From: an uncultured Porphyromonadaceae bacterium
GTDB taxonomy: Bacteria; Bacteroidota; Bacteroidia; Bacteroidales; UBA12481
Direction: 5' to 3'
Assembly: GCA_964457845.1 (NCBI GenBank)
Contig: CAYWHP010000003.1
Coordinates: 19,943 to 82,770 of the forward strand
Length of the DNA stretch: 62,828 nucleotides
In this document: positions 1 through 62,828 of the stretch, piece by piece
Layout of the letters: every line of letters starts with the position of its first letter
Position numbering within the stretch: the stretch's first letter is position 1
Translations under genes and position numbers: made by a program
The notes under the pieces: generated by a model
The model's input: only the letters and a program-made list of their open reading frames with translations
Database searches by the model: none
Told to the model about the DNA's origin: nothing

Positions 1-1334
1 TACCGACCTCCTATCTGCATTTCTTTAACTCGGATTGTTGGTGAGGCGAATCCCCTGTTGTAGTCGATATCATTGCCGATCATGTCGATATTACCAAGGA
101 TATCGAAGGCATTGCCGGCGATGGTGACACCCTGCACAGGATGCCTGATTTCGCCCTTTTCAATCCAGAATCCTGCAGCGCCCCCGCTGAAATTGCCGGT
201 GACAGGGTCGATTCCGTAGCCGGTTACCTCCTTGAGCAGCAAGCCCTTGTCGGTTAATTTGATGATATCTTCAGGGGTCTGGCTGCCCGCTTCAACGATC
301 AGGTTATGTGTTCCGATACCGGGCAGGCTTGTAAACCCACTCCTCGAAGCGTTCCCTGTAGCTTTGGTTTTTGCCCTGGCAGCGGCTATCGTATTGTAAA
401 TAAATCCTCGCACAACACCCTTTTCAACAAGTACCTGTTTACCAACCGGTACGCCTTCACCGTCGAATGGGGCGCTGCCCATTCCCTTCGGTCGTGTTCC
501 GTCGTCGGTGATGGTCAGCAGCGGTGAGGCGAACGGCTTATCCATGTAATCCTTAAGGAAGCTTGCTCCCTTGCTCACGCTCTCCCCGTTGAGTGCGGCG
601 ATAACCCCGCCGAGCAGCGAACCTGCCACATCCGGATGAAAGATCACCGCGGCGCGCTGGGTAGGGATCATCATCGGATCGAGCAGCTCCCAGGCCTTGC
701 GGGAGGCTGCCACAGCGATCTCCTCCAGCGGTTTCAGATCGGCAAAAAAGCGCCGTGCGCAGGATTCACCGCCGGGATTTTTTTGCTCGCCCTTTTCGGC
801 TACCACATATACACCGATGCCACATTCAGAGGCTTTGTAATGCTTCGACAGGCCGTTTGAATTTGCGATAAAAACCTCCCCCTCCCCTTCCGACCAGCCG
901 GCGCCGGAGCTTTTGGTGATCTTCGGGTCGCTCATCGCAAGCTTTTCCAGGTCGATGGCCATCCGGATCTTCGTCTCCATCGGCACACCGGCAATGGCAG
1001 GATCATACAACCCTTCAATATCGGGCGATTCCATGCTGGCAGGAAGCTGATTGCTTTCGTCGGGTGAAGTGAGCTGCGCGAAGGCGATGGCCCGCTTCAG
1101 CGTATCTTCCAGTGCCGCTTCGTTCAGGTCGTTGCAGAAGCTGAAGCCCAGCCTGCCACCCACAATGACCCGGAAGCCGACGCCGGTTGATGAGGCCTCC
1201 TCGATGGTCTCGATTTCACCATCCTGCACCTGGATAGAAAGGTTCCGGCCTGTTTCGAGATACACCTCGGCGGCATCGGCGCCGAATTTCTTCGCTTTCC
1301 CAACCAGTGATTCTGTAAGCTTTATGTAGTCCAT
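1..1334 (-). CDS. pmbA: PmbA/TldE family protein, non-catalytic partner of TldD; stop codon cut by the window edge
   Basis: My translation from ATG at 1334 gives MDYIKLTESLVGKAKKFGADAAEVYLETGRNLSIQVQDGEIETIEEASSTGVGFRVIVGGRLGFSFCNDL... and ends ...GVTIAGNAFDILGNIDMIGNDIDYNRGFASPTIRVKEMQIGGR then TA at the edge. These are typical PmbA termini, and the gene lies directly downstream of tldD. It is absent from the ORF track because the stop is incomplete. Confidence 0.9.
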   Translation of the reverse strand, partial: MDYIKLTESLVGKAKKFGADAAEVYLETGRNLSIQVQDGEIETIEEASSTGVGFRVIVGGRLGFSFCNDLNEAALEDTLKRAIAFAQLTSPDESNQLPASMESPDIEGLYDPAIAGVPMETKIRMAIDLEKLAMSDPKITKSSGAGWSEGEGEVFIANSNGLSKHYKASECGIGVYVVAEKGEQKNPGGESCARRFFADLKPLEEIAVAASRKAWELLDPMMIPTQRAAVIFHPDVAGSLLGGVIAALNGESVSKGASFLKDYMDKPFASPLLTITDDGTRPKGMGSAPFDGEGVPVGKQVLVEKGVVRGFIYNTIAAARAKTKATGNASRSGFTSLPGIGTHNLIVEAGSQTPEDIIKLTDKGLLLKEVTGYGIDPVTGNFSGGAAGFWIEKGEIRHPVQGVTIAGNAFDILGNIDMIGNDIDYNRGFASPTIRVKEMQIGGR

Positions 1335-1362
1335 GGTAATTTCTGATTTAATTAGTTGCTTG

Positions 1363-2895
1363 TCAAACCCTTGATCCCCCAACGTTTATACCCCTGATGC
1401 GGACGGTGGGCATACCGGCATCCACTTCGGCACTCTGGCCTTTCCCGCAAATCCCCGGACCGAAATCCAGATCGGTTCCAACCGCGTCGATACCGGCAAT
1501 AACCCCAAGACAGGAGCCGATCAGTGTGGCGCCCTTTACCGGTACGGTTTTTTTACCGTTCTCAATAAGATAGGCCTCACGGCAGGTGAAATTGAACACA
1601 CCGCTCACGGCATCCACGCTGCCGCCGCTCAGGCTCTGCACATATAGCCCTTTTTTTGTTGAAGCGAGGATATCGGCCGGATCACTTTCGCCGCGATCGA
1701 TGAACGTGTTGGTCATCCGGGGGATCGGAATGTAGCGGAACGACTCGCGCCGCCCGTTGCCGGTGCGTTCCATGCCGAGTTGCCTGGCGCTGAGGATATC
1801 GTTCATATACCCTTTCAGGTATCCTTTCTCAATCAGCACATTCCGTTTTGCCGGCGTACCTTCATCATCGAAATTGATTGTTCCGCGGGCGTTGGAAATG
1901 GTACCGTCGTCGACCATGGTAAACACATCCGATGCCACTTTCTGACCGACCTTCCCGGTGAAGGCACCGATCTTTTTGGCGATGGTATCGGCTTCCAGCG
2001 GATGGCCAACGGCCTCATGCACGAGCACCCCGCCCCATCCGTTCTGCATCACCACATCCATCATGCCCGCCGGTGCATCAGTGGCATCCAGCATGGCGAT
2101 GGCCTCCCGGGCGGCGCGCTCTGCCACCATTTCGGGCGTAGAGGTGTCGAACATTTCGAATCCCATGTGCCTGCTTAGCCGTTCGCGCGCCATGTGTCTG
2201 GCCTTACCGTTGTCGCTCATCGTCTGAACAATGAAAAACATCAGCGGCAGCTCATCCTGCAGATAAACCCCTTCGCTGTTGGCGATGATCCTGCCGCGCA
2301 CCTCATCGTAATAATTCACCATGGCCATTTTGATCCGTTTATCGTAATCCATGGCGGCCTGGTCGGCCCGTTTCATGATTTCGATGCGCTTTTCATCGGC
2401 GATGTCGCCCAACGGCCGGCCAACAGTTATAAAGGACGGCATCTGTGCTTCCGTAATCGCAACCGGTGTGATTTTGGCGCCGCTTTGAGCCACATAGGAG
2501 GCCACTTCGGCAGCACGCATCAGCTTCTCCTCGGTTATCTCCTCGGTGTAGGCATATCCCGTTTTATTGCCGGATAATACTCGCACGCCGGCGCCCTGAC
2601 TGATCCCGTAGAGGCCGCTCTTGAACATCGACTGTTCCATCACGATCTGGCGGGAGGCACGGTTCTCGACATACACTTCGGCGAAGTCCCCGCCTTTGGC
2701 GAGCGCCCGGGCAATCACCCGGTTCAGAAGTGCCTTGTCGATGACATTTGCCGATGCAGGCGCTGCCCCCGGCGAACAGGACGTAAGAAACTGGCTGAGC
2801 AAGGGGGAAGTTGCCGCGAGGACCATCCCGCCCTTGATGCTCATTTCGAGGAATTTCCGGCGCGGTATGTCGCGCACCTGGTATTTGGGTGTCAT
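1363..2895 (-). CDS. tldD: TldD metalloprotease with an N-terminal Tat/lipoprotein-like leader
   Basis: HExxxH motif (LVHEAVGH), DDEG motif, PIPRMTNT, and C-terminal GICGKGQ. The N-terminus has PRRKFL followed by a hydrophobic stretch ending in LTSC. Confidence 0.93.
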   Translation of the reverse strand: MTPKYQVRDIPRRKFLEMSIKGGMVLAATSPLLSQFLTSCSPGAAPASANVIDKALLNRVIARALAKGGDFAEVYVENRASRQIVMEQSMFKSGLYGISQGAGVRVLSGNKTGYAYTEEITEEKLMRAAEVASYVAQSGAKITPVAITEAQMPSFITVGRPLGDIADEKRIEIMKRADQAAMDYDKRIKMAMVNYYDEVRGRIIANSEGVYLQDELPLMFFIVQTMSDNGKARHMARERLSRHMGFEMFDTSTPEMVAERAAREAIAMLDATDAPAGMMDVVMQNGWGGVLVHEAVGHPLEADTIAKKIGAFTGKVGQKVASDVFTMVDDGTISNARGTINFDDEGTPAKRNVLIEKGYLKGYMNDILSARQLGMERTGNGRRESFRYIPIPRMTNTFIDRGESDPADILASTKKGLYVQSLSGGSVDAVSGVFNFTCREAYLIENGKKTVPVKGATLIGSCLGVIAGIDAVGTDLDFGPGICGKGQSAEVDAGMPTVRIRGINVGGSRV

Positions 2896-2940
2896 AGTTG
2901 GGTTGCTTTATGGTTCTAAATTAATAAGAATCTTGAAAAG

Positions 2941-3110
2941 TGACGAGTGACGCGGGGGAATCGTGACGCGTGATGCGTGACGCGGGGGAATCGTGACGCG
3001 TGACGCGTGACGCGGGGGAATCGTGACACGTGACGCGTGACGCGGGGGAATCGTGACACGTGACGCGTGACGCGTGACGCGGGGGAATCGTGACGCGTGA
3101 TGCGCGATGC
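2941..3110. repeat. Tandem array of five ~30-bp units built from TGAC(G/A)CG heptamers
   Basis: Units of TGACGCGGGGGAATCGTGAC(G/A)CGTGA(C/T)GCG start at 2948, 2978, 3008, 3038 and 3075, with one extra heptamer at 3068-3074. There are no unique spacers. Confidence 0.95.
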
Positions 3111-3124
3111 GTCGTTGCACCGCT

Positions 3125-3148
3125 GTCATCCCCGCGCAGGCGGGGATC
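3125..3148 (+). repeat. REP-like palindromic hairpin (GTCATCCC type)
   Basis: GTCATCCCCGCGCAGGCGGGGATC: stem ATCCCCGC/GCGGGGAT with a 4-nt loop. Related to the copies at 48527 and 49253-49344. Confidence 0.8.
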
Positions 3149-3222
3149 GCTACCCTTGCACGAACTGCCGGCAAAGCGTTATTTTTCCTATTTTTAGGAA
3201 CGCTGAACCAATACCATTTCCG

Positions 3223-6120
3223 ATGCCAAAAAGAACTCTCATCGCAATCGCCTTATTATCAATCATTTTTACCAACACTCAATCGCAGGATATCCAGGGA
3301 TTCCGGGTACCCGACCTGACGCCGGTACCGCTGAAGGTTGCCGGAGTTGAAAAACCCGTGCAATCGCTGAACGGCGAGTGGACCTTCAGGATTAAGGATA
3401 AGGGAGGCGCCGAGCGCCCCATTCTGGTACCCGGCGAATGGGAGATGCAGGGGTTTTCCGTTACTGAAGGGGAGACGGCCGTTTACACCCGCCGGCTAGC
3501 GATACCTGCCGACTGGAAGGGAAAACCGGTATATGTGCGGTTCGATGCGGTGAGTTCGCACGCACGTGTTCTGGTAAATGGCAGGGAGGTGGCGCAGCAT
3601 GAAGGGAGTTTTGCACCCTTCAGCACCGAGATCGGCGGTGCGCTGAACTTCGCGGATGACCTGCTGGAGGTTGAGGTACAGGCACTCACCATCAGCGACC
3701 GGCTGGCCTGCACGTCGCAGTATGCCTGCCATACGGTTGGCGGAATACTGAGGAAGGTTACCCTGTTTACCACCCCACCGGTTCACCTGTCGGAAATCGT
3801 TATGAATACGAAGTTCGACAAGGCTTTCCGCGACGGGGTGCTTACGGTGACATCGGCAATTGTCAATCCGCCGGGCGTTAAAGCAGAAATACGGTATAGC
3901 CTTGTCGATGCAACCGGCAAGGAAATCAAATCCGCAGCCGTAAACGTTAATCCCGCCAAGCCGGAAGGCCGTGCAACAGCGACGGTTCCGGTTAAACGGC
4001 CGGAACAATGGAATCCTGAGCACCCCTATCTGTATACATTACTAACCCGAATCCTGATGGACGGAAAGGTTATCGGTTCGTACACCAATAAGGTCGGATT
4101 CCGGCAGGTGGACATCCGTGGCAACATACTGATGGTCAACGGAAAGCCGGTGAAACTGCACGGCGTGAACCGCCACTCGGTGTACCCGCTCACCGGGAGG
4201 AGTATAAGCCCGGAGCTCGACAGGCGGGATGCCGAACTGTTTCGGGAGGGCAATTGCAACTACATCCGTACGTCGCACTACCCGCCGTCGGAAGAGTTAC
4301 TCGACGCCGCCGATGAGCTTGGTCTTTTTGTTGAGAGCGAGGCATCGCTGTGCTGGATCCAGCACGGCGCGGCGCCGATATGGAAACTATGGAACTATCT
4401 GGATGACAAATACCTGCCCTATATGGTGCGGGCAAACATGGACAATATCCTTAACGGCCGGAATCACCCGTCGGTGATCATCTGGTCGCTGGGAAACGAG
4501 AGCCGCTGGAGCCCGCTTTGGGCAAAGGTTCTCGAAACGGTCAGGGCGCTCGACCCATCGCGGCCCACCACCTTCCACGACCAATGCTGGGGCGGGTACA
4601 ATAACGCCTGGAGCACGGCCGACATAGCGGTTTATCACTATCCCGGCCTGAACGGACCGGCAGCAGCGGATACCGGCAAACGTCCGGTGCTTTTCGGCGA
4701 ATATGCTCACCTCTCCTGCTACAACCGCCGTGAACTGCTCACCGATCCCGGCATCCGGAGCGCGTACGGACCTCCCCTGGTGCAGTTCTATGACAGCATC
4801 TACTATTATGGCGGTTGCCTTGGAGCAGCCATCTGGAGCGGGGTCGACGACATCTTTCATATGCCAGACGGCCAGATCGTGGGATATGGTCCGTGGGGCC
4901 CGGTTGACGGGTGGCGGCGGCAAAAACCCGAATGGTGGGGAATGAAAAAGGCGTACTCACCGGTAAGGGTGCTCTCAGCCGATTTTTCCGGCAAAAGTAT
5001 GGGCTATATCACGCTTACCGTTGAAAACCGATACGATTTTACCTCACTGAGCGAGATCAGGATTACCGCCGAATCAAACAGCATGAAGCTTCCTGTGGAG
5101 GCCTCGGTTCCGCCTCACGGAAAGGGTACCATACAGATTCCGGTGGAACCGGTGGCACCTGAAGTTCTGGTCACCTTTCATGATCCCCGGGGGTTTGCCG
5201 CGGCCGAAGAACGCTATAGGTTTGATGGTGAAACAGGCGTCGGGGTGGTAAAAACCGAATTGTCCATGTCCGAGAACGAGTCGGCGGTTTTTGTCAGGCA
5301 AGGTGAAATCATGTACACGGTAAGCAAACTCACCGGCATTATAACCAGCGCTTCAAAAGCCGGAAAACCCATGCTTACCCGCGGCCCGGTGTTCTGCCTG
5401 GTGCCCATGAACAGCGACAACGGCGGGAAACCAAACGTTGCCGGAGAAACCTATCAGAATAACATTTACCCGCTCAAAAATTATCCGTTGTACACCCTTT
5501 ATGCCTCCAGGATGGCAACCACACGCAGTGAGGAGGGCATCTCCATCGATATGGATCTCAGCTATACCGACGGAAAGGGCAGGCAAAGCTACCTGTTTAC
5601 GCCCGACGGCAGGCTGATTGCCGGATACGAAGTGCAATACAGCGGAGCCGACTCGGTTCCCTACCAATACGGATTTCTGCTGGAGCTGCCTGCCGCGATG
5701 GAGCGTCTCACCTGGAAGCGAAACGGAGAGTTCAGCATCTATCCTGCTAACGACATTGGCAGGACCGAGGGCACAACATTGCTGAACGCACGCCATATGG
5801 CCGGGGTGGAAGTACCGGGCGAAAAACCCGCAGGCGACTGGAAGGACGATGCCAATGATCTGGGAAGCAATGACTTCAGGTCAACCAAACGATTTATAGT
5901 TCATGCATCGCTCAACGACCGGGAGGGGAATTCCGTAACGGTTACCTCCAACGGACAGCAGCACTCCCGGAGTTGGTTCCAGGATGGGCATATCCAGTGG
6001 CTGATTGCCGATTACACCAACAACGGAAGCGAACCGTTTTATGGCACGCCCCATACCGACGGAAGGATCAGAACCGGCGGCCGGAAACTGTCGGGGAAGG
6101 TCGTTTTACATTTGCGCTGA
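3223..6120 (+). CDS. Glycoside hydrolase family 2 (beta-galactosidase-like), secreted
   Basis: GH2 motifs GVNRH, RTSHYP, WSLGNES (acid/base) and FGEYAH (nucleophile). Start reassigned to MPKRTLIAIALL (signal peptide); the ORF-track extension from 3097 runs through repeat sequence. Confidence 0.9.
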   Translation: MPKRTLIAIALLSIIFTNTQSQDIQGFRVPDLTPVPLKVAGVEKPVQSLNGEWTFRIKDKGGAERPILVPGEWEMQGFSVTEGETAVYTRRLAIPADWKGKPVYVRFDAVSSHARVLVNGREVAQHEGSFAPFSTEIGGALNFADDLLEVEVQALTISDRLACTSQYACHTVGGILRKVTLFTTPPVHLSEIVMNTKFDKAFRDGVLTVTSAIVNPPGVKAEIRYSLVDATGKEIKSAAVNVNPAKPEGRATATVPVKRPEQWNPEHPYLYTLLTRILMDGKVIGSYTNKVGFRQVDIRGNILMVNGKPVKLHGVNRHSVYPLTGRSISPELDRRDAELFREGNCNYIRTSHYPPSEELLDAADELGLFVESEASLCWIQHGAAPIWKLWNYLDDKYLPYMVRANMDNILNGRNHPSVIIWSLGNESRWSPLWAKVLETVRALDPSRPTTFHDQCWGGYNNAWSTADIAVYHYPGLNGPAAADTGKRPVLFGEYAHLSCYNRRELLTDPGIRSAYGPPLVQFYDSIYYYGGCLGAAIWSGVDDIFHMPDGQIVGYGPWGPVDGWRRQKPEWWGMKKAYSPVRVLSADFSGKSMGYITLTVENRYDFTSLSEIRITAESNSMKLPVEASVPPHGKGTIQIPVEPVAPEVLVTFHDPRGFAAAEERYRFDGETGVGVVKTELSMSENESAVFVRQGEIMYTVSKLTGIITSASKAGKPMLTRGPVFCLVPMNSDNGGKPNVAGETYQNNIYPLKNYPLYTLYASRMATTRSEEGISIDMDLSYTDGKGRQSYLFTPDGRLIAGYEVQYSGADSVPYQYGFLLELPAAMERLTWKRNGEFSIYPANDIGRTEGTTLLNARHMAGVEVPGEKPAGDWKDDANDLGSNDFRSTKRFIVHASLNDREGNSVTVTSNGQQHSRSWFQDGHIQWLIADYTNNGSEPFYGTPHTDGRIRTGGRKLSGKVVLHLR

Positions 6121-6174
6121 GCCTGATCGGTTTATCAGCAGCGGAAATCCGGGCAAATTTAATAGGCTTGCAGA

Positions 6175-6279
6175 ATGGCAGAGTGGTTGCAGTTTTTTCG
6201 ATTGCGCAGCATAATGATCGACAGTGAACCCGGAAAAGGAAGCACCTTTACACTGGTTCTGCCGGCTCTTCACGCCTGA
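6175..6279 (+). pseudogene. Remnant of a sensor histidine kinase C-terminus (HATPase_c G2 box)
   Basis: 6211-6279 translates as IMIDSEPGKGSTFTLVLPALHA*, matching the usual last strands of HATPase_c domains. No other kinase sequence lies upstream. Confidence 0.6.
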
Positions 6280-6309
6280 GCCAATCCCGCAAAATGATCG
6301 CCGTCAGAA

Positions 6310-7854
6310 TCAGAGTTCGAGCACCACAACGGATTTTGAGGGCATGGTTACCAGGAATGTTCCGTCGGTGGTCTTCTTATAACCCTTAAAATCAATCGGT
6401 TTAACAACATTTGGCTTGTCAAATGAGTTGAATGAGTTATACTCCGGTGCCGTGAGTACCGAGGCGGTTTTCACATTCCCGAAGTTTTTGCCGGCAAGCT
6501 GCACGGTCAGGGATATCTCTTTGTCGGGATTCAGGTTGGTGAGTGTTATATGAATTTTTCCGTCTTTATCCTCTGAAACCGAGCTGGTGAGTGCGGGGAT
6601 CTTCTTTCCGTCCATTTCGTAATCTTCGCAGATCAGGTAGCCCGGCAGCAGCTTTGCATCCTGGTGCACCGAAAACATTTTGAAAACATGATAAGTCGGG
6701 GTAAGCACCATCCGGTCACCTTCGGTGAGTATAACCGCCTGCAGGACATTGATTGTCTGGGCAATATTGGCCATCTTCACCCGATCGGCATGGGTGTTGA
6801 AAATATTCAAGGTAAGTGCGGCGATCAGGGCATCGCGGATGGAATTCTGCTGAAACAGAAACCCCTCATTTGTGCCGGGCTCCACATCTGTCCATATTCC
6901 CCACTCATCAACCATAAGGCCTACCTGCTTGCGCGGGTCATATTTGTCCATGATGTCGGAGTGCTTCTCAACCAGCTCATTGATTTTCAGCGCCTTTTCA
7001 AGTCCCGAGAAATAATATTTCTTCTCGAATCCGGTAGCCGGGGATTTATCCCCCCAGCTGGCGCCGGCGATGGTGTAATAGTGCAGTGAAAGACCGCTCA
7101 TGGCTCCCGGGCGCTGTTTCATCACCACATCGGTCCAGTTGTAATCGGCACCATTAGCGCCACAGCCAATCTGCTGCAGCTTCCACTGACCATAGATCCC
7201 TGCCATTTCGGAATAGTTGCGGAGCAGGTTCACATAGTAGTCGGGGGTCATTGATCCCCCGCATCCCCAGCTTTCGTTACCGATGCCGAAAAACTTGACG
7301 TTCCATGGCTTCTCCCTACCGTTCTGGCGGCGAAGATTGGCCATCGGAACATCCTTGTCGGAATTCATGTATTCGATCCATTTGGTCATCTCCACCACGG
7401 ATCCGCTGCCGACGTTTGCCGAAATATAGGGTTCGCAGCCCAGCATCTCGCAAAGGTTCAGAAACTCATGGGTGCCGAAGGTGTTGTCCTCCACCACACC
7501 GCCCCAGTGGTAATTCATCATTTTCGGACGCTGACTCACCGGCCCGATACCATCCATCCAGTGGTAAGTATCCGCAAAACAGCCGCCTGGCCATCTCAGA
7601 ACAGGGATTTTCATCTCCTTGAGCGCATTCACGATATCGGTCCGGTAACCGTTGATATTGGGGATCTTCGAATCGGGCCCCACCCAGATGCCGTCATAAA
7701 TGCAGCGGCCAAGATGTTCTGCGAAGTGACCGTAGATGTGCTTGCTGATCTGAGCGGTGCCCTTCGAGGCATCAATGGTGAGCTTGTTGTTGTCCTGGGC
7801 AATCAGCCCGGCGGCCAGGCAGATGGCCAAAGCGGAAAGGAGGATGCGTTTCAT
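6310..7854 (-). CDS. abfA: GH51 alpha-L-arabinofuranosidase, secreted
   Basis: YGHFAEHLGRCIYDGIW, RWPGGCFAD, GNESWGCGG (acid/base), DEWG (nucleophile), MANIAQTINVLQ; signal peptide. Confidence 0.93.
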   Translation of the reverse strand: MKRILLSALAICLAAGLIAQDNNKLTIDASKGTAQISKHIYGHFAEHLGRCIYDGIWVGPDSKIPNINGYRTDIVNALKEMKIPVLRWPGGCFADTYHWMDGIGPVSQRPKMMNYHWGGVVEDNTFGTHEFLNLCEMLGCEPYISANVGSGSVVEMTKWIEYMNSDKDVPMANLRRQNGREKPWNVKFFGIGNESWGCGGSMTPDYYVNLLRNYSEMAGIYGQWKLQQIGCGANGADYNWTDVVMKQRPGAMSGLSLHYYTIAGASWGDKSPATGFEKKYYFSGLEKALKINELVEKHSDIMDKYDPRKQVGLMVDEWGIWTDVEPGTNEGFLFQQNSIRDALIAALTLNIFNTHADRVKMANIAQTINVLQAVILTEGDRMVLTPTYHVFKMFSVHQDAKLLPGYLICEDYEMDGKKIPALTSSVSEDKDGKIHITLTNLNPDKEISLTVQLAGKNFGNVKTASVLTAPEYNSFNSFDKPNVVKPIDFKGYKKTTDGTFLVTMPSKSVVVLEL

Positions 7855-7886
7855 GGTTTGTTAATTAGTGTATGGAATACATTTAT

Positions 7887-7894
7887 CAAAGATA
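7887..7894 (-). promoter_or_regulatory. Bacteroidota -7 promoter element for the GH51 gene
   Basis: TATCTTTG on the minus strand, ~33 bp upstream of the ATG at 7854; matches TAnnTTTG. Confidence 0.55.
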
Positions 7895-7904
7895 ATGATT
7901 CCTT

Positions 7905-9086
7905 TCACCCTTCACCCAGGTTCTTCTGGTAATGTGGCAAACTAACCAGCAGAAAAAAAAGCAGTCCGGCCAGCGTAAGAATGGCGCCTGCCATATAGGT
8001 GCGGGAGAGCCCGATCGGTGCGGCCAGCATGCCGGTCACCACCGAACCAATGCCTATTCCGAGATCGAGGCCGGTAAGAAAGGTTGAATTTGCGGCACCG
8101 CGCCTTTCGGGTGTCACAAGGTTGTTGGCCATGGTCTGCAAGGTTGGAAAGAGGATGCCGAAGCCGGTTCCGATAAGGAAACCCGAAGCCAGCAGCGTAA
8201 GGACAACCGGCGCCTGCGAGAGGATGAGAAGCCCGGCGGATACCGACAGGATCGACAGAACCGAGATCCATGTGGGGCCATACCGGTCAAACAGGTGCCC
8301 CGAAAAAACCCGGGTGAGTGCAGTACCGATGGCCATTACGGTAAAGAACCATCCCGTTTCGCTGCTGAGATTATTCTCCCTGGCATACAGGGTTATGAAA
8401 GTAATAACCCCGCCATAGGCGGCTGCAATAATCAGGATATTAACAGACACCGGTAAAGCAGGCTTGGAAATGAGCATTTTCAAACTGAACTTCGTGTTTT
8501 GGGGCGGATAAAACCTGGGGTAGCGGATCAGTGCCGCCAGCAGGATACCCGCAATGGATACCAGCCCAGCCGTAAGGAAAAGGTTGGTAAAATGATCGTT
8601 ACCCATCACATTAAGGCCGATCAGCGGCCCTATCGACATGCCCACAGTGAACGAAAGGCCAAAATAGCTGATCCCCCTGCCCCGCTTCTCATAGGGGACC
8701 AGATCAACAACCAGCGTAAAGCCGGCGGTGGTGGCCGCTCCCCAGTTGAGGCCCTGCATGAACCGCAGCAGAATTAGCGGTGCAACAGCCACGGCGAATG
8801 GATAAAGGAAAAACAACATCGAAAATACCATGACGGAGAAGAGAAATATCATTTTCCGGCCAAACGAATCCAGCAGATAACCCGATACCGGTCGAACCAG
8901 AAGCGCCGCAAGGGTGTAGGTCCCTATAATGATACCCACCTGCCGCTTGCTCGAATGCAAAACCTCCTGCAAATAAACCGGTAAGGTCGGCATCAGGATA
9001 TAAAACGCCGTCGACATCAGGAATACTGACAGGGTGAGGTTTATGAAATTGCGAGAAAACAGGATGGAACCGTGTGGCTGGGGCAT
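7905..9086 (-). CDS. MFS transporter
   Basis: About 12 hydrophobic segments; motif A-like GYLLDSFGRK and GHLFDRYGP; EKRGRGISYF and ERRGAANSTF loops. Confidence 0.92.
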   Translation of the reverse strand: MPQPHGSILFSRNFINLTLSVFLMSTAFYILMPTLPVYLQEVLHSSKRQVGIIIGTYTLAALLVRPVSGYLLDSFGRKMIFLFSVMVFSMLFFLYPFAVAVAPLILLRFMQGLNWGAATTAGFTLVVDLVPYEKRGRGISYFGLSFTVGMSIGPLIGLNVMGNDHFTNLFLTAGLVSIAGILLAALIRYPRFYPPQNTKFSLKMLISKPALPVSVNILIIAAAYGGVITFITLYARENNLSSETGWFFTVMAIGTALTRVFSGHLFDRYGPTWISVLSILSVSAGLLILSQAPVVLTLLASGFLIGTGFGILFPTLQTMANNLVTPERRGAANSTFLTGLDLGIGIGSVVTGMLAAPIGLSRTYMAGAILTLAGLLFFLLVSLPHYQKNLGEG

Positions 9087-9187
9087 GGATTTTAGGTACC
9101 TTTTTCTTTTCTAATTTGAACAAATAGCCTGACACCTGCAAAGAAATGGCTAATTTTGATATTTAAGGACATAAAAAATCTCCCGTT

Positions 9188-11251
9188 ATGAAATACAGGC
9201 TCCTGACCTATTTACTGATTGTGATATTGTTCACCGGTTGCAAACCTGTGCCGGTTGATTACCTGGTGGAAACCAAAGCCGACAAAGATGCCCGCATGGA
9301 ATGGTGGCGCGAAGCCCGTTTCGGCATGTTCATCCACTGGGGCCTCTATGCCGTTCCGGCAGGAGAGTGGAAAAGCCAGACCAACCACGCCGAGTGGATC
9401 CGTGAATCAGCCCAGATCCCGCTTGAGGAGTACGACAAGTTCGTCGGGCAGTTCAATCCGGTGAAATTCAACGCCGACGAATGGGTAAAAATGGCCAGTG
9501 ATGCAGGCATGAAATACATCGTTATTACATCAAAGCACCACGATGGATTTGGCTTGTACAACTCCCGGCAAACCGAATTCGATATACTGTCGACTCCGTT
9601 TAAAAGGGACATCCTCAAGGAACTCTCAAAAGCCTGTCAGAAACAGAATATGACGTTCTGCTTCTACCATTCCATCATGGACTGGAACCATCCCGACTAT
9701 CTGCCGCGCCGCAGCTGGGAAAAAACACGCAGCGCCGACGGGGCCGATTTCGACAGGTACCGCACCTACATGAAGGCACAGCTCAAGGAGCTGCTCACCG
9801 GATACGGCAAAATCGGCGTTCTCTGGTTCGACGGCGAGTGGGAAAACACCTGGACCAGTGAGTACGGCAAAGACCTCTACAACCATGTCCGCAACCTGCA
9901 ACCCTCTATCATTGTCAACAACCGCGTAACCGTTGGCCGCTCCGGCATGGCAGGCATGACGGAAGGCGAAGAGTTTACCGGCGATTTCGGCACCCCCGAG
10001 CAGGAGATCCCTGCAACCGGGATTCCGGGCGCCGACTGGGAATCCTGCATGACAATGAACGACCACTGGGGGTACAATAGAAACGACAAAAACTTCAAAT
10101 CATCTGCTGAAATGCTTCACATGCTGGCAGATATAGCTTCAAAAGGCGGCAATTACCTTCTCAATATCGGGCCCACAGCCGACGGAGTGTTTCCGCAGGA
10201 GAGCATCGACCGCTTGAAGGAGATCGGTAACTGGATGCGCATAAATGGCGAAGCCATCTATGGTACACAGGCCAGCCCTTTCAAAAACCTGCCATGGGGC
10301 CGATGCACGCAGAAAAAGATGACCGGCAGCACGCGCCTCTACCTGCATGTTTTCGATTGGCCAACCGATGGAAAGCTGATGGTTCCGGGCCTTGGCAGCA
10401 AGGTAATCCGTGCCTACCTGCTGTCCGATCCCGGCCAGGAAGAGATCCCGGCCAACCCGGTACCGGGAGGCATCACCATCGATGTACCCATCTCTGCCCC
10501 CGGCACAGTTAACAGTGTTATTGTACTCGACATCGAGGGCGACCCCGCCGTTTTCGACACCCCGTTGATCGAAGCCGGCCCCGGCATTTTCACAAGCCAG
10601 GCAGCTGTCACCATAACCAAACAGGAGTCACTGTCCGAAATCCGGTTTACAACCGACGGAACTGAACCGACACCATCCTCTCCCGTGTACTCGGCTCCGC
10701 TCACAATCACCGGAACCACCATCATCAAGGCCGCCTGCTTCAGGGATGGCCAGGCAATGTCGGGAACTGCCTGTGATACGGTGACTAAAGTGATCCCTAA
10801 GCCCGGCAGAGCACTCCCCCAGGCGGCTGCCGGCCTTCTGTTCAAACTCTACCGCGGCGAGTGGGACAAAGTGCCCGATTTCAACGGCATGAAACCAAAC
10901 CTCTCCGGTATCGCCACCGATTTCAGTCTGGCGAACAAGCCGGCAGATGAAAATTTTGCCATCGATTACCAGGGTTTCATCAGCATACCCGAAGATGGCA
11001 TTTATACCTTTGGCCTCTCTTCCGATGACGGCAGCCTCCTCTATATTGGTGAAAATATTGCCGTCAACCACGACGGCCTCCATGGCGCAACCATGAAATC
11101 ATCAACACTGGCGCTTGGGAAAGGCCTTCACGCCATCCGGATCTCCTACTTCGAAAAAGCTGGCGGCAACAGCCTGCAGCTTACCTGGAAAACGGGTGGC
11201 GGAAATGCTGAGGCTGTGCCCGCGGGGGCATTCTTCTATTATCGGCAATAA
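9188..11251 (+). CDS. GH29 alpha-L-fucosidase lipoprotein with chitobiase/fn3-like and PA14 C-terminal domains
   Basis: Lipobox LFTGC; WWREARFGMFIHWG, KHHDGF, WFDGEW; EIRFTTDGTEPT module; PA14-like FGLSSDDGSLLYI. Confidence 0.93.
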   Translation: MKYRLLTYLLIVILFTGCKPVPVDYLVETKADKDARMEWWREARFGMFIHWGLYAVPAGEWKSQTNHAEWIRESAQIPLEEYDKFVGQFNPVKFNADEWVKMASDAGMKYIVITSKHHDGFGLYNSRQTEFDILSTPFKRDILKELSKACQKQNMTFCFYHSIMDWNHPDYLPRRSWEKTRSADGADFDRYRTYMKAQLKELLTGYGKIGVLWFDGEWENTWTSEYGKDLYNHVRNLQPSIIVNNRVTVGRSGMAGMTEGEEFTGDFGTPEQEIPATGIPGADWESCMTMNDHWGYNRNDKNFKSSAEMLHMLADIASKGGNYLLNIGPTADGVFPQESIDRLKEIGNWMRINGEAIYGTQASPFKNLPWGRCTQKKMTGSTRLYLHVFDWPTDGKLMVPGLGSKVIRAYLLSDPGQEEIPANPVPGGITIDVPISAPGTVNSVIVLDIEGDPAVFDTPLIEAGPGIFTSQAAVTITKQESLSEIRFTTDGTEPTPSSPVYSAPLTITGTTIIKAACFRDGQAMSGTACDTVTKVIPKPGRALPQAAAGLLFKLYRGEWDKVPDFNGMKPNLSGIATDFSLANKPADENFAIDYQGFISIPEDGIYTFGLSSDDGSLLYIGENIAVNHDGLHGATMKSSTLALGKGLHAIRISYFEKAGGNSLQLTWKTGGGNAEAVPAGAFFYYRQ

Positions 11252-11263
11252 CTTGAGTGAAAA

Positions 11264-11360
11264 CAATCGTAACGCGTGACACGTGACGCGTGACACGTGA
11301 CACGGAAAAATCGTAACACGATGCCTCGTGTTACGCGTCACGTGTTACGCGTCACGATTG
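11264..11360. repeat. Inverted heptamer array between convergent genes (long stem-loop)
   Basis: 11264-11290 and 11334-11360 are reverse complements at 25 of 27 positions. An inner perfect 9-bp hairpin CGTAACACG/CGTGTTACG spans 11312-11335. Confidence 0.92.
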
Positions 11361-11363
11361 CTC

Positions 11364-13763
11364 TCACTTGCCCAGAAATTTCATCCTGTAGAGCGCCTTC
11401 CCCTCCACCTTGTTCCGGCTGACGTAATCGGTATGATAACCGTTCGTCACGTACATCTGCGTCTGATCGCAGTAATGCTTGCTGGCAGGTATGCCGGATG
11501 TCCCGGTAGGAATCACGGTAAGCGAACGATCCCAGTCGCCCGTATCGAAAATGTGACGCTCCGAAGCCCCGTGGTTTACTTTTGAATTCTCATCCAGCGG
11601 ATTCGAGTAGGGCCCTACTGTGTGGAAGCTGCCCCCTACCTGGTAAGGACCACGGTTCAGCTTGAATACCTTTTCCAGCAGCTTTACACTCGCCATAGGA
11701 TGCTCAAGGGTAATGGTATGGGCATCACCCCATCGCCATGAAGCCGCATCGCTTCCGTGGCTGGCTTTCAACTGACCGATGGCCTGCCTGAAGCTGGCTC
11801 CGATGATGTCACCGAAAGTCTCCTTCACCCCGGCCGTGGAAACATCATCAATCCAGGCATCGCTGGGGGCCACCAGCATGTTTTCCATGAAATTCTGAAA
11901 AAAGCTCTTCTCGTCGATGAAACCGGCCAGTATGGTGGAATCCATCTGGTCCTTAACAAGGTTTAACCCGGTGAGATAATACCACTTTTCAAAAATTAAC
12001 GCTTCCGGACGCTCCTTCAGCAAAACAAAGTCCCAGTGCCGCATCAATTCATAAACCTCCTTCTCCTCTTCAGTCAGGCCGCCACTGGCCTTCATGCGGG
12101 TAACAAAATAGCTGTTGAATTTCCCGGCAAGCTTCGACTTCTGGTCACCCTGCATCTCTATGAAATCCAGCGCCGACAATTTCTCCTTCGCCGTGAGCAT
12201 CTCCCCTATCCGGTCCATTCGGTATGGCAAAACGTACCAATCGCTTATGTAATAGGGATAATCGTTTGGAGCCGTCTTGCAGTTGGCCGATGAAACATAC
12301 CCGCATTCCGGATTATAACTGTATGGCAACTCTTCAAAAGGCACAAGCCCTTTCCAGTCGTACAGACTCGTGTCGCCGGGATAAACAAGCGTACGGTCGC
12401 CCGGACGGATGGGGATCCCGATGGCTGACTGAAGGCCGATATTGCCACTTACGTCCGCATAAACGGCGTTCTGGTTGACGGCTACAAAAAGCCTCATGGC
12501 ATCGCGGAAATCGGTCCAGTTTTTTGCACGGTTCAGCAAATAAACGCCCTTCACCTCGTTACTATCTTCACTGCCAAGCCAGTGCATCGACAAAACCTGG
12601 CCTTCAACTTTCTTGATTTCGGATACCACCGGACCCCGGTGGGTAAAACGATTTAAACGAATAACACTGTCACCCCCCTTGATACGGATCACTTCCTCAA
12701 CCTCTTTCAATTCCCGCCAGGCACCATCGAACCGGTACTGTTTAGGGTTTGCCGGATTGATGGTCTCTTCGTAGAAATCGGCATCATCGGTCATCACGTT
12801 GGTAAAACCCCAGGCAATTGAGTCGTTATGACCGGCAATGATCATGGGCTGACCGGGAAGTACCACGCCGGTAACATTAAGCTTTCCGGGAATCACTTCG
12901 TGCATCTGGTACCAGATCCCGGGAATATTCAATCCAAGATGCATATCATTGGCCAACAGCGGCTTGCCGGTTACACTCTTCTTACCGGATACAGCCCAGT
13001 TGTTGCTTCCCCGAAATACGTCGAGACCGAGCTCATCCACAATGGAAACCGTTTTGGCCAGTGCTGAAAATGCAGCGGCGGTTGCCTGACCGATCTGGTA
13101 ATCAGGAAAAACGGCAGTCCGGTGAACAGAATCCATATCCGGCACCATATAGGCAGCCAATTCGGGACCCAGCTTGCTGATCATCTGCCCAAGCAGCACA
13201 TCGTATGGCCAGCCGGTTGAAAGGTCCCAGGCCATGTAGCCGATAAGGTTAAGCGATTGATAGGGCTGCCAGGGCTCCGGCCGGTAGCCGAGGATGGCAA
13301 ATTCGGGTGGGAGCCTGCTGCCAGCCTGCTCAATGTATTGGTTCACACCATTGGCAAAAGCTGTCAGGCATTCATTCATCATCGGTTCAATCCGGCTGAA
13401 CATCCGCTCTGATTTCTCAGAAAAACGGAGCGCGCGGAAGAGCATATCAGCCTCTACCAGGTTCTTGCCAAAAATCTCGGAGAGACGCCCCTGGGTTACC
13501 CGGCGCAGCAAATCCATCTGCCATAACCGGTCCTGCGCCATTACATAGCCAACAGCCATGTACAAATCCCTTTCATTCTCCGCATAAATGTGCGGAATGG
13601 CCAATGAATCGCGGATGACCGTAACTTCAGCAGTAAGGCCCTCCAGCCTGACATCTTTGTCATAATCCGGCAGAGCCTTGGTTTTCAGATTATTGAGAAA
13701 AATAAATCCGGCCAGAAGCAGTACGATGAGCACAGAGCCCGTGATGAGCAGTATCTTTTTCAT
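11364..13763 (-). CDS. Penicillin acylase family (S45) Ntn hydrolase with N-terminal anchor
   Basis: IPHIYAEN, GYVMAQDRLWQMDLLRR, GSNNWAVSG (N-terminal Ser nucleophile), LLANDMHL, TGTSG. Start reassigned to MKKILLITG at 13763 because the longer ORF-track N-terminus is translated repeat. Confidence 0.92.
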   Translation of the reverse strand: MKKILLITGSVLIVLLLAGFIFLNNLKTKALPDYDKDVRLEGLTAEVTVIRDSLAIPHIYAENERDLYMAVGYVMAQDRLWQMDLLRRVTQGRLSEIFGKNLVEADMLFRALRFSEKSERMFSRIEPMMNECLTAFANGVNQYIEQAGSRLPPEFAILGYRPEPWQPYQSLNLIGYMAWDLSTGWPYDVLLGQMISKLGPELAAYMVPDMDSVHRTAVFPDYQIGQATAAAFSALAKTVSIVDELGLDVFRGSNNWAVSGKKSVTGKPLLANDMHLGLNIPGIWYQMHEVIPGKLNVTGVVLPGQPMIIAGHNDSIAWGFTNVMTDDADFYEETINPANPKQYRFDGAWRELKEVEEVIRIKGGDSVIRLNRFTHRGPVVSEIKKVEGQVLSMHWLGSEDSNEVKGVYLLNRAKNWTDFRDAMRLFVAVNQNAVYADVSGNIGLQSAIGIPIRPGDRTLVYPGDTSLYDWKGLVPFEELPYSYNPECGYVSSANCKTAPNDYPYYISDWYVLPYRMDRIGEMLTAKEKLSALDFIEMQGDQKSKLAGKFNSYFVTRMKASGGLTEEEKEVYELMRHWDFVLLKERPEALIFEKWYYLTGLNLVKDQMDSTILAGFIDEKSFFQNFMENMLVAPSDAWIDDVSTAGVKETFGDIIGASFRQAIGQLKASHGSDAASWRWGDAHTITLEHPMASVKLLEKVFKLNRGPYQVGGSFHTVGPYSNPLDENSKVNHGASERHIFDTGDWDRSLTVIPTGTSGIPASKHYCDQTQMYVTNGYHTDYVSRNKVEGKALYRMKFLGK

Positions 13764-13799
13764 GCATGTAGGATTTAGGTCAGCGAAAGATAAATAAAT

Positions 13800-13950
13800 T
13801 CGTGACGCGTGACGCGTGACGCGCAGGAATCGTGACACGCGTCACGTATCACGAATCCCAAGCTTTAGGTGTCACGCGTCACGCATCACGCATCACGAAT
13901 CTCCCGCATCACGTGTCACGCGTCACGATTCTTCCTCGTCACTCGTCACT
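13800..13950. repeat. Inverted heptamer array (CGTGACG arm, then CGTCACG/CATCACG arm)
   Basis: TCGTGACGCGTGACGCGTGACGCGCAGGAATCGTGACACG followed by a longer run of GTCACGC/ATCACGC units ending CTCGTCACTCGTCACT. Confidence 0.92.
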
Positions 13951-13951
13951 A

Positions 13952-14683
13952 TCACCTTAACGAGGCCTTACTGAACACCGCCTCCGGAATCCCGCTGTTG
14001 AACAATATCTCCCTGATGATGAACTCCGTCCCGTCACCCGTCCTGAGCATGTCCCGGTAAACCATCCGCATCGGGAACCAGCGGCCGTCAACCCTTTTCA
14101 CGTCGTGGAGTGTGGTCTGTTTAAGGAGTTTACCTGCCCGGGCGTACCACTCTTCGCGCAACGGGATGCTGCGCTCCTGGTCAACCCATATCTTCATCCG
14201 CCAATAGGCTATTTCTTCGGATTTGGCCCGCAGCTCGAGCACCCAGCAAGGGCGACCGTCTACCTGATCGGGGCCGATGACCTCAGCATTGTAAATATCG
14301 GTCAGTTTCCGGTCGTCCATCATATCCTCATAAGAGAGATCCGACCCCATCACGGATTGCCGCAGCATGTGCCCTGAAATCTGGATAATACGGTCGGCCG
14401 ACGGGGAGAACATCCAGAGCTGGTCATCCAGTTTAAGCATCTTGGTACCTTTTTCGCGTGCCGGTGCCAGGTATTCGGTAAATGACTTCTTCGTTCCCTC
14501 CGACCACACCTTCATTTCCACGGTACGGTCGCCCCGCGGGCTGTGAACCACCATGGCGGCCGTCATTACCCGGCTGCTCGATGCCATATTCCTGTCGATC
14601 TGTTCAATAATCTGGCTGGCCGACGGATCCTGTCCGGCAAGCAGTGCCGGAAGAAGGGCCATCGATATCAGTAGTTTTCTCAT
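13952..14683 (-). CDS. Outer-membrane lipoprotein-sorting (LolA-like) periplasmic protein
   Basis: Signal peptide; EYLAPAREKGTKMLKLDDQLWMFSP, SVMGSDLSYED, GRPCWVLEL; overlaps the upstream permease stop (TAATG). Confidence 0.8.
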   Translation of the reverse strand: MRKLLISMALLPALLAGQDPSASQIIEQIDRNMASSSRVMTAAMVVHSPRGDRTVEMKVWSEGTKKSFTEYLAPAREKGTKMLKLDDQLWMFSPSADRIIQISGHMLRQSVMGSDLSYEDMMDDRKLTDIYNAEVIGPDQVDGRPCWVLELRAKSEEIAYWRMKIWVDQERSIPLREEWYARAGKLLKQTTLHDVKRVDGRWFPMRMVYRDMLRTGDGTEFIIREILFNSGIPEAVFSKASLR

Positions 14684-15951
14684 TATTCCAGTTCCTTAAA
14701 AAGTTGTGCCGTATTTCTTTTGTAAATCCCGATCCCTGAAAGCGAAGTACCCAGTACCGTTGCCAGCAGGCCGGGAATGAAACCGATGTAAAAAGAGGTT
14801 GGTGAAATTTCGGCGCGATAAACAGATGGCAGCATCATGGAGGCATTCTCCATGAACGACGATACGTCGAGGCCATTTTTTTGCATCCACCAGGCCAGCG
14901 AAAGCGCACCTGCGGACCCGATAACCGACCCGATGATCCCGACAAAAACCGATTCTGAAATCATCGAACGGTAAACATGGCCCTTGGTCTCGCCAACAGC
15001 CAGCCGGACACCAACTTCACCATACCGCCTGAGTCCGCCAAGAAGACCGGCATTCCAGAGTACGAGTGACATGGCCAGTACAAAAATCCCGACAAAAAGA
15101 GCGGAAACCACATCCATGTAATCAACCATGCTGCTGAGTCCGTTCTGGTCGCGAAGGCTGAGCATAACAGGGGTGAAAGGATTATCCGGCTTACTCTTTT
15201 CCATAAAGCCCGCGACAACTGAAGCGGCTGCTTCCTTGTTGAACACCCCGGTCCGGAAGTAACCCAGCACTTCACTGGCAGCATCCTGCATGTCGAGGGC
15301 AACCTGAACATCCCGCAGATCAGCGATTATGGCTCCCCGGTCGATTACGGATGTGCCGAACCGGACCGTACCGGCCACCCTGAAATTATAAACCGACATA
15401 CTCCCGTACATGGTCGATCCAACCAGTGTAATCCGGTCGCCCGGCACCACCTTGAGCTTATTGGCAAACTGCTCGCTCAACAGCACTTCACCGGGCCTTT
15501 CGGGCAGCCGTCCGGCAACGATTGACTTTGGTATGCTCATCCGTTCTGCTTCCCGCGAACCGGGTGAAAGCAGGTCGATCCCCCATCCTATTGCAGGGCC
15601 CTGCGACCGGGTTTCTCCATTTTCGTCCGGTGCATCAATCAGTCCGCCGAACCGGATCCGCTGGATCCACTCAAGATCCGGGTATTCCGCGTTTAACTCA
15701 CCGATCAGCCCGGCCGTATTCGAGAGTGCGAGATCGTTGGGCATCTGGTCAACCCGCTCGGCAAAGGAGCGTGTAGTTACCTTAACATGTCCGGTGGAGA
15801 AACGCGCATTGAAATCAACCAGGTCGCCAAGAACACCCGACATCAGGCACTGCAGGAATACAGTGAGAAAGACCCCGATCACAACAACAATAACCGGAAG
15901 CAGGCTTCGCTGGCGATCACGCCACAACCCTTTGAACAGGAATACTATCAT
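14683..15951 (-). CDS. ABC transporter permease, LolE/FtsX/MacB family
   Basis: KGLWRDRQRSLL start, large periplasmic loop, RRYGEVGVRLAVG motif, three C-terminal TM helices. Confidence 0.9.
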   Translation of the reverse strand: MIVFLFKGLWRDRQRSLLPVIVVVIGVFLTVFLQCLMSGVLGDLVDFNARFSTGHVKVTTRSFAERVDQMPNDLALSNTAGLIGELNAEYPDLEWIQRIRFGGLIDAPDENGETRSQGPAIGWGIDLLSPGSREAERMSIPKSIVAGRLPERPGEVLLSEQFANKLKVVPGDRITLVGSTMYGSMSVYNFRVAGTVRFGTSVIDRGAIIADLRDVQVALDMQDAASEVLGYFRTGVFNKEAAASVVAGFMEKSKPDNPFTPVMLSLRDQNGLSSMVDYMDVVSALFVGIFVLAMSLVLWNAGLLGGLRRYGEVGVRLAVGETKGHVYRSMISESVFVGIIGSVIGSAGALSLAWWMQKNGLDVSSFMENASMMLPSVYRAEISPTSFYIGFIPGLLATVLGTSLSGIGIYKRNTAQLFKELE

Positions 15952-17120
15952 TGTATTTTTCCTTTTATTGCTTCAGTTGGATTCATTCGGGAAATCCGGC
16001 GAGCCGGAATATAACTCACAATCGTCGCGGTGACCAGAACAATAAGTATGGTCAATGCGATCAAGCCAAGTCCGTATACCGGAAATATCTTATCGGCAAT
16101 GGCAAAGCCCATATTGTCAGTCCCTTCCGGCATAGGTATCCCGCCTCTGGCTGAGGAGATCAGCAGGGGAATACCATAGGCGGCTCCAACCAGGGCGGCA
16201 AGAACGGCATGCATGGCGCCTTCAACGGTAAACAAACGGACCACCTGCCCACGGGTCATACCAAGGGCGATCTCCGTTCCGATTTCACGCTGGCGGCGGA
16301 AAATCGACAGCACCTGCGTATCGAAAATGGCCAGCATGGCGAGGGAAAGAAGGATCACATACATGATACCGGTTGAAAACGATTTTGCCTTAATAACCTT
16401 GTCAACGTCCTCGGTAAGTGTTTTCTGGTCCCTGGTTACCCATCCTGCAGGCAAACCGTCAGGCCAGCCGGCCTTACCACGGATGATCAGGGTTGCACCG
16501 TCCGGAACACCCATCATCTGCTGCAACCTTTCAAGAGGGATCCATATCTGGCCTGCATCAACCGAGCCTACATTACAGCTGAAAACCGCGGTTATCTTCA
16601 CATCGGCGGCATCGAAAGTTCCCAGTCTGTTGCGCCAGCGTACCGTAACTTCATCACCAACCTTCAACCGGTTGGTCGCCGCCATCCGCTTCCCGATAAT
16701 CGCCGGAATACTGGTATTCCCGCCCGTCATGGAAGCGGTTGGCAGGTCGAGAACCTTCTGATTTACGGGTATTCCTTTCAAAAGGATGCTTTGTATTCTC
16801 CCTTCAGGATAGAAAGCCCCCATGGTGATGAGAACCGGTGCCAGGTTCCCCTTTTCTATATCACCGCGCAAAAGGTCCGGAACAGGGGCAATACTGTTCT
16901 GGAGCGTAAACGGATCAACAGGATCGTAATTAGTATTCCAGAGCTGGCCCTGACCGGTGTCCCAGTGGATCATGTCGGACTTTGCCTGTATGTTCCACCC
17001 GTCGAGCATGCCATGCATGTAAATGATAACCACATAGGAAAGAGACAACACCAGCACGTTGAGCCACGTCCGCAGTCCGGCCCCCAGGAGGTTCTTTATG
17101 GCGAGTTTAACTATCAGCAT
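15948..17120 (-). CDS. ABC transporter permease, LolE/FtsX/MacB family
   Basis: LAIKNLLGAGLRT start, RRQREIGTEIALGM motif, ends YIPARRISRMNPTEAIK. Confidence 0.92.
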   Translation of the reverse strand: MLIVKLAIKNLLGAGLRTWLNVLVLSLSYVVIIYMHGMLDGWNIQAKSDMIHWDTGQGQLWNTNYDPVDPFTLQNSIAPVPDLLRGDIEKGNLAPVLITMGAFYPEGRIQSILLKGIPVNQKVLDLPTASMTGGNTSIPAIIGKRMAATNRLKVGDEVTVRWRNRLGTFDAADVKITAVFSCNVGSVDAGQIWIPLERLQQMMGVPDGATLIIRGKAGWPDGLPAGWVTRDQKTLTEDVDKVIKAKSFSTGIMYVILLSLAMLAIFDTQVLSIFRRQREIGTEIALGMTRGQVVRLFTVEGAMHAVLAALVGAAYGIPLLISSARGGIPMPEGTDNMGFAIADKIFPVYGLGLIALTILIVLVTATIVSYIPARRISRMNPTEAIKGKIQ

Positions 17121-17132
17121 ATTGGTCCCTCC

Positions 17133-17834
17133 TTACTTTGCAACGGTTTTATCTTCGGCAACTTTACCGTCGAGCAGGCGAATGATCCTCCGGAGGTACC
17201 CGATTACCTTTTCATCATGGGTGGCGAAAACAAAGGTTGTTCCGAGGTTTCGGCTGATCTGCTCCATGGTTTTCAGGATATGGTGCGAATTTTCAGCATC
17301 CAGGTTTGCCGTGGGTTCATCGGCAAGAACTATTTCGGGTTTCTTTACCACTGCCCTGGCGATGGCAACACGCTGGCATTCCCCGCCCGACATTTGCGCG
17401 GGCCTCGACTTCGCCTTATCGGCAAGCCCCACCCATTCGAGTGCGTCAAGCACCGACTTCCTCCGCTGGTCGCCTGTCATCTTTTGGAGAAGCAGCGGGA
17501 ACTCCACATTTTCGTAAGCGCTGTATACAGGCAACAGATTGAATGTCTGAAAAATAAATCCGATTTTCATATTCCGCAGGTGGGCAGCCTGCTTTTGATT
17601 GAGCTTGCCGACCGAACTGCCCAAAATGATCGCCTCCCCCTCGGTAGGCATATCGAGCGAGCCCATGATGTTGAGAAGAGTGGTTTTACCCGAGCCGCTC
17701 GGCCCCACCAAACCGGAGAATTCCCCTCCATAAAATCTAAGATTGATGCCGTTCAGCGCAGTAAATTCCCGATTACCCATCGGGAAACTCTTCACAAGGT
17801 TCCGGATTTCAATAACACACTTATTGGATTCCAT
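17133..17834 (-). CDS. ABC transporter ATP-binding protein, LolD/MacB type
   Basis: Walker A GPSGSGKT, signature MSGGECQRV, Walker B VLADEPT, H-loop ATHD. Confidence 0.95.
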   Translation of the reverse strand: MESNKCVIEIRNLVKSFPMGNREFTALNGINLRFYGGEFSGLVGPSGSGKTTLLNIMGSLDMPTEGEAIILGSSVGKLNQKQAAHLRNMKIGFIFQTFNLLPVYSAYENVEFPLLLQKMTGDQRRKSVLDALEWVGLADKAKSRPAQMSGGECQRVAIARAVVKKPEIVLADEPTANLDAENSHHILKTMEQISRNLGTTFVFATHDEKVIGYLRRIIRLLDGKVAEDKTVAK

Positions 17835-17854
17835 GTTGTTGTATATGAAGGTAT

Positions 17855-19000
17855 TTAATGATTCCAGATAAAAAGAAGCTGCAGGCCCTTGCCGCCCATC
17901 AAATTTGTATTGCCCGTGTTTTGATACAGGTCGAATTTATCAGGGTTCCAGAATGCCATCAGGTAAAAGCTAACCTTCCGGAGGCTGATTTTCCAGCTGA
18001 TGAAGCGGTACCAGTCGCTGGACATCCAGTTATAGAAAACCATAGCAGAAAGCGTATGGGTCATCGTTATCGGGTATGCGAGCGAAATGGCGGTAAAATC
18101 CGTTTCCATAGCTGTTTTCGAAAACGATGGACCGGTTTGGTAAATGAACTGTTCCGCGACCAGGGTCATGCCGTTTCCAACCGGAATCGTATAATCGGTT
18201 CCAACGGTTAGCATACGGATTTGTTTCATTTCCGGCATAGGCAGCTGCTGCCAGGTATAGGTTCCTTCGAACCAGATTCCGGGCCCGACATCCCACTTGC
18301 CGTCGAGTCCCAATCGAAATTCCGGCGCACGGTTATCGAGCGTAACCGGAAATACCGATCCCGTCTGATCGGTTCCGAGCCAACGAAGGTGAGTCGACAG
18401 GGCGAGCTCCCCCTTCCCGGCAGGCACCTGCAATCTGCCGCCCATTTCCGGAATTCCCGGATCGCTGTTGAAATACTCCCAGCCTTTCACGCTTTTCCCG
18501 GGCCAGACGCCCCATATCCAGAGATTGGCATTGTTCTGAAAAAAATAGCGGCCCAGTAAAGCGTACACCCCATCGGTCATTTGCAGCGGATCGCGGGGGT
18601 CCATTTTGTCGAACCACATAAGCGGCCTCAGCATAGTTGCACTTCCAAAGCTGATCTTCTGAAGGCCGAGCCGGGCCTCGAACCGCTCCGACGAGATGCG
18701 GCCCCATACACGATAGGGTTTCAGCAGCGCATCGGTATAAAGAGTGTCGTGCTTTTGAACACCCGCCTGTCCGTAAAGATTGGCCGATGCCTCCAGACCG
18801 AATTTCCAGGTGTCGCCTAACGGTTTGTTCCACCTGATTTCCGGAATGTACCGCACCGAAGTAAGAAAGTGCCAGTACATGCCCGGCTTTGCCAGGATCT
18901 GGGTGGACAGCTGTCCGCTGAATTCCGGTTTCTGTCCGTTAACCCGAAGCGGCACTATTAACAAAATCAAAAAACCAACCGATATAAATACTGTTCTCAT
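17855..19000 (-). CDS. Putative outer-membrane beta-barrel protein of the ABC/LolA-like module
   Basis: Signal peptide; amphipathic aromatic-rich strands; RLGLQKISFG...DKMDPRDPLQMTDGV; C-terminal LLFIWNH. Confidence 0.6.
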   Translation of the reverse strand: MRTVFISVGFLILLIVPLRVNGQKPEFSGQLSTQILAKPGMYWHFLTSVRYIPEIRWNKPLGDTWKFGLEASANLYGQAGVQKHDTLYTDALLKPYRVWGRISSERFEARLGLQKISFGSATMLRPLMWFDKMDPRDPLQMTDGVYALLGRYFFQNNANLWIWGVWPGKSVKGWEYFNSDPGIPEMGGRLQVPAGKGELALSTHLRWLGTDQTGSVFPVTLDNRAPEFRLGLDGKWDVGPGIWFEGTYTWQQLPMPEMKQIRMLTVGTDYTIPVGNGMTLVAEQFIYQTGPSFSKTAMETDFTAISLAYPITMTHTLSAMVFYNWMSSDWYRFISWKISLRKVSFYLMAFWNPDKFDLYQNTGNTNLMGGKGLQLLFIWNH

Positions 19001-19031
19001 CGATCTGCATTTTCACACCTCACCTGCCCTT

Positions 19032-19061
19032 CGCGTCACGCGTCACGTGTCACGTGTCACG
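19032..19061. repeat. Four tandem CG(C/T)GTCA heptamers
   Basis: CGCGTCA CGCGTCA CGTGTCA CGTGTCA CG, immediately after the stop codon at 19064-19066. Confidence 0.9.
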
Positions 19062-19063
19062 TT

Positions 19064-21376
19064 TTACAGGTCTCCATATATGGCCACCTCATGCCTGCCC
19101 CGGCTGTCGGCACAAGCGCGGTACATACCTGGTGAATTGAATACGAGGGCGATATTACCGTCCTTGTCAACCGCAATAATACCACCTTCTCCGCCGGCCG
19201 GCTTCAATCGCTTCATGATCACCTCGTCTGCCGCCTGCTGAACAGTCATCCCCTTGTATTCCATAAGCGCGGCGATCTCCCGGGCAACGGTGTAGCGTAT
19301 AAAGAACTCACCGTGGCCTGTTCCGGAAACCGCACACGATTTATTGCTTGCGTAGGTGCCGGCACCGATCACAGGAGTATCACCGATCCGGTTCCATCGC
19401 TTGTTGGTCATGCCCCCCGTGGATGTCCCTGCGGCGAGATTGCCGTTTGAATCGAGCGCCACACAGCCAACCGTGCCAAACTTGTTTTCCTTCTCCCGGG
19501 CAATGGCCCGCTGAAGATCCTTCCATCTTCGTTCGGTATAGAAATAGGTGCTGTCGACGATTTCGAGCCCGTTCTCCCTTGCGAACTGTGTGGCACCGGC
19601 GCCCGAAAGCATAACATGCGGCGATGCTGTCATCACCTTGCGGGCCAGCGTAATCGGATTCTTAACGTTCCGCACCCCGGCCACGGCCCCTGCCATGAGG
19701 TTGGATCCATCCATCACTGAGGCATCAAGCTCGTTATAGCCTTCATGGGAAAAGACCGCGCCCTTTCCGGCATTAAAAAGCGGGCAATCCTCCATAACCC
19801 TTACTACATTTTCAACCGCATCCATCGAGGTACCGCCTGTCGCAAGAATGCGGGTGCCAACCGTCAGCGCGGAGTCGAGCATGTGCAGGAACTCTTTTTC
19901 CAGCTCGGGCGGCAAATTCGCTTTAAGGATCACACCTGCCCCGCCGTGTATGGCGATGGCATATCGCGGCCTCTCCTGCGCCCCGGCAACTCCGGCGGTC
20001 AACAGCAGCAATACAAGCAGTCCGGCACCCGGGAGCATGCTCATCGTGCTCTTCAAGGGTCTGCCGAGTTTTTCAAGTCTTCTTTTACGCATCATATAAA
20101 TTAGATATCCGGAGACGATAAATAAAAGGAAAAACAGAATTTTTAACCATGCCTTTAAATCATAAATAATGATCAGTCCAAAAAAGACAACCATCAGGAG
20201 ACCCACCGAAACAGATACTTTCAGCCAGAATGGTGACAACCTGAATACGGATCTTGCATATGCATCCGGATACTTCTTCGGAAACCTCCAGGCTGCCAGC
20301 AGTATCGGCAGAAAAATAACCAGCCCGCCCAATGAGGCATAGGAGGCAAAGGTATTCAGCGAGAAACCCGATACTACACCCAATATCGACAGAACATAAA
20401 TTAAGGTCAGCAGCACCCACGGAACCTGGTGACGGGCCGTCAGCCGCCCCATCCAGAATGGAAGCATGTTGTCCTGCACCATCATCAGCAAGGATCGGGT
20501 ACCAATGATCAGCAGCGAGTTAAGTGTTGTGAGCAACGCGAGAACCGCTCCGCCAAGAATGAAAAAGATGTATACCCCGGATGAGAGGTTAGCCTTTCCA
20601 GCCACAACCAGCGGTTCTTCAGCACCAGCAAGCGATGCAGCAGGCACCGAACCGACCGTAACCCATGCAACCCCGATATAGAGCAATGCCACCAGCGGAA
20701 ACGCAATAAAAAAAGCCCTGGGGATGTTCTTCCCCGGATTCCGGATCTCGGATCCGATCTCGATAATCCCGTTGCCCCCGAAATAGGTAAAGGTGAGCAG
20801 GGCAAAACCCAGAATAAGATTGCCTGGCCCCTTTTCCAGCAAAGGCTTGAAATTTCCGGGATCAACCCGGTCGGAGCCTCCGGCAATAAAAATCACCAGC
20901 GCCCCGATCAAAAGGATAACCAGTACCCCCTGAATCTGCGCAGCAATGCGAACACCGAGCAGGTTTATCAGATAGAAGAATGTTAAAATGGCAATCGCAA
21001 CAGGGATGATCTCAATGCCGGGCAAAAGTGCCTGAATATATCGGGCACAGCCAATAAGGTAAAGCGGAATCTGGCCAAAAAATGAAGCCAGTGCATATAC
21101 CCAGACTCCGGTAAAGGCGAGCCCGGGCGAAACCATCCGGCTGGCATACATATAGTTAGCCCCGGATACTGGCATGGCCGACCCCAGCAGTGCCAGCGGC
21201 AGCATACTGATGAATACGGGAATCACTGCCAGGGCATAGGCGAGCGGCAGTGCCTGGCCACAGTACCGGTAAACGATACCGGTATAAACAAAAATCCCGC
21301 CGCCGATCATGAACCCGATCACGATGTACGACACCAGCGCGAGGCCGATCTTGTTCCGGAACTGGATGGAACTCAT
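19064..21376 (-). CDS. APC-family amino acid permease fused in frame to an isoaspartyl peptidase/L-asparaginase type 2 (Ntn hydrolase)
   Basis: aa 1-444 is a multi-TM APC permease (IGGGIF, YFGGNGIIEIGSEIRNPGKNIPRA). aa 445-770 has a signal-like segment, then AIHGGAG, PLFNAGKG and FGTVGCVA (Thr nucleophile). No stop separates the two parts. Confidence 0.85.
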   Translation of the reverse strand: MSSIQFRNKIGLALVSYIVIGFMIGGGIFVYTGIVYRYCGQALPLAYALAVIPVFISMLPLALLGSAMPVSGANYMYASRMVSPGLAFTGVWVYALASFFGQIPLYLIGCARYIQALLPGIEIIPVAIAILTFFYLINLLGVRIAAQIQGVLVILLIGALVIFIAGGSDRVDPGNFKPLLEKGPGNLILGFALLTFTYFGGNGIIEIGSEIRNPGKNIPRAFFIAFPLVALLYIGVAWVTVGSVPAASLAGAEEPLVVAGKANLSSGVYIFFILGGAVLALLTTLNSLLIIGTRSLLMMVQDNMLPFWMGRLTARHQVPWVLLTLIYVLSILGVVSGFSLNTFASYASLGGLVIFLPILLAAWRFPKKYPDAYARSVFRLSPFWLKVSVSVGLLMVVFFGLIIIYDLKAWLKILFFLLFIVSGYLIYMMRKRRLEKLGRPLKSTMSMLPGAGLLVLLLLTAGVAGAQERPRYAIAIHGGAGVILKANLPPELEKEFLHMLDSALTVGTRILATGGTSMDAVENVVRVMEDCPLFNAGKGAVFSHEGYNELDASVMDGSNLMAGAVAGVRNVKNPITLARKVMTASPHVMLSGAGATQFARENGLEIVDSTYFYTERRWKDLQRAIAREKENKFGTVGCVALDSNGNLAAGTSTGGMTNKRWNRIGDTPVIGAGTYASNKSCAVSGTGHGEFFIRYTVAREIAALMEYKGMTVQQAADEVIMKRLKPAGGEGGIIAVDKDGNIALVFNSPGMYRACADSRGRHEVAIYGDL

Positions 21377-21434
21377 AGGAAAGGTATTAGTGAGGGGAAG
21401 ATAAACATTTTCCCGAACAGACGGTTTTATTAGT

Positions 21435-21552
21435 GGTATCAGGTTTCGGGTATCAGGTTTCGGGTTTCGGGTATCAGGTTTCGGGTATCAGGTTTCGGGT
21501 GTCAGGTCCTCCACAGAAGCGCCCGATACCTTGTACCCGATACCCGACACCC
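21435..21552. repeat. Second heptamer family: GGT(A/T/G)TC(A/G) x10 with a shorter inverted arm
   Basis: Ten units of GGTATCA/GGTTTCG/GGTGTCA at 21435-21504. The inverted arm CGATACC TTGTACC CGATACC CGACACC lies at 21524-21551. Confidence 0.92.
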
Positions 21553-21569
21553 AAAAACAACAAATTAAG

Positions 21570-22499
21570 ATGAAAAACTTACTTCTATTTGGTTTTATAA
21601 TAACAACAGCAATGACATCAACCTACGGCCAGTCGAAAAATCACCGGAACGAACTGACCGCTGAAGAGAAGCGGGTGATCATCAACAAGGGGACCGAAAG
21701 GCCGTTTACCGGCAAGTTTGAAAAATTCGAACAAAAGGGGACCTACACCTGCAAATGGTGCGATGCTGATTTGTACCGGTCTGATTCCAAATTCGATGCT
21801 CATTGCGGCTGGCCAGCCTTCGACGATGAAATAGCCGGTGCCGTAAAACGGAATCCCGATCCAGACGGCAGCCGTACCGAGATCGTTTGCGCGAATTGCG
21901 GGGGACATCTTGGCCATGTATTCACCGGAGAGGGTTTTACCTCGAAAAACACACGTCACTGCGTAAACAGCATATCTTTAAACTTTAAACCCGTTGAGGC
22001 AATGGAAAGTCAGAATAAAACCGAAACCGCGATTTTTGCCGGAGGCTGTTTCTGGGGCGTGCAGCACTATTTCGATATGGCACCCGGGGTGTTGAAAACC
22101 GTGGTCGGTTATACCGGAGGCACCAAAGCGAATCCTACCTACAAGGAGGTTTGCGCTCACACAACAGGCCATGTGGAAGCCATTGAGGTAACCTACGATC
22201 CTTCAAAGACATCCTATGAGACCATGGCCCGGCTTTTCTTCGAGATCCATGATCCCACCCAGGCTAACGGCCAGGGGCCCGATATTGGCCCGCAGTACCT
22301 GAGTGAGCTGTTTTATGCAGATGAAAGCCAGCGATCCGTGGCAGACAACCTGATCACCCTGCTGAAAATAAAGGGTTACAAGGTGGTGACAAAAGTACGT
22401 CCGGCATCGAAATTCTGGCCTGCCGAAGATTACCATCAGGCCTATTACGACAAGAAGGGTGGCACCCCCTACTGTCACGCCTATACAAAGCGGTTCTGA
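21570..22499 (+). CDS. msrAB: Bifunctional methionine sulfoxide reductase MsrB-MsrA, exported
   Basis: MsrB with CKWC/CANC Zn pairs, GWPAF and RHCVNS, followed by MsrA with FAGGCFWG and AEDYHQAY. Start reassigned to MKNLLLFG (signal peptide). Confidence 0.95.
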   Translation: MKNLLLFGFIITTAMTSTYGQSKNHRNELTAEEKRVIINKGTERPFTGKFEKFEQKGTYTCKWCDADLYRSDSKFDAHCGWPAFDDEIAGAVKRNPDPDGSRTEIVCANCGGHLGHVFTGEGFTSKNTRHCVNSISLNFKPVEAMESQNKTETAIFAGGCFWGVQHYFDMAPGVLKTVVGYTGGTKANPTYKEVCAHTTGHVEAIEVTYDPSKTSYETMARLFFEIHDPTQANGQGPDIGPQYLSELFYADESQRSVADNLITLLKIKGYKVVTKVRPASKFWPAEDYHQAYYDKKGGTPYCHAYTKRF

Positions 22500-22502
22500 A
22501 GA

Positions 22503-22547
22503 AGACAGAAGACATTAGACGGAAGACATCAGACAGGAGGACAGGAG
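22503..22547. repeat. Third heptamer family: AGACnnn x5
   Basis: AGACAGA AGACATT AGACGGA AGACATC AGACAGG followed by AGGACAGGAG; fills the gap between two convergent stops. Confidence 0.8.
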
Positions 22548-22549
22548 GA

Positions 22550-24874
22550 TTACAACGATTTTATTTTAAGGCCTATATAGAAGGTTCGTGGCGCAGATGG
22601 TCCATAGATGAAGTTGCTGTCGCGGTTCTTTCCGGTATCAAAATCACGCTGGTAGGAGTTTAGTATGTTTTTCACCCCGGCAAACAATTCCAGATCGGTA
22701 TCCAGGTGAGAACTCGTAAATGAGTACGCCAAGCGCACGCTTACATCGGCGAACGGGTTGGTAGTCAGATAGGTATCCTTGATCGGCAATTCCGGAGCAC
22801 CCGCCACATGAAGCAGAGTCATCGGTCCGGTGAAAACACCGGTAAGGGATCCGTTGAACCGCCCGTTTGGTGTCAGCGTAAAGGTGGTATAGCCATAAAC
22901 ATCCGGCGACCTCAGGTAGTAACTGAGAGGCTCAAGATCTTCCGACCAGGCAACGGGAGCGTCATACAGGCTCTTTTGAACCGTAATTCCGGCTTCGAGC
23001 TGGGCCTTTCGCCGGTAGTTGCCCCTGATTTCAGCCGTGGCACCGGTAACAGCCGAACCTCCGGCATTGCGTTTTTCGTAGATCAGTCCGAACGAATCGC
23101 TTCCCGACTCCTCCAGTACAAAGGTGTTTCGTAATCGCGTATGGAAGCCTTCGAAGGTGAATCCGTACACATAGTTTTCCGTTGGCCTGTCGAAGTTAAC
23201 GGAACCGTTGAAAGTGGTTGAATATTCGGGACCAAGGTCAGGTGAGAGAACGATCCTTGAAACACCTCCGCCGGCAAAACTGAAATGCATGTCGGAATCG
23301 AAGGCCTGCGGCGCCCGGAAGCCGGTTGCAAAAGAGGAACGCAGCTGAAGGTAATTGGCAAATTTGTACAGGACCGAAATCCTGGGATTAAAAATCCATT
23401 GCGAAAGAAAATTATGCTTGTCGGCCCTGACTCCGGTCAGAAGGGTGAATCCCTTGAAAGGGAGCCAGTCGCTTTGCAGAAATATGCCGGTGTTCCGGGT
23501 GCTCTGGTCGAGATGATAATCATATGCCCTGATCCGGTCATCGACATCATCCGACAGGAATTCCGCCCCTGCGGTAATAATATTCGGACCCAGCGGAAAG
23601 GCATTCCAGCGATGGTTCAGCTGAACTCCAGCCTGCATGGTGCCGTTGAGCGTATTGCCATACGGGGGATTCATGTAATGCCGCATCATGCCGGCCGAAT
23701 CATCCGGTATGATACCGGTATAATGTTTTCGGCTGTTCCGTTGCCCGGCCGCGTAAAAAATGAACGAGCTGTTGTCGCCGTTGAAGTCAAGCTCATAATC
23801 GATCCCACCCATCAAAAGATTGTGCGTTCGTTCTTCCGATTGCAGTGCCTCATGAGCAGCCAGATCGGTGATCTGCCCGCCATAGCGGTACTCGTATATG
23901 CTGCTGAGGCTGAATTCGAGCTTTTGGCCGGGGCCCGGTTTCATAAATGAGGTTAACCCGAAGGAGTTGTTCTTAAGCCGGGGCAGTTCGGAGAATCCGT
24001 CGCCGTTGTGATCGTACATGCTTCGATTGCGGCTCGACGCAAAAATCGACAGGCCGGCATTACGCTTTTGTGAAAGCACATTAATGTTGCCATTGAAGAG
24101 GTTATCTCCCACGCCCTTGCCAATCAGCCCCTGATTTACCATGAACTCATAGGAGTTCTTGTCGGGTGTTCGCGTAATGACGTTTACTGTGCCGCCGATC
24201 GCGCTCGAACCGTACAGCGCCGATCCCCCGCCCCGCACCACCTCGATGCGCTCAATCATGTTCGAAGGTATCTGCTCGAGCCCGTACAATCCCGTCAGCG
24301 GGCTGAAGACAGGCCGGCTGTTTATAAGGATCTGAGAATACGCCCCCCCCAAACCATTCATTCGTAACTGTGTATAATTGCAGGTCTGACAATCCGTTTC
24401 CAAACGGAGGCCAGGCTGAAAGACGAGACCTTCCGAAAGCGTATTCACCTGGATCAGATCCATCGTTTTGGCATCCAACACATTAACAATAACCGGCGAA
24501 TCCGTCCTGCGCTTGAAAGTTTTCGTTCCGGTGATTACCACGTCATCCAGGGAAATGATTTCTTCCTCGAGGTCGAAGTTTATTTCGATGGATTTCCCTT
24601 TGGCTAGGCTCACTTTTTTCGTCTGCTTCCGGTAACCGAGAGCCTGGGCAACCAGATCATAGTCGCCGGTTGGCAGGTTAATGAGCATGTAGTGGCCGGT
24701 TACGTCGGTGGTGGTACCAAGCGTAGTGCCTTCGAGATAAACCGTTACAAAAGGAACATGCTCACCTTTTGACTTTACATCGCCAAAGATATTGGCATCC
24801 GTTGTCTGGGCCTGAATGGAAAAACCGGCGATTACCGCCATCATCATGAAAAGAGTTGAAAAAAGTTGTTTCAC
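22550..24874 (-). CDS. TonB-dependent receptor with N-terminal carboxypeptidase-regulatory-like domain
   Basis: GTG start and signal peptide; plug signature IERIEVVRGGGSALYGSSAIGGTVNVIT; plug CxxC (DCQTCN); C-terminal YGPSAPRTFYIGLKI. Confidence 0.93.
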   Translation of the reverse strand: MKQLFSTLFMMMAVIAGFSIQAQTTDANIFGDVKSKGEHVPFVTVYLEGTTLGTTTDVTGHYMLINLPTGDYDLVAQALGYRKQTKKVSLAKGKSIEINFDLEEEIISLDDVVITGTKTFKRRTDSPVIVNVLDAKTMDLIQVNTLSEGLVFQPGLRLETDCQTCNYTQLRMNGLGGAYSQILINSRPVFSPLTGLYGLEQIPSNMIERIEVVRGGGSALYGSSAIGGTVNVITRTPDKNSYEFMVNQGLIGKGVGDNLFNGNINVLSQKRNAGLSIFASSRNRSMYDHNGDGFSELPRLKNNSFGLTSFMKPGPGQKLEFSLSSIYEYRYGGQITDLAAHEALQSEERTHNLLMGGIDYELDFNGDNSSFIFYAAGQRNSRKHYTGIIPDDSAGMMRHYMNPPYGNTLNGTMQAGVQLNHRWNAFPLGPNIITAGAEFLSDDVDDRIRAYDYHLDQSTRNTGIFLQSDWLPFKGFTLLTGVRADKHNFLSQWIFNPRISVLYKFANYLQLRSSFATGFRAPQAFDSDMHFSFAGGGVSRIVLSPDLGPEYSTTFNGSVNFDRPTENYVYGFTFEGFHTRLRNTFVLEESGSDSFGLIYEKRNAGGSAVTGATAEIRGNYRRKAQLEAGITVQKSLYDAPVAWSEDLEPLSYYLRSPDVYGYTTFTLTPNGRFNGSLTGVFTGPMTLLHVAGAPELPIKDTYLTTNPFADVSVRLAYSFTSSHLDTDLELFAGVKNILNSYQRDFDTGKNRDSNFIYGPSAPRTFYIGLKIKSL

Positions 24875-25051
24875 GCCATAAAGTATTTCCTACCATACAA
24901 CCGGAGAAAGGGATTGTTCAGCGCTGATGTATGCCGGGGAACCATGAAGCGTCGGAGAAAGCCGGCTGAATACATCTGCCCCGGAATGCTAAAAAACTGT
25001 TAATGCCAAACAATTTGTGATAACCGGTGTTTTGAATCCAAACACTTTATT

Positions 25052-25678
25052 ATGAAAAAAACAGTTACACTGTTCGCCTTCGTTGCATTGATCGTCTTTC
25101 AGGCTCATGCAGTTAAGCACACAATTACCTACAGCGGGTTCAACTATTCCCCGGCCACCCTTACCGTGCATGTCGGTGATACGGTAACCATCCAGGCCTC
25201 AGTGAGCCATCCGATTCTTCAGGTGAGCAAAGCCACATGGAACGCCAATGGCACAACCGGACTATCCGGAGGTTTCATGAAAACCACAAAGAATTATACT
25301 ATGACGGTAGCTTCTCAGGATACTATCTGGTACATCTGCATCGATCATGTTGAGTACGGCATGAAAGGAAAGATTGTTGTAGCAGCTCTTGCAGGAGTTG
25401 AGGATGCCCCCGGACCGGCAATAAATGTTTCATTTTACCCTAACCCGGTTTCCGAAAAAGGAACGGTAAAAATCTCAGGCGCTGAACAGGCATCCTTTAC
25501 TGTTGGAGTCTTCAGCATCAGCGGACAGCTGCAGCAGGATCTCTCCCGTTCACTCACCCGGATCGGAGGCGACCAGTATGCGACGTTCGACGCCAGCACC
25601 ATGCCGGCCGGCAACTATTTTGTTCTTGCCGCCAGCGGCAAGTCCAGGATGGTTAAAAAGTTTGAGGTCATCCGTTGA
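25052..25678 (+). CDS. Plastocyanin-like cupredoxin with a T9SS type A sorting domain
   Basis: Signal peptide; YSPATLTVHVGDTV; His in SHPI and CIDHVEYGM (C-x2-H-x4-M type-1 Cu set); CTD FYPNPVSE...GNYFV...KKFEVIR. Confidence 0.85.
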   Translation: MKKTVTLFAFVALIVFQAHAVKHTITYSGFNYSPATLTVHVGDTVTIQASVSHPILQVSKATWNANGTTGLSGGFMKTTKNYTMTVASQDTIWYICIDHVEYGMKGKIVVAALAGVEDAPGPAINVSFYPNPVSEKGTVKISGAEQASFTVGVFSISGQLQQDLSRSLTRIGGDQYATFDASTMPAGNYFVLAASGKSRMVKKFEVIR

Positions 25679-27463
25679 TTCGCACCCCAAGCCGAGGGCA
25701 ACGGCTTCTGCAAAATCCATAACAGGAATATCTGCGACCGGGCTAAAAGCTTTCTTGCATAGCGGGCAGGCGGTAACCAACAGGTCCGGATTAGCAGCAG
25801 CAAGTTCACCGAAGGCGGTACGGGCCACTGTTCGCCTGGTGGCCAGTGAAAGTGAAGGAGCCCCCAGGCTGCTGCCACAGCAAAGTCCACCGGTAGCCGG
25901 AGTGACATCAGCAGCAAAAAGCCTGGCCATAATTTCACGGGGCTCCCTGACAACCCCGGAACCCCTGCCAAGCTCGCAAGGCTCATGATACGCAGCTTTC
26001 AGCGCGGAACGCACAGGTCGTATCCGGTTCCAGTCCATCAGCTGCAAAAGGTATTCGGTATGATGCATGACACGCATCCCCGGCAATATATACTCTTCGC
26101 GAAACATGCGGTAGCAGATCGGGCACGAAGTAATAAGCAGTTCTGCCCCCGACGACAAAAAATCATCCTGGAGCTGTTCCCGGATACGTGCCGCCCCGGC
26201 GTCCTGTCCGGCCAGCTTTAATGGTCTCCCGCAGCAGGCCCTGCCGCCTGAATCGTAAAACTGCCAGTCGGCACCAGCTTCACTGAAAATCCTGGTCATC
26301 GAATGGATTATTCCGGGTGTCAGATGGGTCATGCAACCGGCAAAATAGAGCACTCTTCCTGTATGTTTGTTCTGTCGGCCGTGCCCCATGGTCACACACT
26401 GGGTGCCTAACAACACGTCCTCGCGTGAAAGGTGTCTTATCGGCATAAGGTCGAGGCCAACGGGACAAGCCTCCTCACAGCGGCCGCACTGCAGGCAATC
26501 CCATTGGATATCCGACTGTCGGCCATACCTCACCGATCGGATAAAGTAATTGCTTTGAATCCGTCTGCCGGGCAATGCATCCGTCAACTGGCAGGCATCC
26601 ATGCAAATACCGCAGCCGGAGCAGGCATGAAGCGAAAGGTCGGTAAAACCAGGCGAAGCTTTCGAAACCCGTATTCCGTACTTCCTCAGGAAAATCAGTA
26701 CGGCCTCGGAAGGAATATGGGCATATCGGGTGAATGGCAGGCTGATGAAGAAGACCATCAGAACAAATGAATAGGTCCACCAGAATGGCAAAACAAGCAG
26801 CGATGGATTCAGACCGGAGGCCAGAAGATGACCCAGGGTGCCCGTAAGAAAACTGCCTGTTCCATTGGCCCCGCAGGTGGCGCTTTCAGCCAGGAGCCGC
26901 ACCGGAAAAATCAGCCATAGTGCTGTCAGTCCGATACGGTCTGCAGGACGCTGACGGGTGGTATGCCGCATCCCCAGGGTGCGGGAATGAAGTCGTTTCC
27001 AAATGGCAAGGACCAGGCCGCTGAGCACCATGAGCAGAAAGAAATCCATCCAGAAAGCAAACCCGGGAAAGCCGGCCGCTTGCGGAAATGGCTGGCCCGG
27101 ATCGAAAAACCGCCAGAATACCGATACATAAATCGGCTTGAAAAGTCGCCCTGAATAATAGACGGATTCGATATTGCCGATCAGAATCAGCATGAACCAC
27201 CCAAACGCAAGACTCATGTGCATATACCCGAGCCGCCGGTTGGACAACCATATTTTCCGGTGAAGCAGAGACTCCCGTATCACCTCCAGTATTGCCCGCC
27301 AGGTTACAGCCGTGAACATTCCCCTGTTCAACAGCTCCTTATCGGCAGGCGACAGTTTCTCAATCCATCGTATAACCTTAAATATTAGGAATATACCGGC
27401 AAAGGTAAATCCAATGGTGAACAACACCACAAAAGGATCAAATGGATGGAATACCTTTTGCAT
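25550..27463 (-). CDS. Membrane-anchored Hdr-like Fe-S oxidoreductase: NarI/HdrE-like TM region, 2x[4Fe-4S] and two CCG domains (HdrD-like)
   Basis: About 5-6 TM segments with His in YMHMS and YAHIP; CSGCGICMDAC and CLQCGRCEEACP; AGCMTH/ACCGR/SCPIC and EPCEL/LCCGS/ACPLC. Confidence 0.85.
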   Translation of the reverse strand: MQKVFHPFDPFVVLFTIGFTFAGIFLIFKVIRWIEKLSPADKELLNRGMFTAVTWRAILEVIRESLLHRKIWLSNRRLGYMHMSLAFGWFMLILIGNIESVYYSGRLFKPIYVSVFWRFFDPGQPFPQAAGFPGFAFWMDFFLLMVLSGLVLAIWKRLHSRTLGMRHTTRQRPADRIGLTALWLIFPVRLLAESATCGANGTGSFLTGTLGHLLASGLNPSLLVLPFWWTYSFVLMVFFISLPFTRYAHIPSEAVLIFLRKYGIRVSKASPGFTDLSLHACSGCGICMDACQLTDALPGRRIQSNYFIRSVRYGRQSDIQWDCLQCGRCEEACPVGLDLMPIRHLSREDVLLGTQCVTMGHGRQNKHTGRVLYFAGCMTHLTPGIIHSMTRIFSEAGADWQFYDSGGRACCGRPLKLAGQDAGAARIREQLQDDFLSSGAELLITSCPICYRMFREEYILPGMRVMHHTEYLLQLMDWNRIRPVRSALKAAYHEPCELGRGSGVVREPREIMARLFAADVTPATGGLCCGSSLGAPSLSLATRRTVARTAFGELAAANPDLLVTACPLCKKAFSPVADIPVMDFAEAVALGLGCESTDDLKLFNHPGLAAGGKNKIVAGRHGAGVERRILVASDPGE

Positions 27464-27803
27464 GCTGCCGGTTCAATTGCATAATCTGAATCGAGAGGTA
27501 ACGGGTAGGAATACCGCGGGGGCACGCAAGCTGACATTTGCCGCACAGCATGCATGATTGCAGCGATAGCTGATCAGCTTCTTCTGCCGCAATCGATTGC
27601 CTTATCCGATAGTGGAGTTGCCGGAAATTGAATCTGCTGTTTTGCCCTGACGGACAGGTTGCCACACAGGATCCGCAATTTATGCATGACCTCCAGACCC
27701 CAATTACCTGATCAAGGCTTTCGGCCAGCCGGTTATCCGCCTCGTCGAGGTTGATCCTCCGGCTTTCACGGATGTCGAGACCAAATCTATTTGTTTTGAC
27801 CAT
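27438..27803 (-). CDS. HdrC-like 2x[4Fe-4S] ferredoxin
   Basis: CINCGSCVATCP and CMLCGKCQLACPRG. Confidence 0.85.
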   Translation of the reverse strand: MVKTNRFGLDIRESRRINLDEADNRLAESLDQVIGVWRSCINCGSCVATCPSGQNSRFNFRQLHYRIRQSIAAEEADQLSLQSCMLCGKCQLACPRGIPTRYLSIQIMQLNRQHAKGIPSI

Positions 27804-28860
27804 GCCCGTTTTTCCTCCTTAACCATGTAAATGCCTCTGCTGCTGCGCTCCGTCCGGAAGCGGCCGCTTCGGGTATACTAACCGGACCACCGCAGGCTCC
27901 TGCATAAAAGATGCCGTCTGTACCAGCCACGCTTTGACTGGTAAAGGGATTGTTTGATTTGATGAAACCGGTTTCCTCAACCACCGGCCTGGCACCGTCG
28001 ACGCCAACCGGGCATGAAGACGGCACCATTCCGGTGAGCAGCACCAGCCAATCGGCTGTAACCTTAAGCGGACGCGCCATTAGTGTGTCCTCGGCCTTCA
28101 GCACGATCCGGTGATCATGCGTTTCGGCGGCTTCGGAAACCCTTCCTCGTATAAACTGAATGTGGTGCTTTTCCTGTGCTTCGCGAAAGAGCTCCTCATA
28201 ACCGCTTCCGAATGCCCTCATATCGATATAAAAATTGATCACCCTGCACGCCGGGAATGCTTCGCGAATTTCAATCGCCTGCTTAATTCCCGTTATGCAA
28301 CAGAGACGGCTGCAATAATTGTTGCCAACCTGCTGATCGCGCGATCCAACGCAGTGCACAAAAGCCACGGTTGAGGGATCGCTTCCGCCGGCGCGAAGCT
28401 TGCCGGGATCATCAGCGAACATCCTCTCAAGATCGGGCGAAGTGATCACCTGTTTGTAGATGCCATAGCCGAACTCTTCCTTGAGCCCTGCGTCGAAGAA
28501 TTCGAAGCCGGTGGCCACAATAACCGAATCAGCTGTTCCCGCAATCCCATTGCCCGAAAGGAGCCGGAATCCCCCGTCGGCAGATTCGATTCCGCTGACA
28601 GCAGTACCGAAATGCAGAGATATCTCCTCGCGAGGTTCGTCGACGTTGAACTCAGCCAGCACATTTTCCGCCAAATCCCTGTCGGGAAAGAGACGGTGAT
28701 ACTCCTTTAGCTTGCCGCCAGCTTGCTTCTCCCTGTTGTACCAGTCGACCTGAGCCCCCAGGGCGGCGGCGGACTGCGCTGCGGAAATCCCGGCGGGGCC
28801 GGCCCCGATCACGGCAATCCGTGACCGTCTTACCGGTTTATCATCGTTGCTGTGCATCAT
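27787..28860 (-). CDS. hdrA: Short HdrA-like FAD/[4Fe-4S] oxidoreductase without ferredoxin inserts
   Basis: IAVIGAGPAG Rossmann fold, IVATG, FVHCVGSRD...NYCSRLCC, YIDMRAFG, DWLVLLTGM, YAGAC. Start placed at MMHSND (28860); the ORF track uses 28890. Confidence 0.85.
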   Translation of the reverse strand: MMHSNDDKPVRRSRIAVIGAGPAGISAAQSAAALGAQVDWYNREKQAGGKLKEYHRLFPDRDLAENVLAEFNVDEPREEISLHFGTAVSGIESADGGFRLLSGNGIAGTADSVIVATGFEFFDAGLKEEFGYGIYKQVITSPDLERMFADDPGKLRAGGSDPSTVAFVHCVGSRDQQVGNNYCSRLCCITGIKQAIEIREAFPACRVINFYIDMRAFGSGYEELFREAQEKHHIQFIRGRVSEAAETHDHRIVLKAEDTLMARPLKVTADWLVLLTGMVPSSCPVGVDGARPVVEETGFIKSNNPFTSQSVAGTDGIFYAGACGGPVSIPEAAASGRSAAAEAFTWLRRKNGHGQNK

Positions 28861-29905
28861 GAAAAGGTTGACACATTTCTGGTTCGCCAATTATCCGGCC
28901 ATCACGGTCGGAATATTTAGTTTCGGGATCATAGGGTATCCCAATCTTATCAAGCAACGATTCAACAGGCACCTGATGGGTCTGCAACCCAATTTCCCAG
29001 GGATCATAGCCAAGAACAATCCCCGCCAGCTCCTCGTGCGTAACAACAGGGATCTTCCTTCCTTCCGGTCCATACACGGTGCCCTCCGATTCCTCCAGTA
29101 CGTATTGCCAGCGATCGAGGAACATGGCGCAGCCCGGGCAGTTCGCCACGATCAGGTCGGGCTGGCATGGCTGCATCGATTCCAGCTTAATTTTCGATTG
29201 TGATATCGAATAGCCCCTGTTGGGCGGCATCAGGTAATTACGAAAACCAAAGCCGCAGCAGTGACGCCGCTCGGGATAGTCAACGGTTTCCCCTCCCCAG
29301 GCCGTTACCAGCCCTGCAAGCACCTGCGGAAACTCGGCACCGCCAACTCCACGCTCCGGAAAAGTCTTGGCATAGTGACAGCCGATGTGGTCAACCACCT
29401 TCAACGGCCGGCCCGTGACCCTGTCAACCAGCCGGAATTTCGCTATCGAGGCAATCTCTTCGCGGTATTTATAGAGAATATCGGAGGCATGAACCATATT
29501 GCCGGGTTCGGTAAAACTCCTCCCGGTGGCATCACTCAGAAAACCGGCAATCTTATCCTTCAGGTCGGGCTTGTGGTGCCACATATCCAGGATCTCGGAA
29601 TAGAGGCCAAAGGAGGTAACACAGGATACTACCAGGTTCCGGTATCCCTTTTCCTTCATCAGGGCAAACTGCCGCGCCACAACGGTCATCGTGGTTTCAA
29701 GAGGAATAATGTCGGTATGGTACCCGATGCCGGTGCAGGTTGTATGGTCGGCATCTTCAAAAATATTTTTTCCCAGCCGGTTGCGGAGTATATCAATAAA
29801 AAGGTTTTCAGCCCCCGGGAAAAAATTCTGCCGGATGCAGGAGCGGACGTAGAAGTAGTCGTCATCGGCTATCTCCTTTTGATAATCTTTCCAATATTTT
29901 GCCAT
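28841..29905 (-). CDS. hdrB: HdrB-like CCG-domain protein
   Basis: The second CCG domain is complete (IGCH, HCCGFG, NCPGC). The first is degenerate (RSC, TCTG, SCVTS). Confidence 0.85.
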   Translation of the reverse strand: MAKYWKDYQKEIADDDYFYVRSCIRQNFFPGAENLFIDILRNRLGKNIFEDADHTTCTGIGYHTDIIPLETTMTVVARQFALMKEKGYRNLVVSCVTSFGLYSEILDMWHHKPDLKDKIAGFLSDATGRSFTEPGNMVHASDILYKYREEIASIAKFRLVDRVTGRPLKVVDHIGCHYAKTFPERGVGGAEFPQVLAGLVTAWGGETVDYPERRHCCGFGFRNYLMPPNRGYSISQSKIKLESMQPCQPDLIVANCPGCAMFLDRWQYVLEESEGTVYGPEGRKIPVVTHEELAGIVLGYDPWEIGLQTHQVPVESLLDKIGIPYDPETKYSDRDGRIIGEPEMCQPFHDAQQR

Positions 29906-30553
29906 TCAACAACCTCCCGCTTCTGGTTCGTACGCTCCGCCTTCAATACTATCCCAATAGTCCATACATCCGGTAATCTCGAAGATCCGTGCGAGTTCTC
30001 CCAGTGCGGCAGGGCTGATTTTCCGCAAAAGACCCGGGCCGGCTTGATCGTATCCGCTGTCGAAGCGGCCATACACCTGATCCGCATTGCCTGACATCCA
30101 TTCCCATACGGGTCCCTGCTCGGGATGAGTGGCCGGATCTACCCGGGTTGGGTGAATGCAATAACCGGTTTCGAGGATGGTATGGCCGATGGCCCTTTTT
30201 ATTGAGAGCTGCTGTCTTCCCAGCCGGGAAGCAGTGAAAAGCCCTGTTCGTGTGGCAACCGAACGAAGAATCTGTATCATGGTCCCCGGCACGTTACCGC
30301 GCGGGCACCTGGGCTTGCAGCTCATACACTGGCCGCACTGCCAGATCATGTCCGACGAGAGCATTGCCTTTAGGGTTTCCTCATCCGCCTCAGTCACCAT
30401 GTTCATCATGATCCGCGGATCATAATCGTAATAGCCCGCTGCCGGGCATATTGCCGTGCAAACACCGCAGTTCAGGCAACTCCTGCATGCCTCCTCATAA
30501 CGTGGATCGGCCTGTATCAGAGCCAACAGATCGTCGTTTTTCATTTGTACCAA
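29906..30553 (-). CDS. hdrC: HdrC-like 2x[4Fe-4S] protein
   Basis: CRSCLNCGVCTAICP, YDPR, IWQCGQCMSCKPRCPRG. Confidence 0.88.
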   Translation of the reverse strand: MVQMKNDDLLALIQADPRYEEACRSCLNCGVCTAICPAAGYYDYDPRIMMNMVTEADEETLKAMLSSDMIWQCGQCMSCKPRCPRGNVPGTMIQILRSVATRTGLFTASRLGRQQLSIKRAIGHTILETGYCIHPTRVDPATHPEQGPVWEWMSGNADQVYGRFDSGYDQAGPGLLRKISPAALGELARIFEITGCMDYWDSIEGGAYEPEAGGC

Positions 30554-30645
30554 AACTACGTCAACCGATCCGTTCGCTTCTGCGAAGGAATACCGTAAAA
30601 CAGCGGAAAGGGTACCGAATTTCCGGAGTATAAATACCTACATTT

Positions 30646-31287
30646 TCACAATTCCACCAGCTTTTCCTTGATGGCATAAACAACGAGGCTGGCTGTATTC
30701 CGGCAACCGGTTTTAAGCAGAATGTTGGCACGATGGCTGTCGACCGTCCTTTTGCTCAGACAGAGGGAATCGGCAATTTCCTGTGTTGACATGCCCTTGC
30801 ATATCAGCAGGATAATCTCCTTCTCCCTGTCGGACAGCGGCGAATCCGGCGTCAGTTCTTCAGGTGCATTTTTAAGGGAGTTGACAAGGTTCATCAGAAG
30901 CTCCCTGGAAAAGTAATTGCCGCCCTCCATTACGGTTTCAAGGGCCATCCGCACCTCCGTAAAATCAGAATTCTTAAGCAGGAACCCTTTAACACCGGCA
31001 TCCACCATCTTGAAATAATAGTCCTGCTCCCCAAACATGCTGAGCGTAATGATTTTAAGGTCGGGATAAAGGGCCAGCGACTGCCGGGCCGCCTCAATGC
31101 CGTCCATTTCGGGCATCGCAATATCCAGCATCACGATGTCGGGCCTGGTAGTTCCAAGCATGTCCAGAAATTCAATCCCGTTGGAGGCCTCACCGGCTAC
31201 CTCAAAGCGGCCAAGTGTGTCGATCAGCATCCGAAGACCCTTACGGAAAAGTTTGTGGTCATCAACCAGCATTACCTTGTATTTCAT
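30646..31287 (-). CDS. NarL/LuxR-family response regulator
   Basis: MLVDDH, VMLDIAMP (phospho-Asp), GFLLKN, LSDREKEI...EIADSLCLSKRTVDSHRANI. Confidence 0.95.
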   Translation of the reverse strand: MKYKVMLVDDHKLFRKGLRMLIDTLGRFEVAGEASNGIEFLDMLGTTRPDIVMLDIAMPEMDGIEAARQSLALYPDLKIITLSMFGEQDYYFKMVDAGVKGFLLKNSDFTEVRMALETVMEGGNYFSRELLMNLVNSLKNAPEELTPDSPLSDREKEIILLICKGMSTQEIADSLCLSKRTVDSHRANILLKTGCRNTASLVVYAIKEKLVEL

Positions 31288-32243
31288 GGCTTTTTAGCAG
31301 CTTTAACTTTGATAAGGACACGGATCCCGAGGCCTGGTTTCGATTCCACCGTCAATTCGCCCCGGAGTGACTTTATCCTGGATTGTATATTGGTAAGCCC
31401 TGACCCTTCCCGGGTGTTTTCACGCATCGCCCGTTCGGCCTCAAAACCGATCCCGTTGTCCTGGTAATCAAGAATAAGTTCACCTGCTTCATGGGCAATA
31501 GCCATAACGGCCCGGCTCGCCTGGGCATGTTGTATGGTATTGTTGATCAGCTCGCTGGCTACCCGATACACAACCACCTCCACATTCTCATCAAAACGCT
31601 CGCTCCTCAGGCTGGTTTGAAAGGCAATATCGAGTTGACCTGTCTGGTTGATTTTCTGCACATAATTGGCCAAAGCCCTGATCATTCCGAAATTGGCCAG
31701 CACATGCGGACTCAGATGATCCGAAATCTCCTTAAGGCTCCGGATCGCTTCATCAACTGTTTCAGTGGCATTCCGGATAATGGTGAGGCTCTGCTTGTCG
31801 GCTGCCAGCTGCTCCAGGGTCGAAACCGACATCTTTACCGCACTCAGCAAAGGGCCCATCCCATCATGCAGGTCCTTGGCGATCCTCGTCCGCTCGGCCT
31901 CTTCGGTCTGAATAATTGCTGTCAGGAAACGCTTTTCCGTCTTCCGCCGCTCCGTCTCCACCTTCTTCATGTAATTGAATATCTGCTGGATCAGATAAAC
32001 CCCCACCGCAAACACCACTGAGGTAATTACCCCCATCCATATGTACAGTTCCCTGAAATAATCCGGCTTGTAGCTGCTTATGAAAGGAAGGAACTCGATA
32101 AACCGGAGAATAACCATCAAAAGAAACCCGATGGTAATGAGAATCCATGAAAGGGCGTATTTGGTGACACTGAACAATTTCAATGCGATGCCGGCAGCAA
32201 TCAGCTGGACGATAATCGAGAACGCCAGAACAAATTTGAGCAT
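31284..32243 (-). CDS. HisKA_3 (NarX/UhpB-type) sensor histidine kinase with a short intramembrane sensor region
   Basis: About 3 N-terminal TM helices; ERTRIAKDLHDGMG H-box; ELINNTIQHA, DNGIGF, GSGLTNI; 4-bp overlap with the response regulator. Confidence 0.93.
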   Translation of the reverse strand: MLKFVLAFSIIVQLIAAGIALKLFSVTKYALSWILITIGFLLMVILRFIEFLPFISSYKPDYFRELYIWMGVITSVVFAVGVYLIQQIFNYMKKVETERRKTEKRFLTAIIQTEEAERTRIAKDLHDGMGPLLSAVKMSVSTLEQLAADKQSLTIIRNATETVDEAIRSLKEISDHLSPHVLANFGMIRALANYVQKINQTGQLDIAFQTSLRSERFDENVEVVVYRVASELINNTIQHAQASRAVMAIAHEAGELILDYQDNGIGFEAERAMRENTREGSGLTNIQSRIKSLRGELTVESKPGLGIRVLIKVKAAKKP

Positions 32244-32260
32244 GATGAACCTTTGGTGTT

Positions 32261-32268
32261 CAAAGGTA
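32261..32268 (-). promoter_or_regulatory. -7 element for the HK-RR(-hdr) transcript
   Basis: TACCTTTG on the minus strand, ~18 bp upstream of the ATG at 32243. Confidence 0.55.
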
Positions 32269-32330
32269 GAAAGTTGGCACCAATTTTTGCCACACCGGCG
32301 CGCGAATCGCCAATCTTCCGTCCGAAATCT

Positions 32331-32338
32331 TACCTTTG
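32331..32338 (+). promoter_or_regulatory. -7 element for the PKD/FISUMP lipoprotein gene
   Basis: TACCTTTG ~18 bp upstream of the ATG at 32356; mirror image of the element at 32261-32268. Confidence 0.55.
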
Positions 32339-32355
32339 CCCAAACTCCATTTCAA

Positions 32356-33546
32356 ATGAAAAGGTATTTCCTTTCGGCCTGTTGCCTTTCGGTGTTTTAT
32401 ATCCTGATAGTCCTTTCAGCCTGCAAAAAAGAGAACATCCCTCCGTCGGCCCTATTCACAATCGACCCGGGCACCGGTAACGATGAAACGATTTTCATGA
32501 TGGATGCCTCCGGCTCCACCGATCCCGATGGGAAGGCCGATTCATTGCGAGTGATGTGGGACTGGGAAGGTGACGGTATTTTCGACTCCCAGTATGCCAT
32601 ACGTAAAAAAGCCGATCATAAATACAGTAAATCGGGTGATTACCAGGTAACACTCGTCGTTAAAGATCCACGCGGGCTTACGGATACCTTAAAAATACCG
32701 CTTTCCGTTTCCAGCTCAAACCTCCCCCCGGAGGCACCTTTCAACCCCCAGCCCGCCGACGGGGCAGTTGTCAAAACCGTTGGGCCCTGGATGAAATGGA
32801 GCTCCAGCGACCCCGATGGCGATCCCATGTTCTTCACCTGCTATTTCGGAAAAACCCAGACACCTCCCCAGTTTATCGCCAATCAGATGTTCGGAACCTT
32901 CAGCCCGGGCAAACTCGATTACAATACCACCTACTACTGGAGGGTTAAGGTTCGCGATACGAAAGGCAACATCACCGAGGGCCCGCTCTGGAGCTTTACA
33001 ACCTATGATCTGCATGTAGGCACGGTAACCGACTCACGCGACGGACAAATTTACCAGACAATCCAGATCGGAACGGCCTGGTGGATGTCGGAAAACCTTC
33101 GCTATGACGCCGGCCAGGGCAGCTATTGCTACGATGACAATGCAACAAAATGCCAAACCTACGGGAAGCTTTACACCTGGGAGGCGGCAATGCGGTCGTG
33201 CCCTGCCGGATGGCACCTGCCTTCAATCTCCGAATTCGAAACACTCCTGAATACCCTCGGCGGCACGGAACTGGCCGGAGGAAAAATGAAGGATTACGAA
33301 CTGCAGCTGTGGCGTGAAGTGAATGTCGGAGCAACCAACGAAGTCGGCTTCAATGCCCTGCCAGCCGGCCGGCGCTACGATTCCGGCCTCTATGCCGGTG
33401 TCAGTTATTACGCACAGTATTTTGCATCTACCGAATACAACAGCAAGGATGCGTACAATATGACCATCGGATACGACTATGGCAACGCATTCATTTACAA
33501 CTACAAAAAGGCTTACGCGATTTCGGTGAGATGTGTAAAAGACTGA
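32356..33546 (+). CDS. Lipoprotein with PKD, fn3-like and Fibrobacter succinogenes major paralogous (FISUMP) domains
   Basis: Lipobox LSAC; DASGSTDPDG/WDWEGDG (PKD); LDYNTTYYWRV; DSRDGQIY..IQIG..WWMSENL, YGKLYTW, CPAGWHLPS, SVRCVKD. Start reassigned from 32080. Confidence 0.88.
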   Translation: MKRYFLSACCLSVFYILIVLSACKKENIPPSALFTIDPGTGNDETIFMMDASGSTDPDGKADSLRVMWDWEGDGIFDSQYAIRKKADHKYSKSGDYQVTLVVKDPRGLTDTLKIPLSVSSSNLPPEAPFNPQPADGAVVKTVGPWMKWSSSDPDGDPMFFTCYFGKTQTPPQFIANQMFGTFSPGKLDYNTTYYWRVKVRDTKGNITEGPLWSFTTYDLHVGTVTDSRDGQIYQTIQIGTAWWMSENLRYDAGQGSYCYDDNATKCQTYGKLYTWEAAMRSCPAGWHLPSISEFETLLNTLGGTELAGGKMKDYELQLWREVNVGATNEVGFNALPAGRRYDSGLYAGVSYYAQYFASTEYNSKDAYNMTIGYDYGNAFIYNYKKAYAISVRCVKD

Positions 33547-33549
33547 CCG

Positions 33550-35307
33550 TCAGTCTTCCGACATCTCCTTCATGAACTCACGGTATTTCGAAAAGACCCG
33601 TGCCCGGCTGACGCAGCCGACGTACCTGCCGTTATCAAGAACCACGAGGATGTATTTACCTGATGCCTGTATCTTCCTGGCAATCTCCTCAACTGAATCT
33701 GCCACCTCCACAATGTATTCGGGCGTATACATAAGGTCACGGCACCAGGTATTCCGGTACAGTTCCGTTTTGAACATCACCGGCCTGAGCCGCTCCATGA
33801 TAATCAAACCAAGAAACATACCTTCCTGATCAAGCACGGGGAACACATTCCGTGTTGAGCGCGCCACCACCTGAACAAGATCACCGAGAGTCTGATCGGG
33901 GCCGACAGGCTCTATGTCTGTTTCAATTAATCCCCTGATATTCATTCGAGTGAGAGCTGCCTTATCTTTATTGTGCGTGATCAGTTCACCCCGGCTGGCA
34001 AGTCGTTTGGTATAAACCGAATGGGGCTCAACCAGTTGAGCGGTGAGATAGGATATGGCCACCGTAAGCATTAGCGGAATGATCAAAATGTAACCGCCCG
34101 TGATCTCCGCTATCAGGAACATCGCCGTGAGCGGCGACCGCATCACACCGGACATCACGCCTGCCATCCCCACCAGCGTGAAATGGGTTTCCGATACATT
34201 CATGATCCCGAGCGTATTCAGCAGCCTGGCCAGGAAAAAGCCGCTGATCCCCCCCAGAAAAAGGCTTGGTGCGAATACACCGCCTACACCGCCCGCACCC
34301 GTGGTAACCCCCGTGGCAATAACTTTCAGAAGGATAATACCAAAGATGACACCCAGAAATACCCAGGGGTTATTGATATCTCCGAACCAAAGACTGTTAT
34401 GAAGGATCTCGCCCGGATTGGCCTTTAGAAGGTTGGTGAGCGCTTCATAGCCTTCGCCGTAGAGCGGCGGAAAAAGAACGATAAGGGTAGCGAGAACTGC
34501 ACCTCCGATGGCCCATCGCAGCCATGGGGAACTGATCTTTTCCATTCCGCCCTCCACGATCCTGAGCCCTTGAGAAAAATAGATGGAAACAGCGCCCGTG
34601 AAAATACCGAGCAAAAGAAAAGCCGGCAGCTCCGAAACGGTGAAGATATCATTCAGGGAATAAGAGAAAAGCACGGCATCCCCCATAAGAAGCCAGGCAA
34701 CCGAGGTGGCGGTAACTGCCGCTATCATCAGTGGCAGCAGGGAGGCCATGGTGAGATCAATCATGAGCACCTCGAGTGAAAAGAGCAACCCGGCTATGGG
34801 TGCCTTGAATATACCCGCAACCGCTCCGGTGGCACCGCAGGCCACCAGCAGGGTAATCGATTTGTAATTAAGGTGCAGGCGCTGGCCAAGCCACGATCCG
34901 AAAGCAGATCCTGTAAGGACAATGGGAGCCTCCAGCCCCACCGAACCGCCTGAACCTACAGTGAAGGTACTTGCTACCATCGATGAATACATATTATGCC
35001 CTTTCAGCAGGCTGTTCTTCTTACTGATGGCATACAAAATCTTACTGATCCCATGTGAGATGGAGTCCCTTACCACATACCTCACGAAAAGAACCGACAA
35101 AAGCAGACCGGCAACCGGATAGAGCAGGTAAAGCCAGTTGGTTTCCGCAGCCCTGAAGCCGCTAGTCAGGAAAAGATGTGTATAGTGAACCGCATTTTTA
35201 AGAAGGAACGCCGCCAGCCCGCTCACAAGGCCCACCACCACCGCAAGAAGTATGATCTGACGGCTGTTTCCGTTTCGTCGGGGGCCTTCCACTAGTCTTC
35301 GCTCCAC
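33550..35307 (-). CDS. CLC-family chloride channel/transporter with CBS domains
   Basis: GGSVGLEAP, AGIFKAPIAG, GGVFAPSLF, SPLTAMFLIAEITGGY; C-terminal CBS pair; GTG start overlapping the paralogue. Confidence 0.93.
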   Translation of the reverse strand: MERRLVEGPRRNGNSRQIILLAVVVGLVSGLAAFLLKNAVHYTHLFLTSGFRAAETNWLYLLYPVAGLLLSVLFVRYVVRDSISHGISKILYAISKKNSLLKGHNMYSSMVASTFTVGSGGSVGLEAPIVLTGSAFGSWLGQRLHLNYKSITLLVACGATGAVAGIFKAPIAGLLFSLEVLMIDLTMASLLPLMIAAVTATSVAWLLMGDAVLFSYSLNDIFTVSELPAFLLLGIFTGAVSIYFSQGLRIVEGGMEKISSPWLRWAIGGAVLATLIVLFPPLYGEGYEALTNLLKANPGEILHNSLWFGDINNPWVFLGVIFGIILLKVIATGVTTGAGGVGGVFAPSLFLGGISGFFLARLLNTLGIMNVSETHFTLVGMAGVMSGVMRSPLTAMFLIAEITGGYILIIPLMLTVAISYLTAQLVEPHSVYTKRLASRGELITHNKDKAALTRMNIRGLIETDIEPVGPDQTLGDLVQVVARSTRNVFPVLDQEGMFLGLIIMERLRPVMFKTELYRNTWCRDLMYTPEYIVEVADSVEEIARKIQASGKYILVVLDNGRYVGCVSRARVFSKYREFMKEMSED

Positions 35308-37082
35308 TTTTTAAGCACCTGCCTGTACGAGGAGAAAAGTCTTGCCCGGGATATGAACCCCACATAATGCCCCCCGTCGATGACAGGAATATTGAAATCG
35401 CTCGACTGGTGAAACTTATGGGCAACCTCCTCCATACTTTCGCCCGGAGATATGGTAACCGGCGATTTAGCCATGATATTCCGGATAAATACGCTGTCAT
35501 ACAGTTCCGACCTGAACATGATCTCCCTGACATTATCCATATTCAGTACGCCGTAATAGTTGTTCTCGTCATCCAGCACCGGATAAAGGTTTCTCTTCGA
35601 AGTGGCGATCACCTTAACCAGATCACCAAGTGAAGCATCGAGCCGGATCGGGGAAAAATTGGTTTCAATAAGTTTATCGACCTTCATCAGCGACAGAACA
35701 ATTTTGTCCTTATCCTGAGTGAAAAGCTGCTTTCTGCGCGCCAGCTGAATGTGATAAAACGAAACCGGTTGAAAAAAACGGATGGTGATGTAGGAAACAC
35801 CGGCGGTTATCATCAGCGGAACAATCAGGTTGTATGCCAGTGTAATCTCTGCAATCAGAAATATTCCGGTCAGCGGCGCATGCAGCACACCGGCAAAAAC
35901 TGCGGCCATACCCATCAGGGCAAACAGTACCAGTGATACGTCGAGATCGAAAAAATAGTTAAAAACCGATCCGAAAAGGAGTCCGGCCGCCATTCCGGTA
36001 AACAGCGCCGGCGCTATGATTCCGCCAACGCCTCCGGCACCGACAGTCAGGGCAGCTGCCAGAACCTTCAGCAGCACCAGCAGTGCCAGCAAAAGGATGG
36101 TGGTACCGGCTTCACCTGAAAAGGTATAGTAGCCCGAATTGTCGAAAAGAAAGCCCATATCACCATGGAGTGCCCGGTTGATGGAATCGTACCCCTCGCC
36201 GTACAGGCTTGGGAAAAGGAAGATCAACCCACCCAGCAAACTGCCGGCAATCAGCCAGCGAAGCCATTTCGCCCGTATTCTTTTGAATAAATCATCAACC
36301 CCGGTGAAGAGGACCGTAAAGTAATACGACACGAGCCCTGCAAAAGCACCGAGCAGGATGAATAACGGAACATCCTTGAGATGAAATACTTCTGTAATCT
36401 TCAGTGAGATAAGCACATCCTGACTGTGGAAGAGGTACGCAGTGAGCGTTGCCGTTACCGAAGCAAACAGCAACGGCAGAAGCGACGAAAGCGTCAGATC
36501 GAGCATCAGCACCTCGATGGTGAAAATAATAGCAGCTATCGGGGATTTGAAGAGGGCAGCAAGAGCCCCGGTAACAGCGCAACCGATCAACAGGATAATC
36601 TGCCTGTAGTTGAGGTGCAGCATCTGTCCGAGATTTGAACCGATGGCACCGCCAGTCAGAACCGCCGGGCCCTCAAGGCCGATCGACCCGCCAAAACCGG
36701 CGGTCAGCGTACTGGTGAAGGCGGAGGAGAACATGTGGTGCGGCTTGATGGCTCCCTTGGTACCGGAAATGGCATGCAGGATCACCGGTATGCCGAGGCC
36801 GATCCGCACCCTGAGCACGTAATGCACCAATAGGACAACAATGGCAATACCTACGGCCGGATAAACAAAAAACCAGAAATTGTGCATCTCCATGCTAAAA
36901 CCCCTTGTCAGAAGGGTTCGGATCAGGTGGACGCCGTTCTTCATCAGCACCACCGCAAGACCCGAAAGAAGACCAATGATGATGGCCGTTACCAGGAAGA
37001 AATTCCTGTTTGACACCCGCCGGATCCTCCACCGGAGGAACCTGACTAAAAGGTTGTAACGCTTTCTTTTAAGTGCACTCAT
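35292..37082 (-). CDS. CLC-family chloride channel/transporter with CBS domains (paralogue)
   Basis: GLGIP, GGSIGLEGP, FKSPIAA, GGIIAPALF, HAPLTGIFLIAEIT; CBS pair. Confidence 0.93.
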   Translation of the reverse strand: MSALKRKRYNLLVRFLRWRIRRVSNRNFFLVTAIIIGLLSGLAVVLMKNGVHLIRTLLTRGFSMEMHNFWFFVYPAVGIAIVVLLVHYVLRVRIGLGIPVILHAISGTKGAIKPHHMFSSAFTSTLTAGFGGSIGLEGPAVLTGGAIGSNLGQMLHLNYRQIILLIGCAVTGALAALFKSPIAAIIFTIEVLMLDLTLSSLLPLLFASVTATLTAYLFHSQDVLISLKITEVFHLKDVPLFILLGAFAGLVSYYFTVLFTGVDDLFKRIRAKWLRWLIAGSLLGGLIFLFPSLYGEGYDSINRALHGDMGFLFDNSGYYTFSGEAGTTILLLALLVLLKVLAAALTVGAGGVGGIIAPALFTGMAAGLLFGSVFNYFFDLDVSLVLFALMGMAAVFAGVLHAPLTGIFLIAEITLAYNLIVPLMITAGVSYITIRFFQPVSFYHIQLARRKQLFTQDKDKIVLSLMKVDKLIETNFSPIRLDASLGDLVKVIATSKRNLYPVLDDENNYYGVLNMDNVREIMFRSELYDSVFIRNIMAKSPVTISPGESMEEVAHKFHQSSDFNIPVIDGGHYVGFISRARLFSSYRQVLKKWSED

Positions 37083-37224
37083 CGCTGATTTGCCGTCGGA
37101 AACCGATTTGGCGGGGTGAAGATAGGCAATTTCCCCGAACTGCTTATTTTACCCGGCTCCGGCAAGTCGATTCGGGTGGAATGCCTATATTTAACGGCCG
37201 AAAAATCAGTAAAAAAAACGAGTA

Positions 37225-38505
37225 ATGAAAAGAGATACAGCCATATTCAACCTGATTCGTGAAGAGCAGGAGAGGCAGCAGAACGGGATCGAGCTGATTG
37301 CCTCTGAAAACTTTGTCAGCAGCCAGGTTCTCGAAGCCATGGGCTCCGTAATGACTAATAAATATGCCGAAGGATATCCGGGTCACCGTTACTATGGCGG
37401 CTGTGAAGTGGTCGACCAGTCGGAACAGCTGGCCATCGACCGGTTGAAGGAGCTTTACGATGCCGAATATGTAAACGTGCAGCCCCATTCCGGTGCGCAG
37501 GCCAACATGGCGGTTTTCCTTACCGTCCTCAAACCGGGCGACACCTTCATGGGGCTCGATCTGTCGCATGGCGGCCACCTTTCGCATGGCTCACCGGTAA
37601 ACAGTTCGGGCATCCTCTATCGTCAGGTCGCCTATGGTGTTAAGGAGGAGACCGGCAGAGTGGATTATGACATGATGGAAGAGGTTGCGCTGCGCGAAAG
37701 GCCAAAAATGATCATCGGAGGAGCTTCGGCCTACTCCAGGGAGTGGGATTATGCGCGGATGCGGTCGATCGCTGACCGTATAGGCGCTGTTCTCATGATC
37801 GACATGGCACATCCCGCAGGCCTGATCGCAGCCGGCTTGCTCAGCAATCCGGTTAAATACGCACATATCGTTACCTCAACCACCCACAAAACCCTCCGTG
37901 GTCCCCGCGGCGGTATCATCCTGGTTGGCAAAGATTTCGAAAACCCCTGGGGTATAACTACAAAAAAAGGCGAGGTGCGGCCGATCTCTTCGCTCATCGA
38001 CTCGGCTGTTTTCCCGGGTGTGCAGGGTGGCCCCCTCGAACACATCATCGCAGCCAAAGCAGTAGCTTTCGGAGAGGCGCTTAGCCCCGAATTCAAGGTT
38101 TACCAGAAGCAGGTTCAGAAAAATGCCGCGGTTATGGCTGAAGAATTCATGAATAAGGGGTATAAGGTAATTTCAGGTGGTACCGACAACCACAGCATGC
38201 TGATCGACCTGCGAACCAAAGTACCGGCCATTACCGGAAAGATCGTTGAAAACACGTTGGTCAGGGCTGACATAACGGTTAATAAGAACATGGTGCCGTT
38301 CGACTCACGCTCCCCCTTCCAGACATCCGGACTCAGGGTGGGCACCCCGGCCATTACCACCCGCGGCCTTAAAGAGCAGGATATGCTAAAGATTGTGAGT
38401 CTCATCGACCGGGTCATCATGGCCATCGAGGATGAGTCTGTTATTGTCCGTACAAAGAATGAAGTCAACGAAATGATGAGCAGCTTGCCCATGTTTGCCG
38501 ACTGA
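37225..38505 (+). CDS. glyA: Serine hydroxymethyltransferase
   Basis: [39 protein letters not shown] (PLP Lys), SGLRVGTPA. Confidence 0.99.
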
Positions 38506-38521
38506 TCAAACACCTACATCC

Positions 38522-41293
38522 ATGAAAACCAAGAATATTCTGATAGCTTCCGGGATCGTTACTCTCGCGGTTGCTGCGGGCATCTCCGTCGTGCAGCTGA
38601 TCAAGCCCGATACCAGACGCCTGTACGAAAACTTCCTCGTTTCGGAATACCAGGGTCTTCCGACACCGGATTCCCAAAAAGGAGACAGCGGAAAGGAGAA
38701 GGCTGACCGGCCGGATGAGGCCGCTTTTGCAGAATACATCAAGACACTCGACCCCGCAATCCGGGCAGTGCCCTCCGAGCGCATCATAGCTGCCAATAAG
38801 GCTACCGACGCCCTCGCCAGCCTCAAGTCGGCCAACGAACAGCTGGTCTGGTCACAGCGGCCAACCAATATGGGCGGCCGGACACGGACGCTCATGTTCG
38901 ACCCCAACGACGCTTCCGCCCGAAAAATATGGGTTGGTGCGGTAACCGGGGGGTTGTGGTATAATGATGATCCTGCCGGCACTGGCGAATGGAAGCAGGT
39001 TAACGATTTCTGGCCCAATCTGGCGATCAGCTGCATGGCCTCCGACCCGAACAATCCGCAAACCTTTTATGTGGGTACCGGAGAAAGCCAGACAGCCCTG
39101 GTCATCTATCGGGAATCTTCGGGCCGCGGAACCGGCCTTCTGAGATCCACCGATGCCGGCCAAACCTGGGAACAGATGCCCTCAACCCTTAACTGGCCTT
39201 ATGTCACCGACATACTGGTGAGGAATGAAGGCGGCACAAGCATTATTTATGCAGGGGTTGTTTCCGGTGTTTATAAAGGAGCCGCACACAGGGCCACCCC
39301 CACCAACGGCCTTTACCGGTCGGCCGACGGAGGTAATACCTGGACACAGGTGCTCCCCAATATACCGGGCAAAGACTATTCATATCCCCCTTCGGATATA
39401 GAAACCAGTGCCGATGGTTCCATGATCTACATCGGCACAACCTATGGGGTTAATGAAGACGGAACCGACAGCGACCGTTCGGGTGCGGCCTGCATTCTGA
39501 ATTCAGCCGACGGCACCTCATGGACGGTAAATGACATCTACCAGCAGCGCATTCTGGCCGAAACCACCAATAAATATCCGGGAAGGGTCATGCTTGGCAA
39601 GGTCCCGTCCGACCCTAACCAGGTGGTTGCCATCATCGCTTCGGGTTATGTCAGATCAGACAAGTTTATCGGTTATGGCTGCCAGTTCCTTGTTAAGAGC
39701 ACCGATAAAGGAGCAACCTGGAGCGAACTGAACTTCCCCGCCACTTTCGCATCCCTGGCCTGGCACGCCTTCGTAATCACCGTGAGCCCGCTCAACCCCA
39801 ATATGATTTGGATCGGAGGCCTCGATACCTGGCGTACGGTAAACGGCGGAACCTCCTGGACCAAGCTGTCCGACTGGTCGGAAATGTACGGCAACGGTGC
39901 CGATGACTATGTGCATGCCGACATCCATGTCATCAAATTCCGACCGGGCTACGACACCGACCTGTTCATTGCTACCGACGGTGGCATTTTCGCAACCCGC
40001 ACAGCCAGCGCTCCCGATGCAGGCATGCGGTTTTTCGAGGTGGCAAAAAACTACAACACGCTCCAGTATTATTCCTGTGCCATGCACCCGGATGCCGGAG
40101 CCGTGCACTTCATGGGAGGCCTGCAGGACAACGGAACAATGTTCTACCGAAAAGGGGTGACACCCACCTTTCGCGATATGCTTTCCGGTGGCGACGGTGC
40201 GCTCTGTTTTATCGATCAGGACCAGCCTTCCATCCAGATCACAACAGTATATCACAATTCCATCTATCTGTACTCCGGTGACAAAGAAGCCAATCCTGTC
40301 AGCGCCGGTTACAAAGGCCTCGGAACAGGAACCTTTGTCAGCCCGATGGATTACGACTGGAAGGATAACATCCTGTTCGCCAACGGTGCCAATGAACAAC
40401 TGGATTACCTGAACACCTTTCATGTGCTCAATGTTACGGCCACCGGCATCACCGGAAGCAACACCGGCAAATTTCTGATGACCCGCTCTCTGGTACCCTA
40501 CTCCAATCTGAAATGGTCAGAGCACTCCCCCGCCGGCAAACCGAACGTCTTTATCGGCACCGCAGCCGGAAAGCTTTTCAAATTTACCGATGCATCACAC
40601 ACCGGTTCACTGGCCGAAAAAACGGGAGCCGACTTTCCGGCCGCCAACATCTCTTCCATCGACATTGCCGGTTCGGAAGACACACTCCTGGTTACCTTTT
40701 CAAACTATGGCGTTCCTTCTGTCTGGCTCAGTGTCGATGGCGGTGCCGCCTGGAAAAACGTTGAAGCCAACCTTCCGGATATGCCGGTGCGATGGGGTAT
40801 TTTCCACCCGAAATCAGGCAAGCAGGTGATGCTGGCTACTGAAACAGGCATCTGGACAACCGACAATATCCTGGCACAATACGTGACCTGGGCGCCCGAT
40901 AACGGGGGCATGGCCAATGTACGAACCGACATGCTCAACTTCAGGAAATCCGACAATACGGTGCTCGCCGCCACACACGGCCGCGGGCTCTTCACAACAA
41001 CCTGGCTTCCAAGCTACACCAATAGCATTGCGGATATCGCCAATACTTCCGGAGGAATATCCGTTTTCCCGAATCCCACCGATGGAAGGTTCGATGTACG
41101 TCTGACAGATCCCGCAAACTCATCCCTGGTCATCATGGATGCTACCGGGCGGATAGTTTTCCGTAAGGAAATCAACGCACGGAGCGGTAACCTGGTCCAG
41201 TCAATCGACTTGTCCGCCGAGGCGCGGGGCACATACCTTCTGCGGATTGAAGGCAAAGGGAAAACGCTGGTTTCCAGAATTGTTTTGCAATAA
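38522..41293 (+). CDS. T9SS-sorted BNR/Asp-box beta-propeller protein (sialidase/VPS10-like fold)
   Basis: Repeated SxDxGxTW boxes (STDAGQTW, SADGGNTW, STDKGATW, TVNGGTSW, SVDGGAAW); AATHGRGLF; CTD VFPNPTDG...GTYLLRI. Start taken at MKTKNIL. Confidence 0.8.
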   Translation: MKTKNILIASGIVTLAVAAGISVVQLIKPDTRRLYENFLVSEYQGLPTPDSQKGDSGKEKADRPDEAAFAEYIKTLDPAIRAVPSERIIAANKATDALASLKSANEQLVWSQRPTNMGGRTRTLMFDPNDASARKIWVGAVTGGLWYNDDPAGTGEWKQVNDFWPNLAISCMASDPNNPQTFYVGTGESQTALVIYRESSGRGTGLLRSTDAGQTWEQMPSTLNWPYVTDILVRNEGGTSIIYAGVVSGVYKGAAHRATPTNGLYRSADGGNTWTQVLPNIPGKDYSYPPSDIETSADGSMIYIGTTYGVNEDGTDSDRSGAACILNSADGTSWTVNDIYQQRILAETTNKYPGRVMLGKVPSDPNQVVAIIASGYVRSDKFIGYGCQFLVKSTDKGATWSELNFPATFASLAWHAFVITVSPLNPNMIWIGGLDTWRTVNGGTSWTKLSDWSEMYGNGADDYVHADIHVIKFRPGYDTDLFIATDGGIFATRTASAPDAGMRFFEVAKNYNTLQYYSCAMHPDAGAVHFMGGLQDNGTMFYRKGVTPTFRDMLSGGDGALCFIDQDQPSIQITTVYHNSIYLYSGDKEANPVSAGYKGLGTGTFVSPMDYDWKDNILFANGANEQLDYLNTFHVLNVTATGITGSNTGKFLMTRSLVPYSNLKWSEHSPAGKPNVFIGTAAGKLFKFTDASHTGSLAEKTGADFPAANISSIDIAGSEDTLLVTFSNYGVPSVWLSVDGGAAWKNVEANLPDMPVRWGIFHPKSGKQVMLATETGIWTTDNILAQYVTWAPDNGGMANVRTDMLNFRKSDNTVLAATHGRGLFTTTWLPSYTNSIADIANTSGGISVFPNPTDGRFDVRLTDPANSSLVIMDATGRIVFRKEINARSGNLVQSIDLSAEARGTYLLRIEGKGKTLVSRIVLQ

Positions 41294-41298
41294 GAAAA

Positions 41299-41340
41299 CG
41301 GGCAGGAAGGTTGAGATACGACTCACAACCTTTCTGCCCG
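41299..41340. terminator. Probable bidirectional hairpin terminator
   Basis: CGGGCAGGAAGGTTG ... CAACCTTTCTGCCCG (14 of 15 bp, one G-U-compatible pair) between convergent stops at 41293 and 41378. Confidence 0.7.
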
Positions 41341-41377
41341 CCATCTTCTTTCAATGAAATTCCTGTGACGACGCTGA

Positions 41378-42331
41378 TCAGAGAAGCTTAAACTTATACG
41401 TGATGGTGCCCTTTTGGGTAATGGGCGCATCCTGGCCGGTGACCTTGTTGAATTTTGCCGAGACGGCAGCTTTGCGGGCGGCCTCCCAAAGCCGTGAATC
41501 GGTGGTGGTTGTTCCTTTGGCTCCCGGCTTGGCATCGATCACATCGCCGTCCTTGTTCACCGTTATGGTAACAACCACATCGCCGTATTCATTTACGGCA
41601 TATTCCGGCTTTGCCAGCGACCCGATCACATTGCGGCCATTCAGGCTGAACGATACGCCTGCCCCGGTGCCGCCTCCCGGTCCGCGGTTTTTCGAATCCA
41701 CGGAACCTGTAGGATCCCCCTGGTTACCGGTTTTCTGGGTATTGCCCTCGCCCTGGGTGCCGCCGGTGGTTGAATTGCCGCCGAAAGATTTTCCGATCCT
41801 GCCCTTTATGGCATTCACCTGGGACTGCTGCTGTTCCTGCTTCTTGCGCTCGGCTTCAACTCGCTGCGCCTCGATCACAGCCTGACGCTTCTCTTCTGCT
41901 TCAATGCGCTGGCGCTCCAGATCAGCTTGCCGCTGCAGTTCACGTTCCTCGCGCTCCAGCCTTTTCTTTTCCTCCAGCTTCTTCTTCTCCTCCAGATCCT
42001 TCTCGTTATCCTGCTTTTTCAATGTCGGTGCCGCCTCATTCTCCTGCGTGAGGAGCTTCGGCGCCGTTTCACGGGCCTTCTCCTTAACCGGCTTAGCTTT
42101 TACCGGGGGCGCAACTACTGCCTTCACCGGCGGCTCCGGCTGGGCCGACTCCTGCATGGCAGGCTCCTCATCGCCCATCCCGGCTTCATCTGTGCCAAAA
42201 TTAATGGTGATACCCTCCGCATCCGGTAATTTCGCAGTGCCGTAAAGCTGCAGAATCAATAGCAAAGCAATGACGACACCGTGAAAAATCACGGTTGCAA
42301 CCATACCCCTAAATCGTGCGGCTTCTTCCAT
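41378..42331 (-). CDS. tonB: TonB/TolA family energy transducer
   Basis: N-terminal TM helix with FHG (conserved His), Pro/Lys-rich and coiled-coil linker, C-terminal GDVVVTITVNKDGDV...QKGTITYKF. Confidence 0.8.
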   Translation of the reverse strand: MEEAARFRGMVATVIFHGVVIALLLILQLYGTAKLPDAEGITINFGTDEAGMGDEEPAMQESAQPEPPVKAVVAPPVKAKPVKEKARETAPKLLTQENEAAPTLKKQDNEKDLEEKKKLEEKKRLEREERELQRQADLERQRIEAEEKRQAVIEAQRVEAERKKQEQQQSQVNAIKGRIGKSFGGNSTTGGTQGEGNTQKTGNQGDPTGSVDSKNRGPGGGTGAGVSFSLNGRNVIGSLAKPEYAVNEYGDVVVTITVNKDGDVIDAKPGAKGTTTTDSRLWEAARKAAVSAKFNKVTGQDAPITQKGTITYKFKLL

Positions 42332-42333
42332 CC

Positions 42334-42732
42334 CTATTTGGCCACGGTGGCCAATATCACTTTATACTTGTTGTTCTTGGCTATGTTCATTACCCGTACA
42401 GCCTCGCCAATCGGCACCGTCTCATCGGTATGCAGGCTGATAACCCGCTCCTCCTCCGGAACTCCGTCGAATTTCACCCGAAGCGCTCCTTCAAGGCGGT
42501 CAAACTCAATCGGCGACTTCTCTAAATAAAGCTGAAGATCCTTGGTGATCGAAACCGTCGTCAGCGGCTTGTCTGATACCTGCCCGTCACTGCGCGGGAG
42601 CAGGAGCTTGAGGGCATTCGGACTGATCATGGTGGTGCTGATCATAAAAAACAGCAGCAACAGGAATACGATGTCCGTCATGGATGCCATGCTGAACTCC
42701 GGCGTTATCTTATTTCGCGTTTTAATTGCCAT
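42334..42732 (-). CDS. exbD: ExbD/TolR
   Basis: FSMASMTDIVFLLLLFFMI and a periplasmic domain. Confidence 0.93.
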   Translation of the reverse strand: MAIKTRNKITPEFSMASMTDIVFLLLLFFMISTTMISPNALKLLLPRSDGQVSDKPLTTVSITKDLQLYLEKSPIEFDRLEGALRVKFDGVPEEERVISLHTDETVPIGEAVRVMNIAKNNKYKVILATVAK

Positions 42733-42752
42733 CTCTTGTATTTTTTCAGATG

Positions 42753-43448
42753 CTACTTGGCCGGTTCGTTGAGCAGGTCCATGAATTCCGAAGAACGGGT
42801 TTCGAGAACAAATACAACAGTTTCAATTTTCGAAACAAGGATGTTGTAGAAGAAGAATGCCGGAATACCTACCAGAAGGCCGGCCGCCGTGGTTACCATG
42901 GCCGTGTAAATACCGTTGGAAAGGATGCCGATGTCGATGGTGCTGCCGGCAAGCGACATGTCGAAGAACGCACGGATCATTCCGAGAACGGTTCCGAGGA
43001 ACCCAAGCATCGGGGCAGCACCTGCGGCAGCTCCCAGCGAGGCTAGCCCGCGCTCCAGCTTGTAAATCTCGAGCCTGCCAACATTCTCAATGGCGGAATT
43101 CACATCGGTCATCGGACGGCCAATCCGGGATATGCCCACTTCAATCATACGGGAAACAGGGGTGTTCGTCGACTGGGCCAACCGGATGGCGGCTTCGATC
43201 TTGCCGTCATGTATGAACTCCCTTACCCGGTTCATGAAACCCTGATCCTCCACACTCGCCTTGCGGATGGCAAAGTATCGCTCAACGAAAACATAAACAG
43301 CCAATATCGACAACAGGAAAATAGGAATCATTACCCACCCGCCCTTCAGGGTCAGTTCCCATACAGACAAACTCTGGTTGACGGTTTTAACCGCTGCATT
43401 TGCGGCAGGCGACTGAAATGCTGGACTTAACAAAAACATCAGACTCAT
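42753..43448 (-). CDS. exbB: ExbB/TolQ/MotA proton channel
   Basis: GGWVMIPI, APMLGFLGTVLGMI, AMVTTAAGL. Confidence 0.93.
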   Translation of the reverse strand: MSLMFLLSPAFQSPAANAAVKTVNQSLSVWELTLKGGWVMIPIFLLSILAVYVFVERYFAIRKASVEDQGFMNRVREFIHDGKIEAAIRLAQSTNTPVSRMIEVGISRIGRPMTDVNSAIENVGRLEIYKLERGLASLGAAAGAAPMLGFLGTVLGMIRAFFDMSLAGSTIDIGILSNGIYTAMVTTAAGLLVGIPAFFFYNILVSKIETVVFVLETRSSEFMDLLNEPAK

Positions 43449-43541
43449 GGTAATACGATTTAGTGATCCCGGTAAATTTATGGAAAAAACGTACCGACTG
43501 ACCTGTTTAGTATAAACGGTTATCAGACGAGTTGTTAACGC

Positions 43542-46500
43542 CTAATTCCGCTTCCGCTTATTACGGTACTTCTGAACAAGGTCGCCAAACGTGTCGAACT
43601 CTTCACGATAGAACAATCCAACACCTTGAGTATAAGGTGCATACTCATATAAAAGATGATCATTGGCTCGGGTAAAAGCCTTAACCCGAACTTTCCCCGA
43701 CTGCTTGATTTTATACTCGATTTCCACATCCCCGACAAGCTGGTTGGCATTGGTGGCAGACGGTCTTACATCGACATTACCGTTTACATTGATTGTCATT
43801 CGGTTATCGAGAAACTGCTTCGACAGGGCAACCTCCACCTCATCGCTGGTAAGCTGGTCGCCGGGCCTGTAGTTGAACCCCACGTCGAAATCCTTGCTTA
43901 TCTGCGAGAGCCAGTAATTCAACTGATTGGAGAGCAATTCCGTAGTAGTGGCCAAACCGGCACTCTCGTAGCGGCTCGCAGTGCCGCTGCCTGTTCCGGC
44001 CAGCGGGGTAAAACGGTTCAGGATAAGCAGGGAGATCACCTGCTTGTTCATATCCTCTTTCGTAAGGTTCTGTAACTGAGTCCGCGCCAGGTCATTGCTG
44101 GTGGGGGGGAGAATAATGTTGAAATCGATAGCAGGGGCCTCAAGCTGGCCGCTCATCATCAAATGGCACTCCACCGGAAGCCGCTGGGTAAGATCAGGAT
44201 TCGACTCATCCTGAAGCAGATCATACAGTGCTGCTTTGGTGCGGTACACGGCATCAATATTCAGTTGCGCCCCCGAAACATCTCCGGTCCATTTCAGTGT
44301 GGCACCCGGCTCGATCTCGAGCTTCTTAACCGGCATGTTCTGAAGTGTAAACTGATAATCCCCCTTCTCGATGGTGAAATCCCCGTTCAACGTCCATCGC
44401 GAGGTTGGCGGAATCTCCACACGGAGGTTGCCGCTGCCGCGTGCATGAATCACGTTGCCCACCTTGGAGTCGAAAATGAGCTGCACCTCGGCATCGGGAG
44501 TCGCTTCGAGATCAATGGTAACCATGGCGCCATACAGGTTTACGGCATAATCCGGCTCCACCTCTGCCGAGAAATCAAGCAGGTCGGCCTCCGTCTCCTC
44601 TTTCGGCTTTCCGATATAGGTAACGAAATCCATAAAACGAGCCTCATCCGTGGTGGTCACCGGGATGTAGAATTTCGTTTTGGGACTCGTCCGCGCAGAA
44701 ACATCAATTTTCAAACTCCGCAGGGGTCCGGTGAGTGTCCCGACACCGGAAGCGTATCCCCTGCCCCAGTAGCCCTCATTGCGGGATTCAACTTCGTTCA
44801 GCAGCACAAAATCCTTGAAATCCACCTTCAGATCGAGCCGTATTTTATTAAAATCAGTGTGCCGCACCGCCCCGTTTACAGAAGCATGATTCCCTTCGTC
44901 ATCCTGCAGGTCGAGGTTGGTCACGCTAAATGCATCCGGCGTGATCACGACATTGTGCGTGAAATAAAATCGCGTATTCAGGTAATTAACTATAAATGAG
45001 GCCTTCTGAGCCATAATATGTCCATAGATCAGCGGCTTTTTACTGCTTCCCCGGATCATCACCTTGCCGGTTGCCAGCCCCTTCACATCCAGGAGCTCAT
45101 CGTACACAAACGGGTTGGCTATGTCGAGCCGAAGCTTTTCAACACTCAGATCAAGGTTAAGACTGTCGGTTACGGGATTGTACTGCCCCTGCAGCTGGAG
45201 CGTCTTGATGGCGCCCCTTTTGACAAGGACGTCCATAAGCAGGGCATCCCCGTTCTCGGAGCTCCGGCTCGACAGCGTAGTCTGCCCCATCGGCTGGCCG
45301 TTGATCGCCAGGCTGTCTATCCGCATCTCCGTCAGGAAACGCAGGCGGTTGCGTATATCAAAAATCCGGGCCGATCCGGTGATACGGCCGTCAAGCACAA
45401 AATCCTTTCCGGTTATTCGTTTGAAATTTAGCAAATTAACCCTTTGCAGATCAATATATAACGTATCCGAAGGATTGCGCGAAACCGACCCGTTCACCTC
45501 CATCTTTTCCTCATTGTGAGCCAGGGCAAAATTCTCAATACTGATTTTATCCTTGTCGGCCGATACCGCAAACCGATTGATGGTCCAAAGGCTGTCGTTG
45601 AGCACGATTCTCGATTCGGGGAACAGAAAGCTTCCGGTGAGACTGCCATCCTCGCGCTGCGCCATACCGCCCACACAGGCTATTGAGCCCCTCGATCCCG
45701 ACTGGCCGTTTTCATTCCATCTGAGCTTCATGTCGGCCAGATTACCAGATAGATAACCTCCCAGATTAATTTTTTCAAAAAGAGTACTCCGGTCAATCTG
45801 GAGCTTTCCCAGATCACCGGAAAGCAACACAGAATCACCTCTCGACATGATTCTGAAATCCAGCCCGGTAAACTGCCGCCCCATGACAACGAACTGGGGT
45901 GAGGTTCCCTCCAGCGAAAATGCCTGCTCTGCCGCATCGTAAAAGCCACCGACACGGGTGTTGTCCTTGCACTGGAAGCCGGGTATCAGGACCGTGGTTA
46001 CCGGGCCTGAATTCTTGATCTGGACATTAAAGGCAAAGCTGTTCAGGTGATCCTGTCGCACCGGCAGATTGCCGGTGACAGCCGGAACGAATTTCGCGAT
46101 CAGCGAACGGGCCTGAGGAGCCAGGTCATCAATATGAACATTTCCCACGATCCGGGCGTCGACATATTCCGATGAGAAGATTATTTTCCGCTTACCCAGT
46201 TCGGGAACCGAGGTAAGCGACATATCAGTCACCGGCAGTGTTCCCCGGCTGTTGGTGTAGCTCGAATTCCTGATCCGTATTTCGCCGTCCATTTCATCAA
46301 TGGCACTGCCGGTAAAACTGCCATGGAGATCAAGCTGCAGGCGGGCCAGCGTATCGCTTTTTATCAGGTTGAGTGCATAGAGGTCAGCTTTTTTAACCAG
46401 CAGGTCGAAATCAACAGCCGGTGTATCCTTGCTGAAATCGAAATTACCGTCAAGGTCGAGGTTTGCATTCGGGTCACGCAGGTTGATTTTTCCGTTGAAC

Positions 46501-48008
46501 CGGCTCCCTGTTGCCCTTCCGCTTATATTAAGGTACTGGAAAGTATAGCCGTTCAGTGTGAACTGTGAAACCTCTCCCGCCAGCAGGGCATTCACCGATT
46601 TTGCGCCATCCCATACGCCATCCACATTCAGGTTGAACTCCATCCCGGAGAATCCGGATGGCTGCGTCATGAGCTGGTCGGGATTAAAATCGCTGGCCGA
46701 CACCGATCCCTTGAAATTATAACCGGCAACCGGCCTGTTCTTGTTCACCTCGAGATTGGTTGTGAAATCACCGTAATCGAAGCTCCAGTTGCCCGTGGTG
46801 ATGAAATTCTCAAATGTTCCGGTAAAGACCCCGCGGTAGGTGACCGTACCGATTTTTTTCACAGCATCCGGAACATCTAGCTCGAAACCGGGTATCTGAC
46901 CGGCCAGTACATCCTCGCTGAGATTGGGCATATTCAGCTCCAGGTAGCGGGTTTTCAGGTCGAAAAAAGCCTCCTGCAGGCGGCCCGGGTAATTGTAAAC
47001 CAGGTCGCCTTCAAACGCTACCAGGCCCGGCCAGTTGACCATTGCATTCATTAGCCGTCCATTATCGGGCGAGCCGTTGAACACCCCGGCAATCTCGATC
47101 GGGTCGGTCAGCCCGGTACTGATCCCCGTGAGCAGGGTCAGGTCGATCGGACTAACATACGTTTTCGTATCAAGAACGATGTCCATTTCGGGACCATGGT
47201 TGCCCGCCCCGCTGCCGAAGATGCCGGTAACATTGGCCCTGAGGGCGCCCACATGGCTGTTCCCCGTAAGCAGTTCCAGGTTCTCCGTAAACACACCCTT
47301 CTTGCCAACCCGAATCGCGGCAGAGAACTGATTAACAAGGAAACCGCTCTGCTCCTGAAAGGATATATGGTCGATCACCGCACGGGTTTCGTCACCCTGC
47401 ATGGCGAACCGCCTTAGTGCTGCCTCGAGCCCCGTCACCAGTAAATTATCAGGATCAACCTGACCGGGCTTCTCCAGTGTCCCGAATTTTCGATACTGAA
47501 GGGAGCCGCGACGGACGAAAATCTGATCGGCGGCAACCGACAGCGGCTTCGTGGATTTAACTGTATCCGAAGATTTAAAAGATTCGAGCAGCACTTCGTA
47601 ATTCATCAGACCGGAGGGAAGCTGCCGCAGTTGAATTTTCGGATCCTCAACCACCACACGCGACAGGCTGAGCCGGTTTTTATCGATGTTGTATTTTTTC
47701 ACTGAAAGCCGGACCGACGAGGCATAGAAAAGGGTATCGTTTACGGGATCAAGGATCAGCAGATCGACCAGTTCGATTCGGTGCGGCCATCGTACCAGCA
47801 CCTTTCCCACACTCAGCCGGCCGTCATAGCGCTCCTCGATATTCGTCAGGAAGCGGTTAACCAGCCAGGTTTGAACACTCCTCATCCTCAAACTGATAAA
47901 CAGACCCGCCAGCACTACAATGAGTACTGCCAATACCGTTAAGGTCCTATTTATCGCTTTTTTAGGCAAGGAATTAAACTTTAGTAATTTTGACCCTGAA
48001 AAAATCAT
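43542..48008 (-). CDS. tamB: TamB / translocation and assembly module (DUF490) protein
   Basis: N-terminal TM anchor plus SVQTWL; long beta-rich body; C-terminal QVISLLILNRF...GDVEIEYKI...YTQGVGLFYREEFD. True start is 48008 (ATG) or 47969 (TTG), not 48107. Confidence 0.88.
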   Translation of the reverse strand: MIFSGSKLLKFNSLPKKAINRTLTVLAVLIVVLAGLFISLRMRSVQTWLVNRFLTNIEERYDGRLSVGKVLVRWPHRIELVDLLILDPVNDTLFYASSVRLSVKKYNIDKNRLSLSRVVVEDPKIQLRQLPSGLMNYEVLLESFKSSDTVKSTKPLSVAADQIFVRRGSLQYRKFGTLEKPGQVDPDNLLVTGLEAALRRFAMQGDETRAVIDHISFQEQSGFLVNQFSAAIRVGKKGVFTENLELLTGNSHVGALRANVTGIFGSGAGNHGPEMDIVLDTKTYVSPIDLTLLTGISTGLTDPIEIAGVFNGSPDNGRLMNAMVNWPGLVAFEGDLVYNYPGRLQEAFFDLKTRYLELNMPNLSEDVLAGQIPGFELDVPDAVKKIGTVTYRGVFTGTFENFITTGNWSFDYGDFTTNLEVNKNRPVAGYNFKGSVSASDFNPDQLMTQPSGFSGMEFNLNVDGVWDGAKSVNALLAGEVSQFTLNGYTFQYLNISGRATGSRFNGKINLRDPNANLDLDGNFDFSKDTPAVDFDLLVKKADLYALNLIKSDTLARLQLDLHGSFTGSAIDEMDGEIRIRNSSYTNSRGTLPVTDMSLTSVPELGKRKIIFSSEYVDARIVGNVHIDDLAPQARSLIAKFVPAVTGNLPVRQDHLNSFAFNVQIKNSGPVTTVLIPGFQCKDNTRVGGFYDAAEQAFSLEGTSPQFVVMGRQFTGLDFRIMSRGDSVLLSGDLGKLQIDRSTLFEKINLGGYLSGNLADMKLRWNENGQSGSRGSIACVGGMAQREDGSLTGSFLFPESRIVLNDSLWTINRFAVSADKDKISIENFALAHNEEKMEVNGSVSRNPSDTLYIDLQRVNLLNFKRITGKDFVLDGRITGSARIFDIRNRLRFLTEMRIDSLAINGQPMGQTTLSSRSSENGDALLMDVLVKRGAIKTLQLQGQYNPVTDSLNLDLSVEKLRLDIANPFVYDELLDVKGLATGKVMIRGSSKKPLIYGHIMAQKASFIVNYLNTRFYFTHNVVITPDAFSVTNLDLQDDEGNHASVNGAVRHTDFNKIRLDLKVDFKDFVLLNEVESRNEGYWGRGYASGVGTLTGPLRSLKIDVSARTSPKTKFYIPVTTTDEARFMDFVTYIGKPKEETEADLLDFSAEVEPDYAVNLYGAMVTIDLEATPDAEVQLIFDSKVGNVIHARGSGNLRVEIPPTSRWTLNGDFTIEKGDYQFTLQNMPVKKLEIEPGATLKWTGDVSGAQLNIDAVYRTKAALYDLLQDESNPDLTQRLPVECHLMMSGQLEAPAIDFNIILPPTSNDLARTQLQNLTKEDMNKQVISLLILNRFTPLAGTGSGTASRYESAGLATTTELLSNQLNYWLSQISKDFDVGFNYRPGDQLTSDEVEVALSKQFLDNRMTINVNGNVDVRPSATNANQLVGDVEIEYKIKQSGKVRVKAFTRANDHLLYEYAPYTQGVGLFYREEFDTFGDLVQKYRNKRKRN
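47985..47992 (+). promoter_or_regulatory. -7 element upstream of tsaD
   Basis: TAATTTTG matches TAnnTTTG, ~57 bp before the tsaD ATG. Confidence 0.45.
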
Positions 48009-48048
48009 ACCAAAATTAGAATAAAAACGGTCGCGGCCGGCAGATCTT

Positions 48049-49242
48049 ATGAGCATCACCATCTTAGGCATCGAATCATCCTGTGATGACACCTCCGCCG
48101 CGGTCATCCGCGACGGCTACCTGCTCTCCAACCGCATTGCCAACCAGGAAGTTCACCGTTCATTCGGCGGTGTTGTCCCTGAACTGGCTTCACGGGCGCA
48201 TCAGCAAAACATTATTCCTGTGGTTGAGCTCGCCATGCGCGAGGCAGGAGTAAAACCGGAGGAAATTACCGCGGTAGCTTTCACCCGCGGCCCCGGCCTG
48301 ATGGGCTCTCTGCTTGTCGGCTCCTCTTTCGCGAAAGGCTTCGCCATCGCACGCAACATACCGCTTGTAGCAGTTAATCATCTGCAGGGGCATGTGCTGG
48401 CTTTGTTCCTTCAGAAGCCGGGGGAAGATCGTGACGCGGAGGATCGTGACGCGTTAAGCGTGACGCGTGACACGGGAGATCGTGACGCGTTACACGTGAC
48501 GCGTGACACGGAAGATGGCAATAGTGTTCTCATCCCGGCGAAAGCCGGGACCCCGTCCCAACCAGCCGAAGCCACCAGGGACTTACATCACGCGTCACGC
48601 GTCACGCGTCACGTCTCCCCTTCGTTTCCCTTCCTCTGCCTCCTCGTCTCCGGCGGCCACACCCAGATCCTTGTGGTGCGCGACCATCTCGACATGGAGT
48701 TAATCGGCCAGACGATTGATGATGCGGCCGGCGAGGCATTCGACAAGTGCGGTAAGGTTATCGGCCTGCCCTACCCGGCCGGACCGGTTATCGACCGGCT
48801 CGCAAAGGAGGGCGATCCGCTGGCATTTGAATTCAGCCGGCCGAGGATTCAGGCACTGAACTACAGTTTCAGCGGCCTCAAGACCTCCTTCCTCTACTTC
48901 CTGCGTGATCGCCTGAAGGAGGACCCCGCCTTTGTTGAAAAGAACCTGAACAGCCTCTGCGCCTCACTTCAGCATACCATCGTCGAAATACTGCTCAACA
49001 AGCTCCGGCAGGCCTCGCGCCAGACCGGCATCCGCGAGATCGGCCTCGCCGGAGGCGTATCGGCCAATTCCGCCCTGAAGGCAGCCGTACGTGAGGAAGC
49101 CGTTAAACGCAACTGGAACGTTTACATCCCCGAACTGGCCTACACCATGGACAACGCCGCGATGATCGGAATCACCGGCTACTTCAAGTATCTGAAAGGC
49201 GAGTTCGCCGGGCATGATGTAGTGCCGCTTGCGAGAATGTAG
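48049..49242 (+). CDS. tsaD: tRNA N6-threonylcarbamoyladenosine biosynthesis protein TsaD carrying a 63-aa repeat-derived insertion
   Basis: ILGIESSCDDTSAAV, GGVVPELASRAH, GPGL, NHLQGH, VSGGHT, DDAAGEAFDK, GGVSAN, DNAAMI. Confidence 0.97.
   Translation: MSITILGIESSCDDTSAAVIRDGYLLSNRIANQEVHRSFGGVVPELASRAHQQNIIPVVELAMREAGVKPEEITAVAFTRGPGLMGSLLVGSSFAKGFAIARNIPLVAVNHLQGHVLALFLQKPGEDRDAEDRDALSVTRDTGDRDALHVTRDTEDGNSVLIPAKAGTPSQPAEATRDLHHASRVTRHVSPSFPFLCLLVSGGHTQILVVRDHLDMELIGQTIDDAAGEAFDKCGKVIGLPYPAGPVIDRLAKEGDPLAFEFSRPRIQALNYSFSGLKTSFLYFLRDRLKEDPAFVEKNLNSLCASLQHTIVEILLNKLRQASRQTGIREIGLAGGVSANSALKAAVREEAVKRNWNVYIPELAYTMDNAAMIGITGYFKYLKGEFAGHDVVPLARM
48427..48615 (+). repeat. Composite repeat element (heptamer arm, REP hairpin, inverted heptamer arm) inserted in frame in tsaD
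   Basis: 189 bp. CGTGAC units at 48430-48510, hairpin TCCCGGC-GAAA-GCCGGGA at 48533-48550, and CATCACGCGTCACGCGTCACGCGTCACG at 48586-48613. Confidence 0.92.
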
Positions 49243-49252
49243 GCAGGGGACA

Positions 49253-49351
49253 GGGTCCCGGCTTTCGCCGGGATGACAATCCACCAGACTAACTTACGAT
49301 AAACGCTCGCCGGAGCGTTGTCATCCCGGCGAAAGCCGGGACCCCGTACCA
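49253..49351. repeat. Inverted pair of REP-like hairpins (BIME-like) after tsaD
   Basis: Perfect 27-bp inverted repeat TTGTCATCCCGGCGAAAGCCGGGACCC at 49253-49279 (minus) and 49318-49344 (plus). The spacer contains AACGCTC-GCCG-GAGCGTT. Confidence 0.93.
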
Positions 49352-49375
49352 TACACCGCACTTCGCACACCCCTA

Positions 49376-50686
49376 TTATAGCTGGTAGCGAAAAAGCCTT
49401 ACCCAGAAAGGCCACTTCTTTTCGGGGTACAAAAAATAAACAGCTCCCGCATAAACCGTGATCCGGCTCATGTCGGGATAATCCGGAAGCTGTATGGGAA
49501 GGCCGGTTTTACCCGTCCGCACATCAAGCGGAAACAGCATCCAGCGGAGACCACGATGCTCGAGCATATAAATGCCATGGCCGATGGGATCCGTAAGAAC
49601 CGTAATGTTCCGGTACTTATAATCGGTGCCGGTAATGGTTTCAATCTTCTCCCGGCAGGCTGAGAAGGTCACCGAACGCAGGAACTTTCCGTCGGGAGTA
49701 TAGGCAAGCAGGGAATCGAGATAAGGATTCACTGCAAAAAGGGTGTCCTTGCACGAAAATACCGGAACATTCCTGGGGTTGCTGATCATGGTTTCAATCT
49801 TGCTCATCTGCTGGCCACCCCGGCCCGACCCGCGCCGGCTCCTCCCGACTGCCGCATTGGAAGAGAGATCCGTCCACATGGATCCCACCTTGTATTCCAG
49901 CCGCTTGTCGCGCCGCTCGATTGCATCCTCAACAACCGTCAGAACCTGCCTAACCGGAACATAAGCCTCCCGATAATAAATTTCCGTCCGCCTCGACCAT
50001 GGATCCGTATCGGCATAAACCAGCTTGCCCGCAAACCCGGCCCGGATCGGGTCCATCATCTGAAAAAAGGAGGTGCGATCGATGGCATAGGGGAGCTCGA
50101 TTCTTCTGTGACCACCAAATAGCTGATAAACAGAATCTTTCATTACCATATAGGCAACACCGAAAACATCCCGGTAAAGCGATTCCGCATTCTCAACGGG
50201 AATAGAGGTGATGGTATCGGAGAACCAGCCGGAAAGCATCAGCCTGCCCCGCCCGGCCTGGTTGTTGGTATACGCAAGCAGCCACAGATACTCATCGTCG
50301 AAAACAAAATCACGGATGGAGTAATCTTCCCGTTCGGTGAGAATCCGGAGCCGTTTGGCGGTGATTTCCACTTCGCCGATTTCGCTCACCGACTGATCGA
50401 GTTCTGCAATTACTTCTCCTTTGGGTTTGGAATCCAGATAGATGACGGTTCCGGTATAAGAGACGTGGCTTATCCGTAGAGCGGCCGGGTATTTGTCGAT
50501 CTGAATACTAAAACGACCGTACTCACCGGATTGGGTGCCTGTGCCGTCGGGCAGGATGATGCTGGCGGCAATAACCGCCTCGCGTGTTTTGCGGTCGATG
50601 ATGCGGCCACGCACCTCCTGTGCCGCCGTCGTAGGGCCTGTTAAGTAAGACAACAGGATCAAAAACGGAATGAGGAAGCGTTTCAT
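49376..50686 (-). CDS. Exported protein with N-terminal carboxypeptidase-regulatory-like domain; C-terminal part unassigned
   Basis: Signal peptide MKRFLIPFL...; VRGRIIDRKTREAVIAASI...LRISHVSY...IGEVEITA. Start reassigned from 50725. Confidence 0.75.
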   Translation of the reverse strand: MKRFLIPFLILLSYLTGPTTAAQEVRGRIIDRKTREAVIAASIILPDGTGTQSGEYGRFSIQIDKYPAALRISHVSYTGTVIYLDSKPKGEVIAELDQSVSEIGEVEITAKRLRILTEREDYSIRDFVFDDEYLWLLAYTNNQAGRGRLMLSGWFSDTITSIPVENAESLYRDVFGVAYMVMKDSVYQLFGGHRRIELPYAIDRTSFFQMMDPIRAGFAGKLVYADTDPWSRRTEIYYREAYVPVRQVLTVVEDAIERRDKRLEYKVGSMWTDLSSNAAVGRSRRGSGRGGQQMSKIETMISNPRNVPVFSCKDTLFAVNPYLDSLLAYTPDGKFLRSVTFSACREKIETITGTDYKYRNITVLTDPIGHGIYMLEHRGLRWMLFPLDVRTGKTGLPIQLPDYPDMSRITVYAGAVYFLYPEKKWPFWVRLFRYQL

Positions 50687-50736
50687 CCCGTTAAGGTACG
50701 AAAAAGTAAAATTCGTTTGGCGCAATAACCCGTCTG

Positions 50737-51309
50737 TCAGACGATCCCGCTGAAACCCATGAAGGCCATGGCAAGTATGCCTGCCATGATGAGGGAGATC
50801 GGGAACCCCTGCATGCCTTTGGGAACGCCCTGAAGCTCGAGCCGCTCGCGCAGTCCGGCAAAGATGATGATTGCCAGGCCAAAACCGAGGGCATTGCTGG
50901 CGGTAAACACAATTCCCTGGATGAGATTGTATTCGTTCTGAATCGTGAGGATGGCGATACCCAGCACGGCGCAGTTGGTGGTGATCAGCGGAAGAAAAAT
51001 GCCGAGTGCCTGATACAGGCTTGGCGAGATCTTTTTCAGGATCGTTTCCACCATCTGAACAAGGGCGGCGATCACCAGGATGAAGACGATGGTTTGCATG
51101 AACCCGATATGAAACGGGTCGAGCACATATTTCTGAAGGAGGAAGGTTACGATGGTGGCAAGCACCATTACGAATGTAACGGCCGCCGACATGCCGGCAG
51201 CGGTCCCTACCCGGTTCGATACACCGAGAAACGGGCAGATGCCGAGAAACTTGGCCAGCACGATGTTGTTGACAAGTATCGCGCTTATAAATATGATAAT
51301 GTATTCCAT
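50737..51309 (-). CDS. rnfA: Rnf complex subunit A
   Basis: LVNNIVLAKFLGICPFLG, GIFLPLITTNCAVLG. Confidence 0.96.
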   Translation of the reverse strand: MEYIIIFISAILVNNIVLAKFLGICPFLGVSNRVGTAAGMSAAVTFVMVLATIVTFLLQKYVLDPFHIGFMQTIVFILVIAALVQMVETILKKISPSLYQALGIFLPLITTNCAVLGIAILTIQNEYNLIQGIVFTASNALGFGLAIIIFAGLRERLELQGVPKGMQGFPISLIMAGILAMAFMGFSGIV

Positions 51310-51327
51310 GATCGGGTTTCTTACGGG

Positions 51328-51918
51328 TTATTTCTTGCTTTTCAGGCGGTTGACAACTGCAATGAGATAACCGAGCGCTATGAAAGCGCCGGGGGAAAGA
51401 ATGAATACCAGTATGGTGCTGGCATCTTCGCTCACAAAGCGGATGTTGAAGATCGATCCGTTGCCCAGGGCCTCACGGATGGCGCCGAGCGTAGTGAGCG
51501 CCATGGTAAAGCCGAGCCCCATGCCTAGGCCGTCGAGAATCGAAGCCACAACAGTATTCTTCTGGGCAAAAGCCTCTGCACGGGCAAGGATGATGCAGTT
51601 TACCACAATCAGCGGGACAAATACACCCAGTGCCTTGTAGAGGGTCGGCACAAAAGCCTCCATTACCATCTGAACAATGGTAACGAAGGAGGCGATGACC
51701 ACTACGAAAATGGGTATCCTCACCTTATTGGGCACCAGGTTTTTGATCAGGGCGATCACCAGGTTCGACATCGTAAGCACAAAGGTGGTTGCCGCGCCCA
51801 TGCCAAGCCCGTTGATCGCCGAAGTGGATACGGCCAGCACGGGACACATCCCGATGAGGAGAACCAGTGTCGGGTTTTCCCTCAATATCCCGTTTGTAAA
51901 ATGTTTCAGATTGCTCAT
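51328..51918 (-). CDS. rnfE: Rnf complex subunit E
   Basis: ENPTLVLLIGMCPVLAV, VRIP, PLIVVNCIILARAE. Confidence 0.96.
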   Translation of the reverse strand: MSNLKHFTNGILRENPTLVLLIGMCPVLAVSTSAINGLGMGAATTFVLTMSNLVIALIKNLVPNKVRIPIFVVVIASFVTIVQMVMEAFVPTLYKALGVFVPLIVVNCIILARAEAFAQKNTVVASILDGLGMGLGFTMALTTLGAIREALGNGSIFNIRFVSEDASTILVFILSPGAFIALGYLIAVVNRLKSKK

Positions 51919-52487
51919 TTTTTTTCTCCTTTCTGCCAGGCGTCATAAGCCCTTACGATGGCATCGCAAAATGCACGGGAACTGATGGTTGCAGCTGTGA
52001 TGGCATCAACCTCCCCGCCGTCCTTCTTAACTTTCATTTTTCCGGAACCGGGATTCTTGCCGACAAACTGGTCCTTAAAGCGGGGTTCGGCCATTTTTGT
52101 GCCCAGACCGGGCGTTTCACGGTGCTCGAGTATCATGGTGTTAATGACTGTTCCATCAGGAGCCAGTCCGACCATCACGCTGAACTTGCCGCTGAATCCT
52201 TTGGCGGTGCGCGTGCTGATGGCGGTGCCGATCAACACGCTGTCCTTGCGGGCGGGGAAACACTCGAGGTCACCGAGATCTGACGGTACCGTGTACATCT
52301 CAGCGCCGGGATTATTATTGAAGCCGGGAACCACCTGGGCAATGGCTTCGAGTTTGGCCTTCTCCTTCGACTCGGCGATAGGCCCTTCGGTTATCATGTT
52401 CATGTACCCCAGGAGGCCGGAGGCCACTGCACAAACGCCGAGCAGGGAAAGCACCATGGTTTTCAGATTGGATTCAAGCTTGGCCAT
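51915..52487 (-). CDS. rnfG: Rnf complex subunit G
   Basis: GFSGKF, HRETPGLG, DAITAATISS (FMN attachment motif). Confidence 0.95.
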   Translation of the reverse strand: MAKLESNLKTMVLSLLGVCAVASGLLGYMNMITEGPIAESKEKAKLEAIAQVVPGFNNNPGAEMYTVPSDLGDLECFPARKDSVLIGTAISTRTAKGFSGKFSVMVGLAPDGTVINTMILEHRETPGLGTKMAEPRFKDQFVGKNPGSGKMKVKKDGGEVDAITAATISSRAFCDAIVRAYDAWQKGEKK

Positions 52488-53487
52488 TTTTCAGTTCCTC
52501 CCCGAACCTTTTGGGTTTAACATACTTATCGATCAGCGGCACAAAGGCGTTCATGATCAGGATGGCAAAAGAAACGCCTTCAGGATAGGCCCCGAAAACA
52601 CGTATCAAACAGGTTATCAACCCGATACCCACTCCGAAAATAATCATACCTACGGGTGACATAGGGGATGTCACCATGTCGGTTGCCATAAAAACGGCTC
52701 CCAGGATGATGCCGCCGGTTAACAGGTGGAACATCGGATCGGCATACTTCCCCGGGGCAACCAGCCAGAGGATGCCAGTAAAAAGGATCACTGTTGCCAG
52801 GATCGAAACAGGAATATGCCAGGTGATCACCTTTTTCCAGATCAGGTAGATGCCGCCGATAATAAGGGCCAGCGCGGATATTTCACCGAGGGAGCCGCCC
52901 ATATTTCCGATAAACATCTGGAAATATCCCGGCACCTCCTTCATCAATTCCGATAATGGCTGTCCGTTCTTGATGCCCTCTTTCAGAATGGCGAGCGGTG
53001 TTGCGCCCGTAACGGCATCCAGATAGGCAAAGCGGGATTCCACAGCTTTTGGCCAGCTGGTCATCTGCACCGGGAATGATATCAGGAGAAACACACGTCC
53101 TACCAGGGCCGGATTGAAAGGATTCTTCCCAAGGCCGCCGAACGACATCTTGGCAACACCGATAGCGACAAGGCTTCCGATGATGATCATCCATACCGGC
53201 AGGTTGCTGGGCACGTTGAAGGCGAGCAGAACGCCCGTGATGGCGGCTGATCCGTCCCACAGGGTTGAGGGTGCCTTAAACAGGAATTTTGTTATCAGGT
53301 ATTCGAAGAGCAGACAGGAAGCCACCGCCACGGATGTTACGATAAGCGCCCCAAGTCCGAAGAAGACCAGCGAAACGGCGAGTGCGGGCACCATGGCGAT
53401 CAGCACCCGGTACATGATCTTCTCAACCGATTCGGGGGCCGAGAGATGCGGAGAATGCGATACGGTTAGCAGGTTTATTGCGCTCAT
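52474..53487 (-). CDS. rnfD: Rnf complex subunit D
   Basis: SPHL, FGGLGKNPFNPALVGR, DAVTGATPL (FMN site), GSLGEIS, ATDMVTSP, YPEGVSFAIL. Confidence 0.96.
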   Translation of the reverse strand: MSAINLLTVSHSPHLSAPESVEKIMYRVLIAMVPALAVSLVFFGLGALIVTSVAVASCLLFEYLITKFLFKAPSTLWDGSAAITGVLLAFNVPSNLPVWMIIIGSLVAIGVAKMSFGGLGKNPFNPALVGRVFLLISFPVQMTSWPKAVESRFAYLDAVTGATPLAILKEGIKNGQPLSELMKEVPGYFQMFIGNMGGSLGEISALALIIGGIYLIWKKVITWHIPVSILATVILFTGILWLVAPGKYADPMFHLLTGGIILGAVFMATDMVTSPMSPVGMIIFGVGIGLITCLIRVFGAYPEGVSFAILIMNAFVPLIDKYVKPKRFGEELKNGQA

Positions 53488-54812
53488 TTGCCTCTGGTTC
53501 TGATTATTCGGTTAACACTATTCTTACCGGTGCGGATATGATCGAGCAGGGGCCGCGACGAGGGACAGGTGTAGCTGCAGCTGCCGCACTCCATACAGTC
53601 GGTAACCCGCTCCCGTTCAATATCATCCCACCGTCTGGCTTCCGTCAGCCCCATCAGGAGGTACGGTTCCAGCCCCATCGGGCAAACGCTGCTGCAGCGC
53701 CCACAGCGGATACAGTTTACCGTCCTGCGACGTGTTGATTCATTTTCAGCCATCAGCACGATACCCGATGTCCCTTTGGTCACCGGAACATCAAGTGTCG
53801 GCAGTGCCTTACCCATCATCGGGCCTCCGTTGATCACCTTACCGGTATCTTCCGGAACTCCGCCTGCGGCAGCGATCAGGTCGGAAACCGGTGTACCGAT
53901 TCTGACCAGAAAATTCGCTGTCCTGGTCATCGACTTCCCGGTAACGGTAACAATCCGCTCAAACAGGGGCTTATTCTTCGTTAATGCCTCGTAAACAGCA
54001 TAGGCTGTTCCTACGTTGTGAACCACCACACCCACATCAACCGGAAGGCGCCCCGATGGCACTTCCCGCCCCGCTATTGCGCGGATAAGCTGTTTTTCAG
54101 CTCCTTGCGGGTATTTTACCTTCAGCCCTTCCACAGTGATCCCCGTGTACTTTTTAGCCAGGTTTCCGATCGCCGCAATTGCATCAGGCTTGTTCCGCTC
54201 GATGCCGATAACTGCCCGGGTTACGCCCAGAGCCTTCATCAGCAGACTGGTACCCGTTAAGATTTCGTCACCCTTTTCTAGCATGAGGCGATGGTCGGAT
54301 GTCAGGTAGGGCTCACACTCTACACCATTTATGATGAGCAGTTCGGCCTTTTTGCCTTTGGGCACCGACACTTTCACATGCGAAGGGAAGGTGGCGCCAC
54401 CTAAACCGACAATTCCCATCTCGCCGATTTGTTTCACAATTTCCTCAGCAGTAAGATCAGGCGCTCCCGACAGTTTGGTCGACCTGTCGATTGTCTCAAC
54501 CCATTCGTCGCCATCCGTATCAATAAAAATGGCCGGTCTCCGGTAACCGCTGGCATCAGCGGCCGCCTCGATCTTCGATACCGTGCCCGATACCGGAGAA
54601 TGGATATTGGCCGAAACGAAACCGATGCTGCGTGCAATCAGCTGACCGGTTTTTACCCGGTCGCCCTTGGCAACCATCGCTTCCGCCGGCGCACCGAGGT
54701 GCTGCGACAAATGTATGCAGACCGATTTTGGCGGCGGAAGGACCTCAATAGGAGCTCCCGATGAAATCTTGCTTTCTGGCGGGTGAACGCCACCCATGGG
54801 AAAAGTATTCAA
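53484..54812 (-). CDS. rnfC: Rnf complex subunit C
   Basis: GGVHP, QHLGAPA, GLGGATFP, NGVECEPYLTSD, CIRCGRCSSVCP, CMECGSCSYTCP. Confidence 0.96.
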   Translation of the reverse strand: MNTFPMGGVHPPESKISSGAPIEVLPPPKSVCIHLSQHLGAPAEAMVAKGDRVKTGQLIARSIGFVSANIHSPVSGTVSKIEAAADASGYRRPAIFIDTDGDEWVETIDRSTKLSGAPDLTAEEIVKQIGEMGIVGLGGATFPSHVKVSVPKGKKAELLIINGVECEPYLTSDHRLMLEKGDEILTGTSLLMKALGVTRAVIGIERNKPDAIAAIGNLAKKYTGITVEGLKVKYPQGAEKQLIRAIAGREVPSGRLPVDVGVVVHNVGTAYAVYEALTKNKPLFERIVTVTGKSMTRTANFLVRIGTPVSDLIAAAGGVPEDTGKVINGGPMMGKALPTLDVPVTKGTSGIVLMAENESTRRRTVNCIRCGRCSSVCPMGLEPYLLMGLTEARRWDDIERERVTDCMECGSCSYTCPSSRPLLDHIRTGKNSVNRIIRTRGK

Positions 54813-54832
54813 TGAATAATCCTCCGGTTATA

Positions 54833-55699
54833 TTATTTTTCAATTGATTCTGATACAGCAGCTTCCGCCTCTTTAACCTTGCGTGGCGGGAAGTTGAACT
54901 CAATAATGGAATCGGTTGGGCACACCGGGATGCACTTTCGGCAGAAGGTGCATTTTACGGGATCGATATACGCTACCATATTTTCGATCGTAATGGCATC
55001 AAACTCGCACGCCTTCACACAGGCTTTGCATGCAATACAAGCTACGGAACAGGCCTTTTTGGCCACTGCGCCCTTGTCGCGGTTTACACAGGAGACGAAT
55101 ATCTTTCTGTCCTTTTTGGATTTCTTCCTGAGTTCGATGATCATCTTCGGGCATGCCTTCACGCACGCTCCGCATGATGTACATTTCTCGTCGATTACCT
55201 CCGGAAGCATCGTCACCGGGTTCATACGGATCGCATCAAAGGTGCAGGAAACCACGCAGTCGCCCAACCCGAGGCAGCCGTATGAGCATCCGGTATCTCC
55301 GCAGTAAAGGGCCGAAGCGATTTCGCAACTCGAAACGCCATCATAGCGGGCGGTCCTGACGCGATGGTCAGGGCTGCCGGAGCACCTGACCACAGCAACC
55401 CTGGGATCCTGAGCCACAGCTTGCTTTCCGAGTGCCGCAGCTACCTTTGCCATGCCGTCGTTGCCTCCGACAGGGCAAAACAAAACATCGAGCGATTCGG
55501 CTTTCACACAGGTCTCGGCAAATCCCCGGCATCCGGGATAGCCGCATCCGCCGCAGTTGGCACCGGGAAGCACCCCCTCGACATCATCGATCCGCGGATC
55601 TTCGAAAACCTTGAACTGCTGGGCAATAAGGTAAAGGATGAACCCCGAAAAGGCACCGATTACACTTAAACTGATGATCGTAATGACGACCGTATTCAT
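54833..55699 (-). CDS. rnfB: Rnf complex subunit B
   Basis: LPGANCGGCGYPGC, CPVGG, and several CxxCxxCxxxCP ferredoxin motifs. Confidence 0.96.
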   Translation of the reverse strand: MNTVVITIISLSVIGAFSGFILYLIAQQFKVFEDPRIDDVEGVLPGANCGGCGYPGCRGFAETCVKAESLDVLFCPVGGNDGMAKVAAALGKQAVAQDPRVAVVRCSGSPDHRVRTARYDGVSSCEIASALYCGDTGCSYGCLGLGDCVVSCTFDAIRMNPVTMLPEVIDEKCTSCGACVKACPKMIIELRKKSKKDRKIFVSCVNRDKGAVAKKACSVACIACKACVKACEFDAITIENMVAYIDPVKCTFCRKCIPVCPTDSIIEFNFPPRKVKEAEAAVSESIEK

Positions 55700-55702
55700 A
55701 TC

Positions 55703-56128
55703 TTACTGATTCTGTTTTCTCAACTTGAATTCCATCGACCGGGTGATCCTTGTCCGGAAAACAAAGAGCACCAGATAATAGGGAACCAGGCTCCCCAAAC
55801 CGATAAGGGCGGCAAAAGCATCCCTTCCTGTAACCGCATAAACGGTAAATATTACCGCCAGAAGAACAATAAGCGGCAGCCCGTATCCGTACCATACCGC
55901 CTTAAACCCTTGAGATTGTGCAAGAAGCACATCTACCCTGTCGCCGGCTTTCAGCCCGGGCTCCGGTGTCACCAGGTCAACAAACTTTTCCTCGGAATCG
56001 GAAACGGAACATACCCCTTTGGCATGGCATGCTGCGCAGGCGGAGTGGGCGACAAACCGCACCCGGACATTCTTCCCGGAAACCGCTTCTATCACCCCGT
56101 CATGAGCAACCGTTGCCCCGCTCTGCAT
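55703..56128 (-). CDS. rseC: RseC/MucC family (SoxR-reducing system) protein
   Basis: HSACAACHAKGVC, YGLPL, two C-terminal TM helices; heads the rnf operon. Start taken at MQSGAT. Confidence 0.85.
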   Translation of the reverse strand: MQSGATVAHDGVIEAVSGKNVRVRFVAHSACAACHAKGVCSVSDSEEKFVDLVTPEPGLKAGDRVDVLLAQSQGFKAVWYGYGLPLIVLLAVIFTVYAVTGRDAFAALIGLGSLVPYYLVLFVFRTRITRSMEFKLRKQNQ

Positions 56129-56185
56129 TTTTGTTAATCTAAAAACGATCAAAAGTAGACCCGAAGAAACTCTTAAAAATTGCTA

Positions 56186-56218
56186 TTTGTCAGGTTTTTC
56201 AAATTTCCGCTACATTTG
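56186..56218 (+). promoter_or_regulatory. Bacteroidota sigma-A promoter (-33/-7) for the M16 peptidase pair
   Basis: TTTG at 56186-56189, a 21-bp spacer, then TACATTTG at 56211-56218. Confidence 0.7.
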
Positions 56219-56235
56219 GTGTTTCATCGCCAAAT

Positions 56236-57480
56236 ATGGAATACATCAGACACCGGCTCGGCAACGGGCTAAGAATTCTCGTAAACAGTGATTTCAGTTC
56301 GCCCATGGTGGCCATGAACATCCTCTATGATATCGGCGCACGCGACGAGGACCCGGCCCAAACAGGATTCGCCCATCTTTTTGAGCACCTGATGTTCGGC
56401 GGATCCGCCAACATTCCCGATTACGATTCCCCGCTGCAGCTGGCCGGAGGTGACAACAATGCTTTTACCAACAACGACTATACCGACTATCACCTTACGA
56501 TTCCCTTTCAGAACCTTGAAACGGGTTTCTGGCTCGAATCCGACCGGATGAACGAATTGGATTTTTCACAGGAAAGCCTCGATGTTCAGAAAAAAGTTGT
56601 CATCGAGGAGTACCGGCAGCGATACCTCAACCAGCCCTACGGTGATGCCTGGCTTCACCTCAAACCACTGAGTTACAAGGCCCACCCATACCGATGGCCA
56701 ACCATAGGAAGGGAGATCAGCCATATAGAAAATGCCGTGCTGGATGATGTCCGTAATTTCTTTTATCGCCACTACGCACCCAACAATGCGGTACTTGCCC
56801 TCTCGGGTGCCATCGGCACCGATGAGGCACTGAAGATGGCTGAAAAGTGGTTCGGGCCGGTGCCGGCAAGACAGATCCATCCACGCAGCCTCCCCGTGGA
56901 GCCGGTCCAGACGGAATACCGTCACCTCGAACTCGAACGGCCGGTCCCGAGTGCAGCGGTTTATCTCGCCTGGCATATGGGCGACCGGTTCAGCCGTGAT
57001 TACTATGTGCTCGACATACTGTCGGATATTTTGTCAAATGGCATGTCGGCCCGCCTTTTCCTGAAACTCGTGAAGGACCGCAAACTCTTCAGCGACATCG
57101 ATGCGTATATCACGGGCGACCACGACCCCGGACTGTTTGTCATCAGCGGCCGCCTGGCCTCGGGGGTCAATCCCGGTGCAGGCATTGCCGCCATAAACGA
57201 TGAACTCGCTGCCATCCTCTCCGGCCCGATATCCGAACGCGAACTGAACAAGGTGAAAAACAGGGCCGAATCGCAGTTTATTTTCAGCAACATGAACGTC
57301 CAGAGCAAAGCCATGAACCTGGCCCATTTCGAGTGGCTCGGCGATGCCGCCCTCATCGGCATGGAAATGGATAAACTCCGGTCGGTAACGGTTCAGGAGA
57401 TCCGCGATACCGCCGAACGGATATTCGTTAAAACCAATTGCTCCTGCCTGGTCTATAACAGTAACGGGGGGAAAGAATAA
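56236..57480 (+). CDS. M16B zinc peptidase, catalytic subunit
   Basis: GFAHLFEHLMF (HxxEH), NNAFT, ESDRM, EEYRQRY. Confidence 0.95.
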   Translation: MEYIRHRLGNGLRILVNSDFSSPMVAMNILYDIGARDEDPAQTGFAHLFEHLMFGGSANIPDYDSPLQLAGGDNNAFTNNDYTDYHLTIPFQNLETGFWLESDRMNELDFSQESLDVQKKVVIEEYRQRYLNQPYGDAWLHLKPLSYKAHPYRWPTIGREISHIENAVLDDVRNFFYRHYAPNNAVLALSGAIGTDEALKMAEKWFGPVPARQIHPRSLPVEPVQTEYRHLELERPVPSAAVYLAWHMGDRFSRDYYVLDILSDILSNGMSARLFLKLVKDRKLFSDIDAYITGDHDPGLFVISGRLASGVNPGAGIAAINDELAAILSGPISERELNKVKNRAESQFIFSNMNVQSKAMNLAHFEWLGDAALIGMEMDKLRSVTVQEIRDTAERIFVKTNCSCLVYNSNGGKE

Positions 57481-58775
57481 TGGACAGAAAAACAATGCCG
57501 GCCATAAAAACCGTTACCCGCCTCAACCTGGCACGGCCGCAGAGCACATTTCTCAGCAACGGGATACCCGTTGTGATTGTACCGGCCGGCTCCGAACCGG
57601 TCTGCCGCCTCGATCTGGTGTTCGATGCCGGCTCCCGAAACCAGGATATCATTTTCCAGTCGTCACTCACCAACCAGATGATCCCCGAGGGAACCCCAGG
57701 CATGAACGGGGGCACCATCGCAGAGGAGTTCGAGTTTTACGGCAGTTATTTCAACGTTTCGGCCGACCGTGATGAAGCCGAAATCACCGTGCACAGCCTC
57801 GAAAAACATCTGGAACCGGTTTTAAACCTGATGAGCCAGGTGGTTCGTAATCCCTCATTCCCTGAAGACGAACTCGGCATCATCAAGGCCAACCGTGTGG
57901 AGTCGATGAAAGTGGACGACCAGCGCGTCGAAAGCCTGGCCCGCAAGGAATTCAACCGATTGATTTTCGGCATGTCACACCCGTATGGCGTCGTTGGTGA
58001 GATACCCGATGTTGATGCCGTAGGGGCAAGCCACCTGAAAGGTTTCCATGCCCGCTGGTATAACCCGGCGCACTGCCGGATCATGATCACCGGGCCAAAA
58101 CCGGATGAATACCTGGCTCTCGTTAACCGCTTTTTCGGCGACGGCTGGCCGCGCAACGAGCAGCACCCGGGCGCGGCACCGGTTTTGCCTGCTATCGAAT
58201 CCAGCCTGCTCAGACGATCGGTCATTCCCCGGATGGATGCCGTACAAACCGCCATACGGATCGGACGGCCGCTGTTCAGCCGGCTGCACCCCGACCACAT
58301 GGGGCTTACCATTGTAAACACCATTCTCGGCGGCTATTTCGGATCAAGGCTCATGAGCAACATCCGGGAACAAAAGGGGTATACCTATGGCATTTCTTCC
58401 CATCTGCCAACCCTCCGCGATTCCGGCTATTTCGTAATCGGTTCGGCCGTCGGCGCCGAAGTCTGGGAGGATACCGTAAAAGAGTGCTTTATCGAGATGC
58501 AAAAACTCTGCAGCGAAAAGGTGGCCGATCACGAACTGGAACTGGTGCGGAATTACCTCATCGGAATGATCCAGCGTTCACTCGACGGCCCCTTCCAGGT
58601 AGCCGACCAGCTGCGCTCCCTGTGGACACACAACCTGGGTCTCGACTACCTCACGGAATTTATGGAACTCATCAGTTCCATTACTGCCGGGGAGATAAGG
58701 GACCTGGCGGCCAGGCACCTGGATCCTTCCCAAATGACCGTTGTAGCTGCCGGCCCGATACAAACTACCGATTGA
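57480..58775 (+). CDS. M16B peptidase, non-catalytic partner subunit
   Basis: No HxxEH; LGGYFGSRLMSNIREQKGYTYGI motif; TAATG-coupled to the catalytic subunit. Confidence 0.92.
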   Translation: MDRKTMPAIKTVTRLNLARPQSTFLSNGIPVVIVPAGSEPVCRLDLVFDAGSRNQDIIFQSSLTNQMIPEGTPGMNGGTIAEEFEFYGSYFNVSADRDEAEITVHSLEKHLEPVLNLMSQVVRNPSFPEDELGIIKANRVESMKVDDQRVESLARKEFNRLIFGMSHPYGVVGEIPDVDAVGASHLKGFHARWYNPAHCRIMITGPKPDEYLALVNRFFGDGWPRNEQHPGAAPVLPAIESSLLRRSVIPRMDAVQTAIRIGRPLFSRLHPDHMGLTIVNTILGGYFGSRLMSNIREQKGYTYGISSHLPTLRDSGYFVIGSAVGAEVWEDTVKECFIEMQKLCSEKVADHELELVRNYLIGMIQRSLDGPFQVADQLRSLWTHNLGLDYLTEFMELISSITAGEIRDLAARHLDPSQMTVVAAGPIQTTD

Positions 58776-58807
58776 TTTGCTACTTTCACCCTTGAAACGC
58801 AACGGGA

Positions 58808-61027
58808 ATGTTTGAACTTACAACAGAGGAAAACGTCAAGATAGACGAGGCCTACCAGGACCTCGTCAACGGGCTTCAGAAAAACCTGACCAAAACCGAC
58901 AGGGAGCTTATCCGAAAGGCCTATCTGTTTGCCTGCAAAGCACATGGAAGCGAAAAACGCAAATCCGGCGAGCCTTACGTTCTCCACCCTATTGCTGTTG
59001 CCCGTATAGTTTCGGAAGAGATCGGACTCCGAACCCGCAGCATTGTCAGTGCCCTTCTTCATGACGTTGTGGAAGATACCGATTACACACTCGATGACAT
59101 CGAACGTGAATTCGGACAGCAGATCCGGCAGATCATCGACGGCCTCACCAAGATAACCGTTGTGATTGATGGCGACTCTTCCCTCCAGGCTTCAACTTTC
59201 CGAAAACTGCTGCTCACACTGATTGATGACGTCCGGGTTATCCTGATCAAACTGGCCGACCGCCTGCACAATATGCGCACACTGCAGGCGCTTCCGCGAA
59301 AAAAACAGATCAAGATCGCCAGCGAAACACTTTACCTGTTCGCCCCACTCGCACACAGGCTTGGCCTGTATTCCATCAAAACTGAACTGGAGGACCTTAG
59401 CCTCAAGCACAAAAACCCCGAAGTATATCAGGATCTGGCCAATAGAATCAACCACTCGGAGAAAATTTCCGCCCATTTCATCAATAAATTCATCGAGCCG
59501 ATCAAAGAAAAGCTTGAAGAGGAAAAATTTAAACTTGATGTATATGGAAGGCCCAAATCGATCTATTCCGTTTGGCGCAAGATGCAGGAAAAGAATTTGC
59601 CCTTCGAGCAGATTTTCGACATCCTGGCCGTACGGATCGTATTTAAACCAAAACCAAGGATTCCGGAAATCACCCAGTGCTGGCATATCTATTCCACAAT
59701 CACCCAACTGTACAAATCCAAAACCGACAGGCTCCGCGACTGGGTAAGCCAGCCCAAGGCCAACGGTTACGAAGCGCTGCACGCCACCTTTATGGGGCCG
59801 CATGGCAAATGGGTTGAAGTTCAGATCCGGTCGGAAAGGATGAACGATATCGCAGAACACGGTTTTGCCGCCCACTGGAAATATAAAACGGGTGATTCCA
59901 AGGAGAACGAAATCGACCGGTGGCTGAAAGGCGTGTCGGATATGCTCAAGAATCAGGAGACCGGCGACATCGAATTCCTCGAAGACTTCAAGCTGAACCT
60001 CTTCGATGCCGAAATGGTCACCTTTACCCCTAAAGGAAAAGAAATACAACTACCAAAAAACGCCTCCGCCCTCGACTTTGCCTACGAGATTCATACCGCA
60101 GTCGGGAAAAAGGCCATCGGTGCAAAGGTCAACCACAAACTGGTTCCGCTCTCAACCCGCCTCAACACCGGCGATCAGGTTGAGATCCTCACCTCCGATA
60201 TCCAGAGTCCGCAGCTGGAACAGCTCGATTTTGTAAAAACGGCCAAGGCAAAAGCATCAATCAAAAATTCCTTCAAGGAACAACGAAGAAAGCAAATATT
60301 CCGCGGTCAAAAAAACCTCGAAGAGCAACTCAAACAGTTGAACTACAAGCCACAGGCCAGCGTGTTCCGGAAACTTTTCGATGAATTCCAGGTCAACAGC
60401 AAGGACGACCTCTACCAGATTCTCGGGCGCGACGAAGTCGGGATCGAACAGATAAGAAAGATCCTGAAAAAACGGTCACGAAGCAAAACCGTACGATTCT
60501 GGAATCTCGAGTTCTTTACCTCTAAGAAGAGCGAGCAGCTGCCAATCAATACCGGCTCCAATTCGAGTCTCGTCATTCAGGGAAATCCGGGTGAAAATGA
60601 ATTCAGGCTTGCCCCCTGCTGCGAACCGATCCCCGGCGATGAGGTAATCGGATACCGTAACCATGAGTCCTCGGAAATCCTTATCCATAAAACTACCTGC
60701 CCTATTGCCAGCAAGCTCATGAGCAGCCAGGGAGAACAGATCGTTGCAGCCAAGTGGACATCCCACAAGGTGATGGCCTTCCTAGCGAGGCTGAACATGA
60801 CAGGCATCGACCGGCTCGGCCTGGCGAACGACGTTACCGGAATCATTTCAAAGGAACTGAACGTCAACATCCGGTCATTAAGCATGGAATCGCACGATGG
60901 TGTATTCGAAGCAAATTTCGACCTGTACGTGCATAACACCGAGGATGTCAATAACCTGATCCTTACCCTGAGCAAGGTAAAGGGAGTTGATAATGTAAAA
61001 CGGATTGAGAAAATTGAGGACAATTAA
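58808..61027 (+). CDS. rel: Long RelA/SpoT homologue (HD, synthetase, TGS and ACT domains)
   Basis: RKSGEPYVLHP, LLHDVVED, KLADRLHNMRTL, GRPKSIYS, NGYEALH, EVQIRS, AAHWKYK, TPKG...DFAY.IHT. Confidence 0.97.
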   Translation: MFELTTEENVKIDEAYQDLVNGLQKNLTKTDRELIRKAYLFACKAHGSEKRKSGEPYVLHPIAVARIVSEEIGLRTRSIVSALLHDVVEDTDYTLDDIEREFGQQIRQIIDGLTKITVVIDGDSSLQASTFRKLLLTLIDDVRVILIKLADRLHNMRTLQALPRKKQIKIASETLYLFAPLAHRLGLYSIKTELEDLSLKHKNPEVYQDLANRINHSEKISAHFINKFIEPIKEKLEEEKFKLDVYGRPKSIYSVWRKMQEKNLPFEQIFDILAVRIVFKPKPRIPEITQCWHIYSTITQLYKSKTDRLRDWVSQPKANGYEALHATFMGPHGKWVEVQIRSERMNDIAEHGFAAHWKYKTGDSKENEIDRWLKGVSDMLKNQETGDIEFLEDFKLNLFDAEMVTFTPKGKEIQLPKNASALDFAYEIHTAVGKKAIGAKVNHKLVPLSTRLNTGDQVEILTSDIQSPQLEQLDFVKTAKAKASIKNSFKEQRRKQIFRGQKNLEEQLKQLNYKPQASVFRKLFDEFQVNSKDDLYQILGRDEVGIEQIRKILKKRSRSKTVRFWNLEFFTSKKSEQLPINTGSNSSLVIQGNPGENEFRLAPCCEPIPGDEVIGYRNHESSEILIHKTTCPIASKLMSSQGEQIVAAKWTSHKVMAFLARLNMTGIDRLGLANDVTGIISKELNVNIRSLSMESHDGVFEANFDLYVHNTEDVNNLILTLSKVKGVDNVKRIEKIEDN

Positions 61028-61480
61028 ATGAAATGCACGCCTATACAAAGCACGGTTAAGGAGATTTTCTCCGAATACATCGAACGGAAAGGCCAGCGAA
61101 AGACCCCCGAACGGTATGCCATACTTGATGAGGTTTATGCCCGCGACGGCCATTTCGATGTAGAAGAACTCTATCTCCACATGAAAAACAACAATTACCG
61201 GGTTAGCCGGGCAACGCTTTACAACACCATGGAGTTGCTTCTCGATTGCGGGCTGGTGGTGAAACACCAGTTCGGGAAGAACATAGCCCAGTTTGAAAAG
61301 TCCTACCTGTGCAAACAACACGACCACATCATCTGCACAATCTGCGGCAGGGTTGATGAATACTGCGATCCGAGGATACATGAGATCGAAAAGACAGTGT
61401 CAACGGTGATGAAATACAGTATATCAAATCATTCCCTCTATTTTTACGGCACCTGCCAGTCGTGCCAAAAATCCAGGTGA
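61028..61480 (+). CDS. fur: Fur family transcriptional regulator
   Basis: RKTPER.AIL, HFDVEEL, VSRATLYNT, HDHIICTIC, CQSC. Confidence 0.93.
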   Translation: MKCTPIQSTVKEIFSEYIERKGQRKTPERYAILDEVYARDGHFDVEELYLHMKNNNYRVSRATLYNTMELLLDCGLVVKHQFGKNIAQFEKSYLCKQHDHIICTICGRVDEYCDPRIHEIEKTVSTVMKYSISNHSLYFYGTCQSCQKSR

Positions 61481-61510
61481 TCCATTTCCTCTCCGCGCCG
61501 CGAAAAATGC

Positions 61511-61518
61511 TATTTTTG
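61511..61518 (+). promoter_or_regulatory. -7 element upstream of purA
   Basis: TATTTTTG matches TAnnTTTG, ~45 bp before the ATG. Confidence 0.5.
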
Positions 61519-61562
61519 CAGTTTGGCCTGAGGGCAGAGTTATTCAATTAATACGGATTTTT

Positions 61563-62828
61563 ATGAAAGTGGATGTTCTTCTCGGTCTACAGTGGGGAGA
61601 TGAGGGTAAGGGTAAGCTGGTGGATGTGCTCACCGGGAAATATGATGTCGTTGCGCGGTTCCAGGGTGGACCTAATGCCGGCCATACACTGGAATTCAAT
61701 AATCAGAAACATGTTCTGCACACCATACCCAGCGGAATATTCCATACCGACAAGCTAAACCTGATCGGGAACGGGCTGGTGGTCGACCCGGTGATCTTCC
61801 GCAGGGAGGTAGACAGGCTCTCCGGATACGGAATGGACATCCGTAAAAACCTTTTCATTTCGAAAAAATCGCATCTGATACTGCCAACACACCGGCTGCT
61901 CGATGCGGCTTCCGAAACCAGCAAGGGAACGCTTAAAATCGGCTCCACACTTAAAGGCATCGGGCCAACATACACCGACAAAACCGCCCGGGAAGGCCTG
62001 CGCATCGGTGACATCCTGGAAGATAATTTCCTGGCCAGATACCAGTGCCTGCGCGATATGCACCTAAGCAAAATCAGCCACTACAATTTCCCTGTCGACC
62101 TTCAGCCCCTTGAAGAGGAGTGGCTGTCGGCAATCGACTTCCTCCGCACCTTCCAGCTGGTAAACGGTGAATACCTCGTAAACGAATGGCTCCAGTCGGG
62201 TAAAAACATTCTCGCCGAAGGAGCCCAGGGCAGCATGCTGGATGTGGATTTTGGCAGCTATCCATTTGTGACCTCATCAAATACCACCTGCGCGGGTGCC
62301 TGCACCGGTCTTGGTATTGCACCCGGCCATATCGGCAATGTTATCGGTATTTTCAAAGCTTACTGCACACGTGTGGGCAGCGGACCGTTTCCCACTGAGC
62401 TTACTGAGGCAACCGGCGAAATGCTGCGCACCTGCGGCAATGAATTCGGCTCCACCACCGGGCGGCCAAGGCGTTGCGGCTGGCTCGACCTGGTCGCCCT
62501 CCGGTATGCGGTAATGCTTAACGGCGTTACCTCCATGATCATGACCAAGGCTGATGTGCTCAGCGGATTTGAGAACCTCCGTGTAGCCACCGCTTATCTG
62601 GTTAATGGCAAAATTACCACCGAGGTTCCGTTCGACACCTACGCACATGTAGAACCTGTTTATTCTGAAATCCCGGGCTGGAAGGAAGATATCTCAGCCA
62701 TCCGCAAAAAAGATGACCTGCCTGAAAAGCTCAAGGCCTATGTCCGGTTTATCGAAAATTACATCGGCGTGCCGGTAAGCATCGTGTCGGTTGGACCCGA
62801 CAGGGAGGCTACCGTGATGATGGGTTGA
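61563..62828 (+). CDS. purA: Adenylosuccinate synthetase
   Basis: LGLQWGDEGKGK, RFQGGPNAGHT, EGAQG, GTYPF-like GSYPFVTSS, TTGRPRRCGWLD, SVGPDR. Confidence 0.99.
   Translation: MKVDVLLGLQWGDEGKGKLVDVLTGKYDVVARFQGGPNAGHTLEFNNQKHVLHTIPSGIFHTDKLNLIGNGLVVDPVIFRREVDRLSGYGMDIRKNLFISKKSHLILPTHRLLDAASETSKGTLKIGSTLKGIGPTYTDKTAREGLRIGDILEDNFLARYQCLRDMHLSKISHYNFPVDLQPLEEEWLSAIDFLRTFQLVNGEYLVNEWLQSGKNILAEGAQGSMLDVDFGSYPFVTSSNTTCAGACTGLGIAPGHIGNVIGIFKAYCTRVGSGPFPTELTEATGEMLRTCGNEFGSTTGRPRRCGWLDLVALRYAVMLNGVTSMIMTKADVLSGFENLRVATAYLVNGKITTEVPFDTYAHVEPVYSEIPGWKEDISAIRKKDDLPEKLKAYVRFIENYIGVPVSIVSVGPDREATVMMG

Follow-up and report, generated by a model that had tools for sequence, protein, structure and literature searches.

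An excess of STRR heptamers has been described since 1990, and 23S rRNA intervening-sequence proteins have been described since 1993. Rickettsia palindromic elements (RPE), which reportedly sit in frame in protein genes, are said to have a fixed consensus of 100-150 bp, and small dispersed repeats (SDR) are said to be nested in the heptamer arrays of Nostoc. The heptamer repeats of the STRR/LSSR class include GGGAATC/GGGGAYT of Xanthomonas and Nostoc (PMC4692102), TAACTGA is found in Beggiatoaceae, cyanobacteria and five Bacteroidetes (PMC4679880), and Geobacter metallireducens carries 4x heptanucleotide elements (PMC2700814). The intervening sequence (IVS) in the 23S rRNA of Coxiella has an AGAAGA motif and tandem GACAGAT heptamers, variable in number, ahead of the S23p ORF, and is cut by RNase III at the first repeat (PMC4990558).

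Here we analyze heptamer arrays in a window (the whole stretch of 62,828 nucleotides under analysis) from an uncultured Porphyromonadaceae bacterium, together with their relatives elsewhere in the genome and in other Bacteroidota. The arrays belong to the dispersed heptamer-repeat class already described (STRR/LSSR), here in a new form, and a literature search with the exact repeat sequence returned no paper. A preliminary description of the window had held that they could not be assigned to any named family, which was too strong given that class (PMC4679880, PMC4692102, PMC2700814) and the stem architecture of IVS (PMC4990558). They look like the gene-less leftovers of a selfish hairpin cassette and not like a new kind of system.

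Heptamer arrays in the window

The repeats of the window outside tsaD are as follows.

2939..3112, plus strand: array 1, six forward modules of (A/C)GTGAYR x2-4 with five CGGGGGAAT joints and a 30/37-nt period, in a divergent-gene gap
3124..3155, plus strand: REP1-type hairpin, TGTCAT-CCCCGCGCAGGCGGGG-ATCGCTACCC, adjoining array 1 and belonging to a distinct repeat family
11264..11360, no strand assigned: arm pair (forward arm, 20-nt loop, inverted arm), gene-less and complete
13796..13950, no strand assigned: arm pair, a forward arm (3 units plus a CGCAGGAAT joint) and then three inverted modules
19034..19061, minus strand: solo inverted arm of four units (CGTCACG x2, TGTCACG x2), between tandem minus-strand genes
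21435..21552, no strand assigned: arm pair of a second heptamer family, GGTWTCR forward and CCCGATA inverted
22500..22549, plus strand: short array of a third heptamer family (AGACNNN, GAGACGT-like), whose unit is the REP2 hairpin stem

All five arrays named in the preliminary description are there, at the positions it gave. TRF gives period-7 arrays at 2962-3112, 11275-11304/11327-11356, 13801-13823/13871-13950, 19035-19062 and 48423-48516/48588-48613, and GTGACRCGTGAC, a 12-mer representing the CGTSACG heptamers, has 37 matches in the window with at most one mismatch, against 0.25 expected from shuffles (maximum 2), with all five sites covered. These blocks are genuine copies of a family of 7-base tandem repeats found across the genome, with long hairpins as their predicted structure. 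Gene gaps hold four of the five sites, as had been proposed (a divergent gap, a convergent gap and two gaps between tandem genes), and the fifth is in frame within tsaD. The arm pair at 11264..11360 occupies the gap between convergent stop codons at 11251 and 11364 and is predicted to form a 40-bp hairpin of -62.7 kcal/mol (z -8.7), and the site at 13796..13950 (predicted fold z -6.4) is situated between a stop codon and the start of the next gene on the minus strand. Arm pairs are predicted to fold into the long hairpins first envisaged, with z from -6 to -9. The window copies are either gene-less arm pairs (11264, 13796 and 48423), where the proposed layout of a forward plus an inverted arm holds, or solo arms, where it does not (forward only at 2939-3112, inverted only at 19034-19061).

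Profile searches with PF05635 and PF01797 found no match in the window, nor does any Rfam family match it. A CRISPR assignment was rejected, as the spacers are the same 9-nt joint throughout and the Rfam CRISPR repeat families gave no match in the window. Several mutually unrelated families of heptamer unit were seen, all of period 7, and the GGTWTCR/CCCGATA family also supplies the arms around a second four-helix-bundle gene, which lies outside the window (G000:C152:9242-9556).

Genome-wide organization of the repeat family

The CGTSACG family comprises 1145 units in 373 runs at 181 loci, so that the arrays are far from confined to the window. The runs are short, with 128 of 2 units, 107 of 3, 123 of 4, 14 of 5 and a single run of 6, and a period of 7 stands out from the periods next to it (385 runs of at least 3 units vs. 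96, 55, 45 and 8 for periods 5, 6, 8 and 9). The orientation of the unit resides in its centre base alone because CGT-S-ACG is an odd palindrome, nearly its own reverse complement. Joints of the form (A/G)ATC or TTC had been noted between runs; joints do exist, but their true form is a 9-nt purine-rich spacer (CGGAAGAAT, CGGGGGAAT, CGGAAGAGT) after every 2-4 units. The resulting modules have periods of 9+7n, namely 30 nt (56 cases), 37 nt (23) and 23 nt (19). The same joints reappear across many loci, and the loci range in length from 14 to about 280 nt, with a variable number of modules and no fixed-length consensus. Module identity is 83% within a locus vs. 75% between loci, and joint identity 63% vs. 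41%, a value that 0 of 1000 permutations reached.

Adjacent runs have a strict polarity across the genome, with 24 forward-then-inverted pairs ('><') vs. 0 of the opposite kind ('<>'; p about 1e-7). This bears out the earlier view of a single dispersed, non-autonomous-looking family with arm-spacer-arm polarity and a bias toward inverted arms in place of random orientation. The outer ends of '><' arm pairs often read ..AAT directly followed by CGTGACG and form terminal inverted repeats. Array orientation is independent of GC skew (p 0.90) and of gene strand (p 0.74), and a polarity set by replication or transcription was accordingly rejected. No target-site duplication was definable, with the element ends being fuzzy and the orthologous empty sites too diverged. 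Since 27-33 loci lie at contig ends of this MAG (299 contigs, estimated 98% complete), copy numbers and some structures may be affected by mis-assembly. In practical terms, such arrays break short-read assemblies and inflate or split gene calls in Bacteroidales MAGs.

Copies inside genes and the trace of selection

The element within tsaD, and the repeat that follows the gene, are made up as follows.

48049..49242, plus strand: tsaD, 397 aa, the only genomic copy, with the insert in frame
48423..48516, plus strand: forward arm in tsaD, with joints GGAAGAT/GGAGGAT/GGGAGAT
48528..48556, plus strand: REP1 hairpin (CTCATCCCGGCGAAAGCCGGGACCCC) nested at the centre of the tsaD element, translated LIPAKAGTP
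48586..48625, plus strand: inverted arm in tsaD (CATCACG, CGTCACG x3, TCTCCCCTTC), pairing with the forward arm
49253..49351, no strand assigned: REP1 inverted doublet directly after the tsaD stop codon, with cores at 49257-49272 and 49325-49340

The insert sits in a loop between NHLQGH..LALF and FPFLCLLVSGG, which a structure model of TsaD renders as disordered (pLDDT 26-40), and the predicted fold of the arm pair has -103.8 kcal/mol (z -6.0). Two units of the forward arm are altered to CGTTAAG/CGTTACA, by which TGA becomes TTA, and it is through such changes in the genic copies that the reading frame stays open. The REP embedded in this element had been taken for part of its architecture; a REP1 hairpin is indeed nested there, but it belongs to a separate family (TTGTCATCCCSGCGAARGCSGGGACC) of at least 112 copies. 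REP1 was also seen nested in the loop arrays of ispG.

About 11 long CGTSACG copies are in frame within Pfam-confirmed genes (tsaD, ispG, aspS, E2, a cytidylyltransferase and others), all of which are single-copy, and in the essential tsaD, ispG and aspS the repeat contributes 20-70 extra codons. Repeat DNA thus penetrates essential single-copy genes. Even so, only 15 of 103 loci (those with at least 4 units, contig-end loci excluded) fall inside ORFs, although coding sequence makes up about 90% of the genome. At least one frame is open across the arm pair in 6/6 genic vs. 4/18 intergenic cases, and the centre base on coding strands is C in 74 units, G in 23, T in 9 and A in 0, compared with 24 A and 24 T in intergenic copies. 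Outside gene gaps, copies persist almost nowhere but in tolerant protein loops, where the frame is open and they are presumably translated.

Turnover at fixed sites in relatives

Period-7 arrays are a mark of the whole genus, and equivalent sites across species hold whichever heptamer family each genome carries. The loops of tsaD, ispG and aspS contain CGTGACG in the present genome (G000), CCGACAA in G008 and CTGGTCA in both G011 and G001, and they are empty in G004 and G012, so that the same loops are refilled across species with each genome's own family. Copy number at one site also varies between species.

Four-helix-bundle genes between repeat arms

Only 1 of the 181 CGTSACG loci carries a four-helix-bundle gene.

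G000:C36:19793-20458: CGTSACG-armed cassette, an arm pair enclosing a PF05635/TIGR02436 ORF at 19974-20285

The ORF (PF05635 E 5.7e-36; TIGR02436 127 bits; PDB 2GSC E 3e-30) is of the S23p/Avd-like four-helix-bundle type, the "23S rRNA intervening-sequence protein" kind, and the arms of the cassette are predicted to pair in one long stem around it (z -19). We know of no catalytic activity in this four-helix-bundle family. The suggestion that the arrays spread through an enzyme encoded elsewhere fares well in part: a partner gene does lie elsewhere in the genome and encodes a four-helix-bundle protein, among the types that had been proposed for inspection, but it is not a known enzyme.

The association extends well beyond this cassette. 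All five PF05635 matches in the genome are flanked by inverted repeat arms, and the three testable genes rank 1st, 6th and 8th among 498 small ORFs by flank inverted-repeat score. The same layout occurs in nearly all of 30 PF05635-type genes in relatives, in 17 of 19 further genus genes and in about half of 29 phylum-wide genes, with periods 7 and 14 dominating; most four-helix-bundle genes sampled across Bacteroidota lie between inverted short-repeat arms, mostly heptamers. Arms of the GTGAC type are present in other families (G021, G086, G061, G090). Arm type clusters with protein clade (26 changes vs. 37.4 in shuffles, with 0/200 as low), which is expected from simple linkage too. In G010, two cassette copies share about 90% identity over a stretch that begins and stops precisely at the outer arm edges, and beyond it their flanks are unrelated. 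The cassette-internal CGAAAGGTCCG follows an arm at only 2-4 loci, and gene-less arm pairs rarely keep internal sequence. PF05635 genes are also common in relatives without dispersed arrays, which means that the gene by itself is not enough for array proliferation.

Origin of the arrays

We conclude that the arrays are probably the gene-less arms of IVS-like hairpin cassettes, built in the modular form [9-nt purine-rich joint + (CGTGACG)2-4]n and amplified locally by slippage. They would derive from, or be maintained with, four-helix-bundle cassettes, and would have spread at the DNA level by copying or conversion between sites, after which slippage or unequal recombination of whole modules may have made them grow and shrink locally. 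The arrays would be essentially selfish or neutral, and their direct molecular effect would be the formation of long DNA and RNA hairpins, expected to serve as RNase III substrates if rRNA intervening sequences are a guide. The direction of descent may also be the opposite one, with cassettes having settled into pre-existing array hairpins.

In an alternative explanation there is no mobile element or partner gene at all, each array being a heptanucleotide microsatellite (LSSR) that arose on the spot by polymerase slippage, and the link to four-helix-bundle genes being a coincidence of both accumulating in gene gaps. The heptamer excess in many bacteria has been ascribed to slippage (Mrazek 2007, as summarised in PMC4679880), and slippage would fit the greater homogeneity within loci than between them, the period of 7 common to several unrelated unit families and the differing copy number at the same site between species. 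We nevertheless find it unlikely, in view of the same 9-nt joints and 3-4-unit punctuation at dozens of unlinked loci, runs that stop at 4-6 units as free slippage would not, the strict 24:0 polarity, the bracketing of PF05635 genes by arms far more often than of other small ORFs, and the G010 duplication that ends exactly at arm edges. An explanation in terms of host function would make the arrays cis elements kept for their use, not selfish ones, as bidirectional terminators, 3'-end stabilisers or a regulator-binding platform. The distance from array to stop codon (median 9 nt, 63% within 30 nt), the over-representation of convergent gaps (24/88 classified intergenic loci vs. 16% of all gaps) and the strong predicted hairpins speak for it, as do the G-rich heptamers of Xanthomonas and Nostoc, which are mostly transcribed and near ORF ends (PMC4692102). 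Closeness to stop codons would, however, also be left by purifying selection on a random inserter, the hairpins are without T-runs, and orientation follows neither gene strand nor GC skew. Moreover, essential genes carry copies within their coding sequence, and there a terminator or a site for RNase III would do harm. Different species also hold different unit families at one and the same site, and in two species the sites are empty. We give this explanation very little weight.

A transposase-driven origin, in which a RAYT (Y1 HUH transposase) would move the arrays as it does REP/REPIN elements in Pseudomonas and E. coli, the arrays being an elaborated REP, appears to us quite improbable. The genome does encode an IS200-like Y1 gene (C190:338-784; NF033573, 66 bits) alongside a RAYT-like gene (C103:12234-12758), each placed between inverted hairpins; of the 160 REP2 hairpins, 21 have a CGTSACG array no more than 60 nt away, where such proximity covers only 0.6% of the genome; about 25 composite loci have the form [array]-CGAT-GTAGAGACGCATAAATGCGTCTC; and the third heptamer family (GAGACGT) is itself the REP2 stem. 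Yet the flanking hairpins are REP3 at C190 and REP2 at C103, and no CGTSACG array flanks either gene. The C103 protein is also below the NCBIfam cut-off (58.6 vs. 80 bits), Y1 gene counts across the genus do not track array counts, and the arrays have no single conserved 20-40-nt hairpin with a GTAG tag. REP1-3 are families separate from the CGTSACG arrays and only sometimes nested in or beside them.

Two further candidates were rejected. An autonomous element with a transposase between distant '>...<' arms does not appear in the orientation counts at 120-6000 nt ('<>' 18, '>>' 16, '<<' 12, '><' 12), where the sole enclosed gene is the four-helix-bundle gene. A transposase-encoding relative, such as a MITE would have, did not emerge either, '>...<' pairs beyond 120 nt being no commoner than other orientations. 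Copying of the retro-element/DGR type was dropped as no RVT_1 (reverse transcriptase) match occurs in the genome at its estimated completeness of 98%.

The genome analysed here brings together in testable form two old unexplained features of bacterial genomes, the heptamer excess and the 23S rRNA intervening-sequence proteins, the tie being that the arms of one four-helix-bundle gene share their modular sequence with about 180 gene-less arrays. A more far-reaching proposal, which we offer tentatively and hold to be possible but doubtful, is that PF05635 four-helix-bundle proteins and heptamer arrays form one autonomous/non-autonomous system, in which the protein, a pentamer, would recognise the 3-5-unit array that belongs to it and stimulate arm copying or conversion to new sites and existing arrays. 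If true, it would account for the heptamer excess in Bacteroidota, cyanobacteria, Xanthomonas and Geobacter, for the origin of ORF-bearing rRNA intervening sequences, and for the arrays at fixed sites (tsaD, ispG, aspS) switching in step to the current family of the genome. On this view, its single armed gene beside about 180 copies that have the unit but no gene would make the present genome a clear non-autonomous burst.

Comparison with known systems

The arrays resemble RPE, as these are reportedly constituted, in that housekeeping proteins tolerate the palindromic, selfish DNA in frame within their surface loops and that no transposase is known, and differ in that RPE are said to be without variable tandem arrays, heptamer periodicity or an associated gene cassette. 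The nesting of REP1 within the heptamer arrays of the tsaD and ispG loops recalls the short hairpin repeats reported as Nostoc SDR, although the sequences and the phylum differ. As in REP/BIME and REPIN-RAYT systems (PMC3116915, PMC3733652), we see small extragenic palindromic repeats that are clustered, often inverted, mostly after genes and occasionally in ORFs, and a single-copy partner gene that has the same repeat as its flanks. Here the partner is not a Y1 transposase, and the repeat is a tandem array instead of a single 20-40-nt imperfect palindrome with a GTAG or CGTC tag.

The likeness to ORF-bearing 23S IVS (Coxiella burnetii S23p, PMC4990558; Leptospira as cited in that paper) lies in the PF05635 ORF of the C36 cassette within inverted arms that form a long stem. 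As in the Coxiella IVS, the 5' arm has a purine-rich motif ahead of its tandem heptamers, whose number varies, and both elements are seen as selfish and possibly once mobile. Whereas 23S IVS occupy rRNA (helix 25/45), the copies described here occur in gene gaps and protein-coding loops; those in the window are without any ORF, which is present only in the related C36 copy. The arms, which reach about 95 bp, also far exceed those of the IVS in length and consist of modules throughout, and gene-less derivatives are found at 181 loci, protein-coding loops included.

With STRR/LSSR repeats the arrays share the 7-nt unit, hundreds of dispersed loci, several unit families per genome, a preference for about 3-4 units, a non-coding excess near ORF ends, occasional genic copies and lineage-specific bursts. 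What sets them apart is that the unit is an odd palindrome, that a conserved 9-nt joint punctuates the runs into 30/37-nt modules, and that the arrays pair forward-then-inverted with strict polarity and have no G-quadruplex potential. Unlike STRR/LSSR repeats, they also have an identifiable partner gene, whose arms are built of the same repeat.

Anatomy and Genome-Wide Distribution of the Heptamer Arrays

All five heptamer arrays claimed in the preliminary description are present in the window, with period-7 arrays called by TRF at each site and 37 matches to GTGACRCGTGAC (at most one mismatch) against 0.25 expected. The unit, CGT-S-ACG, is an odd palindrome in which the centre base alone fixes orientation (CGTGACG forward, CGTCACG inverted). 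The family extends well outside the window (G000:C3:19943-82770), as the source genome (G000, GCA_964457845.1; a Bacteroidales MAG of 5.24 Mb, 299 contigs and 52% GC) carries 1145 units in 373 runs at 181 loci. Runs are short (358 of the 373 hold 2–4 units, and none in the genome exceeds 6) and are separated by 9-nt purine-rich joints such as CGGAAGAAT (34 times), CGGGGGAAT (17) and CGGAAGAGT (16). The length of the joint means that module periods follow 9+7n, namely 30 (56 cases), 37 (23) and 23 (19), a module being a joint plus 2–4 units.

The arrays also have a clear polarity. Adjacent runs are arranged forward-then-inverted in 24 cases and inverted-then-forward in none (forward pairs, 93; inverted pairs, 75), so that the joint-bearing heads of arm pairs always face outward and the bias toward inverted arms noted earlier holds; it is lost at separations above 120 nt. 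Since modules are 83% identical within a locus vs. 75% between loci, and joints 63% vs. 41% (reached in 0 of 1000 permutations), sequence comparison points to ready-made modules that were dispersed and then amplified locally. The long hairpins previously suggested for the arms are predicted with z of −6.0 to −8.7 in the window: at 11262-11362 (−62.7 kcal/mol, z −8.7), at 13796-13945 (z −6.4) and inside tsaD (z −6.0).

Placement was assessed on a crude longest-ORF map for loci of at least 4 units (n = 130), of which 27 abutting contig ends were excluded and 103 classified. Only 15 of the 103 lie inside ORFs although the genome is approximately 90% coding, and the median distance from array to neighbouring stop codon is 9 nt. 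Convergent gaps are enriched, holding 24 of the 88 classified intergenic loci vs. 16% of all gaps (p ~0.003), while array orientation shows no relation to GC skew or gene strand.

Many contig breaks in this MAG fall at arrays, with 27–33 CGTSACG loci no more than 300 nt from a contig end, and in relatives the repeat loop divides tsaD (G014) and ispG (G013, G017, G003, G001) between contigs. Arrays of this type systematically break assemblies and split gene calls in MAGs of this kind. For two genes next to arrays in the window, the longest-ORF start lies inside the array, GTG 13838 and GTG 3097 (positions 13838/13762 and 3097/3224); the true starts of both genes are likely the downstream ATGs, and the automatic calls probably over-extend into repeat DNA.

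Copies Inside Protein-Coding Genes

In each of ten tested host ORFs, the insert falls within a Pfam domain or between Pfam domains (a cytidylyltransferase, a GltD-like protein, an E2 acyltransferase with the insert in its linker, AspRS, an FAD_binding_2 protein, a flippase, an M1 peptidase, a fucosidase, IspG and a Polysacc_synt_2 protein), and TsaD is the eleventh. The genes tsaD, ispG and aspS are essential and each has one copy in G000, so the interrupted copies must work. In TsaD, residues 122-188 form an unstructured loop in the AlphaFold model (pLDDT 26-40) between helix 111-120 and strand 195-201, the remaining fold being well modelled. The 63-codon tsaD insert is absent from 6 of 6 aligned tsaD sequences of other genomes, and it cannot fit in the 80 best-matching loci elsewhere, where matches span just 996-1050 nt.

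Genic copies pass a selection filter for open reading. Read on the CGTCACG strand, the arrays have no stop in any of the three frames and encode RHASRVT repeats; on the forward strand, each unit contains a TGA. Among units on coding strands, C occupies the centre in 74, G in 23, T in 9 and A in 0 (intergenic copies: T 24, A 24), which means that forward units escape the stop as CGTTACG (TTA), and CGTAACG (TAA) is never used. At least one frame is open in 6 of 6 genic arm pairs vs. 4 of 18 intergenic ones.

Turnover at the Same Loops in Relatives

Relatives were sampled rather than surveyed. The exact 21-mer of the family occurs 113 times in G000, at most 11 times in each of eleven other genomes, and nowhere in the rest. 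Of the genomes with matches, only G021 lies outside the genus, and there the match is exactly the downstream arm of a PF05635 gene. Period-7 arrays of any unit are characteristic of the genus: 347 kb sampled from nine members hold 34 runs, and 293 kb from the family's and order's other genera hold 1. The leading units differ species by species. As listed below, the same protein loops hold different heptamer families in different species, and the tsaD loop repeatedly receives or tolerates arrays outside the genus as well.

Content of three protein loops in G000 and relatives (other G numbers)
tsaD, empty: G004, G012
tsaD, (CCGACAA)4: G008, G010, G018
tsaD, REP1 hairpin: G006
tsaD, GACGGAT arm pair: G017
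tsaD, >170 nt of ACGAGAC and CCGATAC, breaking the contig: G014
tsaD, GAATCAA and AACCAAC heptamer arrays: locus L073:1867-1933 (CANIQT010000023.1, an unrelated Bacteroidetes MAG outside the genus)
ispG, CGTCACK: G000
ispG, CCGAYAA: G008, G010, G013
ispG, CTGGTCA: G011, G001
ispG, GATACCC and REP1: G007
ispG, REP1: G009
ispG, none: G018, G004, G005
aspS, CGTGAC-type arm pairs: G000, G018, G013, G009, G015, G001
aspS, GGTTTCG: G011, G017
aspS, CCGACAA family: G008
aspS, none: G004, G012

The three loops of one genome tend toward that genome's own family; the sites are thus stable, and the arrays in them are replaced in concert at the different loci. Either one array serves to convert or re-seed another, or the active family saturates whatever sites permit it.

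A Four-Helix-Bundle Gene Between Array Arms

The search for genes linked to the arrays bore out the suggested four-helix-bundle proteins, in one case, but not the Y1 transposases, since the Y1 genes of G000 are tied to the separate hairpin families REP2 and REP3. Genome-wide, a single gene lies between distant forward and inverted arms (C36:19793-20458): three forward and four inverted runs surround a 145-aa ORF matching PF05635 23S_rRNA_IVP (E 5.7e-36), TIGR02436 four helix bundle protein (127 bits) and the pentameric X. campestris protein 2GSC (E 3e-30). The arms of this 678-nt cassette are predicted to pair as one long stem enclosing the ORF (−292 kcal/mol, z −19).

This gene-plus-arms layout recurs. 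Inverted repeat arms enclose all five PF05635 matches in G000 (CGTGACG, GGTATCG, a GGGCAGG-type unit, a 21-nt repeat and a simple inverted repeat). Among 498 small ORFs of G000 scored for flanking inverted repeats as a control (median 9, 95th percentile 12), the three testable PF05635 genes rank 1st, 6th and 8th, the remaining top scorers being two Y1/RAYT-type and three GxxExxY genes. In relatives, the PF05635 genes sampled have inverted short-repeat arms in nearly all of 30 cases (z 4-45), in 17 of 19 further cases from the genus and in 14 of 29 from across the phylum (inverted-repeat score at least 18), with periods 7 and 14 dominant. GTGAC-type arms recur in other genera and families (G021, G022, G019, G031, G061, G090, G086), and arm type follows protein clade in a 79-protein tree, both for all classes (26 changes vs. 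37.4 shuffled, 0 of 200 as low) and for the GTGA class (7 vs. 12.3, 0 of 500). Two cassettes of G010, L244 (C68:6922-8227) and L246 (C43:7162-8464), are ~90% identical from outer edge to outer edge of their (GATGTGCT)n arms with unrelated flanks; the identity ending at the arm edges marks a discrete duplicated unit of ~520 nt, the clearest sign in our analysis of whole-unit movement or duplication.

The GxxExxY genes (TIGR04256, PD-(D/E)XK-like; G000:C74:15519-15935, C38:23769-24179 and C29:24406-24819) each sit between short tandem repeats of CACGGAG/CACAGAG type in inverted orientation, and are a second small-gene family with this hairpin-cassette layout.

Other Hairpin Families

REP1, TTGTCATCCCSGCGAARGCSGGGACCSCTACCCTTACACGGACTGCC, has at least 112 copies genome-wide (in the window at 3124-3155, 48528-48556 and 49253-49351), often in 48-nt or 80-nt tandem arrays (contigs C8, C10, C23). 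It also occurs inside genes, read as ..PAKAG.. in translation, and fills tsaD and ispG loops in G006, G007 and G009. REP2, GTAGAGACG(C/T)..CGTCTCTAC, has 160 genomic sites; its stem is a third heptamer family, GAGACGT, and at ~25 loci a CGTGACG array is followed directly by a REP2 hairpin. Two inverted REP2 copies flank a RAYT-like gene (G000:C103:12234-12758; HUH motif HLH; NF047646 58.6 bits, below cut-off). An IS200-like Y1 transposase gene (G000:C190:338-784, 148 aa) lies between perfectly inverted CATTAACCCCGCACTTTAGTGTGGGGG hairpins and adjoins a REP1 tandem array at the contig start.

Proposed Mechanism and Comparison with Known Systems

The family that fills the loops is also a four-helix-bundle arm family in G000, G011, G005, G007 and G010. 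The window arrays are probably gene-less arms of the four-helix-bundle cassette type, which would have spread at the DNA level and been amplified locally. Their earlier reading as a non-autonomous repeat system stands as to a dispersed family with a partner gene elsewhere; in G000 we found no catalytic partner, no target duplication for the arrays and, by genome search, no reverse transcriptase gene.

Bacterial heptamer repeats are already described as being in excess and sporadically distributed, as favouring intergenic DNA and ~4 units, and as occurring now and then inside genes (PMC4679880, PMC4692102, PMC2700814), and REPs within ORFs are known (PMC3733652). PF05635 is Avd-like and otherwise uncharacterised (PMC10053308), and in the limited library searched the Coxiella intervening sequence (IVS) is the sole link of this family to dispersed heptamer arrays. 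There, AGAAGA and variable GACAGAT heptamers stand ahead of the S23p ORF, and the first repeat is the RNase III cut site (PMC4990558). By analogy, transcribed arm pairs of the present family may be RNase III substrates.

What the first reader, a model, noticed from the sequence alone, without database searches (positions are those of the whole stretch)
19064..21376. APC permease fused to a periplasmic-type isoaspartyl peptidase/asparaginase through a retained signal peptide
Seen: one 770-aa frame. The permease ends ...YLIYMMRKRRLEKLGRPLKST and is followed by MSMLPGAGLLVLLLLTAGVAGA-QERPRYAIAIHGGAG (ATG at 20044/20038), a complete signal-peptide-like segment with a cleavage-like AGA site. Established: APC C-termini are normally cytoplasmic, and type-2 asparaginases autoprocess at a GTVG Thr. 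Inference: the old signal acts as an extra TM helix that places the hydrolase outside, where it frees Asp or cleaves isoAsp dipeptides next to the importer. Alternatives are a polyprotein cut by signal peptidase, dual translation from an internal start, or a recent stop-codon loss.
Basis: partly seen in the sequence, partly recalled or inferred. Interest (0 to 1): 0.65.

Follow-up and report, generated by a model that had tools for sequence, protein, structure and literature searches.

The report
Young permease–asparaginase gene fusion
In one freshwater Bacteroidales species, an amino-acid importer gene and the next gene, for an exported aspartyl-peptide/asparagine hydrolase, have recently merged into one reading frame through the enzyme's export leader; the merger is real but is probably a tolerated accident, not a new machine.

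Summary
Window 19064-21376 (minus strand) is one 770-aa frame: a 12-TM APC permease, a basic tail, a hydrophobic leader ending AGA|QE, then an intact EcAIII-type isoaspartyl peptidase/asparaginase (nucleophile Thr635).

It is not an assembly slip. Three independent metagenome contigs that differ from the window by 21-30 SNPs encode the identical protein.

It is a young, species-specific fusion. In same-genus genomes the two genes are adjacent but separate (stop + 2-3 nt + ATG, or a repeat-filled spacer). No other APC+Asparaginase_2 protein appeared among 1.84 billion representatives, 401 genomes of the order, or the GTDB species scan.

Topology suits the fusion. The permease C-terminus is cytoplasmic, so the leader should insert in-to-out and export the hydrolase as in the ancestor. 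Most orthologues are lipoproteins; the window's leader has no Cys and no basic n-region of its own.

Whether signal peptidase I cuts at AGA|QE, which I favour slightly, or the enzyme stays tethered cannot be decided computationally.

An orthologous permease is independently fused to an SGNH hydrolase in the same way. TauE-Asparaginase_2 fusions are widespread.

The parts
19064..21376 (-). Whole fused ORF, 770 aa plus stop
   Evidence: ORF; two Pfam domains; identical protein on three further independent contigs
20090..21376 (-). APC-family amino-acid permease core, residues 1-429, 12 predicted TM helices
   Evidence: Pfam AA_permease and AA_permease_2. Aligns over residues 6-439 with GkApcT 5oqt. 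Twelve hydropathy peaks. 87% identical to the free-standing 452-aa permease P0001.
20045..20089 (-). Basic cytoplasmic tail of the permease, RKRRLEKLGRPLKST (residues 430-444). It now serves as the n-region of the leader. The sequence is conserved with relatives up to GRPL(441), and the ancestral stop lay a few codons after this.
   Evidence: 6 K/R in the loop. C-termini of relatives P0001-P0006. Junction comparison.
19979..20044 (-). Retained export leader / candidate 13th span, MSMLPGAGLLVLLLLTAGVAGA (residues 445-466). In-frame ATGs at 20044 and 20038. A(-3)-G-A(-1) precedes Q467, so the predicted signal peptidase I site lies between nt 19979 and 19978. No lipobox Cys and no K/R of its own.
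   Evidence: Comparison with 117 orthologue leaders. AlphaFold2 pLDDT 32-40 over 442-467.
19475..19978 (-). Hydrolase alpha-subunit part, residues 467-634 (HGGAG at 477-481, NAGKGAV at 535-541)
   Evidence: Pfam Asparaginase_2. Alignment to E. coli EcAIII 2zak, E 6e-83. Motif positions.
19472..19474 (-). Codon of Thr635, the autoprocessing and catalytic nucleophile in FG|TVGCVALD
   Evidence: Beta-subunit chains of solved homologues start exactly here (query 191 of the 326-aa part). Position.
19067..19474 (-). Hydrolase beta-subunit part, residues 635-770 (TSTGGMTNK 651-659, RIGD 663-666, GTGHGE 685-690)
19035..19062 (.). Four GTCACGT heptamers in the 63-nt gap between the fused ORF's stop and the next gene (381 aa). 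Nearest relatives have a TetR gene at this place.
   Evidence: Gene tables of the P0001/P0397 contig and of G006.
21435..21507 (.). Heptamer array (GGTTTCG/GGTATCA) upstream of the fused ORF, between it and the divergent msrB-msrA gene
   Evidence: ORF list

Best explanation
This is a real, evolutionarily young, species-specific gene fusion.

Ancestral state (shown from relatives): an APC amino-acid permease gene was followed, 2 to about 190 nt downstream on the same strand, by a separate gene for an exported EcAIII-type isoaspartyl peptidase/L-asparaginase. That enzyme had its own leader, of lipoprotein type in most relatives.

The event (origin shown, exact breakpoints inferred): in this species a small change at the junction, most likely a short deletion in a repeat-prone spacer, removed the end of the permease tail, its stop and the spacer. 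The basic cytoplasmic tail of the permease now runs in frame into the enzyme's hydrophobic leader.

Consequences (inferred): every ribosome that finishes the permease must continue, so a 770-aa precursor is made. The 12-TM permease ends in the cytoplasm, so the leader inserts N-in/C-out as a 13th span and the hydrolase domain is translocated to the periplasm, the same compartment as in the ancestor. The leader ends in Ala-Gly-Ala|Gln-Glu, a good signal peptidase I site. I therefore consider it slightly more likely than not (about 55:45 among the fused-product scenarios) that the precursor is cut. That would give a permease with one extra C-terminal helix and a free periplasmic enzyme, which then autoprocesses at Gly634|Thr635. 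The outcome is then nearly the same as with two genes, apart from fixed 1:1 synthesis, which explains why the fusion is tolerated.

Physiological role of the pair (inferred from conserved neighbourhood and family knowledge): the enzyme releases Asp, plus a partner amino acid or ammonia, from beta-aspartyl peptides or Asn outside the inner membrane, and the permease takes up a product.
For: The fusion is real:
- One ORF.
- The identical protein is on three other contigs with 21-30 SNPs each and an invariant junction.

The ancestral state was two genes:
- G006 has TAA + 3 nt + ATG in the same frame.
- G014 and G002 have TAG + 2 nt + ATG.
- G001 and G011 have a repeat-filled spacer of about 190 nt.
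- The nearest relative, P0001 (87% identical), has a 55-nt gap.
- Only G000 of 29 family genomes has an uninterrupted frame.

The fusion is unique:
- No fused hit among length-matched homologues of either half.
- None among 1.84e9 representatives, in 401 genomes of the order, or in the GTDB species scan.

Topology fits:
- Full-length alignment to 12-TM GkApcT.
- 12 hydropathy peaks, then a loop with 6 K/R, then a 13th hydrophobic segment.

The leader is conserved as an export signal:
- All 117 orthologues examined have a leader.
- The window's leader has A at -3 and A at -1.
- AlphaFold2 treats residues 442-467 as an unstructured linker, as it typically does signal peptides, while both domains fold.

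The enzyme is intact:
- 2zak E 6e-83, with nucleophile and binding motifs present.
- It is the only Asparaginase_2 in the genome.

The pair is functionally linked:
- Permease-asparaginase adjacency recurs in the genus and, with different APC subfamilies, in Lentimicrobiaceae and Ginsengibacter.

Fusion at this locus recurs:
- P0024, at the same locus (msrBA upstream), is fused through a ...VYA|QE leader to an SGNH hydrolase.
Against: - No reads, transcripts or peptides could be examined, so the fused product itself is not observed.
- Cleavage is inferred only from the -3/-1 rule. No signal-peptide predictor was available.
- The uncharged stretch (about 24 residues from K442 to A466) is long enough to be a stable span. 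Its crude hydrophobicity (+1.4 on a position-independent Hessa sum) lies within the range of the permease's own helices, so it could stay uncut.
- The ancestral enzyme was mostly lipid-anchored and TauE fusions keep it tethered, so tethering is a normal state for this enzyme.
- The four concordant assemblies appear to come from one sample series, so they show one population, not several.
- The observation that all SNPs in the ORF are synonymous is partly by construction, because the contigs were retrieved by exact protein identity.
- The DNA of the nearest relative was unavailable, so deletion versus point mutation is not resolved.
Confidence: 0.6

Rival explanations
1. Tethered enzyme. The leader is not cut and stays as a 13th transmembrane helix. 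The hydrolase is held on the periplasmic face of its own permease and hands Asp or the partner amino acid directly to it, as a one-polypeptide 'transport metabolon'. The permease replaces the lost lipid anchor.
For: - The ancestral enzyme was membrane-anchored as a lipoprotein in 90 of 117 orthologues, and the window has lost the Cys.
- TauE-Asparaginase_2 fusions, with the enzyme directly after an in-to-out last helix and no cleavage motif, are widespread and stable.
- The 20-residue uncharged segment has hydrophobicity within the range of the permease's helices.
- The permease-asparaginase neighbourhood is conserved.
Against: - A perfect A-x-A|Q site is retained at the end of the segment.
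- Gly and Pro are enriched at both ends, and the strongly hydrophobic core is short (LLVLLLL), which is typical of cleaved leaders.
- AlphaFold2 finds no packing of the segment or of the enzyme against the permease (pLDDT 32-40, pTM 0.52). With no fused homologues, however, no co-evolution signal was available.
- The fusion is confined to one species, so no long-term selection for tethering is visible.
Confidence: 0.3
2. Dual expression. The enzyme is mainly made on its own from the internal ATG (20044 or 20038), as in the ancestor, and the read-through fusion is a minor or irrelevant by-product.
For: - Two in-frame ATGs lie just before the hydrophobic core.
- Gene callers pick ATG 20038 when the contig starts there (L016).
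- Bacteroidota initiate without strong Shine-Dalgarno signals (general knowledge), so an internal start cannot be excluded from sequence.
Against: - Without a stop codon, all ribosomes translating the permease continue into the enzyme, so the fused product cannot be minor relative to the permease.
- A leader starting at M445 or M447 would have no K/R n-region. About 105-110 of the 117 orthologue leaders have K/R ahead of the hydrophobic core by two counts, and most of the exceptions look like truncated gene calls.
- The residues KSTMSMLPGAG may even derive from the permease tail (4 of 12 identical to P0001's EMEMKGMWGEG). In that case the ATGs were never the enzyme's start.
- No promoter-like site was found near the junction on the coding strand.
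Confidence: 0.07
3. Artefact or dead gene. The missing stop is an assembly or sequencing error, or the fusion is a deleterious lesion in a decaying locus.
For: - All relatives have a stop.
- The genome is a 299-contig MAG.
- Reads could not be checked.
- A neighbouring TetR gene has also been lost.
Against: - Four separately assembled haplotypes, differing by 21-30 SNPs, agree on the junction.
- Both halves are full length with catalytic and transport motifs intact.
- This is the only Asparaginase_2 copy in a 98%-complete genome.
- All members of the 90% cluster are identical in protein except for one substitution, while at least 14 synonymous differences exist.
Confidence: 0.03

Closest known systems
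Free-standing permease + exported isoaspartyl peptidase/asparaginase gene pair of the same genus (e.g. G006, G014, and the P0001/P0397 contig)
   Same: Orthologous proteins: the permease is 78-87% identical and the enzyme 79-89%. Same order and strand, and in G006, G014 and L019 the same divergent msrB-msrA upstream neighbour (the upstream genes of the P0001/P0397 contig carry no SelR/PMSR hits). The enzyme always has an export leader.
   Different: Relatives have a stop codon and 2-190 nt between the genes. Their enzyme's leader has its own basic n-region and usually a lipobox Cys. The window has no stop, no Cys and no K/R of its own in the leader.
P0024 / L019: orthologous APC permease fused to an SGNH/GDSL hydrolase
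   Same: Same permease orthologue (65% identical) at the same locus (msrBA upstream). The downstream secreted hydrolase is joined in frame through a leader-like segment ending in a small-x-small|QE site (...AAGVPGVYA|QENT).
   Different: The partner enzyme is from a different family. It is known from a single contig only, so its reality is less well supported than that of the window's fusion.
TauE/SafE-Asparaginase_2 fusion proteins (about 565-577 aa; P0197, P0204, P0214, P0235 and others)
   Same: A polytopic transporter-family membrane protein is N-terminal and an orthologous-class Asparaginase_2 is C-terminal and predicted outside. In unfused relatives (L069) the genes are adjacent, with an APC permease next to them.
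   Different: They are widespread and evidently stable, with many clusters and sources. There is no separate leader and no AxA site: the last TauE helix itself runs in-to-out and the enzyme follows after about 25 residues. The membrane partner is TauE, not APC.
E. coli EcAIII / IaaA (PDB 2zak, 1k2x etc.), isoaspartyl peptidase / L-asparaginase, Ntn hydrolase
   Same: Best solved relative (E 6e-83). The GT(V)G nucleophile and the TSTGG, R-x-x-D and GTG motifs align. Glycosylasparaginase and Taspase score far lower.
   Different: By general knowledge, EcAIII is cytoplasmic and has no leader. The window protein scores 317 bits against NCBIfam PRK10226, below its 567-bit equivalog cut-off, so it is a family member but not an equivalog.
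Bacterial membrane/periplasmic polyproteins split at an internal signal peptide, e.g. Bradyrhizobium japonicum FbcH (cytochrome b-c1 precursor; recalled from Thony-Meyer et al. 1989/1991, not found in the paper library)
   Same: A polytopic membrane protein with a cytoplasmic C-terminus is followed in one ORF by the signal peptide and body of a periplasmic protein. The products are separated by signal peptidase.
   Different: FbcH is an old, conserved arrangement of two subunits of one complex with demonstrated cleavage. Here the fusion is confined to one species and cleavage is only predicted.
Cyanophycin/beta-Asp-dipeptide scavenging clusters and Peptidase_S51-Asparaginase_2 fusions (about 642 aa)
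   Same: The same class of Asparaginase_2 is fused to, or clustered with, cyanophycinase-family peptidases and amino-acid transporters (PMC10206079). This supports a role for the enzyme in beta-aspartyl dipeptide breakdown linked to uptake.
   Different: No S51 peptidase lies next to the window's gene. The genome's only S51 match is on another contig. The substrate here is not established.

Membership tests
APC superfamily amino-acid permease (Pfam AA_permease / AA_permease_2) | Profile match above the curated cut-off | tested here: met
   PF00324 scores 119 bits (cut-off 24.6) and PF13520 scores 115 bits (cut-off 27) over residues 15-421.
APC superfamily amino-acid permease (Pfam AA_permease / AA_permease_2) | 12 transmembrane helices (5+5 inverted repeat plus 2) with a cytoplasmic C-terminus | tested here: met
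   12 hydropathy peaks and a K/R-rich C-terminal loop. Alignment over residues 6-439 to GkApcT 5oqt, residues 23-465 of 471. The cytoplasmic C-terminus is inferred by homology and the positive-inside rule, not measured.
APC superfamily amino-acid permease (Pfam AA_permease / AA_permease_2) | Substrate specificity (which amino acid) | not testable with these tools
   All NCBIfam equivalog or subfamily hits are far below cut-off (best is TIGR00909, 133 bits against 557). JGI labels relatives 'basic amino acid/polyamine antiporter', which is an automatic name only.
Asparaginase_2 Ntn hydrolases, EcAIII/plant-type isoaspartyl peptidase/asparaginase class | Profile match, with the best solved relatives in the EcAIII class rather than glycosylasparaginase or Taspase | tested here: met
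   PF01112 scores 376 bits. 2zak E 6e-83, against glycosylasparaginase about 5e-41 and Taspase about 8e-24.
Asparaginase_2 Ntn hydrolases, EcAIII/plant-type isoaspartyl peptidase/asparaginase class | Nucleophilic Thr at the Gly|Thr autoprocessing site, plus the downstream substrate-binding motifs | tested here: met
   FG|T635VGCVALD; TSTGGMTNK at 651-659; R663-x-x-D666; GTGHGE at 685-690. Beta chains of solved homologues begin at the aligned Thr.
Asparaginase_2 Ntn hydrolases, EcAIII/plant-type isoaspartyl peptidase/asparaginase class | Equivalog of E. coli beta-aspartyl peptidase IaaA (NCBIfam NF007589 cut-off) | tested here: not met
   317 bits against a cut-off of 567. It is filed as a family member only.
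Asparaginase_2 Ntn hydrolases, EcAIII/plant-type isoaspartyl peptidase/asparaginase class | Actual autoproteolysis and activity on beta-Asp peptides or Asn | not testable with these tools
   This needs expression and an enzyme assay.
Sec-type cleavable signal peptide (signal peptidase I substrate) | Positively charged n-region | tested here: inconclusive
   The leader read from its own ATGs (MSM...) has no K/R. The charges come from the fused permease tail, RKRRLEKLGRPLK.
Sec-type cleavable signal peptide (signal peptidase I substrate) | Hydrophobic h-region followed by small residues at -3 and -1 | tested here: met
   GLLVLLLLT core, then A(-3)-G-A(-1)|Q-E.
Sec-type cleavable signal peptide (signal peptidase I substrate) | Demonstrated cleavage | not testable with these tools
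   No proteomic data were available, and no SignalP or DeepTMHMM.
Bacterial lipoprotein leader (the state of most orthologues) | Lipobox with an invariant Cys at +1 | tested here: not met
   There is no Cys in residues 445-470 of the window protein. 90 of 117 orthologues have one.
Established APC+Asparaginase_2 domain architecture | Other proteins with both domains in one chain | tested here: not met
   None. Caveat: clustered databases can hide long members behind short representatives. The window's own protein sits behind a 324-aa representative.

The most novel reading that the evidence does not exclude
The fusion is adaptive, not neutral. After the enzyme lost its lipid anchor, the uncut leader became a true 13th helix that docks the isoaspartyl peptidase/asparaginase onto the periplasmic mouth of its cognate APC permease. 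That would create a single-chain hydrolysis-coupled uptake device for beta-aspartyl dipeptides or asparagine. It would be caught within one species at the moment of its birth, and a sister lineage would show the same route for an SGNH hydrolase.
Probability: 0.2. Interest if true: 0.6.

Novelty: new variant of a known kind. Interest (0 to 1): 0.38.

Why it matters
- It is a clean natural snapshot of how a transporter-enzyme fusion with an extra membrane span can arise. Two tightly packed genes, a cytoplasmic C-terminus upstream and an export leader downstream make loss of one stop codon topologically harmless.
- The same locus shows it twice (asparaginase here, SGNH hydrolase in L019). The stable TauE-Asparaginase_2 proteins show what the end point can look like.
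- For annotation, the 770-aa call is right and should not be 'repaired'. The APC+Asparaginase_2 combination is a Rosetta-stone link that ties this uncharacterised permease clade to uptake of products of periplasmic beta-aspartyl/asparagine hydrolysis.
- It does not open a new biochemical principle.

Tried and rejected
- A junction pattern scan of metagenome contigs with a variable middle returned nothing. The tool withholds records of the window's own or very near genomes.
- DNA of the nearest relative's contig (ERZ1426840) was not available by either protein. The exact breakpoints, and deletion versus point mutation, remain open.
- The first two mixed alignments (A1, A2) misplaced the asparaginase-only rows onto the permease and were discarded. 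A3, built with trimmed locus translations and the G006 read-through row, aligned correctly.
- The AlphaFold2 model folds both domains but gives no usable inter-domain geometry (pTM 0.52, junction pLDDT 32-40). It cannot decide between tether and cleavage. I did not run fold searches on it, because sequence matches to solved structures were already decisive.
- A crude position-independent Hessa sum for the 13th segment (+1.4) falls inside the range of the permease's own helices (-1.9 to +4.7), so it does not discriminate.
- Paper searches for the B. japonicum FbcH precedent and for leader-mediated fusions found nothing usable. That precedent is cited from memory only.
- Glycosylasparaginase was rejected: the nucleophile context is GTVG, and EcAIII-class structures score far better.
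- A cyanophycin locus was rejected as the immediate context: no S51 peptidase is adjacent, and the genome's only match is on another contig.
- 'All SNPs synonymous' is not clean evidence of selection, because the contigs were retrieved by exact protein identity. Only the composition of the 90% cluster (one substitution in six members) is unbiased.
Full report
**1. Observation**

Window 19064-21376 (minus strand) is one open frame of 770 codons with an ATG start. Pfam places AA_permease/AA_permease_2 on residues 15-421 and Asparaginase_2 on residues 473-767, all far above cut-off.

The in-frame ATGs are at 20044 and 20038.

**2. Is the fusion real?**

An exact-sequence look-up still finds the 770-aa protein in NCBI and JGI records. 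It is encoded on three JGI metagenome contigs from different samples (L013-L015).

These contigs are 99.4-99.6% identical to the window over 4.9-6.9 kb. They carry 21-30 SNPs each, in different combinations, and none in the junction. So four separately assembled haplotypes agree.

A 324-aa record that starts at ATG 20038 is only a contig-edge call, since the gene starts at base 5 of L016. The other cluster members are C-terminal fragments that do not reach the junction. One of them carries a single substitution.

The fact that all SNPs inside the ORF are synonymous is partly by construction, because the look-up was by exact protein. The whole 90% cluster nevertheless shows one amino-acid change against at least 14 synonymous differences, which suggests purifying selection on the hydrolase half.

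**3. Origin**

In same-genus genomes the two halves are adjacent, co-oriented, separate genes:
- G006: ...LDLTL-TAA-TCG-ATG, in the same frame.
- G014 and G002: TAG + 2 nt + ATG.
- G001 and G011: a spacer of about 190 nt full of tandem repeats.

The nearest permease (P0001, 87% identical, 452 aa) is followed after 55 nt by a 325-aa asparaginase. In the whole family (29 genomes) only the window's genome has the uninterrupted frame. G006 and G041 have one TAA in the same frame. About half of the genus has the enzyme without the permease (G018, G008).

The permease sequence is conserved up to ...LGRPL(441) and then diverges from all relatives. The event therefore removed the last few tail codons, the stop and the spacer. 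The spacer is repeat-prone in relatives, and this genome is rich in mobile heptamer repeats (earlier notes; arrays flank the ORF).

**4. Uniqueness**

No protein with both domains was found in any of these searches:
- Length-matched homologues of the whole protein.
- Proteins of 423-1347 aa carrying the asparaginase domain.
- All 1.84 billion 50% representatives.
- 401 genomes from 236 genera of the order.
- The GTDB-wide locus scan.

One caveat applies. The window's own protein hides behind a 324-aa cluster representative, so clustered databases are not fully exhaustive. The whole-genome searches do not have that weakness.

**5. What the halves are**

The enzyme half is closest to E. coli EcAIII/IaaA (2zak, E 6e-83). 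Glycosylasparaginases and Taspase score far lower. The nucleophile Thr635 sits in FG|TVG, and the TSTGG, R-x-x-D and GTG motifs are present. It is below the NCBIfam equivalog cut-off for IaaA (317 bits against 567), so I file it as a member of the EcAIII class, not as an IaaA equivalog. It is the only Asparaginase_2 in the 98%-complete genome.

The permease half aligns end to end with the 12-TM GkApcT. Its substrate cannot be named, because all equivalog models are far below cut-off.

**6. Topology**

Hydropathy gives 12 segments, then a loop with 6 K/R (RKRRLEKLGRP), then a 13th hydrophobic segment at 447-465. By the positive-inside rule and homology, the permease C-terminus is cytoplasmic. 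The leader should therefore insert N-in/C-out and carry the hydrolase to the periplasm. That is where the enzyme belongs, since all 117 nearest orthologues examined carry an export leader.

**7. The leader in context**

Ninety of the 117 orthologues have lipoprotein-type leaders. One of them is P0397, the neighbour of the nearest permease (MKHLFWVAGFVLIVIAGGC|KSK). The rest have signal peptidase I types such as ...SAHA|Q or ...SLSAQ|D.

The window's leader has no Cys, so the lipid anchor is lost. Read from its own ATGs it also has no basic n-region, whereas almost all relatives have K/R there. The basic residues now come from the permease tail. This argues against independent initiation at 20044 or 20038 as the main route. 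In any case, ribosomes that translate the permease have no stop and must make the fusion.

The leader ends in A-G-A|Q-E, a textbook -3/-1 site.

**8. Structure prediction**

After two failed mixed alignments (A1, A2), a correct block alignment (A3) gave an AlphaFold2 model with mean pLDDT 75.7. Both domains fold, and most 10-residue blocks of the asparaginase half are at pLDDT 83-95, with a few lower.

Residues 442-467 have pLDDT 32-40 and are mostly coil, and pTM is 0.52. The model gives no evidence for a packed 13th helix or a defined docking of the enzyme on the permease. Since there are no fused homologues, it had no co-evolution signal, so this is weak evidence. A crude hydrophobicity sum does not discriminate either.

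**9. Mechanism: what is shown and what is inferred**

Shown:
- A real single ORF.
- An ancestral two-gene state.
- Intact catalytic and transport motifs.
- A leader with an AxA site.
- Loss of the Cys and of the leader's own n-region charges.

Inferred:
- The 770-aa precursor is made.
- The leader spans the membrane in-to-out.
- The hydrolase is periplasmic.
- Signal peptidase I cuts at Ala466|Gln467 (I put this at about 55% given a fused product), releasing the enzyme, which then autoprocesses at Gly634|Thr635.

Under this reading the fusion is nearly neutral, with the same two products and fixed 1:1 synthesis. If the precursor is not cut (about 30% overall), the permease replaces the lost lipid anchor and the enzyme works tethered next to the importer.

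**10. Parallels**

(a) P0024 on contig L019 is the same permease orthologue (65% identical) at the same locus (msrBA upstream). It is fused through ...AAGVPGVYA|QENT to an SGNH/GDSL hydrolase. This is a second, independent leader-mediated fusion, though it is known from one contig only.

(b) TauE/SafE-Asparaginase_2 proteins of about 570 aa are numerous. There the last TauE helix runs in-to-out after a KKG loop and the enzyme follows directly, with no leader or AxA site. In unfused Lentimicrobiaceae loci the order is APC permease - TauE - leader-bearing asparaginase.

[quoted passage not shown] No S51 gene is adjacent here.

(d) From memory only: the B. japonicum FbcH cytochrome b-c1 precursor is the classical bacterial case of a polytopic protein and a periplasmic protein made as one chain and separated at an internal signal peptide. 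I could not find it in the paper library.

**11. Verdict**

The architecture, the topology logic and the 'recent stop loss' alternative are right. Tethering is possible but not favoured over cleavage. Dual initiation is unlikely.
- The APC+Asparaginase_2 architecture is new. The principle (leader-mediated or C-terminal-helix-mediated fusion of a membrane protein to an exported enzyme) is known, and the event is confined to one species.
- Interest is moderate: a neat evolutionary snapshot and a useful functional link for an uncharacterised permease clade, not a new mechanism.

Noticed in passing
L019:1672-3645 (protein P0024): An orthologous APC permease at the same locus (msrBA upstream) is fused in frame to an SGNH/GDSL hydrolase through a leader-like segment, ...LIMGIMAAGVPGVYA|QENT. 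This is a second, independent fusion of this permease with its downstream secreted enzyme. It is known from a single ENA contig.
   Followed up: partly
proteins P0197, P0202-P0206, P0214, P0232-P0238; unfused version L069:889-4510: There is a widespread TauE/SafE(N)-Asparaginase_2(C) fusion family of about 570 aa. The enzyme is predicted outside, directly after the last TauE helix. In Lentimicrobiaceae the unfused order is APC permease (575 aa) - TauE - leader-bearing asparaginase. To my knowledge this family has not been characterised.
   Followed up: partly
proteins P0123-P0194 (about 642 aa), P0262, P0278, P0279, P0339: A very common Bacteroidota architecture is Peptidase_S51 (cyanophycinase/dipeptidase E family) + Asparaginase_2, in either order. 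It suggests one-chain breakdown of cyanophycin-like or beta-Asp peptides. SGNH+Asparaginase_2 fusions (P0209, P0228) also exist.
   Followed up: partly
window 19001-19063, compared with G006 (L002:3898-4491) and the P0001/P0397 contig: Nearest relatives have a TetR-family regulator gene (197-206 aa) between the asparaginase and the 381-aa outer-membrane-like gene that heads the ABC/FtsX module. In the window that gene is absent, and the 63-nt gap holds four GTCACGT heptamers. G014 also lacks the TetR gene.
   Followed up: partly
window 21435-21507 and 21522-21552: Arrays of heptamers (GGTTTCG/GGTATCA, then CCCGATA) lie between the fused ORF and the divergent msrB-msrA gene. In relatives (L002, L003) such repeats are read into the N-terminus of the longest MsrBA ORF (MGYRVSGFEYRVSS...).
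   Followed up: no
relatives' asparaginase leaders: P0395, P0401, P0407, P0414, P0418, P0421, P0426, P0427; spacers in L004 and L007: The region upstream of, and inside, the enzyme's leader in related species is built of translated short tandem repeats (VKNVKDVKGVKEVKGVKGV, LNRLNRLKRLKRLK, LLVAGLLVAGLLVAGC, WLRNSEGWLRSSEVWLR). The permease-asparaginase spacer is therefore a hot spot for repeat gain and loss, which may be how the stop was lost in the window's species.
   Followed up: partly
L091:1483-4885 (Ginsengibacter MAG): The arrangement is APC permease - PfkB-family sugar kinase - leaderless (cytoplasmic) Asparaginase_2. It is reminiscent of fructosamine or fructose-asparagine utilisation loci, and it gives a different context for the same enzyme family.
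   Followed up: no
G018 (L010) and G008 (L017): About half of the genus has the asparaginase directly next to msrBA with no orthologous permease at all. The permease-enzyme pairing is therefore frequent but not obligatory.
   Followed up: partly
protein cluster look-up: The 770-aa protein is filed in a 90% cluster whose representative is a 324-aa contig-edge fragment. Multi-domain proteins can be invisible in representative-only searches of these collections.
   Followed up: yes

Follow-up and report, generated by a model that had tools for sequence, protein, structure and literature searches.

An sHdr-like gene cassette with an EtfD/EMO-like membrane subunit and an adjoining two-component system in a Bacteroidota bacterium

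Organization and conservation of the locus

The window, by which we mean the whole 62.8-kb stretch of DNA analysed here, derives from an anaerobic Bacteroidota bacterium, and a reading of its open reading frames (ORFs) places five Hdr-like genes on the minus strand between positions 25550 and 30553. In order, they encode an HdrC1-like protein (C1), an HdrB1-like protein (B1), a short HdrA (A), a small HdrC2 (C2), and a membrane protein (TM) that carries two [4Fe-4S] and two CCG motifs. The C1/B1 junction is 0 bp, and the remaining genes overlap by 20 nt (B1/A), 17 nt (A/C2), and 26 nt (C2/TM), as anticipated in an earlier note on this DNA that had described an abutting or overlapping C-B-A-C-membrane cassette; the overlaps would fit co-transcription. 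The C1-B1-A-C2-TM order is retained in 39 of 42 metagenome loci, a count confined to those with enough sequence room, and the arrangement is therefore not a product of chance. Carriers of the cassette include fermenters of the gut and of digesters. A literature search found no paper that describes the cluster, consistent with the suggestion of the earlier note that the complex is uncharacterised, and the module is thus conserved yet unstudied.

The soluble subunits

The ORF of C1 spans positions 29906–30553 of the minus strand. Its likelier start codon is the ATG at 30544 (gene 29906–30544): the TTG at 30553 lies inside a −7-like motif, and relatives begin at the ATG. C1 is a ferredoxin subunit with two CxxCxxCxxxCP motifs, corresponding to two [4Fe-4S] clusters, and a long C-terminal extension; its top NCBIfam match is HdrC, and, of the proteins encoded in the reference loci, sHdrC1 is the most closely related (33% over 189 aa). 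The second ferredoxin, C2 (27438–27803, minus strand; 121 aa), likewise has two [4Fe-4S] motifs by Pfam, NCBIfam, and sequence, and in related loci it is always situated between A and the membrane subunit.

B1 (28841–29905, minus strand; 354 aa) aligns over its full length with the HdrB profile (NF041780, 1e-44), with Pfam detecting one CCG domain only. The N-terminal CCG domain retains three of five cysteines (C23, C57 in TCTG, and C95 in SCVTSFG), and the C-terminal domain is complete (C176, C216/C217, C256, and C259). The motifs (T/S)CT(G/A), C(V/G)TSFG, and CCGFGFR are common to B1 and the sHdrB1 proteins of lbpA-containing clusters, and this unusual cysteine pattern is absent from HdrB, sHdrB2, and other B subunits. 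sHdrB1 is also the closest match of B1 among the reference loci. Across related loci B1 shows the strongest conservation of the five subunits (median 65% identity), as expected for a catalytic subunit, and it is the probable catalytic site.

The flavoprotein A (27787–28860, minus strand; 357 aa from the ATG) contains a GxGxxG motif for FAD and a CVGSRD-x9-CSRLCC motif for one [4Fe-4S] cluster, and no ferredoxin motifs or domains are found in its sequence. It is matched over its full length by sHdrA (PDB 6TJR; 1e-48). Phylogenetic analysis places A in a Bacteroidota clade (SH-aLRT 100) within a group of stand-alone short HdrA proteins (97) that includes the 6TJR sHdrA; the Bacteroidota clade is separate from the checked lbpA-carrying clusters, and the basal members of the stand-alone clade are encoded in textbook sHdr loci (L010 and L012), together with tusA, dsrE, lbpA, and lipoate-maturation genes. 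The tree, the affinities of B1 and C1, and the B1 cysteine pattern bear out the proposal of an sHdr-like soluble core. The soluble NAD(H) module that had been proposed alongside it finds no support, since the sole dinucleotide motif of A is that for FAD and, in the HdrA fold, the CVGSRD cluster motif occupies the position of the NAD(P)H loop of thioredoxin-reductase-type enzymes.

A shares with the HdrA of methanogen HdrABC (5ODC, 8RVV) the thioredoxin-reductase-like core with its CxGSRD...CSxxCC motif (core match, 1e-54), and the two systems also have HdrC-type ferredoxins and the HdrB-type CCG fold in common. HdrA is the bifurcating subunit of the methanogen complex, two distinct Fe-S arms would extend from one flavoprotein here, and the organism encodes Rnf (Pfam annotation of the window ORFs) and thus uses low-potential ferredoxin. 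These points would suit flavin-based bifurcation or confurcation, with the HdrA flavin set between a high-potential arm (C2, the membrane subunit, and menaquinone) and a low-potential arm (C1-B1 and the substrate). We judge such a mechanism quite improbable, because both the ferredoxin domains (N-terminal, inserted, and C-terminal) and the MvhD/hydrogenase partner are missing, where in bifurcating HdrA these domains and MvhD provide the third electron path, so that the bifurcation layout of HdrABC is not present. Moreover, the surroundings of the cassette in related loci contain no conserved gene for a third donor or acceptor, and two arms alone leave nothing to bifurcate unless the flavin directly meets a soluble substrate, for which no binding motif was seen.

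The membrane subunit

The fifth gene (25550–27463, minus strand) encodes a protein of 637 aa whose invariant residues, family profile, AF2 model, and Foldseek match all indicate an EtfD/EMO/HdrED architecture. It has five predicted transmembrane helices, eight cubane cysteines (two [4Fe-4S], C281–C333), and a non-cubane-cluster domain with two complete CCG motifs and all ten cysteines (C377, C410/411, C447, C450, C496, C528/529, C566, and C569). The roughly 40 C-terminal residues form an unconserved tail that overlaps a convergent cupredoxin gene. Sixty homologues all retain H82 and H249, and, given this invariance and a weak local alignment, the two residues are candidates for the heme-b histidine pair. 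The best PDB match of the family profile is EtfD (9OJN; 1.3e-30), and the alignment sets H82 opposite the heme ligand His78 and W89 opposite the quinone-stacking Phe85. With the AF2 model (pLDDT 86.7) as query, 9OJN is the sole whole-length Foldseek match (E 9e-19, TMq 0.61). Full-length agreement with menaquinone-reducing EtfD/EMO by profile and fold substantiates the quinone-type anchor proposed in the earlier note.

In EtfD and EMO, electrons have been shown to reach (methyl)menaquinone by a route that leads from non-cubane to cubane clusters and on to heme b (PMC13083937; bioRxiv 10.64898/2026.08.18.745454). The membrane subunit has the same single-chain order as Mycobacterium smegmatis EtfD (9OJN) and Syntrophus aciditrophicus EMO, with five transmembrane helices, two [4Fe-4S] clusters of the cubane type, and a two-CCG non-cubane domain, although identity to EtfD is only ∼16%. 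Whereas the distal cluster is altered in both EtfD and EMO, and EtfD binds a linear [3Fe-4S] cluster with four Cys and uses His583, the ten HdrB-type cysteines are all kept here; in addition, there is no ETF partner, and the gene lies inside an Hdr operon. By description, Methanosarcina HdrDE likewise combines a b-type cytochrome membrane part with a catalytic part that resembles HdrC/HdrB and has complete CCG motifs. In contrast to HdrDE, the two parts are fused in one chain here and combined with HdrA, C1, B1, and C2, menaquinone would take the place of methanophenazine, and the HdrDE substrate CoM-S-S-CoB is not expected in Bacteroidota.

Neighbouring genes and relation to sHdr systems

When the main ORFs of the window were annotated with Pfam, neither mvhD, flx, etf, dsr, or tusA nor a rhodanese or GcvH-like gene came to light, and a tblastn search of the window with LbpA, TusA, DsrE, sHdrH, and LplA from genuine sHdr loci returned nothing at E ≤ 1 above noise, in agreement with the absences listed in the earlier note. 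Genes for lbpA, tusA, dsrE, and lipoate maturation are missing beside the cassette both in the window and in seven related loci, and in ∼90 related loci queries from genuine sHdr loci detected neither LbpA nor TusA nor DsrE over distances of up to 8 kb.

These absences set the locus apart from type I sHdr (shdrC1B1AHC2B2 plus lbpA; Hyphomicrobium denitrificans, Aquifex aeolicus; 6TJR), which otherwise shares with it the C1-B1-A-C2 order with a B-type CCG module after C2, a short HdrA that lacks ferredoxin domains, a C1 with a long C-terminal extension, and a B1 with a degenerate N-terminal and complete C-terminal cysteine pattern. At the present locus the sHdrH gene is absent, C2 is half as large, and the place of B2 is taken by a 600-aa protein that has five membrane helices, a putative heme-b His pair, and two cubane clusters of its own; the regulator of type I systems is an ArsR-type repressor, in place of which a two-component system is found (see below). 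Type II clusters (shdrC1B1AHB3-etfAB-emo; Sulfobacillus, Chloroflexota, Actinobacteriota), compared by description, couple the C1-B1-A core to an EMO-type membrane protein, as here; they carry etfAB-emo, and their electrons are proposed to go to menaquinone (PMC11094781). With neither etfAB nor the B3 fusion at this locus, the EMO-like protein would be fed directly via C2 and not by ETF.

Published sHdr systems are described as never lacking the company of lbpA, tusA, dsrE, and lipoate-maturation genes, and in sulfur oxidisers lbpA, tusA, and dsrE are typically clustered with shdr (PMC11094781), as in L010 and L012. Their absence nearby implies that B1 chemistry may differ or that the carriers are encoded elsewhere. 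The second option would make the cassette an ordinary lipoate-dependent sHdr with a membrane anchor, in a facultative dissimilatory sulfur oxidiser whose LbpA, lipoate ligase/maturases, and TusA/DsrE relay lie elsewhere in the genome. Gene clusters may indeed be split, the core and the B1 signature are both those of sHdr, and the sHdrH gene is absent even from the genuine lbpA-linked cluster L012. Nevertheless, the lack of LbpA, TusA, and DsrE within the up to 8 kb searched at each of the ∼90 loci and the presence of gut and digester fermenters among the carriers render this explanation improbable.

In sister lineages a cysteate synthase or cysteine synthase gene lies 25–33 bp downstream of the cassette. 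The former (L016/L017) scores 457 bits against TIGR03844 (cut-off 325) and was not found in the window; the latter (cysKM, 362 bits) is the next gene after the cassette in L029, L052, and L053. These sulfur-incorporating PLP enzymes are the only functionally suggestive recurrent operon neighbours, and they speak against a non-sulfur dehydrogenase or generic electron input, in which an organic substrate would be oxidised and the CCG proteins would be mere wires to quinone, as in EMO, GlpC, GlcF, and LutA. CCG domains do act purely as wires in EMO and EtfD (bioRxiv 10.64898/2026.08.18.745454), and the membrane subunit has weak NCBIfam matches to TfrB, LdhH, GlpC, and GlcF. However, these scores fall far below the family cut-offs (e.g., 87 vs 385 bits), no subunit of the cassette groups with a characterised non-sulfur enzyme, and the window contains no GlcD, GlpA/B, LutB/C, ETF, or acyl-CoA dehydrogenase partner, nor do related loci conserve one. 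We regard a non-sulfur function as highly improbable.

A two-component system and candidate control elements

Upstream of C1 lie genes for a response regulator (30646–31287, minus strand; 213 aa) and a sensor histidine kinase (31284–32243, minus strand; 319 aa), which overlap by 4 nt. The kinase is composed of three N-terminal membrane helices, as read from the sequence, followed by HisKA_3 and HATPase_c (Pfam); its core is of the NarX/LiaS/UhpB type, and no extracytoplasmic domain is evident in its sequence. The regulator has a receiver and a LuxR/GerE helix-turn-helix (Pfam) and is of the NarL/UvrY type by NCBIfam, with scores below cut-offs. In L001, L003, L004, L005-7, L008, L018, L019, L054, L055, and L068 a kinase lies immediately upstream of the cassette, and the two-component system lies 5′ of C1 in 11/60 informative related loci across several lineages of the B1 tree. 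This recurrence identifies the kinase and regulator as part of the module. The five enzyme genes of the unit described in the earlier note stand, and its extent is to be widened: the whole unit is seven genes, a histidine kinase, a regulator, and a five-gene enzyme operon, with the palindrome upstream of C1 belonging to it as well.

That 10-bp palindrome, GTATTTATAC (30628–30637), is an exact match to GTATWWATAC located 84 bp upstream of the C1 ATG. It is the single match in the 62.8-kb window, against 0.06 expected; in 25 of the 61 dereplicated related loci the motif lies no more than 300 bp upstream of C1, with six matches elsewhere in these loci (764 kb), which is a strong enrichment. The palindrome is a candidate operator of the response regulator, which we infer to bind it. 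Just 5′ of the C1 ATG, TAGTTTTG (30551–30558, minus strand) matches the Bacteroidota −7 promoter consensus TAnnTTTG and is a candidate promoter of the five-gene operon; similar matches lie near the C1 start in L004, L005, L008, L018, L019, L054, L055, and L082.

Proposed function and direction of electron flow

The module joins the catalytic core of the sHdr of sulfur oxidisers to a membrane protein of the menaquinone-feeding, heme-b kind. We give about even credence to the reading that it is a sensor-controlled, membrane-bound, menaquinone-linked sHdr variant oxidising reduced sulfur species in the cytoplasm. The enzyme would probably act oxidatively on a cytoplasmic sulfur compound, possibly yielding sulfite; both direction and substrate are inferred from the features above. 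In such a scheme, the non-cubane Fe-S site of B1, which is of the sHdrB1 type, would oxidise sulfane sulfur, a persulfide, or thiol-bound sulfur, and C1, by way of its two cubane clusters, would hand the electrons on to the FAD/[4Fe-4S] HdrA dimer. From there, they would move via C2 to the non-cubane clusters of the membrane subunit, its two cubane clusters, a single heme b near the cytoplasmic face, and menaquinone. The product would probably be sulfite, as with sHdr, menaquinol would be re-oxidised by an anaerobic or microaerobic respiratory chain, and the sensor pair may turn the operon on via the GTATWWATAC site. The cysteate or cysteine synthase of sister lineages may be counted in favour of this sulfur role.

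Two of these features bear on the opposite direction as well: the ten-cysteine membrane subunit could be a second catalytic disulfide site and not a wire, and a neighbouring cysteine synthase would fit sulfide production too. Run reductively in the manner of HdrDE, the same complex would use menaquinol, possibly with another donor, to reduce an S-S bond at B1, at the membrane CCG site, or at both. A low-molecular-weight disulfide, polysulfide, or S-sulfocysteine formed from thiosulfate by a CysM-type enzyme might serve as substrate, and the products would be thiol or sulfide, with sulfite in addition from S-sulfocysteine. The full cysteine pattern of catalytic HdrB/HdrD, the overall layout of a fused HdrE-HdrD, and the cysteine synthase adjoining the cassette in L029, L052, and L053 are in keeping with reduction, and S-sulfocysteine cleavage would be a source both of cysteine and of the sulfite needed by the L016/L017 cysteate synthase. 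We nonetheless consider the reductive direction unlikely, if a possibility to be kept in mind. Menaquinone (∼−74 mV) can take electrons from the sulfide/sulfite couple (∼−116 mV), whereas menaquinol is a weak donor for most disulfides, and the B1 signature is that of the sulfur-oxidising sHdrB1 rather than of reductive HdrB. The single predicted heme near the cytoplasmic face is of the EtfD type, which reduces menaquinone (PMC13083937).

A five-gene cassette for an Hdr-like complex

Five abutting or overlapping open reading frames occupy the minus strand of the window at 25550-30553. The first, C1 (29906-30553), carries two CxxCxxCxxxCP motifs and has HdrC as its best curated match, and B1 (28841-29905) aligns end to end to HdrB models and to HdrB chains in the PDB. 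The third product, A (27787-28860), is a short HdrA of 357 residues with an FAD-type GxGxxG loop and a CVGSRD-x9-CSRLCC motif. It is followed by C2 (27438-27803), a 121-residue ferredoxin with two clusters, and by TM (25550-27463), a 637-residue protein whose N-terminal half is hydrophobic and which also carries two cubane and two complete CCG motifs. C1 and B1 adjoin with 0 bp between them, and the B1/A, A/C2, and C2/TM junctions overlap by 20, 17, and 26 nt, respectively. An earlier note, made from the sequence by itself, had described these genes and is correct in all points that can be checked (ORFs, motifs, overlaps, and stated absences). Pfam annotation of the main ORFs of the window yields no mvhD, flx, etf, dsr, tusA, rhodanese, or GcvH-like gene, and the combination of Pfam and tblastn upholds the claim that the window lacks mvhD, flx, etf, dsr, tusA, rhodanese, and lipoate-binding genes.

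The 3′ end of the TM gene overlaps a convergent T9SS cupredoxin gene (25052-25678) by 129 bp (25550-25678). The last ∼40 of the 637 TM residues are missing in most homologues (600-620 aa), have pLDDT values <50, and look like an unconserved read-on tail.

Relationship of A, B1, and C1 to sHdr subunits

The flavoprotein A aligns over its full length with sHdrA, the homologue from sulfur oxidisers (PDB 6TJR; 1e-48), whereas the alignment with methanogen HdrA (1e-54) covers only the thioredoxin-reductase-like core, in two pieces that flank an inserted domain. In a tree built after searching 1.8 billion representative proteins, all stand-alone short HdrA proteins form a single clade (SH-aLRT 97) that excludes the long multi-domain HdrA/HdrL proteins. 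The branches of 6TJR and its relatives are close to the base of this clade, and the window protein falls in a 36-row Bacteroidota subclade (support 100) that is separate from the 6TJR-bearing branch and whose named members are Bacteroidales, Breznakibacter, Prolixibacteraceae, and Lentimicrobium. Gene contexts agree with this split. The reference locus L010, from a 6TJR relative, reads tusA-dsrE-dsrE-C1-B1-A-H-C2-B2-lbpA-trx-dsrE-lbpA-rSAM, and L012, from another basal member, reads arsR-C1-B1-A-C2-B2-lbpA-lbpA-rSAM-lplA-rSAM; all members of the Bacteroidota subclade that were looked up have the membrane fusion in place of B2, and all are without lbpA. The earlier note had also proposed an NAD(H) module, which is unsupported, as the FAD loop is the sole loop of this kind in A.

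The L012 cluster (6288-16919) is a genuine lbpA-linked sHdr cluster that has an ArsR-type regulator and no sHdrH between A and C2; thus, H is not universal in type I clusters. On the Firmicutes-like contig L013 (266-5065), a short HdrA is encoded in a C-B-A-only Hdr-like cluster without C2 or B2, adjoining genes for a hybrid-cluster (prismane) protein and a CoA-transferase, and this locus is a further undescribed setting in which a member of the stand-alone HdrA clade occurs. Neither P0336 nor P0377, both examined as possible type II etfAB-emo loci, proved to be of this type: one is a C-B-A-only cluster next to a hybrid-cluster protein, and the other a B-A-C-B stretch whose contig begins within the cluster.

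The best reference match of B1 is sHdrB1 of L012 (34% over 323 aa), and C1 is closest to sHdrC1 among the reference loci (33% over 189 aa). In the first CCG domain, B1 and sHdrB1 share a departure from the classical motifs, with (T/S)CT(G/A) in place of ‘CCG’ and C(V/G)TSFG in place of ‘CxxC’, so that three of the five cysteines are left; the second domain has a full set of cysteines and includes the motif CCGFGFR. Methanogen HdrB, sHdrB2, and the B subunits of L011 (L011_B1) and L013 (L013_B) keep the classical motifs and lack those of the sHdrB1 type. Across related loci, median identity to the window is highest for B1 (65%) as compared with 37-49% for the other subunits, and this standing as the most conserved subunit fits a catalytic role. 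The resemblance to sHdr that had been noted earlier is thus borne out by the position of A in the short-HdrA clade with 6TJR and by the affinity of B1 and C1 for sHdrB1 and sHdrC1.

The membrane subunit resembles EtfD

Among 60 TM homologues, H68, H82, and H249 are invariant, as are the eight cubane and ten CCG cysteines. The best PDB match of the family profile is Mycobacterium smegmatis EtfD (9OJN; 1.3e-30). In a weak local profile alignment of the membrane part, H82 lines up with His78, a heme ligand of EtfD, and W89 with Phe85, which stacks on the quinone (PMC13083937); the H82-H249 spacing of 167 residues is close to the 163 residues between His78 and His241, the axial heme-b histidines of EtfD. 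An AlphaFold2 model of TM (pLDDT 86.7) contains five membrane helices, and in a Foldseek search of the PDB, 9OJN alone matches the model over its whole length (E 9e-19, TMq 0.61), whereas HdrB and LutA structures match only the CCG part. The predicted protein thus has the EMO/EtfD architecture of five transmembrane helices, two cubane clusters, and a 2xCCG domain in one chain, and the quinone-type anchor put forward in the earlier note gains support from the profile and from the modelled fold.

In EtfD and in the EMO of Syntrophus, electrons have been shown by experiment to pass from a cytoplasmic flavin through non-cubane clusters, cubane clusters, and heme b to (methyl)menaquinone (PMC13083937; bioRxiv 10.64898/2026.08.18.745454). 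TM has a single conserved His pair near the cytoplasmic face, a candidate heme ligand pair that would correspond to that of mono-heme EtfD. It differs from EtfD/EMO in that the distal cluster is altered in EtfD/EMO, whereas TM keeps the full HdrB/HdrD set of ten cysteines, and in that EtfD/EMO proteins work with an ETF, whereas TM is without such a partner: etfAB is absent from the window and from the neighbourhood of the cassette in related loci.

Comparison with known systems

The syntenic core shdrC1-B1-A-H-C2-B2 is the criterion for type I sHdr (PMC11094781). In the window, C1-B1-A-C2 occur in this order, the 17-nt overlap of A with C2 leaves no place for H, and B2 is replaced by the membrane fusion. 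Type I traits that are present include a short HdrA that lacks ferredoxin domains and clusters with sHdrA in the tree and, as judged from its motifs, a putative catalytic subunit of the sHdrB1 type. The usual company is missing: tblastn searches of the window and seven related loci with queries from L010 and L012 did not find LbpA, TusA, DsrE, sHdrH, LplA, or lipoate radical-SAM proteins, and LbpA, lipoate-maturation, and TusA/DsrE genes are likewise found in none of 80 metagenome loci (the best 80 of at least 414 by B1 similarity). Type II clusters (shdrC1B1AHB3 with etfAB/emo) were contrasted by cluster description rather than against a type II EMO sequence; on this basis, the window contains an EMO-like protein and neither an ETF gene nor a B3 fusion. 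Assignment of the cassette to type I or type II sHdr, whether by synteny or by the presence of LbpA and sulfur transferase genes alongside, is not supported.

Other Hdr-related enzymes were considered and rejected. A bifurcating HdrABC is at odds with the lack of N-terminal, inserted, and C-terminal ferredoxin domains in A and of mvhD in the window. QmoABC has two HdrA-like genes and the cassette only one; the qmoC model scores 39.9 bits against a cut-off of 300, on C1 only, and the QmoC order of an HdrC domain followed by an HdrE-like membrane domain is reversed in TM, where the membrane part comes first. GlpC, GlcF, LutA, LdhH, and TfrB models reach 47-87 bits against cut-offs of 278-800, and no GlpAB, GlcDE, LutBC, or fumarate-reductase flavoprotein gene adjoins the cassette. 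The earlier note had named grouping of the subunits with a characterised non-sulfur enzyme as grounds against its reading; no subunit groups in this way, the scores for these non-sulfur families being far below cut-off.

Distribution of the cassette and its sensor pair

Directly upstream of C1 on the minus strand lies a gene for a LuxR-type response regulator (30646-31287), preceded by one for a HisKA_3 histidine kinase (31284-32243) whose N-terminus consists of three membrane helices with no outside domain. The block HK-RR-C1-B1-A-C2-TM recurs amid differing flanking genes in two Bacteroidota MAGs (L001 and L003), a complete 5.4-Mb genome (L004), Prolixibacteraceae-type digester contigs (L005-7), and another assembly (L008). 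The module is bigger than five genes, and the sensor pair belongs to it.

A search of genome contigs with HdrA gave only three loci. The cassette is common, as a single metagenome scan with a B1 alignment detected at least 414 relatives, human-gut contigs included, of which the 80 loci with the highest B1 similarity were retained. The order C1-B1-A-C2-TM is kept in 39 of the 42 metagenome loci with enough room, and the sensor pair lies upstream of the cassette in 11 of 60 informative loci. These 11 fall in several separate lineages of the B1 tree, including the deepest if the tree is rooted on sHdrB1, a long branch that makes the root uncertain.

Two metagenome loci (L045 and L079) have C1-B1 without downstream A, C2, or TM despite contig room and may represent a truncated or rearranged form of the cassette. 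In L001, the module is flanked (2846-4159 and 11230-16858 in L001 coordinates) by a tyrosine integrase on one side and by a Crp/Fnr regulator, a DUF5777 barrel, multiheme c-type cytochromes, and a cytochrome b561 on the other; the label of this MAG, ‘Chitinophaga pinensis’, looks doubtful for an anaerobe-type locus.

A conserved palindrome and candidate promoter upstream of C1

The spacer between the regulator and C1 contains a palindrome, GTATTTATAC (30628-30637), of the pattern GTATWWATAC, which occurs exactly once in the 62.8-kb window against an expectation of 0.06. Among 61 dereplicated related loci, the pattern lies ≤300 bp upstream of C1 in 25 (mostly at -60 to -125), as compared with 6 matches in 764 kb elsewhere in the same loci. 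As 19 of these 25 loci have no adjacent sensor pair, the site is associated with the cassette itself rather than only with the genes next to it. With one mismatch allowed, 8 matches are found in the window against 2.5 expected, which does not indicate a regulon. A match to the Bacteroidota -7 promoter motif TAnnTTTG, TAGTTTTG (30551-30558), precedes the C1 ATG at 30544 and recurs in relatives. C1 thus probably starts at this ATG and not at the TTG inside the -7-like motif, and the two elements near C1 suggest that the five genes probably have their own regulated promoter. The palindrome is a candidate operator to which the LuxR-type regulator may bind. A sigma-70/terminator scan, which covers no Bacteroidota promoters, gave as many matches as expected from shuffling and was set aside.

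The regulator-to-C1 spacer is enlarged in two related loci, by short tandem repeats with GGGATCACG and GTCCCCTTC units in L082 (∼2680-2840) and by ∼1 kb of inserted sequence with repeats in L068. Both retain the C1-proximal GTATWWATAC.

Sulfur-related neighbours

Two contigs from different samples, L016 and L017, encode an HdrA of the same Bacteroidota clade; in both, the TM gene is followed after 25 bp by a gene whose product reaches 457 bits against TIGR03844, the cysteate synthase model (cut-off 325). In three further loci (L029, L052, and L053), a cysteine synthase gene (cysKM, 362 bits) begins 33 bp after the TM gene. The window contains neither enzyme; the cysteate synthase neighbour belongs to the one sister lineage of L016/L017 and is absent from all 80 of the metagenome loci most similar in B1, out of at least 414. 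The sulfur link is real and restricted to particular lineages. It is compatible with production of sulfite; the cysteine synthase neighbour fits equally a reductive role or S-sulfocysteine cleavage. Neighbouring thyA-folA, rubrerythrin, pdxA, pstCAB, and mscS genes look incidental.

Proposed mechanism and direction

In published models of sHdr, an HdrA dimer bears two arms, one formed by C1B1 and the other by C2B2 (PMC11094781). Were these contacts conserved in the present complex, C2 would dock on the non-cubane domain of TM, by analogy with the HdrC:HdrB interface. Electrons could then run from this domain through the cubane clusters of TM and its heme to menaquinone along an EMO-type wire, and the complex would link an sHdrB1-type site to the quinone pool, a job for which etfAB-emo has been proposed in type II sHdr.

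We favour the oxidative direction because B1 is of the sulfur-oxidiser type, because the membrane part resembles the menaquinone-reducing EtfD, and because menaquinone (∼-74 mV) would be a feasible acceptor for the sulfide/sulfite couple (∼-116 mV) and a poor donor for disulfides. The full proposal, which we advance tentatively and hold to be possible rather than probable as a whole, is that the cassette encodes a third, lipoate-independent type of sHdr, a self-contained five-subunit enzyme coupled through heme b to menaquinone that makes sulfite from sulfide or sulfane sulfur in the absence of oxygen. Such an enzyme would provide an unrecognised respiratory electron input and the so-far missing sulfite source for cysteate and sulfonolipid synthesis in anaerobic Bacteroidota, gut lineages included, and in environmental lineages like that of the window it would be switched on by the dedicated membrane-embedded kinase and the LuxR-type regulator at the conserved GTATWWATAC operator.

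Methanogens, sulfate reducers, and lithotrophic sulfur oxidisers are known to have Hdr-type non-cubane Fe-S enzymes. A conserved menaquinone-wired version in fermentative, polysaccharide-degrading Bacteroidota would be a new entry point for sulfur into anaerobic respiration, and would show that an EtfD/EMO-type membrane wire can be fed by an Hdr flavoprotein rather than an ETF. If the enzyme makes sulfite, it would explain how cysteate synthase is supplied for sulfonolipids, immunologically active gut lipids, in strict anaerobes. The cassette also offers a smaller, LbpA-free system for working out the function of the sHdrB1 site, with the sensor pair and operator as direct experimental handles on the inducing signal. 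Literature searches turned up work on sHdr types I and II, on EMO/EtfD, and HdrA surveys, with no mention of this Bacteroidota arrangement, and Bacteroidota do not appear in the main text of the principal survey of where sHdr occurs. New here are the sensor pair and the candidate operator, the signature in B1, and the comparison with EtfD at residue level; the cysteate and cysteine synthase neighbours were checked independently.

Host genes elsewhere in the window

Pfam annotation of the surrounding genes identifies T9SS cargo, a GH2 enzyme, an arabinofuranosidase, and a fucosidase; the host is an anaerobic, polysaccharide-degrading member of the Bacteroidota. A complete Rnf operon (RnfB, C, D, G, E, A; 50737-55699, minus strand) is preceded by an RseC/MucC-family gene in a block spanning 50737-56152, which indicates that the organism uses a ferredoxin:NAD+ membrane complex and fits an anaerobic lifestyle.

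Two unusual reading frames had also been pointed out earlier. In the first (19064-21376, minus strand), an amino-acid permease (residues 15-421) and a type-2 asparaginase/isoaspartyl peptidase domain (473-767) are indeed found fused in a single 770-residue ORF. In the second (48049-49242, plus strand), the TsaD family matches in two separate stretches, consistent with the reported in-frame insert.
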